NCBI GenBank assembly: GCA_010093815.1
Contig: ML996573.1
Length of the DNA stretch: 64,000 nucleotides
DNA from: Pseudovirgaria hyperparasitica
Taxonomy: Eukaryota
Direction: 5' to 3' (one strand)
In this document: positions 1 through 64,000 of the stretch, piece after piece
Layout of the letters: each line of letters starts with the position of its first letter
Numbering within the stretch: position 1 is the stretch's first letter
Position numbers and translations under genes: made by a program
The notes under the pieces: model-generated
What the model was told of the DNA's origin: nothing
Database searches by the model: none
Seen by the model: the letters and a program-made list of their open reading frames with translations, nothing else

Positions 1-1
1 C

Positions 2-463
2 CCTGCTGTCTTTGATGGTGACGGCCAGAAGGACTACCAATACGACATCTACCGCTACATGCGCTCTGTATTTTTCACCAACGATCCGAATTCCGGCTAT
101 GATCAGCCCAACAAGAAACTTCCTGCGAAATTAAAAAATCGAGGACCGAAGACCTGGGAGGGGTACAACCCGGCGACGAACGCAGTTTGGCTACACTTCG
201 TACTTCACCAACTCCTTACTCAACTCCCTCCACCTCCACTCACCCAAGAGGATTACGGCAACACCAAGCGTGCTGAGCATATATCTCAGAAGGCTGCACG
301 TCTAGAGCGACGACTAAGACGCCTCGATAAGACACTGGATTTCCGTCGGACTGATAGGAGTGATAACGAACGCTTCGAGAGCGCTACGCAGATTGTTGAG
401 TGGGCTATTTTATATGGGTGGCTAGGTGAAGGGGATATACTTGGCGAGCGAAGGATAACGTGA
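2..463 (+). CDS. Haspin-family Ser/Thr kinase, C-terminal part (5' end lies outside the window)
   Basis: The frame from position 2 reads PAVFDGDGQKDYQYDIYRYMR...WEGYNPATNAVWLHFVLHQLL. This matches the haspin C-terminal signature (F.G.G.DYQ.DIYR.MR...W..Y.P.TN..WL). Stop TGA at 461-463. Confidence 0.85.
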   Translation, partial: PAVFDGDGQKDYQYDIYRYMRSVFFTNDPNSGYDQPNKKLPAKLKNRGPKTWEGYNPATNAVWLHFVLHQLLTQLPPPPLTQEDYGNTKRAEHISQKAARLERRLRRLDKTLDFRRTDRSDNERFESATQIVEWAILYGWLGEGDILGERRIT

Positions 464-1472
464 AAATAAAAAGGCTCAACATCGTTGGTATGGTGTCGGA
501 TTCTTTCTTGCGACTAGCATAGCGGGCGTTGCGTGGGTTGTTTGTAGGTCCATTAGCGGAGCATTTTATGCGTAGACACGAATAGTATTGTTTCAGGCTA
601 CAGGTGTGTCATGACGCCCGTCCGACTGCGATTCCAAGTCAAGCTTTTTCTTCAACTCTTGATGCATCTCCTATCTCTCTGCTTGCTTGCTTCCTTCTCA
701 TATTCGTAGGATGTATAATAGTGTTCATGGCGCTCTTGTGACACGAGTCCTGTACATCCTGGGAAGAGGACAAGATGCGATGATGAAATCTGCAAACGAG
801 AGAATTTACGGTGGCCCTAGCGTGCGGTCAAGGTACCATCACATAGCGAAGTCAGAATGCAAAGTTATAGACCTCGAGACACAGACGTTGTTGTCCAAGT
901 CAGGGCAGCAGCGGTTTTTTCTATCTAGCAATCTCGTTTCCCCATTCGAGACCCGAAGAACCTGAACGCGACATTCCAAGGTTACGTACCTTACTTAGGT
1001 GTTTCCGGTCACTTCAGCACGGCTCTTTCCCTCAGGGAGAAGACCTCGACTTATCCCACTTTAACCCCGTTGTCCCAAACCTTCACTTATATTTATACAT
1101 GCCGGCAGTGGGTGTGGGAGTCTAGCACCGGACTAAAGGTAAACCGAAGCTTTCTGACAATTTCAACGTAAGAGCTGTACGCCTCAAAGTACCTGCCTGG
1201 TGCGCTGTGTGACTTACATATAGACTTGCTATGTAAATGATACGTGTAGCAGGGTATTAGTCGTGAAATAGACCACCTTTTCGTGACTATACCTCTTCAA
1301 GCATGAGGAACTTTTGCATAGGCATATCTATACGTAGCTTACGTCATTATAGTCAAGTGCACGGTGAATGAACATGTTGATATCATGCTTGTTGTTTACA
1401 ATCGCTGAACGCTACAATGGGTATCTTTTAAACCGACGCGCCCTGCCCAAAAATTTATGCAAAACCGACCCC

Positions 1473-2600
1473 TCATACCACTTTCAAACCTTCCAAGACA
1501 CGTATGGCTCTCAATCCTTCCGCCTCGAAGGCCAAGATAGCCTTCTCTGCCTGCTCCAAAAAGCGCTTTTCAGCAATCTCTGCAGTGTGTTCCACGAATT
1601 CAGCGACGGTCATTGCTTTTTCAGCCGCGGTAAGGTGGTTTCTGATGTCACCCACGACATTTTCAAATCGGCTCTTAATCGGCTCCATGAGCATGATGTT
1701 CTCTACGTCGATGGCAGTCCAAGACAGCTGTGGAGTAGTACACATGATGTCCGACGACTGGCCATCGAGCTCATCAATGTTGAATGAGAGGTCTAGCTCT
1801 GGAGTTGGCTCCTTTGGAGTGCCGTCACGGGTGCGCTTGGTGCCCGCACGAGTAGGGGAGGCACGGCTAGATGCGGTGGAGAGCTTCTTTGCTTTCGAGG
1901 GACCGGCTTTAGTCTTCTTCTGTTCAGTCATCGCAAAGAAAGGGCAGTCTGGTGATCTGCGCTTATGTTCTTCCGCAGGGTCGTCCTTCTGTTCCCAGCC
2001 ATCGAGAGAGAGACTGCAATATGCGCAAGAGGTGCCATCAGGATCAGTAGGGCTTGGGTCGTAGAACCAGCCTGCTTGGGCAAGCTGAAAAGGTTTGTTA
2101 GTCGGTTGCTTTGTTTTGTTGTTGTTGTTGTTTATCTTGCTTACCTTCTTAGTTTTAGGCTTCCAGGCCTTCTTCTTCTCATATGGCCAGCGACCTCCAA
2201 AGGTTGCAATGCGAGCCTCAAGCATAGCCTCCGACATCGGATCATCTTCGACTCTGTCTGCATTGTCGATGCGCATACGAATTCCTTGAATGATTGCCCA
2301 AGCACAGTGAGGTGAGAGGGCGAGGTGTTCATCAGTAGGATTGTCAGTAGATTCCCAGCCATCAATGTTTGCATCGCACTGAAAGCATCTGACGTTATCA
2401 AGGCAGTCTGGTAGTGGCTTCCAATAGAATCCAGCATGAGCAAGCTCTTCAGGTGCTGGTGAGGAATGAGGCCACGTCACGGTTGAAGCGGCCGCAGCCT
2501 TCTTACGGGTGGAGGAGGAGCGTCTTTTGGGCACTTGCTGAGCACTCTCGAAAGAGGCAAGACGTCCAATAAGGGTAGTCATATCACCAGGTCCGGCCAT
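1473..2600 (-). CDS. BIR1: Survivin/Bir1-like chromosomal passenger protein with two BIR domains; exons 2600-2145 and 2084-1473
   Basis: BIR1: RLASF...WPH...LAHAGFY...DNVRCFQC...DGWE..D.P..EH...SPHC. BIR2: RIATF...WP...LAQAGWFY...CAYC...LDGWE..DDP.EEHKRRSPDCPFF. C-terminal helix LT..EK.MTV.EF...FE.EG.RA..VLE. First ATG at 2600. 60-nt intron 2085-2144 (GTAAGC...GACTAAC...TTTCAG). Confidence 0.9.
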   Translation of the reverse strand: MAGPGDMTTLIGRLASFESAQQVPKRRSSSTRKKAAAASTVTWPHSSPAPEELAHAGFYWKPLPDCLDNVRCFQCDANIDGWESTDNPTDEHLALSPHCAWAIIQGIRMRIDNADRVEDDPMSEAMLEARIATFGGRWPYEKKKAWKPKTKKVSKINNNNNKTKQPTNKPFQLAQAGWFYDPSPTDPDGTSCAYCSLSLDGWEQKDDPAEEHKRRSPDCPFFAMTEQKKTKAGPSKAKKLSTASSRASPTRAGTKRTRDGTPKEPTPELDLSFNIDELDGQSSDIMCTTPQLSWTAIDVENIMLMEPIKSRFENVVGDIRNHLTAAEKAMTVAEFVEHTAEIAEKRFLEQAEKAILAFEAEGLRAIRVLEGLKVV

Positions 2601-3229
2601 GATGAAATGTTGATGAGATTGAGGTTGTTGTTGTTGGTTCACGTCGCGTTTGTTGTGAGGTTTGGCCGCGAATTGCAGACGCCACAGTGCAGATTTTTAA
2701 TTTCTGAGAACGGGAAATGTAGGAGAATTGAGAGCTTTTCACTTGTGTAGAGTCTTGAGCAATTCCAAGAGGGCCAAATTTCCAATGGTTTCTTAACGGA
2801 AGTTACTCTTAACTCGTTCGCCAGAGGATTAAGAAGTCGCGATGTCACGCCAAGGCGCTAGCTGCGCGCTCTCACATGATGGTGTCTGCAATGCCCCGCG
2901 CTAGTGGGTAGCTGATTGGCTATTGGAAAAAGACTGCTGGGCTAGAATGCTGCTGCCTGACGTCGGTCCCATCGAATTGGTGAAAGCCTGACTGCCTGAA
3001 CACGTGATGCTTTGACATCTTCCATGCTGGTTGGCCTCGGTCCAGTTCCAGTTCTTGCCATAAATTTTAGGCATATTTTCTGTAAGCTACGTATGCGCAC
3101 TTTCCCGGTCATAACAATTGAATCGGTACCTGGTACCAGGTACTGCTGCCATGCTTGACTAATTTCTTGCCCTCTGCCCTTCTTGGTAACTCGCCAGGAC
3201 TCTACATGCCCCATCACGTTCGATACATC

Positions 3230-4829
3230 ATGTCTCTTCCCACCCCAGTTGTGAGTGCAATCCTGCTAGCTTTCACAGTTCCGCGGCCTTGCTAATTGCT
3301 CTTGTTTACAGACCCCGCGGAGCTCCCAGGCTGTCATTGCTTGGCGCCGGGTTGTCGTCAGTCACTCAGTTTGCTATCCGCGATATCAATTAGAACCTCG
3401 CCGTTTGTTTGCATCTCGAGTATCCTCGCACAAGTCAAGCAGGGACAGCCGCTCTTATTCACAATCGTCCTCCAGCCGTACAAGCTCTATTAAAAGCGAA
3501 AGCTCTTTAAGCACCGCACAGAGCCCTACACAGAGCTCTCCATCGTCACAATACCCTGACACATCAGGAGAAACGTCATCAGATTGGGAAGATGGGGAAC
3601 ATAAAGAGCTGGAGAGCTTCGGACAATTGCCTTCGAAGGATTTCGGTCAAAATCAAGTCATGGAGACGAATGAGGAGTTCAAGAAGTCTTTGAGACAAAT
3701 ATTGAGGAACTTCCCACAAATCACACATGCGTTCGCGTATGGCTCTGGAGTGTTCCCACAAAGCGAAGGAAACGCCTCCAGAGTCGACCTGAGTCCTCAT
3801 CCGAACCCACCCGAAGCTATATTAAAATGGCAGAAAGGCGGCGGAAAAGTTATTGATTTTATCCTGGCCACCAAGTTCTCCCAACATTTCCATTCTCTAA
3901 ACCTCAACAAACACCGCGACCACTATTCATTTCTCGGCTCTCTAGGCTCTGGTGCGGTGTCCTATGTGCAAGACAAGTTCGGCGCTGGCGCCTACTACAA
4001 CCCCTATATAACGATAAATGGGACGTTGATCAAGTATGGCGTGGTACAAATGGATACACTGTATCGTGATCTGACTGAATGGGATACTTTGTACCTCGCC
4101 GGACGATTACAAAAGCCTGTCAAGATCCTTACTGAAGACCCTAATATACGCCTCGCGAATCAACGCAACCTGATGGCTGCAGTCCGTTGTGCATTACTGA
4201 TGCTCCCAGAGACCTTCACGGAACATGATCTATACACCACAATCGCTTCGCTTTCATACACTGGCGATCCACGTATGAATGTAGGATCAGAGCATCCTAA
4301 CAAAATACAAAACATTGTCACACATCAACTCCGAGCCTTCAGGCAGCTCTACTCCTCTTTAATCTACGAACTGCCGAACATTCACTACGACGACAAAAGA
4401 CTCAAATCTTCGAATCCACGTTGGGAGACACTACCACTGGTCTCCGACTTCAAGATGACACAAATAATGGAGCCTGCTTTCCGTGGTAATATGGTCCGCC
4501 GCCTACCAAAGTCCTTCCGCGAGAAACTTTATTTTCAGTACCAGAAGAAGTTCTCGATACCAGGTGCAGAATTCACTGCCATGCTTGAGTCATCAAAAGA
4601 TGAAGATGCTAGAGGCGGTGTCAGGAAACCTGTCGGAGGTCCGTTTGATCAGAAGATAAGCATGGAGTCGGACATCGCAGAGAAAGTTCGTGCATCGGTT
4701 GTCCAAACAGTCAAGTGGCCAAGCACTGTGCAAAGCGTAAAGGGTATCTTCACCGGTGGACTTCGAAAGAGTTGGCGGTATACAAGTGAAAAGTGGCAAA
4801 AAGGCAAGCTTGGGCAGACAAGTTCTTGA
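3230..4829 (+). CDS. TAM41: Mitochondrial phosphatidate cytidylyltransferase Tam41/Mmp37; exons 3230-3250 and 3312-4829 (alternative in-frame ATG at 3206)
   Basis: Motifs HAFAYGSGVFPQ, DFIL, YYNPY, IKYGVV, LYLAGRLQKPV, SYTGDPRM. Intron 3251-3311 (GTGAGT...GCTAAT...TACAG) joins MSLPTPV in frame to an R/S-rich presequence-like segment. Confidence 0.93.
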
Positions 4830-5319
4830 CAATGACTTCATCTTGTACGAATTGAGCATGTAAATATGATTGGCGGCATTTGTGGTTATGTATATGTCGC
4901 TCATTGATGGGGTATTTTCTTTTGTATGATATCGAGCTCTTGAAAGCTCAACCTTGCTCTGATGTTCTTGAATATAAATGAGCAGAGTAGAGTAGGAGCA
5001 ACTACTTGGTCGGCAAGGTTCGTCTATAAAAGCCTAGAATGAATGATATGTAAATAAAGACTGAGTATGAAGTAACGCTGTCGATGGATGTACGCAGAAT
5101 CCAGATCGCGGTATCAGCACTTGGTAGCAGTGGAATTGTTTATCAAGAGTCAAGTCTTTTGCTACCTTGGATAGTATCAGATTCATATACGATCAACTTT
5201 ATGATGCTCATGCAGTTCGTCCATTTAGGTATCTCAATGAGTACTAGATATCCCTCAAAGCTCGACCTGACACAGTCTCTCCCAAACTTACAGCACAAGG
5301 GCCGAGCAGTAATGAAAAG

Positions 5320-5465
5320 ATGTCACAATGGGACGCCAGCAAAAATTGCCCCAATGAAGCCCCCGAAGGAGATTCATATAGGTCCTACTCCGCGATGTGC
5401 AATGCAGGCAGGTCCCATACCAGGACGTTCTTAGTGAGCAACGACCCAGTCAGGAAGGTAAGTAT
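5320..5465 (-). ncRNA. U1: U1 spliceosomal snRNA
   Basis: Minus strand begins AUACUUACCU. Closing helix UCCUGA/UUGGGG; SL1 CUGGGUCGUU-loop-AACGUCCUGG; SL2 loop CAUUGCAC; SL3 UGAAUCUCC-UUCG-GGGGCUUCA; Sm site AAUUUUUG. The 3' end is approximate. Confidence 0.92.
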
Positions 5466-5498
5466 GAAGTTTTGAAATCAGCCGCGAGGGCAACCGCC

Positions 5499-5508
5499 TT
5501 TATATAGA
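5499..5508 (-). promoter_or_regulatory. TATA box of the U1 snRNA gene
   Basis: CTATATAAAG on the minus strand about 35-40 nt upstream of the U1 5' end. Confidence 0.6.
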
Positions 5509-6566
5509 CGAAAAGGCACGCACGGTTCAGTCTGTCGGATCGACGTCGGCTCAACACAGTACAATGACGCTAAGCCTAAATTGATCTCCGTCTTACACCT
5601 ACTTTACTCCATATAACGAACGACACTACGCGAGTTGAGAGCAGGGCCCAGGCCCCAGGTTCAGAAAGTCACCGATCGCCGATGTATCTCCGCGCGGCAG
5701 GACGCAATACTATAATAAAGATAATATCCAAGGGGTTATCTGCAGATCACTAGCTATTACTACATATAGATCTTCTCTTCTTCTTAGTAACTAGTATATG
5801 ACCCTAGATATCTTTAAGAAGCTGTTATAAGATTACACAGTGATTAGGGGTATATATCAGTGGTTTTAGGAATGAGAGTGCTAGTATGGTAGCGATCAGT
5901 GCCTTTATAAGACCCCCTCGTGCTGTAGTTTTTATACCCTCTATCGCGACTGTCGCGAGAAGAGCTGCAGTATGCTTTCTGCTCTCTTCGCACTTCACAA
6001 GTACAGCTCGCGGCCTTTTAACAACAAGGCAACAACAAGAGCATCCCAGGACTGAGCCCCCACAAGGCTGGACAGATTCTTTAGCTTTTCTTGTACCCGA
6101 TGTTGATATTCCCAGCCCTTAGTATGGAATACGAAGGGGAAAGGTTTACGATACCTTGAATGTAGGTCGCAAAAGAGCATAGCACATACCACTGGTCATT
6201 CAGCCATATACATAATGGACCTCTCTGTGCGACACTGTTCTCACGTCTGTCTCAATTGACATTAAAGGTAATTGAAGGTATTTTCAATTCAAGCTGTTAA
6301 AAACAGATGCGGCTGTCGGTCTATCATGCGTAGAACAAGTTAAGAACGAATACAAATGAAAAACAGAATGCTCACCAAAATTGTCAGTATCCCCATTACT
6401 GCGCCTGGTTGACATCTAAAAGGCAGAGGATAAGACACGTATCATACGCGCCGGCAAAAAAGGCTCTTTATGCAGTTCTGGAGACCCATACATCATAGAT
6501 CATGTAAGGAATATAGGGAGGTAAGTCTTCTATATGGAACGTATCTCGTAATATGCTTGAACATAT

Positions 6567-7027
6567 CTAGTACTCAAAATCATCGCCAATTCGAACATGA
6601 TCCGGGATTATAGGCTCTTCTGTGTAGTCCTCATGCTTCATGTACTCCTCAAACCAACGTTCTAGTCTCGCAAATCCTTTCAATGGGTCCCGATTATACA
6701 TCTGCTTCATGTATATCACATTAGCAGCCAACGCAAAGTCAGGCATCGTTGGACCATCAGGGCTTTTACCAAGCCATCGACCCCCACTACCACCCGCCAC
6801 CCACTCTTCAATCTTCGTAAAGCGCTTCTGCCATTGTGTACGCGCGTCTTCTGCCGAAATTCGAGAGCGATTCTCGTCTGCCAGCCCGCTCCAATGAGGC
6901 GCAGCTTACTAGAGTGTCGTGTGTATACAGTGCCCCAAATGATGTTCTCATCGATCATTCGGATGATGTCACTGTTGTTGTCGGAAGGCACTTTGAGTGA
7001 GGAACACTGTTTCCCAAACGGGACTAG
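6567..7027 (-). pseudogene. Glutathione S-transferase C-terminal-like gene, frameshifted and 5'-truncated by the Copia insertion
   Basis: DIIRMIDENIIWGTVYTRHSSKL, then a frame change near 6895-6905, then HWSGLADENRSRISAEDARTQWQKRFTKIEEW...WLG...PTMPDFALAA...LERWFE. The PT..D.AL motif and helical pattern resemble GST_C. Upstream sequence is replaced by TE at 7028. Confidence 0.5.
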
Positions 7028-10000
7028 TGTCTAAACGGTTAAATAGCTTCGACTCTATCTCCTAGAACTTAGTTCTTTATATATATAATTATAGAATATA
7101 TTTAATAACCTTAATTATATCTACTTTCTACTTATAATAGATTATAAGTCTAGCGCTTTACTATAAAAGCCTTAAAATACCTCTTTATTAATGAAAACTA
7201 TTATACTTTAATAAAAAATAAGTCCCTTTTCTAAACTTTAAGTTTCTATATTAATCTTATTAAAGTTTTTACTTTAATTCTACTACTCTATTAACTCTCT
7301 ATCTCTATATTATTCTTACTATTCTCTATACTATCCTTCTACCTCTTTTACCCTTACTATCTTCCTTATAAATAAGTAATAAGTAGAAAGAGTTAGAATA
7401 AGAAACTATTAGTTCTATATAAAGAAAAGAGAAGGAACTTAAGGAACTTAAGGAACTTATTAATAATAAATATACCTATTAACTTTAAACTTAACCCCTT
7501 CTCTCTATCTAAGCTATCTTTAAGAGAAGAAAATTTCCCTAAGTAGAGATTAGCTTAGATAATTATATTTAAATATATATAATTATAGATAATAGTCTCT
7601 AGTAGGGTTATTAGACCCTTTAGTACTAGAGTTATAGATTTATATATAGATATAATAGATTAGAATATAAAGGATAATAAGATAATAATTATATTACTCT
7701 CGTTAATATATTAAGATCTTATTATAGGTCTTACTTCCTATAATATAGTAGTAGCTATATAGAATTACCTATTATTATATTTCGACCGTAATATTAATAA
7801 TTCTTTAATATATCTATTTAGATTACTTACTAACCTCTACTATAAAGATAGAGAAGATATTTATAAATATATTAATAATTTCTATTATACCTAGATATAA
7901 ATAGTAAAAAGATATATTACTTTATCTTATATAGTTATAAAAGTAATACGTCTAATCTTTAAGTCTAAAGAGATTAAGGGCTTATTCTTTCTTATCTTAT
8001 TATCTAATACTATAGACTATATTATTAATAATTTATTAACTTAAGATATATTATATTTTTAAGATATTAAGCTAAAGATACTTAACCTAGCTAAGAAATA
8101 TAGTATTAAGCCTAATACTATAGGGTATAAGGCTAGTTATAAGGGTAAGTCTAGTTAGCCTTCTAGGTTAAAGAAGTCTAACTCCGCCTCTATCTCTACC
8201 TCTACCTCTAATACTAAATATATATAGTATAAGAAACGCGGCTTCTCTTCTAAAGGTTATAAGTATTAAGACTATTATAAACTTAAAGTCTCTAAGAAAG
8301 ATAATAAGTCTAAAAGTAAGAAGGCTTCTAAGTCTTTCTCTAAAAAGGACTCCTTAAGTAAGTAATAAAAGGCTAATAAGGCTAAAGTTATTGAAATTTT
8401 AGATTCTAAATCTAACTCTAACTCTAATAATAACGTTGTTAGTTTCTTTATAACTATAGCTAATATAAATAGTAAGTAATCTTAAATAGTAAGTTAGCCT
8501 CTTATTTAAGTAATATTTTCGGACCTAAGTATTAAGGCTATTAGACTTCTTACGAATTCTAATATAACTATAGGCATATATAACTAGATCTTTAATTTAG
8601 ATATATTATAATATATATCGGGTTATATAGATGACTTTACCTTACTAGAACCGTATACCTCTAGTAATATATTAATTATAAATTATAAGAAGATTTCTAT
8701 TAATAGTATTAGAATAGTTTTCCTAGATTATATCCTCTTAGACGGTTCTATAAAAAAGGTTAAACTTACTAATATCCTCTTTAGTAAGTAACTAAATTCT
8801 ATATATCTTTTCTTCTAGTTATATATTAGAAATTAAGGGTATAGTTTAAGAGTAAAAGGAAATAACCTCTTCTTATATAACTACTACGGATCTAAAGTAA
8901 TATAGATAAAATTCTATAAGGGCCTTATAAAGATTTACCTATACTATATATCTCCTCCGCTTCTATTATATACTATAGTATACTTTATATTATATAAAGA
9001 ATTCTATTATACTATAGATTATTATTACGTTATAAATTCTAAAAGACTTTATAAAGATTTTAATATAATTTCTAAGCGGCTAAGTAACTTCTACTATAAG
9101 AGTTATAGTATATCTAAATCTATATATAAGAAGCCTTTAAGCTTAAATAGATAATATAAGATACTATTTAGTAGAGTTTATAGTAATCTCTCTAGTAAGA
9201 TACTATATAAGTCTCTAAATAGGTTATGGTACTATATCTCCTTTATTAAAGAATTAACTTATTTTATATAGATCTATTTTATAAAGTATAAGTTAGAAGC
9301 TTCTAATATTATTATATAATTCTTTATATATATTAAGAAGTAATTTAATATAGGTATTAAGGAGTTTATATTTAACTAAGGCGGTAAGTATATTACTAAA
9401 AGTCTTTAAGACTTCTTTCGTAAGACTAGTACTATATATATTACCTCTTCTATCTACTCTTATAAGTTAAACGGAATAGCCGAAAGGTTTAACTATATAG
9501 TTTAGATATTAGTAAGATCTATTCTCTCTTCTAATACTAAGTTAAAGTTCTAGGCTAAAGCTATTTATATAATAATATTCGTTAAGAATATTATACTATA
9601 TACTTCCTTTCTAATAGTTAATACGCTATATTATACTCTCTTTAGTAAGAAGCCTTCTATTTAAAACTTATATCTATTTAGAGTTATCTACTATATATAT
9701 ATTCTAAAAGAAGTATAAAAGCTAGGTAGTAAGCTCCTTTATAGATTAGAGAAAGGTATTCTAGTTAGCTATAGTAAATTAGATAAAATCTATACGTACT
9801 ATATTTCTAACCGTAAGATTATTATCGAGTTATAAGACGTTACTTTTATATCCTTTAATCTAAGACTACTTCTATAGTAATCTCTTTCCTTAATTATTAT
9901 AGAAAGAGATAGCTCTAAAGAAGAGTCGGATAATAGGGGAGTATCTTATAATATACTAGCCGTAGACTAAAATATATAGAATCTCTAACCCTATATAGAT

Positions 10001-11092
10001 AATATAATAAGTCTTACTAAGATACTCTAATAAAGATTATCTACCCTTTCTTATAGTAGGACGTCTTCTACTATACCTAGAGTAAATTAACTAAAATTTA
10101 AATCTTTCTCTAGCCATGACCTACCTTATAAAAATCTATATCCGTTAAGATTACCTTCTAATATATCTCGTTTTAGAAGGAAATATAAGTATATAATTTA
10201 TTTTAATAACTCTATAAATTTTATAGATATAGAAGAGAAGGAAATAATCTATACTCTATTAGTTAATACTACCTTAAATATAGACGTTCCTTTAAATTTA
10301 AAAGAGGCTAGAAATTCTTCTAATTAGTATTAGTAGTAAATAGCTATTAAGAGAGAACTAAGAAGTTATAAGATTAATTAATTATAGTAGAAAGCTCCGC
10401 TTACTACGAATATCCCTATAATAGTTAGCTCTAGATAGGTGTTTAATATTAAGACTACTACGGATAATACTAAAGTTTATAAGGTATATCTTATTATATA
10501 GAGCTTTACGTAGAAATACAGTCTTAATTATAATAAAACTTTTATACCTATTATTAAGTATAATTCTCTTTATATTATACTCTAATAGGCTGTATAATTT
10601 AATAAATATATTTACTAGATTAATTTTAATACTATCTATCTAAATAGTAGTCTATCTAAAAATATCTATATGCAATACCCGCCCGGTTTTAAAAAACCAG
10701 GTAAGATCCTTAAGTTATAAAAGGTAATTTATAGCTTAAAATAGTCCGGTTAAGAATGGTTTTATACCTTATATAACCTCCTTTAATCTCTTAAATTTTA
10801 ATAATTATAGTTTAACCTATGTATCTTTATTAGATATATTATTATTACTATATATATAGATAATCTTCTACTTATTAGGGAGAGCTTATATATATAATAA
10901 TTTAAATATAAGGTCGCGAACTATATAAAATGTAAAGACCTTAGAAAAGCCCGCCTAATTCTAGGTATTAAAATTGATTAATTATAAGAAGGTAAAATTA
11001 AGCTTTCTTAGAAGACTTACTCTTAACGTATTCTAAAGAGGTTTAGTATAATAGACTATAATAGTCGAAAGACTCTAATTAACGTAAATACC
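7028..11092 (+). mobile_element. Ty1/Copia LTR retrotransposon, RIP-inactivated, 5' portion (LTR ~7028-7139, gag, PR, IN, RT); interrupted in RT by Gypsy-1 copy A
   Basis: TGT start at the GC/AT boundary. PBS GATTATAAGTCTAGCGC at 7140 (RIP form of the fungal copia GGTTATGAGCCC PBS). Integrase NGIAERFN at ~9470-9493 precedes RT (de-RIP [24 protein letters not shown], ~10480-10555), i.e. Copia domain order. Confidence 0.85.
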
Positions 11093-11892
11093 TATAAGAA
11101 TAGGGTTATTAGATAGTAGTATAGTTAGATAGAATAATAGAGTATATTCCGTCATAGAATAAATTACTACTAAACTCTTTTAGTAGAAATCTAAGAGTAT
11201 ATATATAAAGGGACGCCGATCTATTTAGTATATAACCGTTTACCGCCTATTATACTACCTCCTAACTAAGTTAGCTAAGATATATATAGATATAGTTATA
11301 CCTAAGACTAGATTCTAATAATTATCCCCTTTCTTTAGGAAGCTACCCTTAGTAACCTAGATTATTACCTATCTCTATATCCCTATTCTAAGTCTTATAA
11401 GACCTTAGTTATTCTCTATACTCTATCTTAGATATATATAGACTCTAGCTAATCTAAGATTTATATAAGCGTTTTTCTAATAAACTAGAGTTTATCTATT
11501 CTAAATTCTTATATAGATAGAATTACCTAATTAGGCCTAGCGTATCACGTAATATAATTAGATAAGCCTAGATACTATCTATATTAAAATCTTTTCTTAG
11601 AAATATTCCTTTCCTTAAAAAACTTTATAACTTATTATAGAGTTTTTTAGATTATTAGATATATTATTTAATTCTTATAGATATAGATTTATATAAATTT
11701 ACTATAATTTACTACGATTTATATAGCTTACTAATTTTCGTAGTATATATAGCTAGTAATAATAATAATCTATAAGAATCTATATAAATTAGTAATAATT
11801 ATAATATAGTTTTCTAAAACCTTAACGCTTAGAAGTAATTAGTATAGAAATAGATACCTTTAAATAATCCTTATCTTATCTATATTAATAAT

Positions 11893-12787
11893 ATAACGAA
11901 AGCTATTAATCTACTCTAACCTAGGCCGGGCTCTAATAATCTAACTATATATTATTATAGTTATTACTTTTTATTAGCGCGTGTGTATAGTAGTACTAAT
12001 TCTATAACTTATGGTACTTATATAACTAAGAAGCGCTATTATTTATAGGTATTTAAATAGGTTTAAGGAGCTTTACATAGATTTACTTATATTTATATAG
12101 GTTAATATTAGATAACACCTAAACGCTACTAATAAGGAGCGTAGTACTAATAATCGGAATTCTTTAGAAACGTCCTTCTATAAATTATATAAATATAGTA
12201 TACTTTACGGCTAGGAGTACGATTCTATAGAGATTTACGCTAATCTAGCTAAAGCTACTTTAGCTATAATTACCGCGATTACTAGGTAATATCGTTTTTC
12301 TTAAATTATTATAGATCCTTACTAATATATATTAATCTCTATAATAGTACTAAGATCTCTACTACTTTAGACATCTTTCCATATACTAGTAATATTAAAA
12401 TTCCTAGGAAAAAGTCTAGAGAAAAGGCTAAGATTCTATCCTTACGCGTACTAAAGAGCTATAAAGTTAGCGAAGATAACTCTAATCTAGAGGTTTCTAT
12501 ACTAAAGGTATATAGTTCTATACCGATCGTTAAATCTTTTCGCTAATTTATATAATTCCTAGCGTACCCGCGCTATTCTATCTCTCTCTACTCTAGTTCC
12601 TACCGCTCTATAGGTTTCTATAGAGAATTTTATAGCTATAAGGCGCGCTATATAGGGTTTATAGCGTCGGAATAAAAGGCTAGAGACTTATATTATAAAG
12701 CTCTATACTATACTAACTAAGAATTAGTAGAAGGAGTTAGATATAATTATTACGGTAATTAGTTCTTCTACTTCTACTCTAACTTAA
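11893..12787 (+). pseudogene. Antisense spliced accessory gene of Gypsy-1 (copy A allele)
   Basis: Same four-exon GT-AG structure as copy B; exon 2 is 185 nt in both; start RIP-mutated to ATA. Confidence 0.55.
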
Positions 12788-13086
12788 TTAGTTTAGATCT
12801 ATACTAATTAGTACTAGTATATTTCTTTTATCTAGCGTTTTTAGTTTTCGGTTTTAATTTTAAAGTAATCTTACTTCTTCTATATAGATTAGTACGAGTT
12901 TATATAGATCTATATAGATCTTTCTATTTTCTTTTAGTTTTCTTAATTTTATCTTTCTTTAGTAATAACTTCTTTAATCTCTTTAGTAATCTATACTAAT
13001 CTATACCGATTAGTATAGATCTTTAATGTCTATTTCTCTTAGTAAATTATTTTTCTAAGTCTCTTTTTTAGTTAAACTTTTTTAGA

Positions 13087-13164
13087 GTTCTAAGTTTAAA
13101 CTTTCTAAGGAAGTTCTAAGTTTAAACTTTCTAAGGGAGTTCTAAGTTTAAACTTTCTAAGGAA
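13087..13164. repeat. 26-bp tandem repeat x3 in Gypsy-1 copy A (single unit in copies B and C)
   Basis: GTTCTAAGTTTAAACTTTCTAAGG(A/G)A repeated three times. Confidence 0.9.
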
Positions 13165-15339
13165 GTTCCTTAATTCCTTAGAATATTTTAAAGATCTATA
13201 TCTCTTTTTTCTTCTTTCTTTTAGATGGCCGTTCTTAGTACTAAACTATACTAAAAAACGTTAAATTACTATACTTTAGTATAATTCTCTACGATTCCGC
13301 GGCTTTCTTTACTAATTACTACTTATACGCTAATATTACTACTTTACTAATATTTATTATAGGTTCCTAAGTATCTTTATTAGAATTATATTCTTTCTAA
13401 TAAATTTTATATAGCTATATACTATCTTTAGCGTGTTATTAGCTAAGTATCTACTTAACTTTATAGATATCTATACCTTCTTATATAACTACTTTATATA
13501 GTATCTATTTAGAAGAATCTAGTAATAATAAGATATAAAATAGCTTAAGAAGTATAATATAGAATATATTATATATCTTTAACGTAGGAGGGAGTTCTAA
13601 CTTATATATCTAGTTATTAATTACACGAGTAATCTTATATAGACCTATTATTATATAGTTAAGCTTCTTCTTTAGTCTAATACTATAAATATTCTTACTA
13701 TTTAGTAAAACTTTATATCTAATATTAAAGATTATAGGTTTTCTACCCTTATTATAGTACGATTTACTATAATCTATAGTATCTTATAGTAACTTTATAA
13801 CGCTTCTTTATATTTAGAATAGTTCTATTATAATTTCTATCGCTTTAATATTAGATTATTCTACTTTAAACTATATTCCTAAGAACTACGCGTTATAGTT
13901 CTAACTAAAGTTTACTTTAAATAGACTCACGTAGGTTAACGTATATTAGCTATTATTATATATAAATTCCGCGATATAGACTAACCTTACCTAGTTATTC
14001 TACTTATAGTTATAATATACGTATAAATATACTTTAACTATCTAATTCTACTACTCTATCTATCTATCTATTTATAGATAGAACGTAGTACTAAGTTTCT
14101 ACTTAATTCCTAGTATATAGTAGAAATCCTTCTAAAATTTAGATATTATCTACGGACCTCTATCTAAAACTATACTATTTAGTATACTATAGAGCCGAAC
14201 TACGTTATAGAGTAGTATATCTATAAGATCTAGTACTTAGATTATCTTCCTTATAGAGATATAGTATAATATCTTTATATATCTATCTAGAACTACGAGT
14301 AAACTATTATAAATATATCTAAAATACTTACTTAGGAGTAGATCTATAATAAAATCTATTAATAATTCCTTCTATACCTTCTTTAGTATAGGTAATAGTC
14401 TTAATTTACTATATAGTAAGTATCTATATACTTTTATATACTAGTAAAGGTTATATATTTTTATATAGTTCTTTATATATTTATAAAGACCTAGCTAGTT
14501 ATATATTCTTTAGATTAAATTAACCGTCCTTATAATACTAAAGTATTCTACTAACACGTAATTATACTATTCCCTTAAAATATTAATTTATAAGCCGTCT
14601 TCTAGTATATAGAGTCGGCCTTAGAAGTAGATTATATCTAATTATCGTTTCTACCTTAATAACTATAGCGGATCTATAGTACTTTCTTTTATACTTATAA
14701 CTTTCTTTACTAATATATCGGAATTCTAGGTAGATTTAATTAAGTCTTTAAGGGTTTTCTTAGTTTCTTAGATATTTATTTAGATTACTTAATACCCGCT
14801 TTAATTCCTACGGAGAATCGCCGAAAGTATCCTAGCTTCTAGTATTCTATTAGATAACTAGTCTTATAGTATCTATAGTATAGTATAGTCTAAATTATAC
14901 TAACTATCTATATTATTCTATAATAATTTCTTATAATCTTTACGCTACGATAGAGGATTAGCTTTATTCTCTCTTCTAGCTTTATATAAGATTTTAAAGT
15001 TAAATATTAATATCTACTTAGCCTAACGTACTTATTAATGATTAAGAACCTTAGTTAATATAAAGTAACGTAGATTTACGTAATCTAATAATAATTTAAT
15101 CTAATATATAGAACCTTCTAAATAATATCGCTATTACTTAAAACTCTTAATAATTATAAGTATATTAAGATCATTAATAAGTTAAGTTAAATTAGTTATA
15201 AAGTATACTATTTTCTATCTACGTATCCGGTTAGTTATATTTATATATCTAACCGGTTTGCTACTATCTATAGTAATTATATATAATATATACTACTACT
15301 ATAGCTATAATAAGGTGCCTAAATTTAAGAAAACCTACT

Positions 15340-17155
15340 ACTACCCTTAGTAGCTTTACGCGCGACGCTTAGCTAGGCACGGGTTTATATCTTTATAGAT
15401 ACTATAGCGTGATTAACCTACTACTAAACTAATATTAGAGAGTTCCTTAGCGGGCGTAATATACTTTATAGTTCTCTTAGAGTAACCTCGTTACTTAGCT
15501 AGTGGCTTAGTAACCTTAATATCTTAATTATTGTTCTAGTTAACTTATAGTATCTTACTAGTAGATAGTATACTAGTTAGTTTATATAAAGTTATTATAG
15601 TCTTATCTTACGCGCTATTAGAGTTATTATCTAGAAAAACTAGCTTTATAACCTTTTAGTACGTCTTATAATATAATAGTCTATTTACTAGTAGTTTAGT
15701 AAGATAAGGTTTATACTACTTATAACTATAAGTAGCCGTAGTAGCGTCCTCGAGTCTAAAGCTATAATAGTAGTAGATATTCTAGTAGTATTTAACTATT
15801 TACTTTAGTATTAACTCCTTAGTATAGAGCTTATATTTAGTATTATAGGCCCGATTTAGGTATTCCTATATATACTTACTAATTTCGTTATTAAACAACC
15901 TTATAGTATACTTACTATATTTATAAATTAACTTTATAGACTTAAGGAGGTTAACTACCTTCTCTAGAGGCCCTAGTCGCTTAATTAGCTTACCTATCTA
16001 GTATAAGTACTATTCTAGTTCCCTATAGTTAGCTAGAGGATAAGCTAACTTACTTAGGCTAGGTAGGAGACCTAGGCGGTTAACTAAATTAGACTACTTA
16101 GGCTTTTATTAAAATAACTAAGATAATATTTTTAAGGTAGTTAAGGTTATCTTAAGAACTAGGCGGAGCTATACTATAGTAAAATTACTATTAATTTCTT
16201 CCTTATCTAATAAGATAATAAGTCGTTTCTTTATAAGCCTAGGTTAGATAATAGAAGGCTCCTTCTTAATAGATGGTTTTTTAAAAACTAGACTTTCTAT
16301 AACTACTCTATTAAGGCCCTATATCTTTTTAGTAGTACTTACTTTCTACTAAAAATCCTAGAATAATATAATATATATATCTAGGTTACTCTTAACTTTA
16401 AAGAAGTCTTTAGTTATTAAAAGGGTATACTTAAATATAGGTTACTTATATCTATTTTTAACTAGGTTAATACCTTTATTACTAATAAGTTTATAGAGAG
16501 TTTTAGCTTACTTAAGAAGTTTTATATATAGGCTATTTCTAGTAGTTATTAGTACTAACGTTAAAAATTATATCTAGATAGCTACTATAGTTCTCTAATT
16601 AACTATATTTACCTTAATTAATAAAGTTATATTATATAGCTATTAGTAGATATTAGTAAGATAGACGTTGGTCTAGATTAATTAGTTAATAATTCTTTTA
16701 ACTATATTAAGGTTATATATATAGATATCTAATATAGTTACTTCTTTATTATCTAGCTAATCTTTCTATAGAATTATAATTAGGTTAAATCTTTATATAC
16801 TAGTTTTAAAATTAATTATATAACTTAATTTAGGCGTGAAAAGTAATAGGTTACTAATATTTAGTACTAAGCTACCTAAGTTTATTTACTACCTACTTAA
16901 CTAACTATATAGTAAGCTAAAGTCTAAATTATTAGTAGTAGTTAGTAATATAAGTAACGTAGTATATATATAACCTAATTGTTAAGATTATACTATAATT
17001 AGATTATCTACTAGACTCTTTATAGTTAGTTATACGGTACTTATAATCTTTAATAGTTACTTAGCTAAGATACCGCCGTCGTTATCTTCGTGTCTATATA
17101 CTAGGTTAATATCTAAGGGTACTACCTAAGTATAATGGTCGGTTTTATTTGCCAT
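15340..17155 (-). pseudogene. Accessory ~600-codon ORF of Gypsy-2 with a C3HC4 RING finger (15659-15775), RIP-inactivated
   Basis: One frame from ATG 17155. TAY codons (RIP of TGY/CAT) fall at C-x2-C-x11-C-x-H-x2-C-x2-C-x11-C-x2-C; de-RIP reading ...EDATTATCGHKWCKPCL...CKTCRK. The 3' end is approximate. Confidence 0.65.
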
Positions 17156-19152
17156 AAGTAGCTTATCTTTAATTACCTAGGGCTTAGGATAAGTCTTCTC
17201 TAGTATCTACTAATAATATAGTAGTAATATTACTACTCTACTAAGTATAATAATAATATTAGTGTTTTAACTAGGAAGAACTATATATATAGCCATATAT
17301 ATGCTCCACAGGCTCAGGCCTCCTCTAGTATTGGCTACTATATATACAAGAAAACCTCCTGTGATTGGCTCCCTAACTAGACCCTATTACTAACCTAACC
17401 TAGCCTAGTCTAAGTCCTCGAATCCCATTGGGTGATAAACTTACTTCTTATCCTTATATTAGGCTTTTATTACTATATTAGTACCGGCTCTTAATAACGC
17501 CCTAACCAACTATAGTAGGTATTACCTTTCTTGTGATTGGGTAGGTCGCTAGGCTAGGCCTAGTCTTTTATTCCTGTGTTACCGTGTTTTTTTCCTATCC
17601 ATGGGAATATAGCTTTGCGCCGGGCAGTAGTCATTGATTAAGATGACTAATGCTAGAGGGGGTGTATATCTAATAGGTCCATGCCTTAGCACTAACCCTA
17701 GCTAGGCCGAATTCGGAAATTGTTCTTCGGGGCTATGTAATCGTCTATAGGTAGGCGGGATACTTAATTAGGTATTGCCGTCTGTTTCGTGGTTACTAAG
17801 CCGGAGTAAGCGTAAGCTAAGCCGGATTAGGGTAGACAAGGCCCTAGTATATGGTGAAAATTCTATGATTCGAGCTAAGCTAGTTGTGGGTCTAGCCGCT
17901 CTAGGCGTCGCTCTACCACTTAAGGTGGCTTAGTAGGTGGCTATATTAGGTAATTCTCATCATGTAATGACGGTATAGTCATTTTCACATTACCTAATGG
18001 TCGCTTAGGACTAAGTAGTCATGTGACGGTAACCTTCACGTTACGTGCTCGCTTAGCCCCGTACACTTTTTAATAGAGCGTACGAAAACTAGTGTATAAT
18101 CTACTAAGTATAAATTAATTAAAGATAATTGCGACCTTATTATTTAAAATACTAGAGGCTCCGCGCGAGAGATATCTATTCTAAAACTATTCTTCTTTTA
18201 AGAATATAGCTAGCTAGTAGATACTAATCTCGCCCTTCCTTATAATCCGTTACTCTATTATTATAATAATTAGTAACTTTACTTAGTTAGACGGTTAGAC
18301 GTTTATAGACGGCTAAGTTATATAGTTCTCTAGAATATTAATAGAATAATCTATATAAAATAGCTATAAATTATATTTTAATAGGTGCTATTATTTAGTC
18401 GTAGAGAAATTACCTACTACTAGTCTATTACTAGAGATCTATATAGGTAGGGCTAATAATAAAGGGTATTCTATTACTATATATTCTAGAAGAATTAGTA
18501 GGAAAGCTTTTAATAAGCTAGGGAAATTCTTAGAATCTACCTAGTCTACTATTACGTTATATAGATCTATATAGAATAGTTAGTTAGCTAGTTTAATATT
18601 TACTTACGCCTAAATCTTTTCTATAGACTAATAGTAGTACTTTTTACCTACTTTTAGACGTAGGCGTAGGAGGATATTAGTTAGTTTAGATTAAGTATAA
18701 CTATTATAAGTCTACTAAATTAATATACTAGGTCTTATAAGGATAAAGCTAGTTATATATAGTAATTAGTTAATATTATAGAATATTTATAGGTTAGTAA
18801 CTATAAATAGTAGGCCGTATAGTTAGCTTAACTATAGTACTTATTTTTAGTTAATGGATCTAGGTCTAGTACTAACCTTTAAGTAAATAATATAAGAAAG
18901 TACTTAATAGTTATATATCTATAAAATGCTTTAGTAAATATATATATTATAATACTACTTATTATAATAGATATTAACGGCTCTCTACCTATAATAGCTA
19001 GAGGCGGATAGATATTATAACTTTAAGTAGTTATTAACCTAGCTAGGCTCCTAGTAGACTATTTCTATAAGCTTATCTAAGGTTATATTCCTTAACTAAG
19101 TCTAATAGAAGTATACTTTGCCAGATCTACCGACCAAATTCTAGACTATTAC

Positions 19153-22100
19153 TATAAGAATAGGGTTATTAGATAGTAGTATAGTTAGATAGAACAATGG
19201 GGTGTATTCTATTATAGAACGAATTACTACCGAACCCTTTTAGTAGGAATCCGAGAGTATATATATAAAGGGATACTAATCTATCTAGCACGTAACTATT
19301 TACCGCCCTTCACGTTACCTTCTAACTCTATTAGCTAAGGTATGTATAGATCGGGTTCTATCTAAGGCTAAGTTCTAATAATTATCCCTTCCCTCTAGGA
19401 AGCTACTCTTAGCGACCTAGGTCGTTATCTATCCCTATATCTCTATCCTAAGTCTTATAAGACCTTAGTCGTTCTCTACGCTTCGTCTTAGATATTTACT
19501 AATATTCGCCGATCTAAGATTTACATAAGCGTTTTCCTAATAAACTAGATTTTATCTATCTTAACTTCTTATATAGGTAAGATTGCCTAATTAGGCCTAG
19601 CGTATTACGTAATCTAATTAGGTAAGCCCGGGTACTATCTATATTAAAATCTTTTCTTAGAAATATTCCTTTCTTTAAAAAACTTCTTAACTCTTTATAG
19701 AGTTTTTTAGATTATTAGGTATATCACCCGATCCTTATAGACATAGATTTATATAGATTTACTATAATTTAGTACGATTTACGTAATTTACTAATTTTTA
19801 TACTATCCTTAGCTAGTAATAGTATAATTCGTAATAATCCGTATAAATTAGTAATAATTATAATATAGTTTCCTAAAATCTTAATACTCTAAAGTAATTA
19901 GCGCGGAAACAGGCGCCTTTAAATAATCTCTATCTTATATACGTTACTAATATGTCGAAAGCCATTAATCTACCCCGACCTAGGCCGGGCTCTAATAATC
20001 TAGCTATATATTATTATAGTTGTTACTTTCCGTCGTATATTACTTATAGTAGTACTAAATCTATAATATACGGTACTTATATAACTAAGAAGCGTTATTA
20101 CTTATAGGTATTTAAGTAAGTTCGAAGAACTTTACGTAGATTTACTTATATCGGTATAGATTACTACTAGGCCTCTAGTAACCCCTACTAATAAGGAGCG
20201 TGGTACTACTAATCGTAACGCCTTAGAGAAGGCTTTCTATAAGCTATATATCTAAGGTAAGAGTTACGCCTAGGAGTACGATTCTAATAAGATCTATAAG
20301 GATTTATTAGAATCTACTATAGCTATTATTACCGCGATTACTAGGTAATATCGTTTTTCTTAAATCGTTATAGATTCTTACTAATATATATTAATCTCTA
20401 TAATAGTACTAAAATCTCTACTACTTCGGACTTCTTTCTATATACCGGCGATATTAAAATTCCTAGAAAAGGTTCTAGTAAAAAGGCTAAGGTTCCTTCC
20501 TCGCGCGTGCTAAAGAGCTATAAATTTAGGGAAGATAGCTCTAATCTAGAAGTTTCTATACTAAAGGTATATGGTTCTATACCGATCGTTAAATCTTTTC
20601 GCTGATTTATATAATTCTTAGCGTGCCCACGCCGGTCCGTCCCTCTCCGTCCCGGGTCCCGCTACTCTATAGGTTTCTATAGAGGAGTTTATAGCTATAA
20701 GGCGCGCTATATAGAATTTATAGCGTTAGAACGAAAGGCTAGAGACTTATATTATAAAGCTCTATACTATACTAAATAAGAACTAGCGAAAGGAATTAGA
20801 TATAACCATCGCGGTAATTAGTACTTCTACTCCTACTCCGACTTAATCGGTTTAGATCTACACCAATCAGTACTAATATATCTCTTTTATCTAGCGTTTT
20901 TAGTTTTTCGGTTTTAATTTTAAAGCGATCTTGCTTCTTCTAGATAGATTAGTATGAGTTTATATAGATCTATATAGATCTTTATATTTTCTTTTAGCTT
21001 TCTTAATTTTATCTTTCTTTAATAATAACTTCTTTAATCTCTTTGGTAATCTATACCGATCTATACCGATCGGCACCGATTTTCGATGTCTATTTCTCTT
21101 AGTAAATCATTTTTCTAAGTCTCTTTTTTAGTTAAATTTTTTAAAGTTCTAAGTTTGAACTTTCTAAGGAAGTTCCTTAATTCCTTAGAATGTTTTAAAG
21201 ATCTATGTCTCTTTTACCTTCTTTCTTTTAGACGGCCGTCCTCGGCGCTAAACTATACTAAAAAATATTAAATCGCTATACTTTAGTATAATTCTCTATA
21301 ATTCCGCGGCTTCCTTTACTAATCGCTACTTATATACTAATATCGCTACTTTACTAATATTTATTATAGGTTCCTAAGTATCTTCGTTAGGATTATATCC
21401 TTTCTAACGAATCTTATATAGCTACGTGCTATCTTTAGCGCGTTACTAGCTAAGTATCTACTTAACTTTATAGATATCTATACCTTCTTACGTAACTACT
21501 TTATATAGTATCTATTCGGAATAATCTAGTAACGATAAGGCATGAAATGGCTCGAGAAGCGTAATATAGAATATATTATATATCTTTAACGTAGAAGGGA
21601 GTTATAACTCGTACGCCTAGTCATTGATTACACGAGTAATCTTATATAGACCTATTATTATATAGTTAAGCTTCTTCTTTGGCCTAATACTACGAATATT
21701 CTTACTATTTAGTAAAACTTTGTCCCTAATATTAAAGATTATAGGTTTTCTACCCTTATCATAGTGCGATTTACTATAATCTATAGTATCTTATAGTAAC
21801 TTTATAACGCTTCTTTACGTTTAGAATAGTTCTATAGTAATTTCTATTACTTTAACGTTAGGTCGTTCTACTTTAAACTAAGTCTCTAAGAACTATATAT
21901 TATGGTTCCGACCGAAGTTTACTTCGAACGGACTTATATAGGTTAACGTATATCGGCTATTATTATACACGAATTCCGCGACATAGACTAACCTTACCTA
22001 GTTATTCTACTTATAGTTATAATATACGCGTAAATATACCTCGACTATCTAGTTCTACCGCTCCGTCTATCTATCTATTTATAGGTAGAACGTAGTACTA

Positions 22101-25100
22101 AGTTTCCGCTTAATTCCTAGCGTATAGTAGAAATCCTTCTAAAATTTAGACGTTATCTACGGACCTCTATCCGAAACTATACTATTTAGTATACTATAGA
22201 GCTAAACTACGTTACGGAGTAGTATATCTATAAGATCCGGTACTTAGATCGTCTTTCTTATAGGGATGTAGTATAACATCTTTATAAATCTATCTAGAAC
22301 TATAAGTAAACTATTATAAATATACCTAGAACACTTACTTAGGGGTAGATCTATAATAAAATCTATGGATAATTCCTTCTATACCTCCTTTAGTATAGGT
22401 AATAGCCTTAATTCACTATATAGTAAGTATCTATATACTTTCGTATACTAGTAAACGTTATACGTTTTTATATAGTCTTTTATATATTTATAAAGACCCG
22501 GCTAGTCGTACGTTCTTCGGATTAAATTAACTATTCTTATAATACCGAAGTACTCTACTAACGCGTAATCGTACTATTCCCTTAAAATATTAATTCGTAA
22601 GCCGCCTTCTAGCACGTAGAGTCGGCCTTAGAAGTAGATTACGTCCGATCGTCGTTCCTACCTTAATAACCATAGTAGATCTATAGCGCTTTCTTTTATA
22701 CTTATGACTTTCTTTACTAATATATCGGAATTCTAGGTAGATTTAATTAAGTCTTTAAGGGTTTTCTTAGTTTCTTAGACGTTTATTTAGATTACTTAAT
22801 ACCCGCTCTAATTCNNNNNNNNNNGATAGAGGATTAGCTTTATTCTCTCTTCTAGCTTTATATAAGATTTTAAAGTTAAATATTAATATCTACTTAGCCT
22901 AACATACTTATTAGCGATTAAGGACCTTAGTCGACATGAAGTAACGTAGATTTATATAATCCGATAATAATTCGATCTAATATATAGAGCCTTCTAAATA
23001 ATATCGCTATTACTTAAAACTCTCGACGATTATGAGTAGTTCCTAGTCGTGTATATTATAACGCGTCTCTATATCCGCCATTTTACGGGAAAAGAAGGCG
23101 ACCGGGTACTATTATACCTTATCTTTCGCATCTTTATACGGTTAACTAATAATTCTAGTAATTATAAATCCTAACGCGTTAGTTTTAACCCGAATATACT
23201 TCTTAGGATTAAAATACCTAAGAATCGGCGTAGTTATAAAGTAATTCTTTAATAATCGGAACGTATCTCGCGCTTCCGGCGTTAACTATATCTTAACCGA
23301 CTTAGCTTTACGCTATACTCGCCCACCTATAGGGATTTTACCGCCATTCTCTATAAGTTTATTAAGCGGCGCCGTAATTCGTAAGAAGTCTATAATGAAT
23401 TTATAATAATAGTTCACGAAACCTATAAACGTTCTAATTTAACGTATAGTAGTAGGTTCTAGCTATTCTATAATAGTCTTTACACGCTCTAGCTCTATTT
23501 TTAGGCCGCCATATGTTATAATAAAGCCGAGAAACCCAACTTCTTATTAGTGAAACTCGCATTTAGATAATTTTATATAGAGTTTATACTACCTTAGACG
23601 ATTTAGTACCGATTTCACGTATTCTTTATAATTCTATATGCTATTAGAGTAAATTAGTATATTATCGAGATAAACTACGTAAATCACGTTAAGTAATCCT
23701 ATAAGTATAGTATTAATATATCCTTAGAACGCTCCTAGCGTATTTATTAGCCCGAATAGTATAATAGTATACTTAAAATAACTATATCTAGTCCGAAATA
23801 CGGTTTTCTACTTATCTCCATGATAAATTTAAAGCTAGTAATATATATCTTATAAATCTAGCTTTGTAAAGTACTTTACCTTTATTAATTAGTCTAAAGA
23901 TTTACTAACTAGTAGTAATAGATAACGATTCTTCTTAATTACCGTATTTAGTACCTAATAGTCGACGCATAGACGTAAACTTCTATCTTTCTTCTTTACG
24001 AAGAGAATAGATACACCGGCCGATAACGTACTATAACGTATCTAGCCTCTTTCGAGGTATTCTTTAATATATTTATAAAGAACTTTAAGTTCTAGTCTTA
24101 AAAGTAGGTAAAGTAGGCTATAAGGGACGTCTACTCCCTCTTCGAGCTCGATCTTTAGCTTATATAGCCCGTGATTAGGGAGAAGTAACGCATCTCCTAC
24201 CGAAAACACATCCGTATACTACGAATATACGTCGGGTAGCGTGTCTTCGCCCCGATTATTACTATTATCCTTGTCTTTATTAATAATCGATAAGGATATA
24301 AGATAGATTAGCGATAATCGGGTCCGCACGGCGAGGTTCCATGCCTCCTTACTAATAGTTATAACTTACTAGTATAATTTACTACGGTATCGTCGGAATA
24401 TTAATATCTCCTTCTAAAAATCAAGGATAGAGTTTAGGCGTCTAAGCTAAGGCATCCCTAGAATTATATTCTATTAGCTAATATTAGCCACGATAAATTT
24501 ATTAGACATCTACTATTTTATTATCTTCGAGTTATAAACTTCGTAATTCGTTATAGCTTTACCTAAAGTTCTAACTTTATATCCATTAACTACGATAGTT
24601 CGGCTAACTTTACTAAGATCGTATAATAATCTATACTCCTTTATAAGAATTAATAAAATATAGTTATCTTCTATACTAGTATCCACGAGGGCCTATATAG
24701 TTTTATTACCATTTACTATAGATAATAATACTTTTAGTAATATTAGGTCTTTACTCGCCGGAAGACGCTATAGCTCCTCCTAAGTATATATAATTTAGCT
24801 AAGGACGCGGTTAGGTCTCGTGTACTAGCCTATTCTTTTTTCGGATTCTTATAGTTAGGCGAAATATATTCTATTTCTCTATACTTATAGTAACGAAGTA
24901 TACTATAATCCTACTATTTTATAATAGGCGTTATATTTAAGTCTATACCTTATCCTTTTCCGCGTTAAGAAGCACCGCCTTAATTATTTCGGTATCCTCT
25001 TAACGCGTTTCTACCCTGATTTACGCTCTTCTAGCGCTAATCGCGGTAAGGTTACTCTTAATCGAACGTATTCGATCGACCTCGTTTCTAACCCGTATAG

Positions 25101-26405
25101 GGTTCGTTAGTTTTACCTAGAGAGCCGCGTTCCTTAAGGATATAGTAGTATTTATTAGCTTTCTCCTCTAATTTATATAGATAGTTAAAACTTAATAATA
25201 TTATTCCTAGTCTTTCGCGGATTAACGGAAGTAGTACTTCGTAAAACTAGAATATACGAATATTTTTCTATAGCGTAGGGATATTATTCTATAGGTTTTA
25301 GAGGTATTATAGTAGTTAAGTAGATATCTAGTTCGGTCGTTATGCCACGCTTCTTAACATAGATAGTACCTTTCTTTCACGTTCTCTATCCGTTCCGAGG
25401 GTGTTTAGTATAAATATAGCTAAATATTTCTAGGTTATCGTAGATAGTAGCTATACTTCCTTCTATCTATCCTATTAATCGCGGGATTATAAGTCTAGGT
25501 ATCGTTCTCCGAACGAAATACGTTATACTTTAGTAGAAAAGAGTAGAGGGTTATCAAGGAAGTACTTTTCGTAGTCTCTCTTCTAGTCTTTCTACTCCTT
25601 TTAGTTCTTCCCTATAAATATAGTTAGGTCTTTAGGTTTTAGTATACCTAGGGAAGGAGTAGGGTAAATCGGTAACGAAGCGGCCGGGTATACGGTAGAT
25701 TATCGTAACTCTAATAGTAGGTAAACTAATTCCGCCTGAATTAGTATAGGAAGTCGTCCATCTACTATCGTTCGGCGTAGTTCTTTAAGAGACTTCTTAA
25801 GTTCTCATCTCTTTATAAGGAGTTTCGCGCGTTCTATCTATTCTTTAAGGGTTTAAATCTCTTAAGTCTAATTCGCGACGTATTCGTAAAGTTCGGCGAT
25901 GGTTTATTATAATACCTCGCGTGGCTCCGCCACGACTCATCATCCGGCTTTATATTATTAGAAGTTACTCGGCGTCTCTACCATTTCTTCGTCTAAAAGC
26001 TCTGTGATTTAGTCTAACATTTCTACTTCTCGGTTAGAAATGGCCGGGATTAATACTAATTATAGAGGATCCCTATTATTTAATATAGTATTACTTATCC
26101 CTATAGTGGATCATATCGACCTTCTCGGTTCTAGTTAGACTATCTTAACTATAGTACTATATAGGGAGTAATTCGAATGTAAGAATAGGGTTATTAGATA
26201 GTAGTGTAGTTAGATAGAATAATAGGGTGTATTCTATTATAGAATAAATTACTACTTAACCCTTTTAGTAGGAATCTAAGAGTATATATATAAAGGGACG
26301 CCGATCTATCTAGCACGTGACTATTTACCGCCCTTCACGTCACCTTCTAACCCTGTTAGCTAAGGTACGTGCAGGTCGGGTCCTACCTAAGGCTAAGTCC
26401 TAACA
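19153..26405 (-). mobile_element. Gypsy-1 chromovirus copy B, full length; LTRs 19153-19380 and 26178-26405; TSD ATTAC
   Basis: 228-bp LTR pair; ATTAC at 19148-19152 and 26406-26410. Gag CCHC knuckle ~24850-24895, protease ALVDTG ~24670-24695, RT YLDD ~23660-23675, integrase, chromodomain ~21360-21490. N-gap at 22815-22824. Confidence 0.95.
19952..20846 (+). pseudogene. Antisense 4-exon accessory gene of Gypsy-1 (~241 aa; Cys-rich N-terminus, coiled-coil C-terminus); exons 19952-20107, 20160-20344, 20407-20566, 20622-20846
   Basis: ATG at 19952. Three 52-62 nt GT-AG introns, two with clear CTRAY branch sites (TACTAAT, GCTGAT). Splice phases 0/2/0 join to 726 nt. Internal stops are only TAA/TAG, compatible with RIP. 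Confidence 0.65.
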
Positions 26406-29400
26406 ATTACTATATACCGTTACCTAGTATTTAATAATTAGTTTATAATTACGCCTAATTTAAATATAGCGCTAATTATAGATAGCTATTACCATCTACT
26501 TATTTATAATAGTAAGTAGGTATATATCTTTTCTACGGTTGAAGCGGTTAAGTTCCTTTAGAAATAGTTCTAACTATTTAATAGATATTACTAGGTATAT
26601 TTTCTATATCTCTAGTAGCTCTAGTTTATACACCTAATAATCTACTATACGTTTAATTAGTACTAGTCCGACTTACTATTAGCTAAGCTTATAATAAGTA
26701 CCTAGAATCTTATACCCTTTATATAGTTAAATATAGATCTAGTTACCGGAAGCGAGGTCTAGTAGAGATATATAGCGCCTATTAAAACGCTTCTTTATAC
26801 GCGTCTAGGTAAATACTAGCGCGTCTAACGTCTCTTTCTAGTTTATATTACGCTTTTAGGCATAATTATTTACTTCTATTAAACTAGTCTTCTTAAATAG
26901 GGTGCCTTTAGATAGTTAGAAGCTATATACTATCTTATTTAGAGATTTTTATATCGAGGCGTTTATTAAATTATTTATAAGCCGCTAGACTAATAGAATA
27001 TAGGTTATCTAATCTATAGCCGGCGATATTAAAATAAGAAAACATAGAGTAATCTCTACCGTTTAGTTTATACGTTTACTTTAACTATTACTCTATTTAT
27101 AATAAGTAGTTAATACTAGGATTTTAGTACTAATACCCTTAAAAATTCCTTTCTAAAATAACGATAGGAATTTTCGGTCCCTATTATGAATAATTATAAC
27201 TAGAACTCTCTATTCTAGTAGTATACTCCTTCTAAACGTAGTTACCTATTACGTGGCGGTCTAGTTATTCCGGCCTAGAACGAGGTAGATTCGCTTAGTA
27301 AACTTATCTATTATAGTAAGTAGCGCGTTAAGCCTATTCTATATTAGTAGTCCGATAATAAAGTCTATTATAACTATATAAAATAGTATTAGTGGTAACT
27401 AGACTAGCTTTAATTTACTATACGGTGTATATCTTTATATTTAGTAAATTTTATAGATAGAATAGTACTAAATATAGTACTTTAGACGCTTTATAAGCTA
27501 ATAAATAAAGTAGCCTATATGAATTTAATTGTATACTTGGAAAAAACCTATATAAGTACTTTTATTATGGAATTAAGTAAAAATATCTCTATTAAGTGAT
27601 TTTAGTATATAGATCTAATATTGTCTATCGAGTTAATCGATATAATAAATTATACTATTAGTAAATTAAAAAGGAATTAGTTGGGTAACATTATTATTCT
27701 AGTCTAGTACTATAGCTTTTATACTTATCTAGTGCTTATTATTATTATATACGTTAGCTAGTTACCTTGTAAATTTTAGATTAATTTTAACTATTATAAT
27801 ATTAAATATTAAGAGCTCCTTAAGGACGTCTAAGTCTCTTAGCTAGGCTCTATTATAGATCTAATAGAGCCGAGAAAGAGCGTTAGGTACTACGTACTCT
27901 TTACCTAGTCTATATTTAAGTTCTAGGTTAAACTATAATAGATACTATAAGGCCCGTACTAGTTAGAGATTTAGCTTATTAACTAATAAGCTTATAAGTA
28001 CTATCTACTAAATAATACTCGGAGTAGCTACGTAGTTAGTAATAATAATTATTAGTTAGTCTAAACCGTTAACTATATAGCGTATTTAGTATATAGTCTA
28101 TATAACTACTACTACTTTAAGCTCTATTAGCTAGTACTACGACTTAGCTATAGAGAGTTCTTTACTAAGGTATAGAATAGACTTAATATCTAATTATCTA
28201 ATCTTTATAATATTATCTACTTCTCCTTTAATATAGTAAGCGAAGACTCTAAAGCTATACTTTAATACGTTAATGTCTACGTAGAGCCGTCGTTTTAGAT
28301 TATAGTAGATAAGCTTAGTCTTATCTATAAAGGCGGCCTAAATACCCTCCTAGAACGCTAGTAGCTAGTCTATCCGAGTAATCTTTATTTATTTATAGTA
28401 TACTATATATATATATCCCGCTAAAGGTACTTCTTTAAGAAGGCGCGTTTTCTCTATCTATAGATTCTAGGTAAGTTAAGCGTAATATAGTATATATTAC
28501 TATAACTAACCGGTTAGTCTAAGGTAGTATTCGAGCTTATCGAGCGTATTAGAATACTAAAGATTATATATAGCTACTAATTTCTCGGCTATAGTAGAGA
28601 GTCTATAAGCGTCGACCTTCTAACTAAGTAGGGTAATAGATAGATATCCTAAGTAATACTTTTTACCTTTAAGTATTAAGTTTCTTACTTATAGTATAGT
28701 AAATATCTACTAAAGGTAGTTAAGATACTTATTAAGTTCCTTACTAAAAATAGAAATATTATTAATATATACTATAGTAAACGCCTTGTATCTAGCTTTG
28801 CGTAAGATCTTATTAATCTACCTCTATATATATAGTAGAGAGTTATAGAAACCTATTAGAATAATATTTAACTACTTCTAGCCTTAGTATAATATAAACG
28901 TTAGTTTATAATAGTCTTTCTTAGTAACCAGCTACTAGTAGAAGAAGCTAGCTATATTAATGATAGATATAAACTTCTTTCTAGCCGTACGTTAGATAAT
29001 ATCGCCCTAGAGTAGTAACGGGTAGAAGTTCTTAATACTAATTTTATTTAGACCTCTTATATCTCTAACTACCTAACTAGCGTCTTTATATAATATCTAG
29101 ATAAGTAATTTTACTATAGAGTATATAATAAATATTAGAAAACTAAATAGTATTAACTATATTAGATATTCTATACGACCTTATATATAAAGCTTATTAT
29201 ATATCTTATTAATAATAGCCTTACCGCTCGCCCCTAACGGGTAGATATAGTAGCTTAGCTTTATACCGGCCGTTTTCTAGTTACTTACTAGGGGAATATA
29301 TATCTAATTCTTCTCTAGGATATTTACGAGTCTAGTATTATAAAATAAGCTAGCGTGACTTTAGATAATATTATTAAACTTCTAGATAGTTACTTTATCT

Positions 29401-32400
29401 TTAGCGTAAATTTTTACCCTAAACGCGCCTATCTATTTAACTTTATTAAGCTAAGTAAGCTTTATAGATAATCTCTCTATACTATCTAAAGGGACTACTT
29501 TAGCCTAAAATATATAGAGGGTATCTATTTCGTCTATTAATATACTAAGTCTTATATTTTTATTTATATATACCAATCTAAATCTATAGTTTATAATAAA
29601 TATATACGCTATATTTTAGTTGGTAAGATATATATAGACGCCTCCGCCTTAACTAAGCCTTATACTTATATATATTAGGGTAAATATATAATCTTCTATA
29701 GCTAACTCGTACTAGTAATAGATTATAATTAGAACTAGTATAAGTATTTATAGCTAGAGAATAGTATACTATAAAATAGTTACTCCCCGGCGCACTACTA
29801 GTTAAATAGTAGTAGTAAAGGTTAGTATAGTAACCCTACTATATATACTAATAGTTATTATATACGTACTTATATAGATATCTATCTTTTAAGATACTAT
29901 AACGTCCGTTCTAAGAAGGAGACCTATCTATAGATAGTTAAGAATATATATCTTATATATTACTTTTATAGTTATAGTAGTTAAACTATTAGACGTTTAG
30001 CCTAGAAGGAATAGTATAATAACTATAAATTTACTTAACTTTATAGACTTAACTCCCTCTACTCCCTAAATAGAAATAGCTAGTTAGATAAGTATTTAGG
30101 TATTAGGGTTCTACTATTTAAGAAAAGCTTAGTCGATTAGTATTACTACGCTTTCTATATCTAGGTAGATACGTTCGATAGAGCCGTTAAGACTAAGTAA
30201 GGCCTTAACTTAGATATAGTGTAGAAGGCCGCTCCTGTAGCCCTATATGTATGTGTCCCTAGCTCGATTACATGGCTTCATTGTATATTTAAGGAGGGCG
30301 TTTTCCTTGGTCATTCTGCTCGGCGCTCCCCCCATCACTAATATTCGACTATTCGATCTTTCCTTACGTTTATGGGCCTCTATAGGTATTGATTATTAGG
30401 CTTAGCTATTGAAGAATTAATTAAGAGTATTATATAGACCCGTCCTATCGTAAAAGAGAACTAATAAGAAGTCGTGCGTTTAAAGAGAACTCATAATACC
30501 TAGGAGAGATACTTGTAAGTTCGTCGCGACTACTATACTAGGAATATAGCCATTTATAAAAGGGATACACGTGGCGATAGCTTACTATAATTTTAGAGGT
30601 CGTACCTAGACTACGAACTTATAGGGGGAGATTAGAACTCCGAAACTAGCTTAGGGGAAGTATATGGCGTGCCTAATAAGGTAGTCTAGACTTACTAGAT
30701 CGAAGCCACGAGTCCGGAAAACAGGGAGTCCGGAGTCGCTAGGGGCTAGCCTCTTAAAAGTAGCCGTAAAAAGCATGCGCATGCTAATACGGGTGATAGC
30801 GCGACTCGAAAATGTCTTAGGGGAATAGGATATAAAACAGGGCTAGATGAAGTAGTAAAGAAGAGTTTAAAAACGATAAATATAACCTGTTTAGTACTAC
30901 TATAGCTATTATTTATAAACACGGCCACACGAGTATACTACTTTAGGAACGCCTTACACGAAGATAATAATATAAGTAGAATACCGTGAACCTTATATCA
31001 ATAAAGACGATAGTAATAGTTTACCTTATAAAGGGATTAGTTAATATAGAGAAGGGATGATAGGTGTTATAGGTAGACGCATTAGGCCAACCTTTAGTTA
31101 AGGTAATCCCTTAACTAATAACCTTACCCCTAGCGTCTCTACTAGTATACTTACTACTAGTAATAGTATAATAGGAGCTTAAAATAACGACCTAGTAACT
31201 CGTAGAGAGATACTTAACTTCTTCGTAGTATTTGCGCGATAAGGAAGGATAGTATCTCTACCTACCCTAGCCCCCGAGCGCTTTAAAGGAATAAACATTA
31301 CGGCCTTCCTTCGGAAGTATAAGGATATATATATAAACTACGAAGTTCCGCCTAATAAGAAGATAACCTCTCTACCGTTATACTACGAGGACCATCTCCG
31401 TCCTACTATTAAAGGAATAAGTAGGTTTTAGAAATAGTAGTAGGCTATACTATATAAAGAATTATTAAAGGAATTCTCTCTATTTAACTCTACCCTTAAG
31501 GAAGGCACCATCCACTTTATCCGAAAATACGTGGAAATGGTTAAAGTAGACCTATCCTACTCTCTCTCTATATACTACTCCCGGTATCGTGTTATCACGG
31601 AGAAACTTACGGCTAAAGGAAGCCTAAGCTTATATTCGCGAATAGAGCTCTTCCTAGAAGGGCTGCCTAATAGTCTTAAGGCTCGGGCTATAGAGAAATG
31701 TTAACTCACGATGGAAGTACATAGTTATAACTAGGTAATTATCTATGGCTTCGTATTATAAAAGGCTAGAGCACTTAAGGAACTAGCTCGTATTAATAAG
31801 TACTTAGCCGCATAAGAGCTAGCTATAGCCATATACTATAAATTAAAGATAGAGAGTAAGAAGACCGGCTTAGAAGAGTAGTTACATGAAGAAAGAAGAA
31901 CTAATAAATTTAACTACCCCTCTCTAGTCGTAGTACACGTTACGCTAGAATCGGATAAGTTTAACGAGATAGTAGAGAGATTTAGTAAACTAGACCTTAC
32001 GTTAATTAAGATGAAGTCCTACTTTATCTCTAATCCCTTATTTCTATCCCTTAAGAAGTACGAACCTAAGCTACTTTCGGCTATTATTAACTAGTAGACG
32101 CGAAGGCTAAATCTTTTAGTATATCCCTAAGTACGAGGCATGCCTATAGAACTAACGTAAGTTTATCCATAGAATTATATATAGAATAGAGAATACGTCT
32201 CTACCCGAGACTCCTAAGGGGGCGTTATAGCCTAGGATAGGCCTCAAAGACCGATTATATATATTACATGCGGAGAAGATTACCTAATATATAGATATCC
32301 GGAGATAGTAGAATATATTAGAGACGGATTACTAAATATTAACGGGGTGCGAGTGTTCTAAGGGCGTTTCGGGGCGAACGGAGAAGAAATCCTATTACTA

Positions 32401-33801
32401 CCCTCCTCGGCAGGGCTATAAGCTACTCTATAAGCTATCCGGAACTATATAGTAACGGTTTAAAACGGTCTAAGCTAGTACGGAGGAGGAGTAAAGGTTT
32501 CTATATCTATAGTAAATATTAACGCTTTATAGGGAGTGCCGGTATATAGTATTAGTATAAAACCTATAAAGGGTCTCTACTAGGCCTCGGCGGATAGCGA
32601 TTCGGAAGAAGAAGTTACGTCGCCCGAGAGTAAGAAAGATAGATATATAGAATTCCACGAACGCTTTAACGTGGCTAGTAATAGATATATCCGTAAGGAG
32701 ATGGCCCTAGAAGAGCCCGCTATACTTATAATATCTAGAAGGGGGATTACGAAGAGTATATCTAATCGTACTAAGAAAAGAAAGATCGCCTATCTCTGCG
32801 GAATGCGTGAAGGGTAATATATAAGGATTATTAAGGAATAGAAGGACGGTAAGAAGAGTAGCGACTAGAGAACGTCTAAATAAGAGCTAACGGCGCTAGA
32901 GGATAAGATAGATAAAGGGGATAGCCTAAATCCTAGTTAAAAGGCACGTATCTAAGGCGTTAAGCTTAATAACTATCTACGCGAAGGATAGCGGCTAAGT
33001 ATAGAAGCTAGTAAAGCATGGCTGGTGCGCGTTCTAGAGATAACTATAAACATTACTATTAGCGAACTATTAAGCCTTAATAGCGACTTACGTCGTGCGG
33101 TATTTAAGAAGGGCGCCCCCGACTTTATAGCTAGAGAGGTCTACGAGGCTTAAGAAGAGAGAGCCGAGAAGAAAGGAAGAAACGACTATACTATAGCTTC
33201 TAAGATAAATAAACTTAACGTATTAGTACCTCTCTATGCTATAGGGACGGCCATTATATAATAAGATATTAATTAGCTTAAGGAAGGGATAGTAAGGCTA
33301 GTGGCCGAGTGTCTAAGGTACTCCGTGGAAGTTAGTTCTAAAAGGGCGACTAGTATAGCACTATTCGATAGTAGCGTATAGATAAATAGTATTCGACTAG
33401 ATGCTACGAGGCGTCTCGGGCTAGCGATATCTTTACTTCTACTATATATAAAGAACTTAAGTTTAGTTAGCGCTACTTAGTATAGTACTCTATTCGTGGG
33501 AATAGTATAGTAATACCCTATCCGTATAGGTTAGATCGTTACGGCTACTTCGATATTCGTATATAGCGAACTTAATTATAACCTTATCCTAGGGGAGCTA
33601 TATACTAGATAGGCCTTACTTACGGTATAGAGGTTAGCCTCTAGGTAAGTACTCTTAATAGTCTACTCCGTATATAGATAAGAACGTATAACCTTTAAAA
33701 CTAGTCCGGATAAGTATATTCTAGTCTTAGAGAAGGAGGGTAACTCCGTGGCTAGAGACTAACTATATAGCGGAGTATGTCGCCGGAAGCCGGAGTTAAG
33801 C

Positions 33802-33840
33802 CGGATTATTAGTTAATGGCTACCCTTAACTAATAATCCG
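33802..33840. repeat. Shared palindrome copy (Gypsy-3 gag-pol junction)
   Basis: CGGATTATTAGTTAA-tggctaccc-TTAACTAATAATCCG. Confidence 0.9.
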
Positions 33841-36800
33841 CACTAAATAGGGTCTAGTAAACCTACTAATAAAGGGGATAGGCTATATTTTTATATAGAT
33901 ATAGAAATAAGTTATATAGAGTTACTTTCTAAGAAAATCCGGCCTAAAAATGTTACTCGGTTATCGAGAAAAGATAACTTAGCCGCCCTAGTTACGGCGG
34001 TAAGGTACGCTACCTTCATATATAAATAAGGCACGATAATAGAATAGCTTATAGTAGACTCCACCGGCCTCTAAAGACGGTATTTATCCGGGGTATTAAA
34101 GGGATTTAGTATAGCTACTATATATAAAAGAAAGGGAGTTAAAGTATACCCTATGGATGACTCCGAAGCCCACCGAAAGGTTCCTAGGAATCTATTAGGG
34201 TATCTAGACTAGCGTGAACGAGTAATCGCATAGTAGGTACTTCTTCTAGCCGTTCATCTAGGCCTTAACGCGTTTAATAGGCTAATAGAGCCTCGAAGGG
34301 TAACTATCCCGCTAGGAACACGTCTAATGCCTCTATATATAAGTTAGCTAAAGATTAGAATGGAGCTACGTCCCGCGGAACTTAAGTTACTATATATAAT
34401 CTTATTATATCGCGAGGAAGCACTAGTATAGGAATTCTTATACCTTAGTAAATTTAATGAAGAGGTAGCACCTCCGTAGGAGATCCGAATGGTAGAATAT
34501 AAGGTATAGTAGGCTAAGAACTTTAATATTTCTAGAGCCCTTTATAGGAAGGTACTTACAATCCTAAAAGAGCGTCTTAATAGCGGAAGGCTCGAGCCCT
34601 ATAGTAGTCCTTATCGAAACGCCTATTTTCTCGTAGAAAAGAAGAAGGAAGCTAATAAGGAACGAGATTATAGGTTAATTAATTCGGCGATAGAAATTAA
34701 CCGAGTCACTATTCGTGATGCGGCCACGCCGCCCTTATATAAAGAGTTCTCGGAGCACTTCACGGGGATAGCCGTCTTAACGTTTACCGACTTCTTCTTA
34801 GGATACGATTAGATTCTATTAGTAGAGTATTACTAAGACTTAACGGGGTTTATGACGCCCCTAGAATTACTATATAGAATAATATTACCTTAAGGGGCTA
34901 CTAATTTAGTAGCTTAGTTCGTTAGAATTATATTAACTATTATATAAGAACATATCCCGGAGAGGGCTCTACTATTCCTAGATAACTTAGATATTAAAGG
35001 ATCTACGATAAAATATAACTCTAAGGAGGCCCTGCCTAGAATTCGTAGGTATATCCTAGAACATTTAATTAACGTAGATAAGGTTCTCGCGGATATAGAG
35101 CGCGCCGGATACGCCCTAAGTAGTAAGAAGACTTAGTAGTATATTAAAGCCGCTAACGTTATAGGATACGTCTACGATATTAAAGGGAGGCGACCAAGTA
35201 ATAAAAAGGTTACTACTATTAGGGACTAGAAACCCTATAAAAACACGACGAATGTGCGAGCCTTCCTTAGCGTTTATATATATTTCTAGATATGGATCCC
35301 TAGGTACGCTATTATCGCATCGCCGCTATTTATACTATTAAAGAATAAATCGGTCTAGTAGTAGATAGCTAAGGAGTAGACCTCGATAGACGCGCTAAAG
35401 ATAGCTCTAACTACTACTCCCGTACTAATAACGTTACGGTACGGGATAGGTACGGAAGATATAATTCTAGTAGTAGACTCTAGTAACGTTAGGTAGGGAG
35501 CTACGTTAATATAGGAGAACGAGAATTATAAACGTTAGCTATCGCGGTATAATAGAGGAATATAGTTAAAAGCTAAGAGAAACTACGATACCGTGAAGCT
35601 AGAGTACTAAGCCCTCCTCCACGCGTTATAGAAGTTCCGGTAATACCTCTATAGTACGTACTTTATTATAGAAATAGACGCGAATACTCTAGTCGCTTAA
35701 ATTAACCGTACTATAACTAACTTACTAGGGGCGCTCGTTACTAGATGGCTCGCGTAGATTTAGCTATAGAACTTTATAGTTAGGCACGTACCTAGGAAGC
35801 GTAACGTAGTTACCGACGGTATCTTACGGATATACGAAGGAGAAGAACTACTAGACATCTCTACCTTTAATCTAGACGAGTTCGTGGACATGGCTCTATA
35901 TATAGACGTACTAGAGATGTCGTTAATTAAGCCCGTTAGCGGGAGGGATTATATAATAGAGATACTCGACTATACCGCTATTAAGTCTCCCTTAATAGAT
36001 GAATATAGCGATAAATAGTAGAGGATTACGAAGTACCTTACTATACTTAAGAGGCTAACCGACCTAACCGACCGAGCGTATAAGGCCTTTATAACTAACT
36101 ACCTAAAGTTCCTTATATATAACTAAATACTCTAGCGGAGAGGAGATGGGCATCGCTAACATACACGAGTAATTAAGGATCCGAATACTAGGGCGCGTAT
36201 AATTACCGCTACTTATAATAAGATAGATCATAGAGGTAGCGAAGGGACCCTTAGAAGGATTAAGGATAAGTATTAGTAGGTAGGTATACGTAGAGACGTA
36301 CGATAGTACGTGAAAACCTATAATAAATATTAACGATAAAGTAAACTCCTCGGAGGTCTTAATAAAGGGCTCTACCACGTTATAACGCCTATTCTTTAGT
36401 AAAGAATATACTTGGACGTAATGACGCTACCACCTTCCATAGGGTATAGTAAAGTAGTATCTATACGAGAATAGCTAAGCGGATAGACTAAGGCGGAGGC
36501 ATGTACGGCGGCCACGTCTATAGTCGTTATAAAGTTCCTCTTTAAGAACGTAATCTATAGATACGGAATCATTTCTAAAATCATCTATAACGGTAGTAGA
36601 GAAAATATAGGTGCTATAGAGGAGCTCCTCTAACTCTATGGAATTTATTAGAAGGTTACGTCTACGTATAATCCCCGAGTAAATGGGATTATCGAGAGAA
36701 GTTTTATACTACTTACTAATACTCTTACGAAGATAACTAATAGCGGATTTAAGAACTAGCCCGGCCACCTCTATACGGTTGTCTAGGTAGATAGAATAAC

Positions 36801-37524
36801 GATACGTACTAGTATAGGGTATAGTACTATATACCTCATACTCGGCTATAAACTAATTATACCTATCGAAGTCGAATTCGAGTCGCTCCGAATACTCCCT
36901 TAGGACGAGGTGTAATTAACGTCCGACTTACTCGCTCTTCGAGCTAGATAACTTAAGAGAAGATCTAAGGATCTTAAGGAGGCCTATGCCCACACGACAC
37001 GAACGCGTAAGAAATTAAGAGAGGCATGGAATAACGACCATTACCTTCGTTAAGAGTCGTTACTAGTTAATACGATTATCCTCCTATACGACTCGTAGTA
37101 ATAGAAGGATATAGGGCGGAAGCTAAGGTAGTATTAGAGGGGGCTATATAGAATCTAGTCCGTGTTTAATTATACTTATAAGCTCGCGGAGCTTGATGGA
37201 GCCATGCTTAGAGGGACGTTTCCTAGCTATAGGTTAAAGAAATATTTTATAAGAAATATAAGTAATAAGAGTTATAACAAGCCCTCGCGACCACTAATCG
37301 GAAGAATTACTAAGGAAAATAAGAAGAGTAGTAATAAGGAAAACTATTATAAATAACTTATGGAACACCTCGACGACGCCATACGAACCTAGGTGGAAGT
37401 AGTAATTCCTACTCCGTAAGACTTTAATAGAGAAGAATATTTATGTTTCCCTAGAATCGACATCTCCTTCTAGGGAATAGAAGTTTTTTTTAAGGAGGGA
37501 AGGGATGCTTATAAAAGTAGTCTT

Positions 37525-37625
37525 ATGATAATAAACTCCATTATTAAAAAAGGACGATAAACTCCATCATCGAAAGAGGATGATAAACCCTATTATTACT
37601 ATAAAATGATAAAACTTATTATTAA
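37525..37625. repeat. Degenerate ~29-bp tandem repeat downstream of Gypsy-3 pol
   Basis: GATAAAC(T/C)CCATCATCGAAA-like unit repeated about 4 times. Confidence 0.7.
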
Positions 37626-37829
37626 AGCAAGCAATGCTCGAAAGAAGACATAATGGCGTTTACGCGAATTCCACCTACCATATATTAAAGCCGGTCGTGT
37701 AATCGAAGCCTACCTATCGAAGGCCCATTTCGTTACTATAGAACGGGCCCCGTTAGAAACTAATAAGGAAGAAAAGAAGGAGGAGGTATAGGAGAAAAAG
37801 ATACTTATAGGAAGTCTTATAAGGATAAG

Positions 37830-37935
37830 AATATACCTAGTATCTATTTATTTATAGATTCCGCCATATACCCGGTAGATATATTTATTCATAGATTTCC
37901 TATATACCTAGTATATATTTATTTATAGATTCGAC
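37830..37935. repeat. ~36-bp tandem repeat x3 upstream of the Gypsy-3 accessory ORF
   Basis: ATATACCYRGTA-ATATTTATTYATAGATT unit three times. Confidence 0.8.
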
Positions 37936-38153
37936 ACGTATACGGGCCTACGGCCGTTAGTAAGGATCATTTATAAAAATTACTATATACCTAGTATTTA
38001 AGGAGGCATAAAAAGAGAACTTAAGATAGTATATAACTCTTCCCTCTTACACCTCTCTATACCTCCTTAATTAATAAAACCTTCTTCTATACTTCCGCCT
38101 CACTTAACTATCTCTCCTTAGAATATAACTCGCTAATAGAACTAATAATAATA

Positions 38154-41087
38154 ATAGCCCCGCTAAAAAAGAAAACGCCTACCCGTGAAGAGTTATAAGA
38201 TCGTTAAGCACTAATAAGATAGACGCGGTCCTAGTTAAGAGTCGTAAGTGCTAAAGTAGGGCTATCGACGGCTATCATGGTATTAAGGCCATCTACTACT
38301 CCGCACGGATAGGCTATAGAAGCTATAGAAGTAAATGAGTCTACTATTAACCGAATTATCGCCATCTAGGACCCGTAAGAGCGATGGGACTATATTCTAG
38401 ATACGTTTAATAATCTCCTTCACATTACTAGCCTTATAGAATAGCTCTTAAGTAGTATAGTTAACCTCTTCTAGAAAGTAGGAGCTGTAATAGGGTATAG
38501 TAAGGTAAAGATTAACTCCTCCATTTCGAAAGAAGTCCACGAGATAATTTATCGTGGAAGAGATACTAACTCCCGCATCCTAAAAGCTAAAAATGTAATC
38601 CTATAAAACTAGCGAAAAGACCTCCCTAATAATGATAGCTAGTTACTCTAATCCGCCCTCGGATAGCTCTAGTAAACATAGAACTTTATAGAAAAGCTAG
38701 TAGCGCTCTTACGAATATAGATATAGGCGAGAGCGAGGAACTAGTTAAACGTATCTCTATAGTCCCGAATCGGCTAGGGATAGAAGGGAAGGGGAATTAA
38801 GGCATATCTTTAGAGCTCTAATATCGATACCGCTCTAGCTAGCGATAGTAACGAGGATAGTCTATCTCTCTAGTAACTCTCGAACTACCCTAGCTAATAA
38901 AATGAACTAACGTTCTATAATAAGACGGGACTTATTATCCCCGCTAGTTAATAGTTACGGATAAGTAGAATGGTTTATAGACCCGTCGAATACTATCTAT
39001 AAATCAAAGAGATAAGTGCATCGCCTCCGCCTTAGACCTTACCGTCGCTAAAACTAGCGTAGATAACGCCTACGGTAAAGTCCCCTCCACGAAGCACGCC
39101 TTCTAGTTTAGTAGCACGTCGTCTCTTTAAAGCTAGTCGTCCGTTTAAAGTAAGCATTCCTCCTACTACTACTAGTATACGTCCCTTACCGGGCCATACG
39201 AGAACCTCTTTAGTATCTATTATAGCTACGCCGATAAAACCCACTCGCGGACGTACCTTATCTACCGGCCCTTAGTAATTACCAGGGGCGCCTACATGAT
39301 AATCCCCGGTTATTCTTAGTTTATACCCTAAGATAATAGTATCGGTCGAGGAAGAGGACGAGCCTAAGAAGTATTAATACGCGCCTTTAGTGACGAAGAC
39401 TTTTAAGGCAGCTATATTATTAAAGAAGAATTTCACGAGTATTAAGGGAATGGCCCTACTAGTGCGCTAGAAAGCGTAGATAGGTAACATGGCTATTCCG
39501 TATAAAGTCTACTATAAGCATTACTAAGACGTGGCTAGAAAGAATAATATACTCGTTAGCGTGTCCTACTTAAACCTAGTAGCGAGACTTAAAATAGTAT
39601 ATAAGTTTAGAGATAACGTGGGGGCCCTTAAAGTTTATAAGGACCGCTATACCTAGTTCGCGAAGTACACGCGGCCACCTTATCTAATAGAGGTATTAGG
39701 TATCTATCATTACTAGGCCCTAGAGACCCCGAAGTAAGTTATTAATATTAAAACCATCCTTACTAGTATCGTATTTATAATTTAGAAGGAGGACGGTAGA
39801 ATAGATAGGTAACTCTTCGACGAGTAGGAACGTACCGGAAGTGTTAATATTAAAGGGCTCTTTAAGCTACTTAAAAAGACGACCTCTATACTTAATAAGA
39901 GTATCCTAGAACTCGCGAGGGATGAATTTAATATGTATAAGTACCACTAGCGCATGTTTAATAAGAAATCGAACTACGGCTAGCTACGAACTATATACCA
40001 CTCCTATATCTAATAGTTTATTAGGTAATATCTACTTTACTAGCTTACCTATGTCGCTCTTCGGCCCGATCTTAACTACTATCTAATCTTATACCCGTAC
40101 TATGCGAAGTCCTAGAATAGGGGTAATAAGACGGGTTTTAAGTATCTCGATAACGCCATTAATCGAATCCTCGATCCTAGTAATAGACACGGGTTTAATA
40201 TAATCTAGGGGAGTATTAGTCTTAACGATAAACGAAGTAACGACTATACTATAATCATTCCCCGCTTCTATAAGTTCTTAAACGAATAGTAGTCGAAGGC
40301 CAAGCTCCGCGAGGGGGTTAATCGAAACGGTATAATCACGGCTATTAATGATAAGATCTATAATACGGACGATAAGAAACGATTTAGTCCCTTCGTCCCG
40401 GTCCCCTACTAGTCCCTTAAAGTACATATCTCTAGCCTACTAATAATACACGGCGCCTAGGGTCCCGTAAAGGGTGGAAGATACATGATACTTCCATAGT
40501 ATATCGCGATTGGCCCTAATTATATAATAATGGAAGTACCTAAAATAGGTACATAGGAATAACTCGTAGTAGCTTATAGGAATTTAACTCCGGGACCTAC
40601 GTCTCCGTCGGGATTTTCTAATAAATATAGCGTGATTTCTTTTACCTTCCTAGCCGTAGTTTAACTCCCGAGTTTTAACGCCGTTAGTAACGTATTAGTC
40701 GGCCGTAAAAGATAGGACAGCTAGAAGGTAAAAGAAGAGGTAGCTACGTGGCTTAACATAAGTCCTTAATAACTTAAAGCTAAGGTAGACGCCTAGTTTA
40801 AGGAGGGCTCGAGGGTATTCGTAGAGACCTTTAAGAAAATAGTAAGGTAGAAAAGGCTAGTCTATAGGGATAGGTCGTTCTAGAAGGAATTTAATAAGGC
40901 GCGCGCCGCTAAGTAGCCAATTAATTTTAAGAAATTCGAGTCCAACGCAGGCCTAGATAACATTAAAGAGAACTTCTATAGATAGGAGAGGCCTAACGAA
41001 CTATCCGATAAGGAGGAATCTAACCTCTCTAAGATAAGCGACACGATTCTTTAGGAGCTGGCTCGCGACCTTAAGTACTAAGATTAG
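38154..41087 (+). pseudogene. Accessory ~980-codon ORF of Gypsy-3 with a C-terminal PhyH-like 2OG-Fe(II) dioxygenase domain, RIP-inactivated
   Basis: One frame from ATA(ATG)-APLKKKTP. De-RIP motifs GFKHLD (TAT CTC GAT, 40143-40151), IQGSISLDDE..DCT.IIPRFH (40203-40272), intact distal His CAC 40449-40451, and Arg ten residues later (HGAQGPVKGGR). The stop position is approximate. Confidence 0.7.
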
Positions 41088-41106
41088 GCGCCTAAAAACC
41101 TACCTA

Positions 41107-41139
41107 ATTATTAGTTAAGGGCTACCCTTAACTAATAAT
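41107..41139. repeat. Shared palindrome copy (Gypsy-3 3' UTR)
   Basis: ATTATTAGTTAAGGG-cta-CCCTTAACTAATAAT. Confidence 0.95.
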
Positions 41140-44100
41140 CCGGGCTAAGGTTTACCCGCGCCGAGAGGTTTACTAGGGGCGCATTTTATTTATATTAAGG
41201 TCTTTCTTTTAGGCGTTCTTCACACGGTTTCTTACACGGTTACTATACTACTAAGGGTAGTAGTTCTATGGGCCGGGGAGGTATATATGGAAGGCCGCTC
41301 CTATAGCCCTATATATATGTGTCCCTAGCTCGATCACATGGCTTTATTATATATTTAAGGAGGGTATTTTCCTTGGTCATTCTGCTCGGCGCTCCCCCTA
41401 TTACTAATATTCGACTATTTAACCTTTCCTTACGTTTATAGGCCTCTATAGGTATTGATTATTAGGCTTAGCTATTAAAGAATTGATTAAGAGTATTATA
41501 TAGACCCGTCCTATTATAAAAGAGAACTAATAAGAAGTCGTGCGTTTAAAGAGAACTTATAATACCTAGGAGAGATACTTGTGAGTTCGTCGCGACTACT
41601 ATACTAGGAACACAGCCATTTACAAAAGGGACACACGTGGCGATAGCTCACTATAATAGTATAATCCTTTATACGCTCGGCTAGTACCTAGTAGACTATT
41701 AACTAATAATAGTACTATATTACCCTAGATATTATAATATATAACGTCTAATCTTAGGACTATATAATTATATAGAGGAACTTTAGCCTTTACTATCGTC
41801 TTAAGGTACTTTCTATTCTTAAGATACTTAAATAGCTTATTTTATAATAGAAATACCTCGTTATAAACGTTATATTAGATCTAGTATACTAGATATATAT
41901 TAGTTACCTAGCATGCTATGAATTACAAAGGTAGGCTCTTATTAATATTACTAGATAGTAGGTTAAGACTAGTAAGGCCGGTTTTATTACTAAACTATAC
42001 TAGTTTAATAATATCTATATTAGTTAGTCTAAGGTAGAAGAAAGCTTCTTTAACCTCTATATAGTAAGCGTCTTTAACGTCTAGGTTATATAATTCTTTC
42101 TAAATATTATATACTTAGTAGAATAGTTATAGCGGTTAGATAAACTATCTATTATTACTAAGGGACCGAGACTAGCTAGTATAGGGCTTATTAGTCGTTC
42201 TAGAACCGGTAGAATAACCTATAGAAGCGCTAGTTATAGCTAGTAGCTAACGTGCGTTAGCTAATGCCTTTTAACCGCCTTTATCTAAATCTTCTAATCC
42301 TTATTAGAACTACTACGGAGAGTAGGGCTAGTATAAGTTATAATATTAATTAGGTTAATTAGTTATAAGATAATAGCTATTAGGCTAGCCCTAGTCTTAA
42401 GAGTTACTAACTAGTTAAGGTAAGTTATAGTAATAAGAGCCGTTATATTAACTATCTCCTCTTCCTTATTAAGTAAATTAACTTAAAGTACTATACTATA
42501 TACTACTAAGGTAATAGTAGATAAGTTAGTACTATTCTTTGCGTTTTACTTATAGAGTTTATATAAATTAGACTAGAGATATAGATTCTATTAGTAGAGG
42601 TAGACCCTAGTAAAGAAGAATATTAATACCGTTCTATATAAACGTCTAAGCGTTTTAGCTAGAAGGGTCTAATAGTTATATAGTACTATAGTCACAAGCT
42701 ATAGTATATATATATAAAGTAATATTGGCTTAGAAGCGGGCCTATTAGAGAGTATATTTTTATATTATAAGAGATAATAGAGCGTCGGATAATAGCTACT
42801 TAAACTACTTAATTAAGGCCGTAGTCTAGGTATCTAAACTAGATAAGTAATAGAGCGCTTCCTTCTTAAGATTAGATAATTCTAATATAAACTACTCGAG
42901 GGTATATTCTCGTAGATACTAGGAGAGTTTTAACTTAATAGTCTTAGTTTCTCTAGCCGTAGTAGCGTCTTTAATCTAGTTAAGGAAGATATATACGCTA
43001 TATATATACGTATTCTAACTAGTAAAAATAATATCTCTATCTCTAAAGCTACGATCTAAATTAGACTAGAAGAATCTAATTTCTTATATTCTAAACCCTT
43101 AACTATCCTCGTTATCGTTAAACGGGGGGTTTTTACTACTATCTATTAGGTTTTAGTCGTTATTCTACGAAATACCCGCCCGCTAAGTAAGAGTCTACTA
43201 GATTATAGCTATAATTATAGCTTACTATCTTACCGTAAAGTCCCTATTATTAGTTATTAGAGCCCTAGCTAGCATGCCGCTATTACTAGCGTCTATATCT
43301 ACCTAACGTAGTATAGTATATTCTACTAAAGTACTAGCATGTTTAGGGTAGTCGGATATAGTAGCTTCTATACTAGAGCTTACTATATAATTAACTAAGT
43401 CCGATAAGCTTAAGAATGCCCTAGGGAGCCCGGTAGTAGATAGATACTAAGCTTAAATTAACGGGTTATTTAGGAACGCGTTATACACCTCTTATAATAC
43501 TAGGCGATTTATTAACTACTATAGTAGAAAAGGCTTAGTAGCTAGTCTTCTACTTTATAAAGAACGTTCTAGAGTAGAGGGCGGTAGATAATTAGTAATA
43601 AGATAATTAAGTACTATCTTAAGTATTAGTAGATTTCTAAACGCCTATTAATTAACTTATCTATAACTAAATAGTTAATACCCTAGAAGAACTAAGTCCT
43701 CTAGTAGTAATATAAGCTATTATTATAAGCGGCTAGTAAGAGTATAGAAAATATAAAATTACTAGTATCTAGCGTATAACGGAAAACTTTTTAAGCTAAA
43801 TAGTAAAATATAGAAGCGATAGAGTTATAGATATCTAGTTTAATCTATATATAGTCTCGTAACCGGTAAATAGAGCCTTCTCAAGCTCTAGAGAGTTAAG
43901 TTTATAGTAATATAATAAGTATATTCTACTTATACTATATGCTAGAAGAAGAACGTTTTACTAGCCTATTATAAAGTAGTTAGTATAATAATAATAATAA
44001 TAATATTAGTAAACTAGGTAGAGTACCACTCTATAGGCGCATGCCTCCTCTAGTCTAAGCTACTATATAAGAAGAAACCTACGAATAGGAAAAACTCCCT

Positions 44101-44224
44101 TATATCTATAACTACGCTCTATCTATTCTCTCGTTCTTTATATATATATAGCCCTAGGGGCTACCTATAGGCCTATAGCCTATATTATAATGGTTTGCCC
44201 TTAGGTAGCACGTGTAGGTGCGGA

Positions 44225-44259
44225 GATTATTAGTTAAGGGCTACCCTTAACTAATAATC
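44225..44259. repeat. Shared palindrome copy (LINE 3' UTR)
   Basis: GATTATTAGTTAAGGG-cta-CCCTTAACTAATAATC. Confidence 0.95.
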
Positions 44260-47200
44260 GCGGTTCTCCCGGGGTTCTTCCGACGTATACCGGGGTTCTT
44301 CTAGTATATATTAGGCTTCTTCTAGTATATATACACGGGTCTACTAGAACTAGGGGAGAGGAAGGTATATAAGTATCTATTAGGTAATGTCCTTAGGGTA
44401 CTTATTAAGCTATCGCGTAATATTAGAGGTCCTTATCATACGGACGAGAGCTTATCTTAGGGTATAGAGACTAGAGTACGTCGTGAGGTAGTGGCGTATT
44501 ATACCTCTCCGGCCGTAGTCCTCGTACTAGGGAGATATATCTAGAACGCCTCTCTAGTAGAGATAATATAGAAGATCTATAGCGCCTATTCGGGCTTAGA
44601 GGAGTATAGATACTTAGGCCTTCGTTAGCCCTTTATATATATATTTACTTAGTTCCTTCTAAGGCCCTCGGATCTATTCTAGATATCTATCCTATTAGGA
44701 GGCCCACTAGGCTTTAAGTACCTCCCTCTATTTATTCTAGATCCACGACCGTATAACGCGGCTAAGCTCCTTAGAGCTCTATTAGCTCGGGATAGTATCC
44801 GGGTTATTTTGAACCTCCTATACGGTCTAGCTCGAGTCCGCCTCTATATAGTATTTATATTATACTTGAGTTTATTCTATAGTAGGGAGGGCCTAGTAAT
44901 GTGCGTGGATACGTGTACGTAGTACGGCGAAGGTATATACCCTATCTCCTCTACGTTCTTATACTTATTATTTAGTAAAGTATATAAGTCTCTATATCTA
45001 GTAGAAGTTCTATATACTCGTTACGTTTATCTCGCGTTAGAGAAGCGTCGTATTAGTAGCTTTATATACGCCGGAGATAAGGCGGAGTATACGGTTTTAT
45101 ATAGACTTAAGCTTTACCCGCCGAGCTTATATAAGGGCCGTATACTAGTACTCGTGTCTATATATAAAGGCTAGGCGTACTAGGGAGACGTATAGCTATC
45201 TCGCCTTATTCTAGGCTATTCCCTACGTGGATACCGTAATCCGGTATATAGCGGTTTCTATCTAGAGGGCTCTAGAGACGGTGTATACTACCTATGGTCT
45301 CTATTTTAGCTTATTATCGATTATAACGCTAAGTGCTCGTATACTCTATGCTAGTGGTTCTATAAAGGCGTCGATTTAGGGGCGACGTGCCCTCTCCCTA
45401 GTAGCCTATCCTCTATAGCGGTTAATAAAGTATATAAGCTAGTATTTTTTAGGTGCGAATTTTACTCTATAGTACTTTATCTACTAGATGTATTTCTCGT
45501 GGTCTCATTCGAGTCGTGTATATGTTCTACTAGTACTACTATCGACCGTAAGGAGGTATATATCGTCCGCGTATCTAACTATCTCTATATATTCTATTCT
45601 CTAAAGGAGGTCTACTATAAAGAAGAGGAAGAGGATCGGGGAGATGGTACTCCCTTACGGGATGCCGTATACCGTCTTCTTATATTTGCTTCGGTATCCG
45701 GGGATATATATTTAAGTAGTCCTTTACGCGAGGAAGAACTATATAAATCGTATAATCTACTTAGGTATTCGCCTTATCCGGAGGTTATAGATAAGTCTTA
45801 TGTGGTTTACCTTATTAAACGCCCCTACTATATCTAGAGAGAGTAGCGTAACGACTCGTCCTTATTTCTATATAGTCTAGATAACCTCGAGGATGTATTA
45901 AATAGCTATAATTAGGGAGCTTTCTACCTTCGCCTTCTGGTTTACTAGGAGAAGGCCGTGTACCTATACTACTATACTTATCTTCTTAGTAATCGTGGCT
46001 TCTAGTACCTTACTAAGGTAGGAGAGGAGGGCGATCGGCCTCTATCCCTTCGGCGTGTTTAGGCTCTTCTCTAGTTTTAGAAGTATAACCGTATATACGG
46101 TTCGGAAGCTCTATAGGTGGTATCCTATACGGGCGCACGCTCGGAATATATGGCCTATAATTAGTAAGGTCGCCTATATAGTCCTCTTAAGGTATCGATT
46201 CGGAATTCCGTCTAGCCTAGGCGCTTTATCATTTAGGAGTGTCTTAATAGCGCCGAGTATATCGTCGTCCGTGATTTCCCTAGGGATACTTACGGCTTCT
46301 AGGTATTCCATGCCGTTAATATCTAATAGGTCTACGGGTTCTAGGAGAGGGAATATAACCTCTTATAGGATCTCTATTTTCTCGAGGCTCGTAGAGTACG
46401 TCTTTTCTTAATATATAAGGGGGGGTATAAGTAGTATAGGTGTCGGGGAGGCGGTGCTTTTGGCCCATTTTACCATATGCCATAGTCTAGTAGTATTATA
46501 TATATATCTATCCGTGACTATACGCTACTATTTACGTCGCTTATTACGGAGGACCTTATCTTATTATCTTCTCGCCTCTCTCTATTTATTCTACGCTTTA
46601 GATATATAGTTATAGTATACGCGTATATATAATCTCTAGACTTCTCGCCTATACTCTCGTACTTAAGGTATACTTTTTAGGTCTAGGGGTCTATATATTC
46701 AGTACGGCACGTGTTTATCTCTTACTCCCTAGTACGCCTATAGGAGTGTATTTACGGCCTGGTTGATGGCCGGGCCATTAGATACGTCGACTATAGATGG
46801 GTCTAGAATCGTCGATTCTAGGTCCTTTAGGTACTTTTCCTAGTTAGTATCCTTCTATAGCTATCGCCCTCGTTAGTCTTAAGGGGTAGATACGTCTATT
46901 ACGGTCTCTATATATTTATGGTCGGAGTCTATCTATATAAGGCTTAGGCGGTAGTATTAAGTCCTATTATAAATATGTCTAGTGGCTAGGGTAAGGTCGA
47001 GTATAGATCCGCCCTTATCTTATTTATATTTTCGCTAGGTAATCTATCCTACTAGTATAAGAAGGTATAGAAAGCCATAGTATTAGATGCGTAGTTCTCT
47101 AGCTCGAAGCTCTTCGCGGGTGACGGTTAGTCTACCCCACTAGCTATAATAGAGGTTGAAGTCTCCTAGGAGAATGTATTATTCTAGCTCGGTAGTACCC

Positions 47201-47515
47201 TTAAGTATATTATCCGCCTAAAGTAATCGGTTCTAATTATATATATTATATATATAGAGGGGTCCGATATTCGTCTAGAGGTGTAGTATTATCCGGAGGT
47301 TATCCCGTTTAGTATACGACTATAATAAGAGTAGAATAGACTTATAGACATGGAAGAGGACTCTCCTCTCCGGTCCTAGGGGGTGTATTATATAATATTC
47401 TAGGTGTGTTATTGGTTTGTTTGTCTGGTAGTGTTTATATGGCTTCTATATAGCGAGTATTACAGCTCCGGTCTCCTTAAGGAGTGTTATCTAGTTCTTA
47501 CGTTTATACTATACG

Positions 47516-50500
47516 TGTAAGAATAGGGTTATTAGATAGTAGTGTAGTTAGATAGAATAATAGGGTGTATTCTATCATAGAACGAATTACTACCGAACCC
47601 TTTTAGTAGGAATCCGAGAGTATATATATAAAGGGACGCCGATCTATCTAGTACGTAACTATTTACCGCCCTTTACGTTACCTCCTAACCCTATTAGCTA
47701 AGGTATATATAGATCGGGTCCTACCTAAGGCTAAGTCCTAATAATTATCTCTTCCCTCTAGGAAGCTACCCTTAGCGACCTAGATCGTTATCTATCTCTA
47801 TATCCCTATCCTAAGTCTCGTAAGACCTTAGTCGTTCTCTACGCTTTATCTTAGATACTTACCGATATTCGCTAATCTAAGATTTACATAAGCGTTTTCC
47901 TAATAAACTAGATTTTATCTATCTTAACTTCTTATATAGGTAAGATTACCTAATTAGGCCTAGCGTATCACGTGATGTGATTAGGTAAGCCCGGGTACTA
48001 CCTATATTAAAATCTTTTCTTAGAAATATTTCTTTCTTTAAAAAACTTCTTAACTCTTTATAGAGTTTTTTAGATTATTAGGTATATCACCCGATCCTTA
48101 TAGATATAGATTTATATAGATTTACTATAATTTAGTACGATTTACGTAATTTACTAATTTTCGTACCGTCCTTAGCTAGTAATAATATAATTCGTAATAA
48201 TCCGTATAAATTAATAATAATCTTAATATGGTTTCCCGAAATCTCGACACTCTAAAGTAATTAGCGCGGAAATAGACGCCTTCGAATAATCCCTATCTTA
48301 TATACGTTACTAATATGTCGAAAGCCATTAATCTACCCTAACCTAGGCCGGGCTCTAATAATCTAGCTATATATTATTATAGTTATCGCTTTCCATCATA
48401 CATTACTCACGGTAGTACTAAATCTATAATATACGGCACTTACATAACTAAGAAGCGTTATTACTTATAGGTATTTAAGTAAGTTCGAAGAACTTTACGT
48501 AGATTTACTTATATTAGTATAGATTACTACTAGGCCTCTAGTAACCCCTACTAATAAGGAGTATAGTACTACCGATCGCAACGCCTTAGAGAAGGCTTTC
48601 TACGAGCTATATACCTAAGGTAAGGGTTACGCCTAGGAGTATAATTCTAATAAGATCCGCAAGGATTTATCGGAATCTACTATAGCTATTATTACCGCGA
48701 TTACTAGGTAATATCGTTTTTCTTAAATTATTATAGATTCTTACTAATATATATTAATCTCTATAATAGTACTAAAATCTCTACTACTTCGGACTTCTTT
48801 CTATATATCGGCGATATTAGAATTCCTAGAAAAGGTTCTAGTAAAAAGGCTAAGGTTCCTTCCTTACGCGTGCTAAAGAGCTATAAATTTAGGGAAGATA
48901 GCTCTAATCTAGAAGTTTCTATACTAAAGGTATGTGGTTCTATACCGATCGTTGAATCTTTTTACTAATTTATATAATTCTTAGCGTGCCCGCGCCGGTC
49001 CATCCCTCTCTATCCTAGGTCCCGCCACTNNNNNNNNNNTGGTTCTATACCGATCGTTGAATCTTTTTACTAATTTATATAATTCTTAGCGTGCCCGCGC
49101 CGGTCCATCCCTCTCTATCCTAGGTCCCGCCACTCCGTAGGTTTCTATAGAGGAGTTTATAGCTATAAGGCGCGCTATATAGAATTTATAGCGTCGGAAT
49201 AAAAGGCTAGAGACTTATATTATAAAGCTCTATACTATGCTAAATAAGAACTAGCGGAAGGAATTAGATATAACCATCGCGGTAATTAGTACTTCTACTC
49301 CTACTCTAACTTAATCGGTTTAGATCTATACTAATTAGTACTAATATATCTCTTTTATCTAGCGTTTTTGGTTTTTTAGTTTTAATTTTAAAGCGATCTT
49401 ACTTCTTCTAGATAGATTAGTACGAGTTTATATAGATCTATATAGATCTTTCTATTTTCTTTTAGCTTTCTTAATTTTATCTTTCTTTAATAATAACTTC
49501 TTTAATCTCTTTAGTGATCTATACCGATCTATACCGATCGGCACCGATTTTCGATGTCCATTTCTCTTAGTAAATCATTTTTCTAAGTCTCTTTTTTAGT
49601 TAAATTTTTTAAAGTTCTAAGTTCGAACTTTCTAAGGAAGTTCCTTAATTCCTTAGAATGTTTTAAAGATCTATATCTCTTTTATCTTCTTCCTTTTAGG
49701 CGGCCGTCCTTAGCGCTAAACTATACTAAAAAACGTCGAATCGCCGTACTTTAGTATAATTCTCTATGATTCTACGGCTTCCTTTACTAATCGCTGCTTA
49801 TATACTAATATCGCTGCTTTACTAATATTTATTATAGGTTCCCAAGTATCTTCGTTAGGATTATATCCTTTCTAATGAATTTTATATAGCTACGTGCCAT
49901 CTTCGGCGCGTTACTAGCTAAGTATCTACTTAACTTCGTAGATATCTATACCTTCTTACGTAACTACTTTATATAGTATCTATTCGGAACGATCCGGTAA
50001 TAATAAGGTATGAAATGGCTCGAGAAGCGTAATATAGAATATATTATATATCTTTAACGTAGGAGGGAGTTACAACTCGTACACCTAGTCATTGATTACA
50101 CGAGTAATCTTATATAGACCTATTATTATATAGTTAAGCTTCTTCTTTAGCCTAATACTACGAATATTCTTGCTATTTAGTAAAACTTTGTCCCTAACAT
50201 TAAAGATCATGGGTTTTCTACCCTTATTATGGTGCGATTTACTATAATTCATAGTATCTTATAGTAACTTTATAACGCTTCTTTGCATTTAGAATAGTTC
50301 TATAGTAATTTCTATTACTTTAACGTTGGGTCGTTCTACTTTAAACTAAGTCCCTAAGAACTACGTATTATAGTTCTAACCGAAGTTTACTTCGAACGGA
50401 CTCACGTGGGTTAACGTATATCGGCTGTTATTATACGCGAATTCCGCGACATAGACTAACCTTGCCTAGTTATTCTACTTATAGTTATAATATATACGTA

Positions 50501-53500
50501 AATACGCCTCGACTATCTAATTCTACCGCTCTATCTATCTATCTATTTATAGGTAGAACGTAGTACTAAGTTTCCGCTTAATTCCTAGCGTATAGTAGAA
50601 ATCCTTCTAAAATTTAGACGTTATCTACGGACCTCTATCTAAAACTATACCGTTTAGTATACTATGGAGCCGGACTACGTCACGGAGTAGTATATCTATA
50701 AGATCCGGTGCTTGGATCGTCTTCCTTATAGAGATATAGTATAATATCTTCGTAAATCTATCTAGAACTACAAGTAAACTATTATAAATATACCTAGAAT
50801 ACTTACTTAGGGGTAGATCTATGATGAAATCCATCGATAATTCCTTCCATGCCTCCTTTAGCATAGGTAATGGCCTTAATTTACTATATGGTAAGTGTCT
50901 ATATACTTTCGTATACTAGTAAACGTTATACGTTTTTACGTAGTCTTTTATATATTTATAAAGACCCGGCTAGTCGTACGTCCTTTAGATTAAATCGACC
51001 GTCCTTATAACGCCGAAGTGCCCTACTAACGCGTAATCGTGCTATTCCCTTAAAATATTAATTTATAAGCCGCCTTCTAGCACGTAGAGTCGGCCTTGGA
51101 AGTAGATCGTGTCTAATCGTCGTTTCTACCTTAATAACTACGGCGGATCTATAGCGCTTCCTTTTATACTTATAACTTTCTTTACTAATATATCGGAATT
51201 CTAGGTAGATTTAATTAAGTCTTTAAGGGTTTTCTTAGTTTCTTGGACGTTTATTTAGATTACTTAATACCCGCTCTAATTCCCGCAGAGAATCGCCGAA
51301 AGTGTCCTAGCTTCTAGCATTCTATTAGATAACTAGTCTTATAGTATCTAAAGTATAGTATAGTCTAACTTATACCGACTATCTACATCATTCTATAACA
51401 ATTTCTTATAATCTTCACGCCACGATAGAGAATTAGCTTTATTCTCTCTTCTAGCTTTATATAAGATTTTAAAGTTAAATATTAATATCTACTTAGCCTA
51501 ATATACTTATCGGCGATTAAGGACCTTAGTTAATATAAAGTAACATAGATTTATATAATCCGATAATAATTCAATCTAATATACGGAGCCTTCTAAATAA
51601 TATCGCTATTATTTAAAACTCTTAATAATTATAAGTAGTTCCTAGTCATGCGTGTTATAACGCGTCTCTATATCTACTATTTTATAGGAAAAGAAAGCGA
51701 CCGGGTGCCATTATATCTTATCTTTTATATCTTTATATAGTTAACTAATAATTCTAGTAATTACGAATTCTAACGCGTTAGTTTTAATCTAAATATACTT
51801 CTCGGGATCGAAATACCTAAGAATCGGCGTAGTTATAAAGTAATTCTTTAATAATCGGAACGTATCTCGCGCTTCCGGCGTTAACTATATCTCGACTAAC
51901 TTAGCTTTACGCTATGCTCGCCTATCTATAGAGATTTTACCGCCATTCTCTATAAGTTTATTAAGCAGCGCCGTAATTTATAAGAAGCCTATAATGAATT
52001 TATAATAATAGTTTACGAAACCTATGAATATTCTAATTTAATATATAGTAGTAGGTTCTGGCCATTCCATGATGGTCTTTACACGCTCCGGCTCTATTTT
52101 TAGGCCGCTATATATTATAATAAAGCCGAGAAACCCAACTTCTTGTTAGTGAAACTCGCATTTAGACAATTTTGCGTAGAGTTTATACTACCTTAGACGA
52201 TTTAGCACCGATTTCACGTGTTCTTTATAATCCTGCATGCTATTAGAGTAAATTAGTATATTATTAAGATAAACTACGCAAATCACGTTAAGTAATCCTA
52301 CGAGTATAGTATTAATATATCCTTAAAACGCTCCTAGCGTATTTATTAGCCCGAATGGCATAATAGTATACTTAAAATAACTATATCTAGTCTAAAATGC
52401 GGTTTTCCACTTATCTCCGCGATAAATTCGAAGCTAGTAATATATATCTCGTAAATCTAGCTTCGTAAAGTACTTTACCTTCGTTAATTAGTCTAAAGAT
52501 TTACTAACTAGCGGTAATAGATAACGATTCTTCTTAGTTACCGTATTTAGTATCTAATAGTCGACGTATAGACGTAAACTTCCGTCTTTCTTCTTCACGA
52601 AGAGAATAGGTACGCCGGCCGATAACGTACTATAACGTATCTAGCCTCTTTTAAGGTATTCTTTAATATATTTATAAAGAACTTTAAGTTCTAGTCTTAA
52701 AAGTAGGTAAAGTAGGCTATAAGGGACGTCTACTCCCTCTTCGAGCTTAATCTTTAGCTTATATAGCCNNNNNNNNNNTACGCCGGCCGATAACGTACTA
52801 TAACGTATCTAGCCTCTTTTAAGGTATTCTTTAATATATTTATAAAGAACTTTAAGTTCTAGTCTTAAAAGTAGGTAAAGTAGGCTATAAGGGACGTCTA
52901 CTCCCTCTTCGAGCTTAATCTTTAGCTTATATAGCCCGTGATTAGGGAGAAGTAACGCATCTCCTACCGAAAACATATCCGTATACTACGAATATACGTT
53001 AGGTAGCGTATCTTCGCCCTAATTATTACTATTATTCTCGTCTTTATCGACGATTAATAAGGACGTAAGATAGATTAGCGACGATCGGGTCCACACGGCA
53101 AGGTTCTATGCCTCCTTACTAATAGTTACGACTTACTAGTATAATTTACTATAGTATTATCGGAACGTTAATGTCTCCTTCTAAAAATCAAGGATAGAGT
53201 TTAGGCGTCTAAGCTAAGGCATCCCTAGAATCATATTCTATTAGCTAATATTAGCCACGATAAATTTATTAGATATCTACTATTTTATTATCTTTAAGTT
53301 ATGAACTTCATAATTCATTATAGCTTTACCTAAAGTTCTAACTTTATATCTATTAACTACGATAGTTCGGCTAACTTTACTAAGATCGTATAATAATCTA
53401 TACTCCTTTACGAGAATCGATAAAATATAGTTATCTTCTATACTAGTATCTACGAGGGCCTATATAGTTTTATTACCATTTACTATAGATAATAATACTT

Positions 53501-55172
53501 TTAGTAATATTAGGTCTTTACTCGCCGGAAGGCGCTATAGCTCCTTCTAAGTATATATAATTTAGCTAAGGACGTGGTTAGGTCTCGTGTACTAGCCTAT
53601 TCTTTTTTTAGATTCTTATAGTTAGGCGAAATATATTCTATTTCTCTATACTTATAGTAACGAAGTACGCTATAATCCTACTATTTTACGATAGGCGTTA
53701 TATTTAAGCCTATACCTTATCCTTTTCCGCGTTAAGAAGCACCGCCTTAATTATTTCGGTATCCTCTTAACGCGTTTCTACCCCGATTTACGCTCTTCTA
53801 GCGCTAATCATAGTAAGGTTACTCTTAATTAAACGTATTCGATCGACCTCGTTTCTAACCCGTATAGAGTTCGTCGGTTTTACCTAGAGAGCCGCGTTCC
53901 TTAAGGATATAGTAGTATTTATTAGCTTTCTCCTCTAATTTATATAGATAGTTAAAACTTAATAATACTATTTCTAGTCTTTCGCGGATTAACGGAAGTA
54001 GTACTTTATAAAACTAGAATATACGAATATTTTTCTATAGCGTAGGGATATTATTCTATAGGTTTTAGAGGTATTATAGTAGTTAAGTAGGTGTCTAGTT
54101 CGGTCGTTATACCACGCTTCTTAACTTAGATAGTGCCTTTCTTTCACGTTCTCTATCCGTTCCGAGGGTGTTTAGTATAAATATAGCTAAATATTCCTAG
54201 GTTATCATAGATAGTAGCTATACTTCCTTCTATCTATCCTATTAATCGCGGGATTATAAGCCTAGGTATCGTTCTCCGAACGAAATATATTATACTTTAG
54301 TAGAAAAGAGTAGAGGGTTATCAAGGAAGTACTTTTCATAGTCTCTCTTCTAGTCTTTCTACTCCTTTTGGTTCTTCCCTATAAATATAGTCGGGTCTTT
54401 AGGTTTTAGTATACCTAGGGAAGGAGTAGAGTAAATCGGTAACGAAGCGGCCGGGTATATAGTGGATTATCATAACTCTAATGGTAGGTAAACTAATTCC
54501 GCCTGAATTAGTATAGGAAGTCGTCCACCTACTATCGTTCGGCGTAGTTCTTTAAGAGACTCCTTAAGTTCTCGTCTCTTTGCGAGGAGTTTCACGCGTT
54601 CTATCTATTCTTTAAGGGTTTGAATCTCTCGAGTCTAATTCGCGACGTATTCCTAAAGTTTAGTAATAGTTTATTATAATACCTTGCGTGGCTCCGCCAC
54701 GACTCGTTATCCGACTTTATATTATTAGAAGTTACTTAGCGTATCTACCATTTCTTCGTCTAAAAGCTCCGTGATTTAGTCTAATATTTCTACTTCTCGG
54801 TTAGAAACGGCCGGGATTAATACCGATTATAGAGGATCCCTATTATTTAATATAGTATTACTTATCCCTATAGTAGATCGTGTTAACCTTCTCGGTTCTA
54901 GTTAGACTATCTTAACTATAGTACTATATAGGGAGTAATTCGAATGTAAGAATAGGGTTATTAGATAGTAGTATAGTTAGATAGAATAATAGGGTGTATT
55001 CTATTATAGAACGAATTACTACTAAACCCTTTCGGTAGGAATCCGAGAGTATATATATAAAGGGACGCCGATCTATCTAGTATATAACTATTTACCGCCC
55101 TTCACGTTACCTCCTAACCCTGTTAGCTAAGGTATATATAGGTCGGGTCCTACCTAAGGCTAAGTCCTAACA
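47516..55172 (-). mobile_element. Gypsy-1 chromovirus copy C, full length; LTRs 47516-47743 and 54945-55172; TSD ATACG
   Basis: 228-bp LTR pair TGTAAG...CTAACA; ATACG at 47511-47515 and 55173-55177. Chromodomain YEV..IL....YKI.WKGY.P.EDTWEP at ~49835-49950. Two N-gaps. Confidence 0.95.
48315..49314 (+). pseudogene. Antisense spliced accessory gene of Gypsy-1 (copy C allele; includes an assembly gap and duplication)
   Basis: ATG at 48315; same intron positions as copy B; donor GTATGT intact at 48930. Confidence 0.6.
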
Positions 55173-56676
55173 ATACGTTTACCTATATAATTAGAAGTAT
55201 ATCTTAGTCTCTTATTAGGTGCTAGGGAATATATAGACCTATATATTTATTCCTCTAAGACGCGACTATCCTCGTACGGCGGCGGCCTTAGTAATTCCTT
55301 AGGGCTGTTCTATTATTAGCTTTCTCGGGACGGTTTACTATTCCTAACCGCTTCCTCGTAAGGAGGTAGTCTATAGTAGTAGTATTATAGTAAAGAGAGG
55401 AACGGTAGTAGGTCGTATCGTTTATAGCTACCTTACTCCCTTTATCCGGATTAAGTAGATATATTTAGTAACCTATTTACGTTTCGCGCACGTAGCTAAC
55501 TACGACGGGTGCTTACCGTCGTAGTTAGAGTACTTCGCCGTGTCCCTATCCCTCTAGCCCTCTCCTCGTGTCCCGTAGGGGTACTTCTAGGTACTATATT
55601 CTTATCGATACTATCTATACCTAGTCTTTTAGGAGTACCGCTATGCTATATACCCGTATCCCTAATAGTTAAAGCACTATATTATCGCCTATACTCTATC
55701 CTATGGTTCCGCTATAAGAAGCTTCCCTTCCGCTAGGAATCCCTCTTATATAATTTAATACGCGAGGGCGGGGTCCTTAAGCTCTACTATTATAGTAGAG
55801 TGTACCTTTAATCTAGTTTTAATCCCTTATATATTCTTCTACCATGCTCTTATAATCTTAATCCCTAGGTATTTTCGCTCGTTTAACTATTCTATCCGCG
55901 TGATATCCTCTTCTCTAATAACCTATCCACTTACGGGTATAGAGTATACCTATATCGGGTATATGGCTACCCTAATAGAGGCGCCTAGGAAGATACTACT
56001 AATCGCGTTCGGATTACGCGAGATAGTCTACTACGCGATATTCGTTATCATAGTAAGTACTACTCCTCCTAGCGTAAGTTTAGCGACGATAACGTTTAAC
56101 TATATTCCCTTTTATTTATTAATCTTACTTACTATATCCTTTAGGGATACTTACTAGACCTATACTAGGGTGTCCTTATCCTAGATTACGATATATATAC
56201 TATATACCGCGTCACCGGTCCGGGGGGCCTATGGTATAGCCTCTAGTATTACTACTATTTATACCCATATACTAGGGCGCTTACCTTAAGTGAGTTCCTC
56301 CTAGATTCTATATAGGCTAGCCTCTATTCGGTCGAGCCTACCCTCCGGTCCTCCTAGTTATATCTTCTTCTTCTCCTCTATAATTCCCTTTAGGTTCCGG
56401 ATAAGGTCCTAGAATATATATAGAAGGGTCTTCTAGCCCTCTCCGGCTTCCTTCTCTATATATACTATCTAGTAGTTAATGTAATCTAGGAGGGTTTCCC
56501 CTCTTAGGGTCACCTTTATTCCGTCTATCTATAGCGGTATACGCCTTTGGGTGTGTTCTACGTTTTAAATAGGTATATGGTTGCCCTTAGTAATATCGCT
56601 ATATGGCCTTTTCTATCGTACCGGTAGGGGTATATCCGGTATATGCCGGGGTATGTCGGTGCCTAAGGCCGCCATA

Positions 56677-56709
56677 TTTATTAGTTAAGGGCTGCCCTTA
56701 ACTAATAAA
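56677..56709. repeat. Shared palindrome copy (LINE 5' UTR)
   Basis: TTTATTAGTTAAGGG-ctg-CCCTTAACTAATAAA. Confidence 0.95.
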
Positions 56710-59700
56710 AGGGGGTTAGTATATCGGCGTTCTAGTAGCGTAGTCCGTGCCTCTATCTCCGTAAGGATTTTAAGAGGGTATATATATATCTTTACACGGC
56801 GATAATATCTTAGTTTTAACGCTGTACGTACGTGCGTGTAGTAGTAGTTAGTATACTCGGTGTACTCTATTAATTAAGGTGTATATCTCGCTATATTACC
56901 CCGAATGGATTAAGTTAGCCTCTTAGGGATGTAAAAGAAGTTAAAGTAGTTAGTATAGGTAGTATAGTAGGGAGGAGATTGCTTAAACTAGCGATTATCC
57001 TAGTATTACTATATTAACTAAGATAGCCTAGTAAAGAGGACTTAGTATTTAAAGTATACGAACTAGTGGATACTAACTTTTAGCTACTACTTTATTAAGA
57101 TTATTAATAAGTTAAGTTAAATTAGTTATAAAGTATACTATTTTCTATCTATATATCCGGTTAGTTATATTTATACATCCAACTAGTTTACTACTACCTA
57201 TAGTAATTATATATAATATGTACTACTACTATAGCTATAACAAAGTAGTTTCTAGTCATGTATATTATAACGCGTCTCTATATCTACTATTTTATAGGAA
57301 AAGAAGGTAACTAGATACTATTATACCTTATCTTTTATATCCTTATATAGTTAACTAATAATTCTAGTAATTATAAATTCTAATATATTAGTTTTAACCT
57401 AAATATACTTCTTAGAATTAAAATACCTAAGAATTAGTATAGTTATAAAGTAATTCTTTAATAATTAGAATATATCTTACGCTTCTAGCGTTAACTATAT
57501 CTTAACTAACTTAGCTTTACGCTATACTTACCTATCTATAGAGATTTTACTACTATTCTTAGTAAGTTTATAAGCGGCGCTATAATTTATAAGAAGCCTA
57601 TAATAAATTTATAATAATAGTTTATAAAATCTATAAACGTTCTAATTTAATATATAGTAGTAGATTATAGCTATTCTATAATAGTCTTTATACGCTCTAG
57701 CTCTATTTTTAGACCGCTATATATTATAATAAAGCTAAGAAATCTAACTTCTTATTAGTAAAACTTATACTTAGATAATTTTATATAGAGCTTATACTAC
57801 CTTAGATAATTTAGTATTAATTTTATATATTCTTTGTAATTCTATATACTATTAGAGTAAATTAGTATATTATTAAGATAAACTATATAGATTACGTTAA
57901 GTAATTCTATAAGTATAATATTAATATATTCTTAAAACGCTTCTAGTGTATTTATTAGTCTAAACGGTATAATAGTATACTTAAAATAACTATATCTAGT
58001 CCGAAATGCGGTTTTCTACTTATCTCTATAACGAATTTAAAGCTAGTAATATATATCTTATAAATCTAGCTTCGTAAAGTACTTTACCTTTATTAATTAC
58101 CCTAAAGATTTACTAACTAGTAGTAATAGATAACGATTCTTCTTAGTTACTATATTTAGTATCTAATAGTTAACGTATAGATATAAACTTCCGTCTTTCT
58201 TCTTTATAAAGAGAATAGATATACTAGCTAATAACGTGCTATAATATATCTAGCCTTTTCTAAGGTATTCTTTAATATATTTTTAAAGAACTTTAAGTTC
58301 TAGTCTTAAAAGTAGGTAAAGTAGACTATAAGAGACGTTTACTCTCTCTTTAAGCTTAATCTTTAGCTTATATAGTCTATAATTAGGGAGAAGTAACGTA
58401 TCTCCTACTAAAAATATATCTATATACTATAAATATATATTAGATAGCGTATCTTTACTCTAATTATTACTATTATCCTTATCTTTATTAATAATTAATA
58501 GGAATATAAGATAGATTAGTAATAATTAAGTCCGTATAGTAAGGTTCTATATCTTCTTACTAATAGTTATAACTTACTAGTATAATTTACTATAATATTA
58601 ATAGAACGTTAATATCTCCTTCTAAAAATCAAGGATAGGGTTTAGGTATTTAAGCTAAGGCATCCCTAGAATTATATTCTATTAGCTAATATTAGCTATA
58701 ATAAATTTATTAGATATCTACTATTTTATTATCTTTAAGTTATAAACTTCGTAACTTATTATAGCTTTATCTAAAGTTCTAACTTTATATCTATTAACTA
58801 TAATAGTTTAGCTAACTTTACTAAGATTATATAATAATCTATACTCCTTTATAAGGATTAATAAAATATAGTTATCTTCTATACTAGTATCTATAAGGGC
58901 CTATATAGTTTTATTACTATTTACTATAGGTAATAATACTCTTAGTAATATTAGATCTTTACTTACTAGGAGGCGCTATAGCTCCTTCTAAATATATATA
59001 ATTTAGCTAAGAACGCGGTTAGATCTCGCGTACTAGCCTATTCTTTTTTTAGATTCTTATAGTTTAATAAAATATATTCTATTTCTCTATACTTCTAGTA
59101 ATAAAGTACGCTATAATCCTACTATTTTATAATAGGCGTTATATTTAAGTCTATATCTTATCCTTTTCTATATTAAGAAGTACTACCTTAATTATTTTAG
59201 TATCCTCTTAACGTGTTTCTACTCTAATTTATACTCTTCTAGTACTAATTATAGTAAGGTTACTCTTAATTAAATATATTTAATTAATCTTATTTCTAAC
59301 CCGTATAGGGTTTATTAGTTTTACCTAGAGAGCCGCGTTCCTTAAGGATATAGTAGTATTTATTAGCTTTCTCCTCTAATTTATATAGATAGTTAAAACT
59401 TAATAATACTATTTCTAGTCTTTCGTGGATTAATAGAAGTAGTACTTTATAAAACTAGAATATATAGATATTTTTCTATAGTATAGAGATATTATTCTAT
59501 AGGTTTTAAAGGTATTATAGTAGTTAAGTACGTATCTAGTTTATTTATTATACTATACTTCTTAACTTAGATAGTGCCTTTCTTTTACGTTCTCCGTCCG
59601 TTCTAAGAGTATTTAGTATAAATATAGCTAGATATTTCTAGGTTATTATAGATAGTAGCTATACTTTCTTCTATCTATTCTATTAATTATAGAATTATAA

Positions 59701-60639
59701 GTCTAGGTATTATTCTCTAAATAAAATATATTATACTTTAGTAGAAAAGAGTAGAGGGTTATTAAGGAAGTACTTTTTATAGTCTCTCTTCTAGTCTTTC
59801 TACTCCTTTTAGTTCTTCCCTATAAATATAGTTAGGTCTTTAGATTTTAGTATACCTAGGGAAGAAGTAGAGTAAATTAGTAATAAAGCGGCCGGGAGTA
59901 CGGTAGATTATTATAACTCTAGTAGTAGGTAAACTAATTCCGCCTAAATTAGTATAGGAAGTTAACTACCTATTATCGTTTGGCGTAGTTCTTTAAGAGA
60001 CTATAATAAACCTTCCCTAATAAGGATGCGGCTTATCCCTAAAGTAGTCCGTTCCATAGAGTGTCCCGGCTTTTCTAAAGATAAAGGTACTTAGAAGGCT
60101 TAGAGGAGTGTAAGTAGGTTTATAGTAAGTATTAATAGAGTATAAATAGTAACTAGCTAGTAGGCGAGTAAAGTAGTAATTATATCGGTATAAGTTTAAA
60201 TTAATTACTATAGAACTATTTCTAGAGATCGGGTCTAAAGGGTCTATATAGTTCTACTAAGGTTCTCTAATTAGAATGCTTATTCTAAGCGTTTAGTACG
60301 TTACTTAGAATACTAATATTCTATTTCTAATTACCTAGTAGACTACTTAGAATACCTATTCTAAGTACCTATAATTAGCTCTCTCTATAGGTGTCTATCT
60401 CGGCCTTAGGTTACTATCTAAGGCTATCTATCGTATTATAGGCACCTCTTCTACGTACTATACTATTTCTTATACTACTCGTACTAGAGTCTACGTATCC
60501 CCCTATGGCTCTAGCTAGTAATTTATTATATAATGCCCCTTCTAAGGTACTTCGTCCCGAAGTACTTCCGTAGCTACTTATAAGTGGAGAGTTATTCTAA
60601 CTTCCTTCGGTAAGAAGCCCTTCTTTCTTTTCTTCCGTT

Positions 60640-61281
60640 ATACCTAGAGTTATAAAATTAGTTAAGCCTTCTAAATCTAATCCGGCGAAACGGAGAGTTA
60701 CTTTATCTATTTTAATTAATTATAAAGGGGACGAAATACCTTTTCCTTACTTATTTTATAAGAAACACGGCTTAACCTATAGGGCGGTATTCGTAAAGTC
60801 CGATAAGTATTTAGAGTATATTTATTAGGGTCGTTCGGTAAGCGAGTATAGGATTAAGGCTTTAAGTAAGTTATCTTATAAGTTCTCTTTCTTTTAGTTA
60901 GAACTAGTAAGTAATATTTCTAGATAAGAAGGTTCGTTCTAAAAAGGCTTATCTTAAGCTAGAGAAAGAATATACGGCCGCTACTTAGCGAAAAGCTTAG
61001 TAGAACGCTTAGACCGCCTTTACGCGTCTAGAGCGTCTAGAGAAATAGTAGAAGCTATTAGAGCGTCGTCGAAATAATATACTTTATTAGAATCTATTAG
61101 TAATAGATCTTAAGAAGAAGGAGGAGCGACTTAAATAATAATAGAGAGTTACCATTAAGGAGGTTCCGAATTCTCCCTTAGGTTTTAATAATTCTTAGCT
61201 TAGTATAGAGGACTAGGCGAATCTAGGTTTATTTAATAGAACTTCTATAATAGTTACTAGTAGTTCGTTAAATATTCCCTA
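60640..61281 (+). pseudogene. Antisense 2-exon accessory gene of Gypsy-4: Zn2Cys6-like cluster plus coiled coil; intron 60866-60923
   Basis: TAY codons at 60748, 60757, 60778, 60808, 60817, 60847 give C-x2-C-x6-C-x9-C-x2-C-x9-C. A GTAAGT...TTTCTAG phase-1 intron joins this to RLERLEKQQKLLERRR. The 3' end is approximate. Confidence 0.65.
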
Positions 61282-62587
61282 GGTTCCTAAGTATTTAATT
61301 CATGTCCGTAGCCCTTCTACTTAATTAGATACTCTAATATTTTATTACTAATTCTAGATTCTAGAATCTTTTTAACTTCGAATTCTTCGTCTATAGCTTT
61401 AATATTAGTTTCGACTTTTATATTACGTGGTGCTAGTTCTAGTAATAAGATATAAAATACCGGGTATATCCTTATATTCTAAGGTAAAGATAGTTTATAA
61501 TTAACTTCTAAAATTTTTCATTTTATTTAGAAAGGTCTAATCTTCTTAAAGTCTAGTTTACTATTTAGTTATTATATCTTAATATTTTTCCGTGTAAGGA
61601 ATACTAGGTCTCCCCCCCTTAGAGATAGTCCCTTTATTCTCTTTTAGTTTATATATTTTACTATTCTTTTATTTATAAAGGAAAGTTTAGTTTATAGCTC
61701 TAAGTATAGTTTATATAGTTATTCTATCTTAATCTTTACTTTCGGTATAGATTATTCTAGTTTATAATTATAGCTAGCTATGGGGTTAAATCCGTAGTTC
61801 GCATAGAACGGTAAGGTTTTAGTTATTAAGGTTATCACGCTATTATAGGCGAATTAAGCTAGTAGTAGTAGTTCTACCTAATTATCTTATTATTTATTAA
61901 TATAGTATTATAGGTATTATTCTAGTATTCTATTTAGGATCTCCGTTTATCTATCCGTCTATAGATAATAGGCTATCGATAGTCGGTAGCTCGTTCCGAG
62001 CTATCGTACTAGGCTTTTCTAAAAGTTTAATATAAAGAGCTTATCTCTATTAGATATAATACTATTAGGTAAACCGTGGTTTACTATAACTACTCGTAGG
62101 AATATGTAGACCATTTCTTCTACGTCTATATTCTTTTAATAGAGTATAAAGTAGGCGTACTTCGTGAGTTTATTAACTACTACTAGTATAGTATCGTACT
62201 ATACTCGCGAGACTAGTTCTCTTAAGAGTGGTAGATCTATTATAAAATCTATAGAGATTATTTCCTAAGCATATAATGGTAGGGGAATTAGTTAGAGTTC
62301 TCCGTATAGTTTATATCTATTAGATTAGCTTTTATTATATAGAACGTAGTTCTATATAACTTCCTTAATAACTTATCTTTCCTTATAAGTCGTATAGTAT
62401 CTCTTAAATCTTTTATAAGTTTTTATTTCTTCTTAATGTCTATGCATTAGATCTTTATAGAATTCTTTAATAAAATAGTAGGCCTTATCTCTAGGGATTA
62501 TGCTTCTTCCCTCGGGGTCTTTAAGTATAAATTCTTTTTATATTACTATAATATATCGCGTTAGTCTAAGGTTTCTATCTTTAGTAA

Positions 62588-62753
62588 TGTTAGGCACGTA
62601 AGGAGCACGTGGCCTGCTAGTTGATTATACATGTGTGCAGCAGTCGTATATAAGTAGTGTGCTCCACCCTTGAAGTAGTAGCTTTAAGATTCGGTCCTTT
62701 TGGTGTAGTTGGTTGGTGCGTGGAGCCCGCCTCCTTATAAGTAACCTCTAACA
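62588..62753. mobile_element. 166-bp solo LTR of a further family inserted in Gypsy-4 pol
   Basis: TGTTAG...CTAACA inverted ends, internal TATATAA, many intact TG/CA dinucleotides unlike the flanks; interrupts the RNase H-integrase linker. Confidence 0.7.
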
Positions 62754-64000
62754 TGGCCTATTCTATAGTAGGTTCTTTTCGCTCATATTCTACTTATCGG
62801 CTAAGGGCGTTAGCTCTTCCGTTTTCGGATCCTTTATAGTATATAATTTAGATATTAAATTCCGTGAGAAGCTCGTACCAACTAATTTATTTCTTTTATA
62901 GTTTCTTCGTTATAGTAAAGGTAGTTAGGTTTTTATAGTTAGTATAGACTTTTACTATATAGCCTAATCTATAGAGATAGCTTCTCTATTTCTTAAGGTA
63001 TTTAATTATAGCGTAAAGTTCTTTTTTATAGATTAGCTAGTTTATTTCTAATCCTCGAAACTTTCGGGAGTGAAATACTATAGAATATCTTTTCCCTTAT
63101 TTATCTATCTAGGTTAACTACCCTCTAATAGCGAATTCTAATACGTCTATCTCGACTTTATAGGGTTTTTCTATTTAATATATCTTTAATACGGGTTCGG
63201 TTATAATAGACTCTTTTAACTATTAAAATACTTATTCTTACTTTAGTCTCTATTTAAATATTATATTTTTCTTTATAAGCTCGTGTAGTAGGGCCGTTTT
63301 TATAGAATAGTTATATATGAATTTTCTATAAAAGTTCATGAATCCGGTAAATCCTTAGATTTCCTTAACTGTCTTAGGTTACTTCTAGTTTTTAATAGCC
63401 TTAATTTTCTTTAGGTCTATTCGTATTTCTCTAGGTATAATCTTAAATTCTAAAAATATAACTTTCTATATATAGAAGACACTCTTCTTTAATTCTACTA
63501 GTAGATTCGCTATCCGTAATTTCTAAAGTACCTTATATATGTATTCTCTATACTCTAATAGGTTTCTTAAGTAAATTAATATATCGTCTAGATAGACTAT
63601 TATAAAGTAGTTAAGGTATTCTCTTAGCACGTCGTTAATTAGTACTTAGAATATAGCTAGTATATTAGTTAGCCTAAATAGTATTACTAGATATTCGTAG
63701 TAGCTATATCGAGTCTAAAAGGCTATTTTCTATTTATCTTCTTCTACTATACGTACGAGGTTATAGACTCCTTATAAGTCTATTATAGTAAAGTACTAAG
63801 CCTCCACGAGTTAGTCCTATAATTTATTAATTTAGGGTAGAGGGTATCTATTTTTAACGGTAATATTATTTAAGTATTAATAGTCTATATAGGGTCATTT
63901 ACTTCTATCTTTCTTTAGTATAAAGAGTATCGGATATTCTATAGGTGATTTAGAGGGTTGGATATATTCTTTTACTTCTATTTTCTCGATATATTATCGC

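Follow-up and report, generated by a model that had tools for sequence, protein, structure and literature searches.

Family C, one of four Ty3/Gypsy families (A, B, C, and D) in a nest of retrotransposons in Pseudovirgaria hyperparasitica, is proven to have carried an accessory gene between the end of pol and its 3′ LTR. This gene, hereafter ORF3, belongs to the element, as intact relatives share the same gene order and ORF3 is under a constraint equal to that of pol. From sequence and structural modeling, ORF3 encodes a Fe(II)/2-oxoglutarate (2OG) dioxygenase of the PhyH clan, for which catalysis is predicted. For the nest as a whole, we consider it probable that RIP killed a real dioxygenase gene in family C, what were likely antisense genes of the brtn kind (a known gene of Boty-like elements, discussed below) in families D and A, and some long ORF in family B. 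A first-pass annotation of this DNA had proposed that all four families carry an accessory gene, each a different one and of a “nuclear-regulator type”. The proposal holds for family C, whereas in A and D it is intrinsic patterns and frame periodicity that point to a gene, and the RING pattern read in B is found at chance level. The functional label is a misfit, given that the sole proven gene is that of a PhyH-clan oxygenase.

Anatomy of the nest

The window, meaning the whole stretch of DNA that was analyzed, is 64,000 nt of contig ML996573.1 (assembly GCA_010093815.1), and the nest occupies positions 11093 to 64000 (Table 1). All four families are RIP-mutated: the TpA/ApT ratio is 1.5–1.9 inside the elements and 0.82 in host genes, and this difference shows that RIP is real. 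Self-alignment identified direct LTR pairs for A, B, and C. In family C, Pfam places RT_RNaseH before Integrase_H2C2, both in one frame, and in family D the order is RVT_1, RT_RNaseH, SH3_Tf2-1, and Chromo; the pol regions of A and B were placed via blastp to D pol. Family B sits inside A copy 1 and itself contains A copy 2, C, and A copy 3. The family B block is bounded by a 154-bp direct repeat of 92% identity, and A sequence resumes across it.

In agreement with the first-pass annotation, every family has additional sequence separating pol from the 3′ LTR, amounting to ~0.6 kb in D, ~1.8–1.9 kb in A, ~3.7–3.9 kb in B, and ~3.9 kb in C. In each of the four families, this interval (the slot) exceeds the length needed for a bare polypurine tract. 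Pfam gave zero matches in any frame of the A, B, C, and D slots of the window itself. In addition, Tyr makes up 8.8% of the residues over all six frames in the window, so that readings of Tyr for Cys come cheaply.

Table 1. Elements and slot features in the window.
Feature	Position	Strand	Basis or remark
Family A chromovirus, copy 2	19155..26409	-	Self-alignment; pol homologous to D
Family A, other copies	47516-55174; split copy 1, 11093-15162 plus 57247-60002	-	Self-alignment
Family A slot, candidate antisense gene	19925..20870	+	Three collinear copies; pattern matches; fewest stops
Family B element	15163..57246	-	LTRs 15163-15316 and 57093-57246
Family B slot, coding-like periodicity, ~870 codons	15317..17950 (~2.6 kb)		Stop counts; two mirror frames
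Family C Ty3/Gypsy element, RIP-mutated	30224..41657	+	LTRs 30224-30591 and 41290-41657
Family C spacer, end of pol homology to ORF3	37264..38330	+	Flat stop counts
Family C ORF3, dead gene of a predicted PhyH-clan Fe(II)/2-oxoglutarate dioxygenase	38331..40919	+ (sense)	Between pol and 3′ LTR; homologues, profile, fold
Family D chromovirus	60003..64000	-	Pfam RVT_1, RT_RNaseH, SH3_Tf2-1, Chromo; 5′ part beyond window end
Family D candidate polypurine tract	60618..60636	-	19-nt pyrimidine run on plus strand; putative
Family D slot, candidate antisense gene	60640..61143	+	Basic stretch, Zn2Cys6-like cluster, coiled-coil-like stretch

A dioxygenase gene in family C

The two LTRs of family C are 93.5% identical across 368 bp, and its gag (31282–33753) and pol (34102–37263) are homologous to those of an intact element (L010), with 36% identity in pol. 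Homology of pol stops at 37263, and the whole slot lies beyond. Within the spacer that separates pol from ORF3, positions 37420–38330 contain 23–26 stops per 303 codons in all six frames; with such flat counts it behaves as non-coding DNA, and was used as a control for the other slots.

An exhaustive HMMER search returned 512 homologues of ORF3 at E ≤ 1e-3, of which 69 reached E ≤ 1e-30; the best had an E-value of 1.3e-68 and 33% identity. A profile built from 25 homologues matches ORF3 in a single frame over positions 38–866 of 905 (829 positions, E 4e-108), and the window copy retains the conserved residue at 115 of 198 strongly conserved columns. RIP had been proposed to hide such genes from a track of open reading frames, and in ORF3 this is directly seen: 13 of the 15 stops at conserved columns stand at Trp (nine) or Gln (four), and Tyr replaces all five conserved Cys and three of the six conserved His. 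At five further conserved columns, Asp reads Asn.

The reading of a dioxygenase in one of the slots is upheld for family C by homologues, fold, and motifs. The homologues retain FRHID, LPHGS, and RRTMLPW, that is, the HxD...H iron triad and the 2OG-binding Arg, and the residues concerned (H617, D619, H722, and R732 in P0006 numbering) are invariant or nearly so among 25 and among 95 homologues. The first His of the triad has become Tyr in the window copy (FKYLD), as RIP predicts. An AF2 model of the C-terminal domain has a pLDDT of 91.4, and Foldseek matched this model to 61 PDB entries at E ≤ 1e-3, with TM-scores of only 0.26–0.55. The matches listed include YbiU, EvdO1, proline hydroxylase H11, GriE, SnoN, FtmOx1, EctD, and SptF; the functionally named entries among them are all Fe(II)/2OG oxygenases, and the DUF1479 entries among them (7twe, 6akz, 2csg, and 2dbn) are annotated as putative oxidoreductase or hypothetical protein only. 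Together, model and matches give a double-stranded beta-helix fold nearest to PhyH-type enzymes. The Pfam family PhyH (PF05721) is matched weakly by four of 15 homologues, one just above the gathering score (22.5 vs. 22 bits) and three below it, and neither the other 11 nor the window copy match it. We found no solved structure among the sequence relatives of ORF3. Judging from the titles of the PDB matches listed, PhyH-clan enzymes with solved structures act mostly on small molecules or amino acids.

The position of ORF3 is shared with intact relatives. In L010, 279-bp LTRs that are 99.6% identical enclose gag-PR, RT-RH-INT, and ORF3, and two other elements (L011 and L060) have the same order. 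The linkage count took in the 36 loci of ORF3 homologues with at least 4.5 kb of upstream sequence; a Gypsy pol lies upstream on the same strand at 22 of them. This layout is found at 17 of the 19 loci with RIP-like low GC, while 12 of the 17 normal-GC metagenome loci have a homologue with no upstream Gypsy pol. Family C and L010 are only 31% identical in ORF3, and yet the layout is common to both; it is kept across elements whose pol proteins are merely 34–36% identical. The LTR pairs of L010 and L011 are nearly or fully identical, and comparison of the two elements gave dN/dS values of 0.197 (gag), 0.086 (pol), and 0.083 (ORF3). The first-pass annotation had named missing open frames and missing purifying selection in un-RIPped relatives as evidence against its proposal. 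For family C, the un-RIPped relatives keep ORF3 open and constrained like pol, so this objection fails there. In a tree of the family, the Gypsy-linked copies were not resolved as one clade, and free-standing homologues fall in well-supported clades.

Candidate antisense genes in families D and A

The chromodomain of family D ends at ~61238. As the window ends before the 5′ LTR is reached, its polypurine tract is a candidate, and the slot measures ~0.6 kb if the pyrimidine run in Table 1 is indeed this tract. The Zn2Cys6-like cluster on the opposite strand (60748–60849) has a spacing of 2-6-9-2-9; all six of its positions now read Tyr, and it has no Pfam match. The spacing of Gal4-type Zn2Cys6 clusters is CX2CX6CX5-12CX2CX6-8C, and the last spacer in D is one residue longer than this range. 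The antisense frame has eight stops in 167 codons vs. 14–22 in the other five frames.

In family A, a chromodomain is readable at the end of pol, and the slot extends from 19385 to ~21200–21315, with a polypurine tract at 19385–19396. It is collinear in the three copies, and the zinc-cluster pattern matches in copies 1 and 2. The Cys/His cluster (20015–20101) is in the frame of 19385 and the coiled-coil-like stretch (~20670–20802) in that of 19386, so an intron or a frameshift must be assumed. The best frame of the slot has 39 stops in 584 codons vs. 45–72 in the others, and after partial de-RIPping the best frame still has 41 stops in ~705 codons. In copy 3, Arg and His occupy two of the six “Cys” positions, and since RIP changes C to T, these are the older states. 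We therefore rejected a canonical Gal4-type Zn2Cys6 cluster for family A; at most, this is a different Cys/His cluster.

A zinc-cluster pattern that accepts Cys or Tyr had eight matches vs. 2.4 ± 1.7 in simulated sequences, and one of 100 simulations reached eight. Three of the eight matches are in the slots of D and A, antisense to pol. Word-index searches with the D frame and with a three-copy A profile found no homologues, nor did blastp, hmmsearch, and phmmer against 80 metagenome loci with A/D-like elements, searches that were weakened by RIP on both sides. The D and A slot frames have no detectable similarity to each other. The Zn2Cys6-like/coiled-coil protein read in D and the Cys cluster read in A are present as patterns, but all putative ligand positions but one read Tyr and no homologue was found. 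We consider it plausible that both slots hold brtn-like antisense candidate genes with a Cys cluster and a coiled coil. Most likely, each would have held a small gene of this kind, the cysteine cluster preceding the coiled coil, and its product would be dimeric, zinc-binding, and possibly DNA-binding.

The slot of family B

The pol of family B (RT to INT, 29500–26562) was detected solely through blastp matches to the pol of A and D, and has no Pfam match. Its slot runs from 15317 to ~19050 and continues at 26410–26562. Here, two mirror frames have 64–65 stops in 878 codons vs. 106–138 in the other four, which suggests that some long ORF was probably once present. The slot has no Pfam match in six frames and does not match the ORF3 profile. 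The RING-HC (C3HC4) protein proposed for this slot was rejected: with Tyr allowed, the pattern had five matches vs. 4.0 ± 2.4 simulated (31 of 100 simulations had at least five), and the RING-like stretch (15659–15835) has 15 Tyr among its 59 residues and neither Cys nor His.

Alternative explanations

ORF3 could in principle be a host gene that nested insertion, transduction, or misassembly happened to place inside family C. Free-standing members of its family do exist, as at most of the normal-GC metagenome loci. However, this explanation is already contradicted by the linkage and RIP results: the order of gag, pol, ORF3, and LTR is common to L010, L011, L060, and nearly all RIP-like low-GC loci, C and L010 share it in spite of their distance, and ORF3 is RIP-mutated like the remainder of C. 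We give it next to no weight. It is distinctly unlikely, in our view, that ORF3 is instead a hitch-hiking passenger, whose constraint would come from a benefit to the host or from recent capture and not from the cycle of the element. Such a role would suit the well-supported clades of free-standing homologues and the small substrates of most PhyH-clan enzymes of solved structure, but not a dN/dS equal to that of pol between two copies with such similar LTR pairs, nor a layout retained across elements so distant in pol. In the reading that we prefer, ORF3 is part of the element. Since the same protein family also occurs apart from Gypsy pol, ORF3 probably derives from a host-type gene that was taken up on one or a few occasions. 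The encoded protein, ~900 aa long, begins with a helical domain, which is followed by a disordered linker, a small CxC...CxxH motif, and, at the C-terminus, the PhyH-clan dioxygenase domain. It may be made from the element’s own transcript and may hydroxylate or demethylate a protein or nucleic-acid-linked target that would be important for how the element replicates or evades host control.

It is also possible, though we lean against it, that only family C has a real accessory gene, and that non-coding DNA (U3-proximal or regulatory), mutated by RIP and rich in Tyr on translation, produced the A, D, and B frames by chance. These frames are without homologues or Pfam matches, the features of family A are split over two frames, Tyr is common throughout, and the RING pattern occurs as often as expected by chance. 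On the other hand, the zinc-cluster-like pattern exceeds its simulated frequency and, in D as in the related family A, falls in the slot antisense to pol; stops are periodic in the slots of D, A, and especially B and flat in the control; and brtn is a published antisense gene at the same position in Boty-like elements. We thus retain the view that D and A likely held antisense genes and B some long ORF. A far broader proposal, which we regard as unlikely, is that ascomycete Ty3/Gypsy lineages routinely carry lineage-specific slot genes hidden from annotation by RIP (one old lineage having the sense-strand PhyH-clan dioxygenase, chromoviruses having antisense genes for zinc-cluster/coiled-coil proteins, and B having a large third gene), and that the dioxygenase is a counter-silencing enzyme that sustains expression of the element, its target being chromatin, RNA, or a host factor.

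Comparison with known systems

TET/JBP dioxygenase genes are linked to Kyakuja-Dileera-Zisupton DNA transposons of basidiomycetes. As in family C, a 2OG oxygenase travels with a fungal mobile element, but the oxygenase belongs to another family and the elements are not LTR retrotransposons. Closer in element type, the Ty3/Gypsy elements of Phalaenopsis orchids have an additional ORF for an AlkB-type 2OG dioxygenase, an m6A RNA demethylase (PMC9289625), and this is the only comparable published case that we found. This too is a sense-strand ORF after the polyprotein, for an Fe(II)/2OG oxygenase with HxD...H ligands. The orchid enzyme is AlkB/ALKBH5-like (PF13532), resides in 25-kb plant elements, and has activity in vitro, whereas the fungal ORF3, known from sequence and model, has a PhyH-clan fold, ~900 aa, and a long N-terminal part.

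For families D and A, the relevant precedent is brtn, an additional antisense gene of Boty-like Ty3/Gypsy elements in Botrytis cinerea (Zhao et al. 2011, Virology 417:248, as described in PMC8365987). The extra gene lies opposite the gag-pol strand, between pol and the 3′ LTR, where the D and A candidates also lie. The likeness is one of position. The D and A copies are dead, with Tyr at all putative Cys but one, and have no detectable similarity to each other. PMC8365987 also describes additional ORFs in other BcGypsy families, from the B05.10 annotation, so that which extra ORF is carried varies among fungal Gypsy families. The suggestion that such genes form an overlooked accessory layer is therefore only partly right, as brtn, the other Botrytis Gypsy ORFs, and the orchid 2OG oxygenase are in print.

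With the antisense cysteine-cluster frames of D and A, the candidates for a brtn-type arrangement grow by two. Accessory genes like ORF3 escape ORF finders in genomes mutated by RIP and are recoverable by profile searches that read through stops. LTR retrotransposons are usually held to need gag and pol only. A Gypsy oxygenase constrained as tightly as the polymerase implies a new enzymatic step in the life of the element or in its conflict with the host.

Architecture of the nest and its RIP damage

The analysis is based on the 64-kb window and on public sequence collections. Self-alignment, together with protein-level comparisons in which stops were read as X, yielded the map of four RIP-mutated Ty3/Gypsy families (A to D) in the table, and the element map and the four slot lengths of the first-pass annotation (a slot being the interval between the end of pol and the 3' LTR) proved essentially right. 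Family A copy 1 was split by family B, which was afterwards entered by A copy 2, family C, and A copy 3. Pfam recognizes RVT_1, RT_RNaseH, SH3_Tf2-1, and a chromodomain in family D, and RT_RNaseH and Integrase_H2C2 in family C. A chromodomain is also readable at the end of pol in family A, and the pol of family B is detectable only via blastp to A and D.

Coordinates of elements, slots, and genes in the window and in metagenome loci carrying relatives of the family C third gene (ORF3)
Feature	Sequence	Position	Strand	Remarks
Family A copy 1, split	window	11093-15162 + 57247-60002	-	self-alignment
Family A copy 2	window	19155-26409	-	self-alignment; LTRs about 230 bp
Family A copy 3	window	47516-55174	-	self-alignment; LTRs about 230 bp
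Family B LTRs, 154 bp	window	15163-15316 and 57093-57246	-	self-alignment
Family C	window	30224-41657	+	368-bp LTRs
Family D	window	from 60003, past window end	-	truncates 5' end of A copy 1 at 60002/60003
Slot A	window	19385 to about 21200-21315		about 1.8-1.9 kb
Slot B	window	15317 to about 19050, plus 26410-26562		about 3.7-3.9 kb
Slot C	window	37264-41289		about 3.9 kb
Slot D	window	after polypurine run 60618-60636		about 0.6 kb
Candidate frame, slot D	window	60640-61143	+ (opposite pol)	basic stretch, Tyr cluster, then heptad-like stretch
Cys/His-type cluster, slot A	window	20015-20101 in copy 2		shared by all three copies
Gag-protease	L010	471-3512	same as rest	open
RT-RNaseH-integrase	L010	3497-7102	same as rest	open
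ORF3	L010	7456-10419	same as rest	open
Upstream long ORF	L005	359-4195
Upstream long ORF	L012	3197-7060
Upstream long ORF	L020	5010-8141

The first 6500 bases of the window hold ordinary host genes, with a GC content of 0.48 and non-RIP dinucleotide indices, and from about 7 kb on GC drops to 0.24-0.40. In every element TpA/ApT is 1.5-1.9, versus 0.82 in the host part, and (CpA+TpG)/(ApC+GpT) is 0.04-0.27, versus 1.21. Where repeat copies differ, they mostly do so by C/T or A/G (in the family A slot, at 321 of 393 variable columns), and together with the indices these differences bear out RIP as the cause of the damage. Because TGA is depleted everywhere, TGA counts cannot discriminate between frames. 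Two host genes bordering the RIP block are open and free of RIP mutation, one for a Tam41/Mmp37-type mitochondrial phosphatidate cytidylyltransferase (3270-4829, plus strand, E 3.9e-120) and one for a protein with two BIR domains (1473-2696, minus strand).

A RIP-mutated Ty1/Copia element lies at 7400-11089 on the plus strand (Pfam RVT_2, E 1.5e-31, and a retroviral SH3-like domain). Its reverse transcriptase is interrupted at 11092 by family A copy 1, and therefore the entire Gypsy nest sits inside the Copia element. The family A copies contain three runs of exactly 10 N (22815-22824, 49030-49039, and 52769-52778). On either side of two of them, about 95-160 bp of sequence is repeated exactly or almost exactly, as in 52611-52768 and 52779-52936, which are 100% identical; the runs look like gaps left by scaffolding where contig ends overlap, rather than biology.

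A third gene in family C

For family C, we regard it as proven that the slot holds a real third gene (ORF3). Pfam, a word-index protein search, and a PDB sequence search returned no useful match for the RIP-mutated frame. Exhaustive HMMER with the plus-strand frame of 38100-41289 found 512 proteins at E<=1e-3, 69 of them at E<=1e-30, so that the failure of the word-index search was a problem of sensitivity. The best homologue has 911 aa (E 1.3e-68, 33% identity); typical relatives come from metagenomes and run assemblies, are 880-1000 aa long, and are annotated as "hypothetical proteins". A profile of 25 homologues matches a single unbroken frame, 38331-40919, over positions 38-866 of 905 (E 4e-108).

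The first-pass annotation had proposed that RIP hides the slot genes, and for ORF3 the damage bears this out as C-to-T and G-to-A changes at conserved columns. Among the 198 columns with at least 60% agreement in the 25 homologues, the window is identical at 115. Fifteen stops fall on such columns, in place of W (9), Q (4), Y (1), and F (1), and among the conserved residues all five Cys and three of six His read as Tyr, five Asp as Asn, and three Glu as Lys.

The motifs FRHID, LPHGS, and RRTMLPW are invariant in the homologues and correspond to HxD...H plus Arg; the window reads FKYLD, IIHGA, and GRYMILPX at these sites. Pfam PhyH gives weak matches in 4 of 15 homologues, one of them barely above threshold, and a PDB search with the homologue profile found no solved structure among sequence relatives. 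The C-terminal domain, modelled with AlphaFold2 on an alignment of 95 sequences, reached a pLDDT of 91.4, and Foldseek against the PDB gave 61 matches at E<=1e-3, with modest TM-scores of 0.26-0.55. The leading matches are DUF1479 entries annotated merely as putative oxidoreductase or hypothetical protein, and the matches with a named function, among those listed, are all Fe(II)/2OG oxygenases of the PhyH kind: YbiU, EvdO1, proline hydroxylase H11, GriE, SnoN, FtmOx1, and EctD. The homologues' motifs and the modelled fold thus favour the dioxygenase already suggested for this slot, as a predicted activity.

In the full-length model (pLDDT 72), a helical N-terminal domain is followed by a disordered linker, then by a small region with a conserved CxC...CxxH, and last by the catalytic domain. 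The pattern CxC...(43)...CxxH, at residues 370-419 of the reference homologue P0006, shows little or no variation among 25 homologues and may form a small zinc site; its counterpart in the window, at about 39470-39620, reads YXY...YYKHY.

Linkage, constraint, and history of ORF3

A scan of metagenome contigs gave 346 stretches encoding ORF3 relatives, from which 80 loci were kept. One of them, L010, is an intact element with 279-bp LTRs at 99.6% identity, and its gene order is repeated in L011 and L060. Where at least 4.5 kb of upstream sequence is available, a same-strand Gypsy pol precedes the ORF3 homologue in 22 of 36 loci, namely in 17 of 19 low-GC, RIP-like loci versus 5 of 17 of normal GC. 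The un-RIPped relatives of family C keep the conserved frame that the accessory-gene claim implied: ORF3 is open in L010, and in the single pair compared (L010 and L011) its dN/dS is 0.083, versus 0.086 for pol and 0.197 for gag. Family C and L010 are distant from each other (36% identity in pol, 31% in ORF3), and therefore the gag-pol-ORF3 layout is old.

The remaining 12 of the 17 normal-GC loci have an ORF3 homologue and no upstream Gypsy pol. In a catalytic-domain tree with 20 rows, drawn from 18 of the 80 loci plus the window and leaving out RIP-like loci and L041b, which is too short, copies of this kind form well-supported clades, and therefore the ORF3 protein family also lives outside these elements. 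The Gypsy-linked copies are not resolved as one clade, with three label changes needed, and are compatible with one origin; the window ORF3 sits on a very long branch.

Where an ORF3 homologue is found without a full Gypsy pol, there is often a long same-strand ORF upstream (1044-1288 aa, no Pfam family). The one in L020 partly resembles ORF3, and a short integrase-like fragment lies between the two. These ORFs could mark a different type of carrier or be tandem paralogues. In one metagenome sample group, many loci (L040, L054-L056, L065, L068, and L073; GC 0.36-0.41) are RIP-like nests holding an ORF3-bearing Gypsy family and A/D-like chromoviruses, with RT 33-41% identical to A and D, and thus another RIP-active fungus harbours the same combination of families.

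Candidate genes in the other slots

For slots D and A, antisense genes are plausible from the reading of the sequence. In family D, the cluster at 60748-60849 reads Y-x2-Y-x6-Y-x9-Y-x2-Y-x9-Y and is followed by a heptad-like stretch with many L/I/V and charged residues. The family A cluster retains one real Cys and departs from a canonical Zn2Cys6 in having Arg and His at two positions in copy 3; a clear heptad stretch (VSIEEFIAIRRAI...) lies about 570 nt downstream in a different frame. With Tyr allowed for Cys, a zinc-cluster-like pattern has 8 matches in six frames of 57 kb, versus 2.4 +/- 1.7 in 100 second-order Markov simulations, one of which reached 8; three of the eight are the slot matches of D and A, two independent families. 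The antisense frames have the fewest stops (8 in 167 codons in D, versus 14-22 in other frames; 39 in 584 codons in A copy 2, versus 45-72), and the non-coding spacer of family C, taken as a control, is flat at 23-26 per frame.

Set against these patterns is the lack of homologues. The D frame and a three-copy A profile had none in the word-index protein search, the D and A frames show no similarity to each other by blastp, and blastp, hmmsearch, and phmmer matched none of the D, A, and B frames to six-frame translations of the 80 metagenome loci, which contain A/D-like elements that are themselves RIP-like. Pfam on the slots, with stops read as X, gave no match, family B being blank in all six frames. 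Partial de-RIP of the three A copies left 41-76 stops in every frame.

In slot B, two mirror frames of 15317-17950 have 64-65 stops in 878 codons, versus 106-138 in the other four, a contrast exceeding that of ORF3 in family C, so a long ORF was probably once there. The ORF3 profile matches nothing in the window besides family C, and so B is without a recognizable ORF3 homologue. A RING-HC protein had been proposed; the RING-like stretch, 15659-15835, retains neither Cys nor His, and 15 of its 59 residues are Tyr. When Tyr is allowed, the C3HC4 pattern was observed 5 times versus 4.0 +/- 2.4 in simulated sequence, and 31 of 100 simulations gave at least 5; being as common there, it does not support a RING-HC protein.

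By position, 41658-47515 (5.9 kb) is family B interior, which gives B 8.5 kb between 5' LTR and RT, far above what gag-protease needs. GC reaches 0.40 in this region, and its stop-free plus-strand frames of 160 aa (45355-45837) and 129 aa (46022-46411) do not read like protein. No homology was found to any gag or pol used in the comparison, and the region is possibly made up of further unrecognized nested fragments.

Comparison with known systems

Accessory genes had been claimed for all four slots. All four slots exist, with one gene proven (C), two plausible (D and A), and the RING reading of B rejected. The claim is partly confirmed as an observation and partly supported as an interpretation. 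The roles suggested for the slot genes, as nuclear regulator, E3 ligase, or in anti-silencing, are conjecture.

In plants, extra ORFs of LTR retrotransposons are an established subject (PMC7264820). For Botrytis, both brtn, an antisense gene of Boty-like Gypsy elements, and further annotated extra ORFs of Gypsy families are described in the literature (PMC8365987), and by its description the antisense arrangement of brtn matches that of D and A. In orchids, a Gypsy lineage carries the gene for a 2OG oxygenase of AlkB type with demonstrated m6A demethylase activity (PMC9289625); as reported there, it shares with family C an accessory 2OG oxygenase ORF in a Gypsy element, but family C differs in enzyme clan and kingdom. 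In a full-text literature search of main texts, no publication came up that describes a 2OG or PhyH-type oxygenase in a Gypsy element of fungi. Accessory ORFs in Gypsy elements are thus already known, and the putative PhyH-clan enzyme in a fungal Gypsy element would be the new part.

Follow-up and report, generated by a model that had tools for sequence, protein, structure and literature searches.

The 64-kb window, meaning the whole stretch of DNA analyzed, contains three copies (A, B and C) of a chromodomain-type gypsy retrotransposon, Gypsy-1. Its gag-pol is encoded by the minus strand: Pfam matched RVT_1, RNase H, integrase and SH3_Tf2-1 in minus frames only and found no domain in any of the three plus frames of the element. 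The LTRs of copy A are 89% identical over 230 nt by self-BLAST, and the orientation of the element is fixed by the position of the polypurine tract (Table 1). Relatives of Gypsy-1 carry PF00385 chromo domains, and the similarity of the Gypsy-1 pol to these relatives stops near 21320. The spacer from there to the 3′ LTR (19384) measures 1.9 kb and contains, convergent with pol, an antisense frame (19952–20846) that occupies this same place in all three copies within the window. All three copies are dead and ~94% saturated for RIP; the antisense frame carries eight premature stops in copy A and has lost its start codon in copy C, which is 84% identical. The Gypsy-1 copies in the window have no present function other than as AT-rich repeat DNA.

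Table 1 Features of Gypsy-1 copy A around the antisense frame, with the corresponding frames of copies B and C.
Feature	Position	Strand	Details
3′ LTR, copy A	19155..19384	−	Self-BLAST; 5′ LTR at 26180–26409
Putative polypurine tract adjoining 3′ LTR	19385..19396	Purine-rich on −	From reading the sequence
LTR-to-ATG stretch, presumed promoter and 5′ UTR	19385..19951	+	Promoter role putative
Exon 1 (proposed)	19952..20107	+	156 nt, 52 codons; ATG at 19952; last codon TAG
Intron 1 (proposed)	20108..20159	+	52 nt, GTATTT...TATAG; GT-AG in all three copies
Exon 2 (proposed)	20160..20344	+	185 nt, fast-diverging segment; 2 stops/61 codons
Intron 2 (proposed)	20345..20406	+	62 nt, GTAATA...ACTAAT...AATAG
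Exon 3 (proposed)	20407..20566	+	160 nt, Lys/Arg-rich patch ~20465–20491; 0 stops/53 codons
Intron 3 (proposed)	20567..20621	+	55 nt, CTGAT/CTAAT branch-like motif, YAG acceptor
Exon 4 (proposed)	20622..20846	+	225 nt, 74 codons and TAA at 20844–20846
Integrase-to-chromodomain end of pol	21320..22609	−	SH3_Tf2-1 2.5e-11, Integrase_H2C2 7.2e-05 (Pfam)
Four-exon frame, copy B	48315..49314	+	Exons 48315–48470, 48523–48707, 48770–48929, 49090–49314
Four-exon frame, copy C	11893..12787	+	ATG changed to ATA

A preliminary description of this DNA had read the frame as an ATG-initiated gene of four exons (156, 185, 160 and 225 nt) separated by three GT-AG introns whose phases join exactly. Every one of these elements lies where it had been placed, and the exons joined in phase give 726 nt, or 241 codons and a TAA. 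The accompanying claim that the frame is antisense to gag-pol and present in three copies was borne out as well, the same model fitting copies B and C except for the ATA start of the latter. Exons of the three copies align without indels (MAFFT), an agreement that counts for little, since compensating one-base gaps may go unseen in an alignment of sequences that RIP has simplified; intron 3 of copy B contains a 10-N assembly gap and a duplicated flank. Intron 1 has no YTRAY branch motif and is the least certain of the three. The donor, branch-like motif and acceptor of intron 2 are identical in all copies, and the intron 3 donor reads GTATAT in copies A and C and GTATGT in copy B. The best codon-model frame changes from 2 to 0 and back to 2 at introns 1 and 2, and such switches are best explained by introns because RIP makes no indels. 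Variants of the model were rejected: a rival intron 3 donor at 20574 opens another exon-4 frame with fewer stops but with a negative codon score and no heptad run; other intron-1 acceptors that bring the Y-x2-Y of exon 2 near the exon-1 motif did not improve on exon 1 alone; and a two-exon model omitting exon 2 is, from its coordinates, out of frame on joining.

The leading alternative to a gene is that the spacer is noncoding, a long 3′ untranslated region in whose RIP-mutated, TA-rich DNA a four-exon frame was assembled by the reader; we regard it as unlikely, though far from negligible. GT and AG sites abound in such DNA, so the fungal-sized introns of the preliminary description, while present and fitting in phase, are not distinctive as a signal: intron-like GT...YAG triples number 14.5 per kb in the candidate, compared to 16–22 per kb elsewhere throughout AT-rich DNA. 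The best-scoring intron sets differ between copies A and C, and the exact four-exon model scores 135, no better than optimized dinucleotide shuffles (127 ± 19, n = 300). On the other side, the best spliced frame scores 178, a value reached by 3 of the 300 shuffles and the highest among tiles of similar GC. Stop density also speaks for coding. Of the 241 codons of the antisense frame, 8 are internal stops (3.3%), half the rate of the true pol frames (30/430 and 27/400, 6.8–7.0%), with off frames at 8–13%; all are TAA or TAG, which RIP yields from CAA, CAG or TGG. Exon 1 has one stop in its 52 codons where the two other frames have 3 and 9, and exon 3 is free of stops where they have 3 and 10. 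Exon 4 contains five internal TAG stops, four of them common to all three copies, and such sharing is normal in Gypsy-1 because 23 of the 30 pol stops of copy A are also common to all copies. Upstream of the ATG, the stretch from the LTR shows no coding signal, with codon scores of ~0 and, whichever the frame, 14–24 stops per 189 codons.

Codon composition was scored with two models. The first, trained on RIP-simulated host genes from the window and not scoring stops, gave +2.0, +15.6, +12.2 and +10.2 for exons 1–4 of copy A (sum +40), compared to −9 to −34 for the other five frames over the exons, and was also positive for copies B (+49.1) and C (+27.8). Exon 1 is by this measure without codon signal, while exon 2 (other frames, −4 to −12) and exon 4 (−17.0 and −1.8) are frame-specific. 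Relative to low-stop control frames, the score has a P value of 0.0045, ranging from 0.0012 to 0.06 by training gene, and the likeness depends mainly on one training gene, encoding a BIR protein; the same model also highlights the real RIPped Copia pol at 7.6–10.9 kb. The second model, trained on the RIPped pol of the element itself, identifies the correct frame for 26 of the 31 pol chunks. For exons 1–4 it returned −8.5, −5.9, −2.9 and −8.2, which did not surpass the other frames, a result that favors a noncoding spacer. The 3-periodicity of exon 3 ranks among the top 0.5% of windows for each of the three copies, a level otherwise seen in the window in real Copia coding DNA, and no tandem repeats that might cause it were found in 19.4–21.3 kb. 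Transversions between copies are densest in exon 2 (29 in 185 nt, copies A versus C) and rare in introns; by codon position they number 14, 17 and 18, with no third-position bias, and this pattern is not that of purifying selection.

The heptad-like character of exon 4, taken in the preliminary description as dimerizing, proved to be statistically unusual, which lends that part of the reading support. A leucine-zipper-like run at 20688–20774 has hydrophobic residues at eight of nine a/d positions, and 7 of 106,921 control windows were as good. No bZIP basic region precedes it, the residues there being Gly/Pro/Ser-rich and giving no bZIP Pfam match. The run lies ~130 residues downstream of the exon-1 cluster positions, a distance well in excess of the short linker customary in Zn2Cys6 proteins. 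Half of a Zn2Cys6-like cluster had also been proposed in exon 1, and this idea was not borne out. Codons 21–50 (20012–20101) do place Tyr and Cys codons at zinc-cluster-like spacing, with Tyr at codons 40, 43 and 50 of copy A and TGT at codon 24 as its sole surviving Cys codon. The C-x2-C-x6-C half-motif, however, is not beyond chance (119 occurrences among 113,996 control codons, an expectation of 0.25 per 242 codons), and copy B has CGC (Arg) and CAC (His) at cluster positions 25 and 32 in one register. Failure to match Pfam Zn_clus is expected either way because all Cys codons become Tyr codons under RIP. The full C-x2-C-x6-C-x5-12-C-x2-C-x6-8-C pattern fits exon 1 of copies A and C only if Tyr is allowed as a possible former Cys; its six-position spacing occurs seven times in 127,996 codons, and the five matches outside the candidate all contain stops. 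A zinc-cluster regulator is, on this showing, a possible but unproven identity for the product.

Homologues were sought with the exons at several levels. Pfam gave no match at E ≤ 10 for eight exon translations (copies A and B, X at stops), and exon 3 returned no candidate from 5.8 billion proteins in a word-indexed search with all three copies and no usable match in a language-model atlas. By tblastn, all exons gave nothing below E = 0.1 against 79 metagenomic chromovirus loci (best E 0.14), and against 12 chromovirus-like viral-contig loci the best hit (E 0.002) was Tyr-rich, inside pol and inconsistently placed. After simulated RIP of query and targets, the best E over the 91 loci was 7e-4, Tyr-rich and composition-driven noise; the same treatment moved pol identity only from 44–45% to 46–48%. 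Compared to the spacers of other gypsy families in the window, the exons gave no match below E = 0.01.

Intact metagenomic chromoviruses bear antisense genes at the same place, after pol. In the locus with the closest pol (L005), the antisense ORF has three homologues at E ≤ 1e-10, encodes a Cys-rich protein and contains a canonical 71-nt intron (GTAGGT...ACTGAC...CAG); none of the 90 further chromovirus loci screened has this gene. Its kinship with the Gypsy-1 frame was rejected: an N-terminal profile scored copy A at 48.75 (~95th–99th percentile) and copies B and C at the control mean, and when the spliced protein was compared over its whole length, equally high scores were reached by 380, 497 and 321 of 800 controls. 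A second locus (L011; 2839–3246, minus strand) encodes, tail to tail with pol, a protein with an N-terminal C-x2-C-x6-C-x8-C-x2-C-x6-C cluster followed by a long coiled coil. Among the chromovirus loci screened, this gene was found besides only in L022, and the protein has 40 homologues (P0022–P0061). Weak Zn_clus matches (E 0.0011 at best) were obtained for 10 of 27 members; the sole Foldseek match of a model was PPR1 (1pyi_A) at a nonsignificant E of 8.4, and the profile found coiled-coil noise only among PDB sequences. A Pfam scan of 65 antisense ORFs of relatives yielded neither Zn_clus nor DUF3716 at E ≤ 0.01, and neither the L011-type family (at least 40 proteins) nor the L005-type family is in Pfam.

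Plain tblastn with the L011-type proteins gave no matches in Gypsy-1. In the best alternative register of exon 1, five of the six cluster positions align gap-free to codons 21, 24, 40, 43 and 50, the third ligand position being Thr/His. A RIP-aware profile allowing reversal at TpA gave P = 0.007, 0.033 and 0.004 for this register in copies A, B and C (20, 99 and 12 of 3,000 control segments scoring as high), while the whole-protein score reached ~90th percentile of controls. In L011-type proteins, a DGNFS..DFDKL coil start follows the cluster. Both products are antisense, and the L011-type coiled coil has a counterpart in the heptad run of Gypsy-1; the L011-type gene, however, consists of one exon of ~136 codons in which the coil immediately follows the cluster, whereas Gypsy-1 has ~130 residues between the two and three introns. 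From these alignments, kinship of the Gypsy-1 frame with the L011-type genes is a candidate only.

Against a noncoding spacer, then, several mutually independent signals agree: the halved stop density, the rarely shuffled-in optimum, the host-trained score that is frame-specific in three copies (P ~0.005), the periodicity of exon 3 and the rare heptad run. The 1.9-kb length is itself unusual, and the spacers of relatives are filled with antisense genes. The negative pol-trained score, the lack of a homologue and the chance-level half-motif weigh on the other side. An improbable second alternative is that a host gene was captured in reverse orientation, perhaps as a fragment with no role in the element life cycle. 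The exons do resemble RIPped host genes in codon make-up (+40) and differ from the element's own pol (−25), introns are retained, and accessory genes vary even between such close pol relatives as L005 and L011, which fits repeated capture; extra ORFs of plant elements carry captured host-type domains, according to passages of PMC4408406. That resemblance, however, derives mainly from the BIR protein gene, no host homologue appeared in the Pfam, 5.8-billion-protein or atlas searches, and none of the three copies lacks the frame, not even copy C at 84% identity, so that an antisense gene would have been carried through many transposition cycles. Coding on the sense strand, whether to lengthen Pol at its C terminus or as an additional ORF, is very improbable: although the minus frame continuing pol has a Lys/Arg-rich open stretch of ~400 nt beyond the chromodomain and the best minus frame over 19952–20846 has stops at near the true pol rate (22/298 codons, 7.4%), minus-frame scores over the exons are negative with both the host-trained (−31.5, −8.8, −9.1) and pol-trained (−25.9, −25.8, −13.8) models, similarity to relatives ends at ~21320 and their pol ORF terminates right after the chromodomain.

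Frame-specific coding signals, frame switches at introns and the antisense genes of intact relatives together make a once-real, intron-bearing antisense gene the best reading. We therefore consider that the Gypsy-1 spacer probably, though by no means certainly, holds a RIP-killed accessory gene of ~241 codons in about four exons. The preliminary view of a genuine element-encoded gene gains from these same signals, while the missing homologue and the negative pol-trained score tell against it. In an active ancestor, such a gene would have had a promoter of its own close to the 3′ LTR and been transcribed convergently with pol, and its small introns would have been spliced only in the antisense transcript; being invisible in the genomic (sense) RNA, they would have been copied at each retrotransposition. 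The predicted product is Cys/His-rich toward its N terminus, carries a basic patch and ends in a leucine-zipper-like coiled coil, and would therefore most likely be a dimeric nuclear protein, which may have bound nucleic acid or chromatin and acted on the element's own expression. A wider proposal, which we offer tentatively and hold to be rather doubtful, is that many ascomycete chromoviruses encode an antisense Gal4-like regulator with a DNA-binding Cys cluster and a dimerizing coiled coil, in some lineages intron-bearing, of which Gypsy-1 would be a RIP-dead member and a counterpart of HBZ.

The intact L011-type and L005-type families are the more useful result, as they make retrotransposon-encoded transcription regulators testable with intact sequences. 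The RIP-aware tests, that is, the RIP-simulated codon model and the TpA-reversal profile, may serve other RIP-wrecked genes. If the Gypsy-1 relic is real, its small introns would mark an antisense gene as transmitted through sense RNA.

Among known proteins, Gal4-type Zn2Cys6 regulators (PF00172), in which a linker connects a basic Cys cluster to a dimerizing coiled coil, resemble the predicted product in general plan, and differ in that the Gypsy-1 frame has one surviving Cys codon and no Pfam match at E ≤ 10. In HTLV-1, the HBZ gene is read in antisense from the 3′ LTR, and its spliced transcript encodes a leucine-zipper factor. By analogy, the gene proposed here would likewise be a retroelement-borne, antisense and spliced source of a dimerizing nuclear regulator; HBZ, however, belongs to a human retrovirus and is unrelated in sequence, and the Gypsy-1 heptad run has no preceding basic region. 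A literature search combining Zn2Cys6, retrotransposon and antisense returned nothing on this topic, as judged by titles and abstract listings.

The antisense layout itself is already known from gray mold and plants. Sections of PMC7264820 and PMC4408406 describe, for the plant Ty3/gypsy elements Grande1, RIRE2, Retand and PvRetro13, extra ORFs that follow pol and precede the 3′ LTR in antisense orientation; these ORFs are conserved within families, and those of the Tat lineage combine a PMD with a coiled coil. Position and orientation are as in Gypsy-1, and some of these ORFs, as there described, end in a predicted coiled coil; they belong, however, to another kingdom and another gypsy lineage, and the Gypsy-1 frame has no PMD or transposase-28 domain. 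The source study of brtn, a gene of the Boty element of gray mold, is reportedly that of Zhao et al. 2011, Virology 417:248. As portrayed in parts of PMC8365987 and PMC7264820, brtn is the closest known system: Boty, too, is a fungal gypsy element of the chromodomain type, and brtn occupies the interval from pol to the 3′ LTR in antisense orientation and occurs in copies of the family. The likeness is one of layout, and the Gypsy-1 frame, being RIP-dead, is known as a relic only; if that relic is real, Gypsy-1 would be, beside Boty with its brtn, a second fungal retrotransposon with a backwards-facing gene of its own.

The proposed gene is a plus-strand, four-exon frame antisense to the gag-pol of Gypsy-1, a chromodomain Ty3/gypsy element (chromovirus). 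On balance, it is most likely an antisense accessory gene of the Gypsy-1 chromovirus family that carried introns and was killed by RIP, with a product ending in a dimerising coiled coil; non-coding spacer with chance patterning is a serious, though less likely, rival. The coordinates in the preliminary description are all correct, with four exons and GT/AG introns leading from an ATG at 19952 over 726 coding bases to a TAA in copy A. The claim that all three copies share the model also held, as MAFFT alignment fits it to copies B and C with exons free of indels. The start codon of copy C is ATA, and intron 3 of copy B contains ten N flanked by a ~95-nt duplication of its own sequence (48930–49089), best explained as a misassembly around a gap. 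The eight internal stops of copy A comprise seven TAG codons and one TAA, and at six of these sites all three copies read TAG; this does not imply that the stops are old, because 23 of the 30 copy A stops in the true integrase frame are likewise common to all three copies.

Coordinates of features in the window and of antisense genes in metagenomic chromovirus loci
Feature	Position	Strand	Remarks
Haspin-like kinase (end)	2–463	+	Host gene adjoining AT-rich block
Two-BIR-domain protein	1473–2642	−	Host gene adjoining AT-rich block
Tam41	3405–4829	+	Host gene adjoining AT-rich block
Ty1/Copia gag-pol	7601–10900, ending 11091	+	Heavily RIPped; RVT_2 6e-24, SH3_retrovirus 5e-07
Gypsy-1 copy A	19142–26409	gag-pol −	LTRs 19155–19384 and 26180–26409
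Gypsy-1 copy B	47505–55174		From self-comparison
Gypsy-1 copy C	11092–15162 and 57244–60002		From self-comparison; in two pieces
Candidate exon 1	19952–20107	+	Copy A
Candidate exon 2	20160–20344	+	Copy A
Candidate exon 3	20407–20566	+	Copy A
Candidate exon 4	20622–20846	+	Copy A
Candidate introns 1–3		+	52, 62 and 55 nt; GT and AG ends
L005 antisense gene	6308–6844 and downstream exon	−	Intact metagenomic locus
L011 antisense gene	2839–3246	−	Intact metagenomic locus
L022 antisense gene	5713–5865	−	Intact metagenomic locus

The window passes from ordinary genes to AT-rich, RIP-mutated repeat DNA. GC content is ~0.49 in the host genes at 1–6500, drops from 0.45 to 0.23 at ~7000 and is 0.22–0.40 from there on. 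TpA accounts for 94% of TpA+CpA+TpG sites in the candidate region compared to 28% in the genes, indicating that RIP is near saturation. The RIPped Copia gag-pol occupies a single frame (GC 0.22–0.25) and is truncated where Gypsy-1 copy C inserted. Self-comparison revealed three copies of this LTR element, and copy C is interrupted by ~42 kb of nested insertions, among them copies A and B and one or more further gypsy families; the region is a retrotransposon nest of several layers. A third gypsy family at 30100–41500 (+), with RNase H at ~35.4 kb, an integrase zinc motif at ~36.2 kb and LTR-like ends, is less RIPped (GC 0.38–0.40), and ~3.7 kb separates its pol from its 3′ LTR. In that spacer, the minus frame at ~39600–41100 has only 3–5 stops per 100 codons across ~500 codons and may be the relic of a further, longer antisense gene; it gave no Pfam match and no similarity to the Gypsy-1 exons. 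A fourth gypsy pol at 61281–63993 (−), with 33–35% identity to that of Gypsy-1, continues past the window end. The DNA around the copy B insertion (43500–47500 and 55175–57243, +; GC ~0.40) gave the top plus-strand spliced-frame scores of the window and no Pfam match in three plus frames.

In Gypsy-1, reverse transcriptase, RNase H, integrase and a Tf2-type SH3 domain were found in minus-strand frames only, with no pol domains in the three plus frames; chromodomains are present in its relatives. Together with a purine-rich tract on the minus strand (19385–19396) that abuts an LTR, this orientation means that gag-pol reads right to left and that the LTR at 19155–19384 is the 3′ LTR, ~1.9 kb from the end of pol homology (~21320). 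In the stretch separating the antisense frame from the end of pol, copy C carries 3.8 units of a 26-nt repeat (13072–13168), against one to two units in copies A and B (aligned at 21142). Since retrotransposition goes via an RNA intermediate, antisense introns survive it and sense introns are lost, the principle of antisense-intron retrotransposition reporters.

The three fungal-sized GT–AG introns end where they had been placed, but their splice sites alone amount to no more than chance. Intron-like patterns (GT, 45–70 nt, YAG, with a branch-like YTRAY) occur at 16–22 per kb on either strand of AT-rich DNA versus 14.5 per kb in the candidate, in favor of a non-coding spacer, and intron 1 contains no YTRAY motif. 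When a dynamic programme selected the best GT–AG-spliced frame, 300 dinucleotide shuffles of the region scored 127 ± 19, and the proposed model scored 135, on the same scale. The optimum of the real sequence, 178, was reached by three of the 300 shuffles; it uses other introns, which differ between copies A and C. Exact exon borders are uncertain, those of intron 1 above all.

Unlike the splice sites, the reading frames exceed chance. Stops make up 3.3% of the codons in the proposed frames, compared to 6.8–7.0% in the true pol frames from the same copy, 8–13% in off frames and 7–13% in spacer flanks. Stop trinucleotides in exon 3 are strongly 3-periodic in all three copies (chi-square 17.7–22.4; 99th percentile of 2639 windows, 14.6), and no tandem repeat accounts for the periodicity. 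The other top windows fall in the real RIPped Copia gag-pol (RVT_2 6e-24), which served as a fortuitous positive control in both the periodicity and the codon-score tests. Two codon models that ignore stops conflict on the exons. The first, trained on the element's own RIPped pol and correct about the frame for 26 of 31 held-out chunks of pol, scored exons 1–4 at −8.5, −5.9, −2.9 and −8.2. The second, trained on the window's three host genes after simulated RIP, gave +2.0, +15.6, +12.2 and +10.2 for the proposed frames and −9 to −34 for the remaining five; copies B and C agreed, totalling +49 and +28. When low-stop frames served as controls, P for its sum was 0.0045 (0.0012 with the BIR gene alone as training and 0.06 with Tam41 alone). 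This model is weak but general, finding the true frame of real RIPped pol in 18 of 40 chunks versus ~7 by chance. In a sliding scan, the best frame switched from 2 to 0 near 20110–20160 and back to 2 near 20330–20400, coinciding with introns 1 and 2 as placed; because RIP makes no indels and the switches are common to all copies, introns are the simplest explanation. A rival exon-4 frame via a donor at 20574 has fewer stops, but the codon score and heptad pattern favor the proposed one.

Divergence between copies was assessed by transversions, a class of change that does not arise from RIP. In the comparison of copy A with copy C, they are dense in exons 1 and 2 (9 in 156 nt and 29 in 185 nt, respectively) and rare in introns (1 in 169) and integrase (8 in 1290), with no third-position bias (14, 17 and 18). 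The pattern does not look like purifying selection; a fast-evolving segment or a recombination patch would account for it, and as evidence on the gene it is neutral to slightly against. Exon 2 (20160–20344 versus 12101–12285) is a gapless hotspot of non-RIP change, which could reflect diversification, a patch of recombinant origin or concealed compensating indels.

The predicted coiled coil is the best-supported feature of the product, because RIP leaves hydrophobic residues hydrophobic. The heptad-like character attributed to exon 4 was borne out by a run at 20688–20774 with Leu or Ile every seventh residue, in which eight of nine a/d positions are hydrophobic (the ninth is Asn) compared to only 5 of the 20 remaining positions; among 106,921 control windows only 7 were as good, an expectation of 0.014 per 241 codons. 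The Zn2Cys6-like half-motif reported in exon 1 does have Tyr codons at 40, 43 and 50, but is unremarkable alone, with 0.25 expected per protein. Taking Tyr as possible former Cys, exon 1 of copies A and C has the complete six-position Zn2Cys6 spacing, but copy B has CGC and CAC at two of these positions. The full spacing matched seven times in 127,996 codons, and each of the five matches elsewhere is interrupted by stops. An alternative register (codons 21, 24, 40, 43 and 50) aligns without gaps to five of six Cys of the cluster in the antisense protein of L011, with equal total span; of 3000 control segments, 20 scored at least as high as copy A, 99 as copy B and 12 as copy C. RIP conversion of C-x2-C to Y-x2-Y is visible in the integrase zinc-binding motif of copy A. 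Pfam gave no match to the candidate, an outcome to be expected after the loss of all Cys codons. A zinc-cluster domain is a possible though doubtful identity.

The RIPped integrase query matched chromoviruses only (identity ≤32%), and a six-chromovirus profile gathered 79 metagenomic and 77 viral-contig loci. No credible similarity to the candidate exons was detected in the 79 metagenomic and the 12 chromovirus-like viral-contig loci, plain or RIP-normalised on both sides, although the antisense-gene layout recurs. L005, the closest in pol (reverse transcriptase 44% identical to a RIPped Gypsy-1 copy), carries an ORF in antisense orientation 770 nt past pol. A search of 1.8 billion representative proteins gave three homologues of its first 100 residues (E 2e-32 to 6e-17), which end exactly at the position of a canonical 71-nt intron in L005 (GTAGGT...ACTGAC...CAG), and removing this intron extends the frame to 236 codons. 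L011 and L022 carry a 136-codon gene tail to tail with pol, encoding C-x2-C-x6-C-x8-C-x2-C-x6-C followed by a long helix. This protein has 40 homologues (E 1e-55 to 1e-12) without Pfam annotation; 10 of 27 members gave weak Zn_clus matches (best E 0.0011, below the curated cut-off). Its AlphaFold model has two short cluster helices (pLDDT 51–63) and a confident helix at 38–108, the sole Foldseek match was the Zn2Cys6 protein PPR1 (not significant), and resembling clusters in a language-model atlas belong to hypothetical proteins, the majority of them from Ascomycota. Intact metagenomic chromoviruses carry at least two unrelated Cys-rich antisense gene families outside Pfam, and several database members of both show the Cys-to-Tyr changes typical of RIP. 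The candidate frame showed no demonstrable kinship to either.

The Gypsy-1 relic is dead in this genome, and the intact relatives are better material for follow-up. Its antisense layout is already known: in the sections of PMC8365987 and PMC7264820 on these elements, the same arrangement is described for Boty/BcGypsy1, where the antisense gene is brtn, and also for several elements of plants, none with an assigned function. The part of PMC4408406 on plant Tat elements describes antisense ORFs with a coiled-coil end.

Follow-up and report, generated by a model that had tools for sequence, protein, structure and literature searches.

Why should an LTR retrotransposon and a LINE carry one and the same short palindrome at the edges of their coding blocks? 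In the 64-kb window, by which we mean the whole stretch of DNA analysed, the palindrome ATTATTAGTTAAGGG-CTR-CCCTTAACTAATAAT occurs as four near-identical copies and one degenerate copy. A scan with TTAGTTAAGGGNNNCCCTTAACTAA, allowing up to two mismatches, gave five matches (31094, 33809, 41111, 44230, and 56681), which are the five sites that a sequence-only reading had reported. The same pattern gave none in 100 dinucleotide-preserving shuffles (mean 0.00, largest 0). The four canonical copies are identical at 30 to 33 of 33 positions, including the GC-rich centre GGGCTRCCC. The elements and palindromes are arranged as follows.

30224 to 41657, plus strand: Ty3/Gypsy element "Gypsy-3", recognised from its LTRs and Pfam domains, with three palindrome copies
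31094 to 31118: degenerate palindrome copy with the centre TAATC, 503 nt after the Gypsy 5' LTR and before the gag-like block
33802 to 33840: palindrome copy between the Gypsy gag-like and pol blocks (core 33805-33837, arms lengthened by CGG/CCG)
41107 to 41139: palindrome copy near the Gypsy 3' end, preceded by a 3.8-kb extra region; the 3' LTR (41290) with its purine-rich tract follows about 150 nt later
43986 to 47515, minus strand: 3' part of the LINE, with ORF2 (Exo_endo_phos_2, RVT_1), 3' UTR, and a sense-strand (TTA)n tail at 43986-44006
44225 to 44259: palindrome copy in the LINE 3' UTR; it follows the putative ORF2 stop (44380-44382) by 118 nt and precedes the (TTA)n tail by about 220 nt
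47516 to 55172, minus strand: nested chromovirus without the palindrome (RVT_1, RNase H, integrase, SH3_Tf2-1, Chromo; 5-bp duplication ATACG)
55178 to 57092, minus strand: 5' part of the LINE, with 5' UTR and ORF1, its presumed 5' limit of 57092 being taken solely from the start of another repeat
56677 to 56709: palindrome copy with a CTG centre at the 3' end of the LINE 5' UTR, with a single nucleotide between it and the earliest ATG in the ORF1 frame (56675-56673, minus strand)

The two host elements are what the sequence-only reading had called them: a Gypsy element with RT_RNaseH, Integrase_H2C2, and LTRs, and a minus-strand LINE with Exo_endo_phos_2 and RVT_1. The Gypsy LTRs (30224-30591 and 41290-41657) are 368 bp long and 93.5% identical. 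Between them lie a gag-like block (31120-33807), a plus-strand pol block (33835 to about 37300, with RT_RNaseH and Integrase_H2C2), and the extra region (about 37300-41100), which had no Pfam match. The LINE, split by the nested chromovirus, has two palindrome copies. The window holds only one copy of each family. Both look abundant: summed word depth in one of two sequencing runs (X1), which is not a copy number, was 105,000-187,000 in both families compared to 7,000-9,700 in the neighboring spacer. All five palindromes lie outside recognisable coding blocks and at their edges, so the earlier placement at ORF boundaries stands.

The same reading had proposed that one specific sequence is common to an LTR element and a LINE and is used across transposon classes. 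The sharing is real and extends to these two families; on the other hand, a third retroelement family in the window, the chromovirus (copies at 19142-26409 and 47516-55172), lacks the palindrome. A second scan with a 12-nt half-site (up to two mismatches) gave 36 matches. All nine with zero or one mismatch fell within the five palindromes, while the 26 outside them each had two mismatches and were unpaired. By both scans of the 64 kb, none of the five copies lies outside the Gypsy and LINE families, and neither the chromovirus copies nor the gene-bearing part of the window has one.

One possibility for this observation is chance, or convergence under RIP toward TA-rich self-complementary words. 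The region is RIP-saturated (TpA/ApT 1.55-1.93), and short TA palindromes are in excess, with 12 perfect palindromes with arms of at least 10 nt compared to 2 to 5 in Markov-shuffled controls. A palindrome at 12989-13020 in one chromovirus copy, absent from two sister copies, is truly a RIP product. However, four copies alike at nearly every position are not expected from such a process, RIP does not create GGGCTRCCC, and the pattern scan against shuffles effectively refutes this explanation, which we regard as extremely improbable.

RIP also bears on how the likeness of the copies is to be read. The palindrome retains zero or one CpA/TpG, as do 80% of 33-nt windows of these elements. Since the DNA is RIP-saturated and the palindrome has hardly any CpA/TpG, its conservation does not show selection, and the description of the palindrome as a "selected" element is not upheld.

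It could be speculated that the palindrome is a passenger: a very small unit of inverted repeats, alone or within some short stretch of sequence, without function of its own and copied passively with its hosts. It would have entered the master copies a few times, by transposition or template switching, and survived only where reading frames stayed intact. RIP having no targets left in the palindrome, conservation is explicable without selection, and the restriction to non-coding sites is what purifying selection on the hosts would leave. The palindrome is little more than two 15-nt inverted ends, which recalls MITEs and foldback elements, of which mimp and Guest are fungal examples, and like these it sits inside other transposons. 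Its 15-16-nt arms can be called terminal inverted repeats, as trivially they can in any palindrome. On the other hand, its length of 31-33 bp falls well below that of described MITEs, it lacks target-site duplications of constant length, and it has no copy in the window outside the two families, the chromovirus and gene-bearing part included.

The flanks bear on the same question. When 201 nt around each of the five copies were aligned, 23 of the 28 invariant columns fell within the core and the flanks were unrelated, as had been claimed; the best of 45 anchored flank comparisons (empirical p = 0.034) was not significant after correction. The passenger explanation can draw on two exceptions. 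The copies at 33805 and 44225 both continue with G..C at the adjoining position, and their flanks are weakly alike once one of the two is inverted (68 nt at 74%; p = 0.044 on each side). In addition, AACCT/AACCTT flanks the copy at 31094 on both sides. However, with the flanks of all five copies read, no target-site duplication of consistent length was found, and the other four copies have no consistent direct repeat.

Contigs from two runs of the same organism (40,873 pieces from X1 and 14,368 from X2) gave no palindrome-less variant at 15% or more across 30600-47500, a weak test as contigs drop rare variants. Four palindromes were covered, and no "left out" or joint row was found at any of them. 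There was one indel row in the 16.9 kb, some differences being uncounted, and missing rows prove little. The independent mobile insertions with target-site duplications that the sequence-only reading had named as its counter-case were thus not seen, within the limits of this weak contig comparison. Five separate fixations in two master elements are also many for a neutral unit. Our best reading is that the palindrome at this locus is not a set of independent insertions, and we consider a passenger origin rather unlikely.

The palindrome arms are perfect at 41107-41139 (15+3+15) and 44225-44259 (16+3+16), and they run to 16+1+16 at 56677-56709 because the centre there is CTG. The copy at 33805-33837 has one G>T mismatch in its left arm. 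In the degenerate copy (10+5+10), all 20 arm bases are kept and four adjacent centre bases are changed; these four changes may be one single event. Outer-arm pairs that the sequence-only reading had listed are present (CGG/CCG at 33802-33840, G/C at 44225/44259), and at 56677/56709 T..A replaces A..T. With one compensatory pair and a few extra pairs, this complementarity carries little statistical weight. Of the pre-RIP form proposed at the same time, it is solely the centre that the data support, through the CTG at 56693.

Folded as RNA, the palindromes reach -19.3 to -25.9 kcal/mol (z -3.4 to -5.6). Ranked among 50-nt folds, they are the two strongest in the Gypsy element, the strongest in the 3' part of the LINE, and the second strongest in its 5' part. 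In three of the five copies the stem runs on into flanks that are copy-specific and mutually unrelated; outside 31094-31118, for example, the pairs GACGC/GCGUC and UAGG/CCUA are added. Against composition-matched shuffles this pairing was significant over 40 nt in three copies (p = 0.023, 0.002, and 0.016; sum p = 0.005), absent in two (p = 0.91 and 0.58), and not significant over 20 nt (sum p = 0.23). A passenger would not be expected to show copy-specific flank pairing.

These data also bear on an idea raised in the sequence-only reading, namely that a dimeric protein of the host or of the element binds the palindrome as double-stranded DNA, as a promoter, boundary, or anti-silencing factor might. 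Dyad symmetry around a single central base, as in the 16+1+16 CTG form, is typical of such sites, and a site that works either way round would suit two families whose sense strands carry it in opposite orientations. Candidate readings of the arms include TTAG..GGG, which resembles the fungal telomere repeat, and a possible RIP-changed CCAAT/ATTGG. However, symmetry at all 31-33 positions goes far beyond the needs of a protein site, and the stems that run past the core in three of five copies point to folding rather than protein contacts; together they make a dimeric protein site less likely than a nucleic-acid hairpin. Moreover, the Gypsy LTR promoter lies elsewhere, and half-sites with zero or one mismatch never stand alone. 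We therefore consider a dimeric protein site unlikely.

Our preferred explanation, to which we assign a probability of roughly 45%, is that the palindrome is an intrinsic hairpin-forming cis-module of the two retroelement families with a putative function as folded RNA. The module would already have been at these non-coding positions in the Gypsy and LINE master copies, and multiplication of both families, followed by RIP inactivation, would have come after it was in place. It would act as folded single-stranded nucleic acid, most likely the RNA of the element, each copy giving a 15-16-bp stem capped by CUR. The middle base of the centre triplet, the only non-symmetric base, is T on the plus strand in all four canonical copies, and hence T in Gypsy and A in the LINE on the sense strands, which counts against a loop-specific RNA reader. 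Rfam covariance models (30000-57500, both strands, E up to 1) matched none of the palindromes. The sole match was MIR528 at 37996-38071, with 25.3 bits compared to a gathering score of 62.

A hairpin at these positions might instead control translation, marking the starts and ends of ORFs on a multi-ORF retroelement RNA and aiding ribosome entry or re-entry at the next ORF by internal entry, shunting, or reinitiation, or else tuning ORF1/gag output. Both elements have several coding blocks per RNA. The LINE copy stops 1 nt ahead of the first ORF1-frame ATG, a Gypsy copy falls precisely in the gap between two coding blocks, and a TAA-ATA 9 nt after it could be a RIP-changed stop-start. Yet two of the four canonical copies come after the final coding block, where no further ORF remains to be translated, and none lies between pol and the extra 3' Gypsy region. 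Furthermore, a stable stem directly ahead of an AUG should impede scanning ribosomes. The gag-like block and the pol block share one frame, and the hairpin has no slippery heptamer ahead of it, so that frameshifting would not be needed; any original stop codon at this junction is hidden by RIP-made stops. Translation control seems to us an improbable role.

Known retroelement hairpins offer partial parallels. In GalEa elements, the Conserved Hairpin Site (CHS) is likewise a short conserved hairpin in non-coding DNA of filamentous ascomycete retrotransposons. It consists of CHSeq1 (CTGATCAGT/CTAATTAGT) paired with CHSeq2 12-41 bp away, and its RIP-type variant CTAATTAGT has the 6-mer ATTAGT in common with the palindrome arm. 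An "extended CHS" of 33-62 bp is conserved even between different families within a species, which parallels the sharing between Gypsy and LINE here. In contrast, the CHS takes the place of the primer binding site immediately behind the 5' LTR, while the nearest copy here (31094) is 503 nt from the LTR end (30591). CHS arms are 9 nt with an interval of 12-41 nt, compared to arms of 15-16 nt and a centre of 1-3 nt, and its GalEa hosts are Copia elements rather than a Gypsy element and a LINE. The motif ACTRATYAGT occurs twice in the window (12803 and 49330), at chance level, both times in chromovirus copies and not beside an LTR, and none of four palindrome arm strings occurs in six supplementary files of the CHS paper. 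With position, CHSeq1/CHSeq2 pair, and host class all differing, we rejected the palindrome as a GalEa CHS.

Eel and zebrafish LINEs are examples of elements with stringent-type 3' stem-loops. Stringent-type LINEs are described as having 3' UTR stem-loops recognised by their own reverse transcriptase (PMC5135761), and the conserved stem-loop in the LINE 3' UTR resembles these. However, stem-loops of this type adjoin the 3' tail repeats, while the palindrome (44225-44259) lies about 220 nt upstream of the tail (43986-44006), and it is also duplicated in the 5' UTR and in an LTR element. As it is not immediately upstream of the tail, its position does not fit a structure of this kind.

A parallel for a specific mechanism is Ty1, in which, according to the account of its SL1 hairpin (PAL1-UCU-PAL2), an intermolecular duplex forms under Gag and matters for mobility (PMC6844567). 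As in Ty1 PAL1/PAL2 and retroviral dimer initiation, the arms are self-complementary, the Ty1 form having a 3-nt loop and existing as a hairpin or a Gag-chaperoned duplex (PMC6844567). This likeness has its limits: the Ty1 arms in that account are 6-7 nt and confined to the 5' UTR (PMC6844567), compared to 15-16 nt here, where each element has two or three sites and a LINE is among the carriers. The degenerate copy is in the Gypsy leader, another copy is in the LINE 5' UTR, and the others lie elsewhere.

A sequence that is a perfect palindrome equals its reverse complement and necessarily matches a second copy of itself; hence any pair of these copies can anneal over 31-33 bp. Pairing might occur within one RNA, between the 5' and 3' UTRs of the LINE or between the gag/pol junction and the 3' region of Gypsy, or alternatively between two RNAs. 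Zinc-knuckle proteins, apparently encoded by both elements, could aid such a switch from hairpin to duplex. The translation of LINE ORF1, with RIP changes allowed for, suggests three CCHC-like knuckles; the knuckles are read from RIP-damaged translations, and Pfam finds none. The duplex would promote RNA dimerisation or cyclisation and favor template switching by reverse transcriptase, perhaps the simplest route of the module between families. LINEs, however, are not known to require RNA dimers, and a switch of the Ty1 kind, which is the mechanism we favor for the module, is a refinement of the hairpin reading to which we give low odds.

A bolder proposal, and a long shot in our estimation, is that the palindrome is a portable "joint" through which the RNAs of unrelated retroelements pair and coding blocks are exchanged or captured. 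Being identical and self-complementary, hairpins at ORF-block edges would join a LINE RNA to a Gypsy RNA, or one site to another on a single RNA, and reverse transcriptase would switch template at the paired site, such that hairpin-bounded blocks act as cassettes. The LINE coding region lies between two palindrome copies, and the 3.8-kb extra region of Gypsy ends at one. If true, the palindrome would do for retroelements what cassette boundaries do in integrons, and it would offer a route for cross-class co-packaging.

Conserved hairpins are known in single retroelement lineages as primer-site hairpins, dimerisation palindromes, and LINE 3' stem-loops. We found no description, in the literature searched, of one identical 31-33-bp palindrome bordering the coding blocks of both an LTR element and a LINE, nor any equivalent of it in that literature, in Rfam, or in metagenome or viral collections. 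If the palindrome is only a passenger, it is a curiosity showing that RIP can freeze a short sequence. If it is functional, it would point to a stage that the two classes share (RNA pairing, export, translation, or a host factor, for instance), or alternatively to physical sequence exchange between classes usually thought to evolve separately. As a short exact motif that can be searched for, the palindrome would also make it easy to follow how transposon families have recombined in fungal genomes degraded by RIP.

The palindrome, a 31- to 33-base hairpin-forming sequence with CTR at its centre, was searched for across the 64 kb as TTAGTTAAGGGNNNCCCTTAACTAA. With up to two mismatches this pattern gave five matches, at 31094, 33809, 41111, 44230 and 56681, as against none over 100 dinucleotide-preserving shuffles. 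Chance or convergence through RIP is an extremely improbable source of the five sites. All five were inspected, and each proved to hold the palindrome that the sequence-only reading had placed there:

31094-31118: degenerate copy; 10-bp arms the same as in the other copies, four-base centre TAAT versus GCTA elsewhere
33805-33837: palindrome copy with one G>T change
41107-41139: perfect copy, 15+3+15
44225-44259: perfect copy, 16+3+16
56677-56709: perfect copy; the centre CTG makes it a 16+1+16 dyad

The outer arms had been described as differing between copies while staying complementary. This was also observed; it comprises a single compensatory pair at 56677/56709, where T.A replaces A.T, plus a few additional pairs. 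Solitary half-sites are absent, since all nine matches to a 12-nt half-site with no or one mismatch, among 36 with up to two, fell within the palindromes.

Three copies lie in a Gypsy element and two in a LINE. The main features are as follows, with protein domains taken from Pfam scans run with stops read as X:

30224-41657, plus strand: Ty3/Gypsy element, found by self-comparison; LTRs of 368 bp, 93.5% identical
31120-33807: gag-like block of the Gypsy element; no Pfam match
33835 to ~37300: pol block of the Gypsy element; RT_RNaseH (E 1e-11) and Integrase_H2C2
~37300-41108: extra region of ~3.8 kb that separates pol from the last palindrome of the element; long ORF-like plus-strand frame
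within 44100-47514, minus strand: domains of LINE ORF2; Exo_endo_phos_2 (E 2e-07) and RVT_1 (E 6e-18)
47516-55172: nested chromovirus that splits the LINE; RVT_1, RNase H, integrase, SH3_Tf2-1 and Chromo
from 55178, minus strand: LINE 5' part resumes, with ORF1

The extra region matched no Pfam family, dioxygenases included, in a six-frame search with E up to 1. The gag-like block, as read from its translation, may contain a CCHC-like knuckle and a protease-like motif. Relative to these blocks, the degenerate copy sits 503 nt downstream of the 5' LTR and upstream of the gag-like block, the second Gypsy copy falls exactly at the gag-like/pol boundary, with both blocks in one frame, and the third is found where the extra region ends, ~150 nt upstream of the 3' LTR and a purine-rich tract. 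The LINE 5' copy is 1 nt upstream of the first ATG in the ORF1 frame (56675-56673). The LINE 3' copy is 118 nt downstream of the putative ORF2 stop (44380-44382) and ~220 nt upstream of the (TTA)n sense-strand tail (43986-44006), a position at which reads appear cut and contig depth climbs from the level of the neighboring spacer to that of the LINE. Each of the five copies thus borders a coding block, in agreement with the ORF-boundary placement proposed from the sequence. One possibility is that the palindrome is a hairpin that controls translation. This would agree with the copies at the LINE ATG and at the gag/pol boundary; however, it is at odds with the two copies downstream of the final ORFs, and we consider it unlikely.

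Other short structures were observed in the LINE. Its 3' UTR contains further short palindromes between the main palindrome and the tail (44140-44200), TAGCCCTAGGGGCTA and CTATAGGCCTATAG, one of which has GGGCTACC in common with the main palindrome centre. Another strong palindrome, unrelated to the main one in sequence, occupies 55496-55528 (13-bp arms, 7-nt loop, GC 0.52, -26.2 kcal/mol as RNA). It falls within the final CCHC-like knuckle of ORF1, just upstream of the ORF1/ORF2 junction and ~20-50 nt ahead of the ORF1 stop, which is near 55475.

The sequence surrounding the palindromes was compared between copies. When the five were aligned over 201 nt, 28 columns were invariant, of which 23 were within the core. 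The best of 45 anchored pairwise flank comparisons (p = 0.034) was not significant, nor was the best local RIP-tolerant alignment (z 4.4 against simple shuffles), and homology between flanks was rejected on both grounds. The sole hint of likeness was between 33805 and 44225, one of them inverted. The flanks are thus unrelated, as had been asserted.

The sequence-only reading had also named independent insertion of a tiny mobile unit as the outcome that would count against a selected cis-element. No consistent target-site duplications were found around the copies, and only 31094 had AACCT(T) on both sides. Membership in a MITE family fails on duplications; as to dispersal, none of the five copies lies outside the two host families within the 64 kb. 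We aligned contigs of two public sequencing runs from the same organism, X1 and X2 (40,873 and 14,368 pieces), to 30600-47500 at 80% likeness. At a share of at least 15%, one indel row was recorded over 16.9 kb of contig alignment, and there was no "left out" or joint row at the four palindromes covered, although missing rows do not prove sameness. Contigs omit rare variants and some differences go uncounted, and absent rows at the palindromes are not evidence of absence. Thus neither duplications nor palindrome-less contigs point to independent insertion, the latter being a weak test, and these data hint that the palindrome is present in most family members. It could be speculated that the palindrome is a micro-foldback carried along as a neutral passenger; this is somewhat unlikely. 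We also considered whether a site-specific LINE could have produced it as a long target-site duplication, with one copy per end. This idea was rejected because of where the LINE copies sit: the element extends past both, with ~380 nt of LINE beyond the palindrome on the 5' side and LINE-level contig depth carrying on to the left of the 3' palindrome.

The chromovirus has a clean 5-bp duplication, ATACG (47511-47515 and 55173-55177), within LINE ORF2/ORF1 DNA, and its insertion is later than the LINE. Its sister copies are found at 19142-26409 (~92-94% identical) and, in part, at 11092-15162 and 57244-60002. Despite these several copies, pattern and half-site scans found no copy of the palindrome in the chromovirus within the window. 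The only strong chromovirus palindrome there, at 12989-13020, is perfect with 13-bp arms and occurs in one copy, whereas both of the corresponding sister sequences (21049, 49517) depart from it at 7 of 32 positions; this palindrome is a RIP product, made by chance. The idea that other Gypsy families have palindromes of their own at corresponding landmarks is not supported here, though the chromovirus may not be the appropriate relative. Three 10-N gaps are present (22815-22824, 49030-49039 and 52769-52778). On either side of two of them are direct repeats with 100% identity, 95 bp (48935-49029/49040-49134) and 158 bp (52611-52768/52779-52936) long; rather than true tandem duplications, these look like an assembly artefact in which overlapping contigs were left unmerged.

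The region around the palindromes is RIP-degraded. In the repeats TpA/ApT is 1.55-1.93 and (CpA+TpG)/(ApC+GpT) 0.07-0.27, compared to 0.77 and 1.24 in the gene-bearing first 5.5 kb, and, where the locus was compared with other copies in run X1, 736 of the 755 differing positions counted were transitions. Stop-codon density was uninformative for mapping frames, the DNA being RIP-affected. The most RIP-depleted part, from the Gypsy 3' LTR to the LINE tail (41880-43571; (CpA+TpG)/(ApC+GpT) 0.07, GC 0.30), is a repeat whose summed contig depth is far below that of its neighbors, a low depth that is not evidence of absence.

CpA and TpG are both missing from the canonical palindrome, which is therefore beyond further canonical RIP; the CTG copy has one such dinucleotide. 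CTA is the expected RIP product of a CTG centre. Of the pre-RIP sequence proposed earlier, only the centre is upheld, by the CTG copy. Among 33-nt windows of both elements, 44% likewise have no CpA/TpG and 80% have at most one. Because such windows are common, identity between copies is no evidence of selection, and the description of the palindrome as "selected" cannot be read from it.

As RNA, the 63-nt contexts folded at -19.3 to -25.9 kcal/mol (z -3.4 to -5.6). When 50-nt sliding folds were ranked by strength, palindromes took the first two places in the Gypsy element, first place in the LINE 3' part and second place in its 5' part. Left-right flank pairing beyond the core exceeded composition-matched shuffles in three of the five copies (31094, 41107 and 56677; p = 0.023, 0.002 and 0.016 at 40 nt), and the remaining two showed no excess over such shuffles (p = 0.91 and 0.58). 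Summed over copies, p rose from 0.005 with 40 nt of flank to 0.047 with 30 nt and 0.23 with 20 nt. Values against random sites of the region (p = 0.0001-0.003) were inflated because the flanks are GC-rich, and the composition-matched test was used instead. The basal stems are copy-specific, the degenerate copy keeps its arms with a changed centre, and symmetry extends to every position. These features argue modestly for a folded nucleic acid and not a pair of protein half-sites; a protein site on duplex DNA is distinctly improbable. Among the readings considered, the palindrome is most likely a built-in hairpin.

The nearest published idea is the GalEa CHS, a conserved hairpin that is at times conserved across families of one species (PMC5445492). 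The palindrome differs from it in sequence, size, position and host class, which rules out identity, and its arm strings were not found in the supplements of that paper. Stringent LINE 3' stem-loops adjoin the tail, whereas the LINE palindrome does not. Rfam had no match at the palindromes and viral contigs gave none. A RIP-tolerant scan of metagenome contigs returned one locus, on a 2,092-bp contig that looks bacterial; there the same GGGCTACCC centre is enclosed in a longer palindrome that is otherwise different, and we take the match as chance. A topic search of the literature found no description of such a shared motif, and a text search with four strings (the palindrome and its guessed pre-RIP form) returned only papers unrelated by title and abstract. 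Within these searches of literature, Rfam, and metagenome and viral contigs, the shared palindrome is not described.

Two observations count against a hairpin acting on RNA. The sole non-symmetric base, in the middle of the centre triplet, is T on the plus strand in four of four canonical copies, and the sense strands therefore read T in Gypsy and A in the LINE. In addition, LINEs are not known to dimerise. The built-in hairpin is proposed to work as an intrinsic module on the RNA of both elements. Because the sequence is self-complementary, two copies could alternatively pair as a 31-33-bp duplex, within one RNA or between RNAs. Both elements seem to encode CCHC knuckle proteins, as read from RIP-damaged translations; Pfam finds no CCHC knuckle in the translations of either. 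The Ty1 SL1 hairpin (PAL1-UCU-PAL2) is reported to form such a duplex under Gag and to be important for mobility (PMC6844567).

The palindrome is real and specific, and its sharing across classes of retroelements is unusual. Pairing at identical sites would favor template switching during reverse transcription, and this may be the simplest route by which the module could have moved between families.
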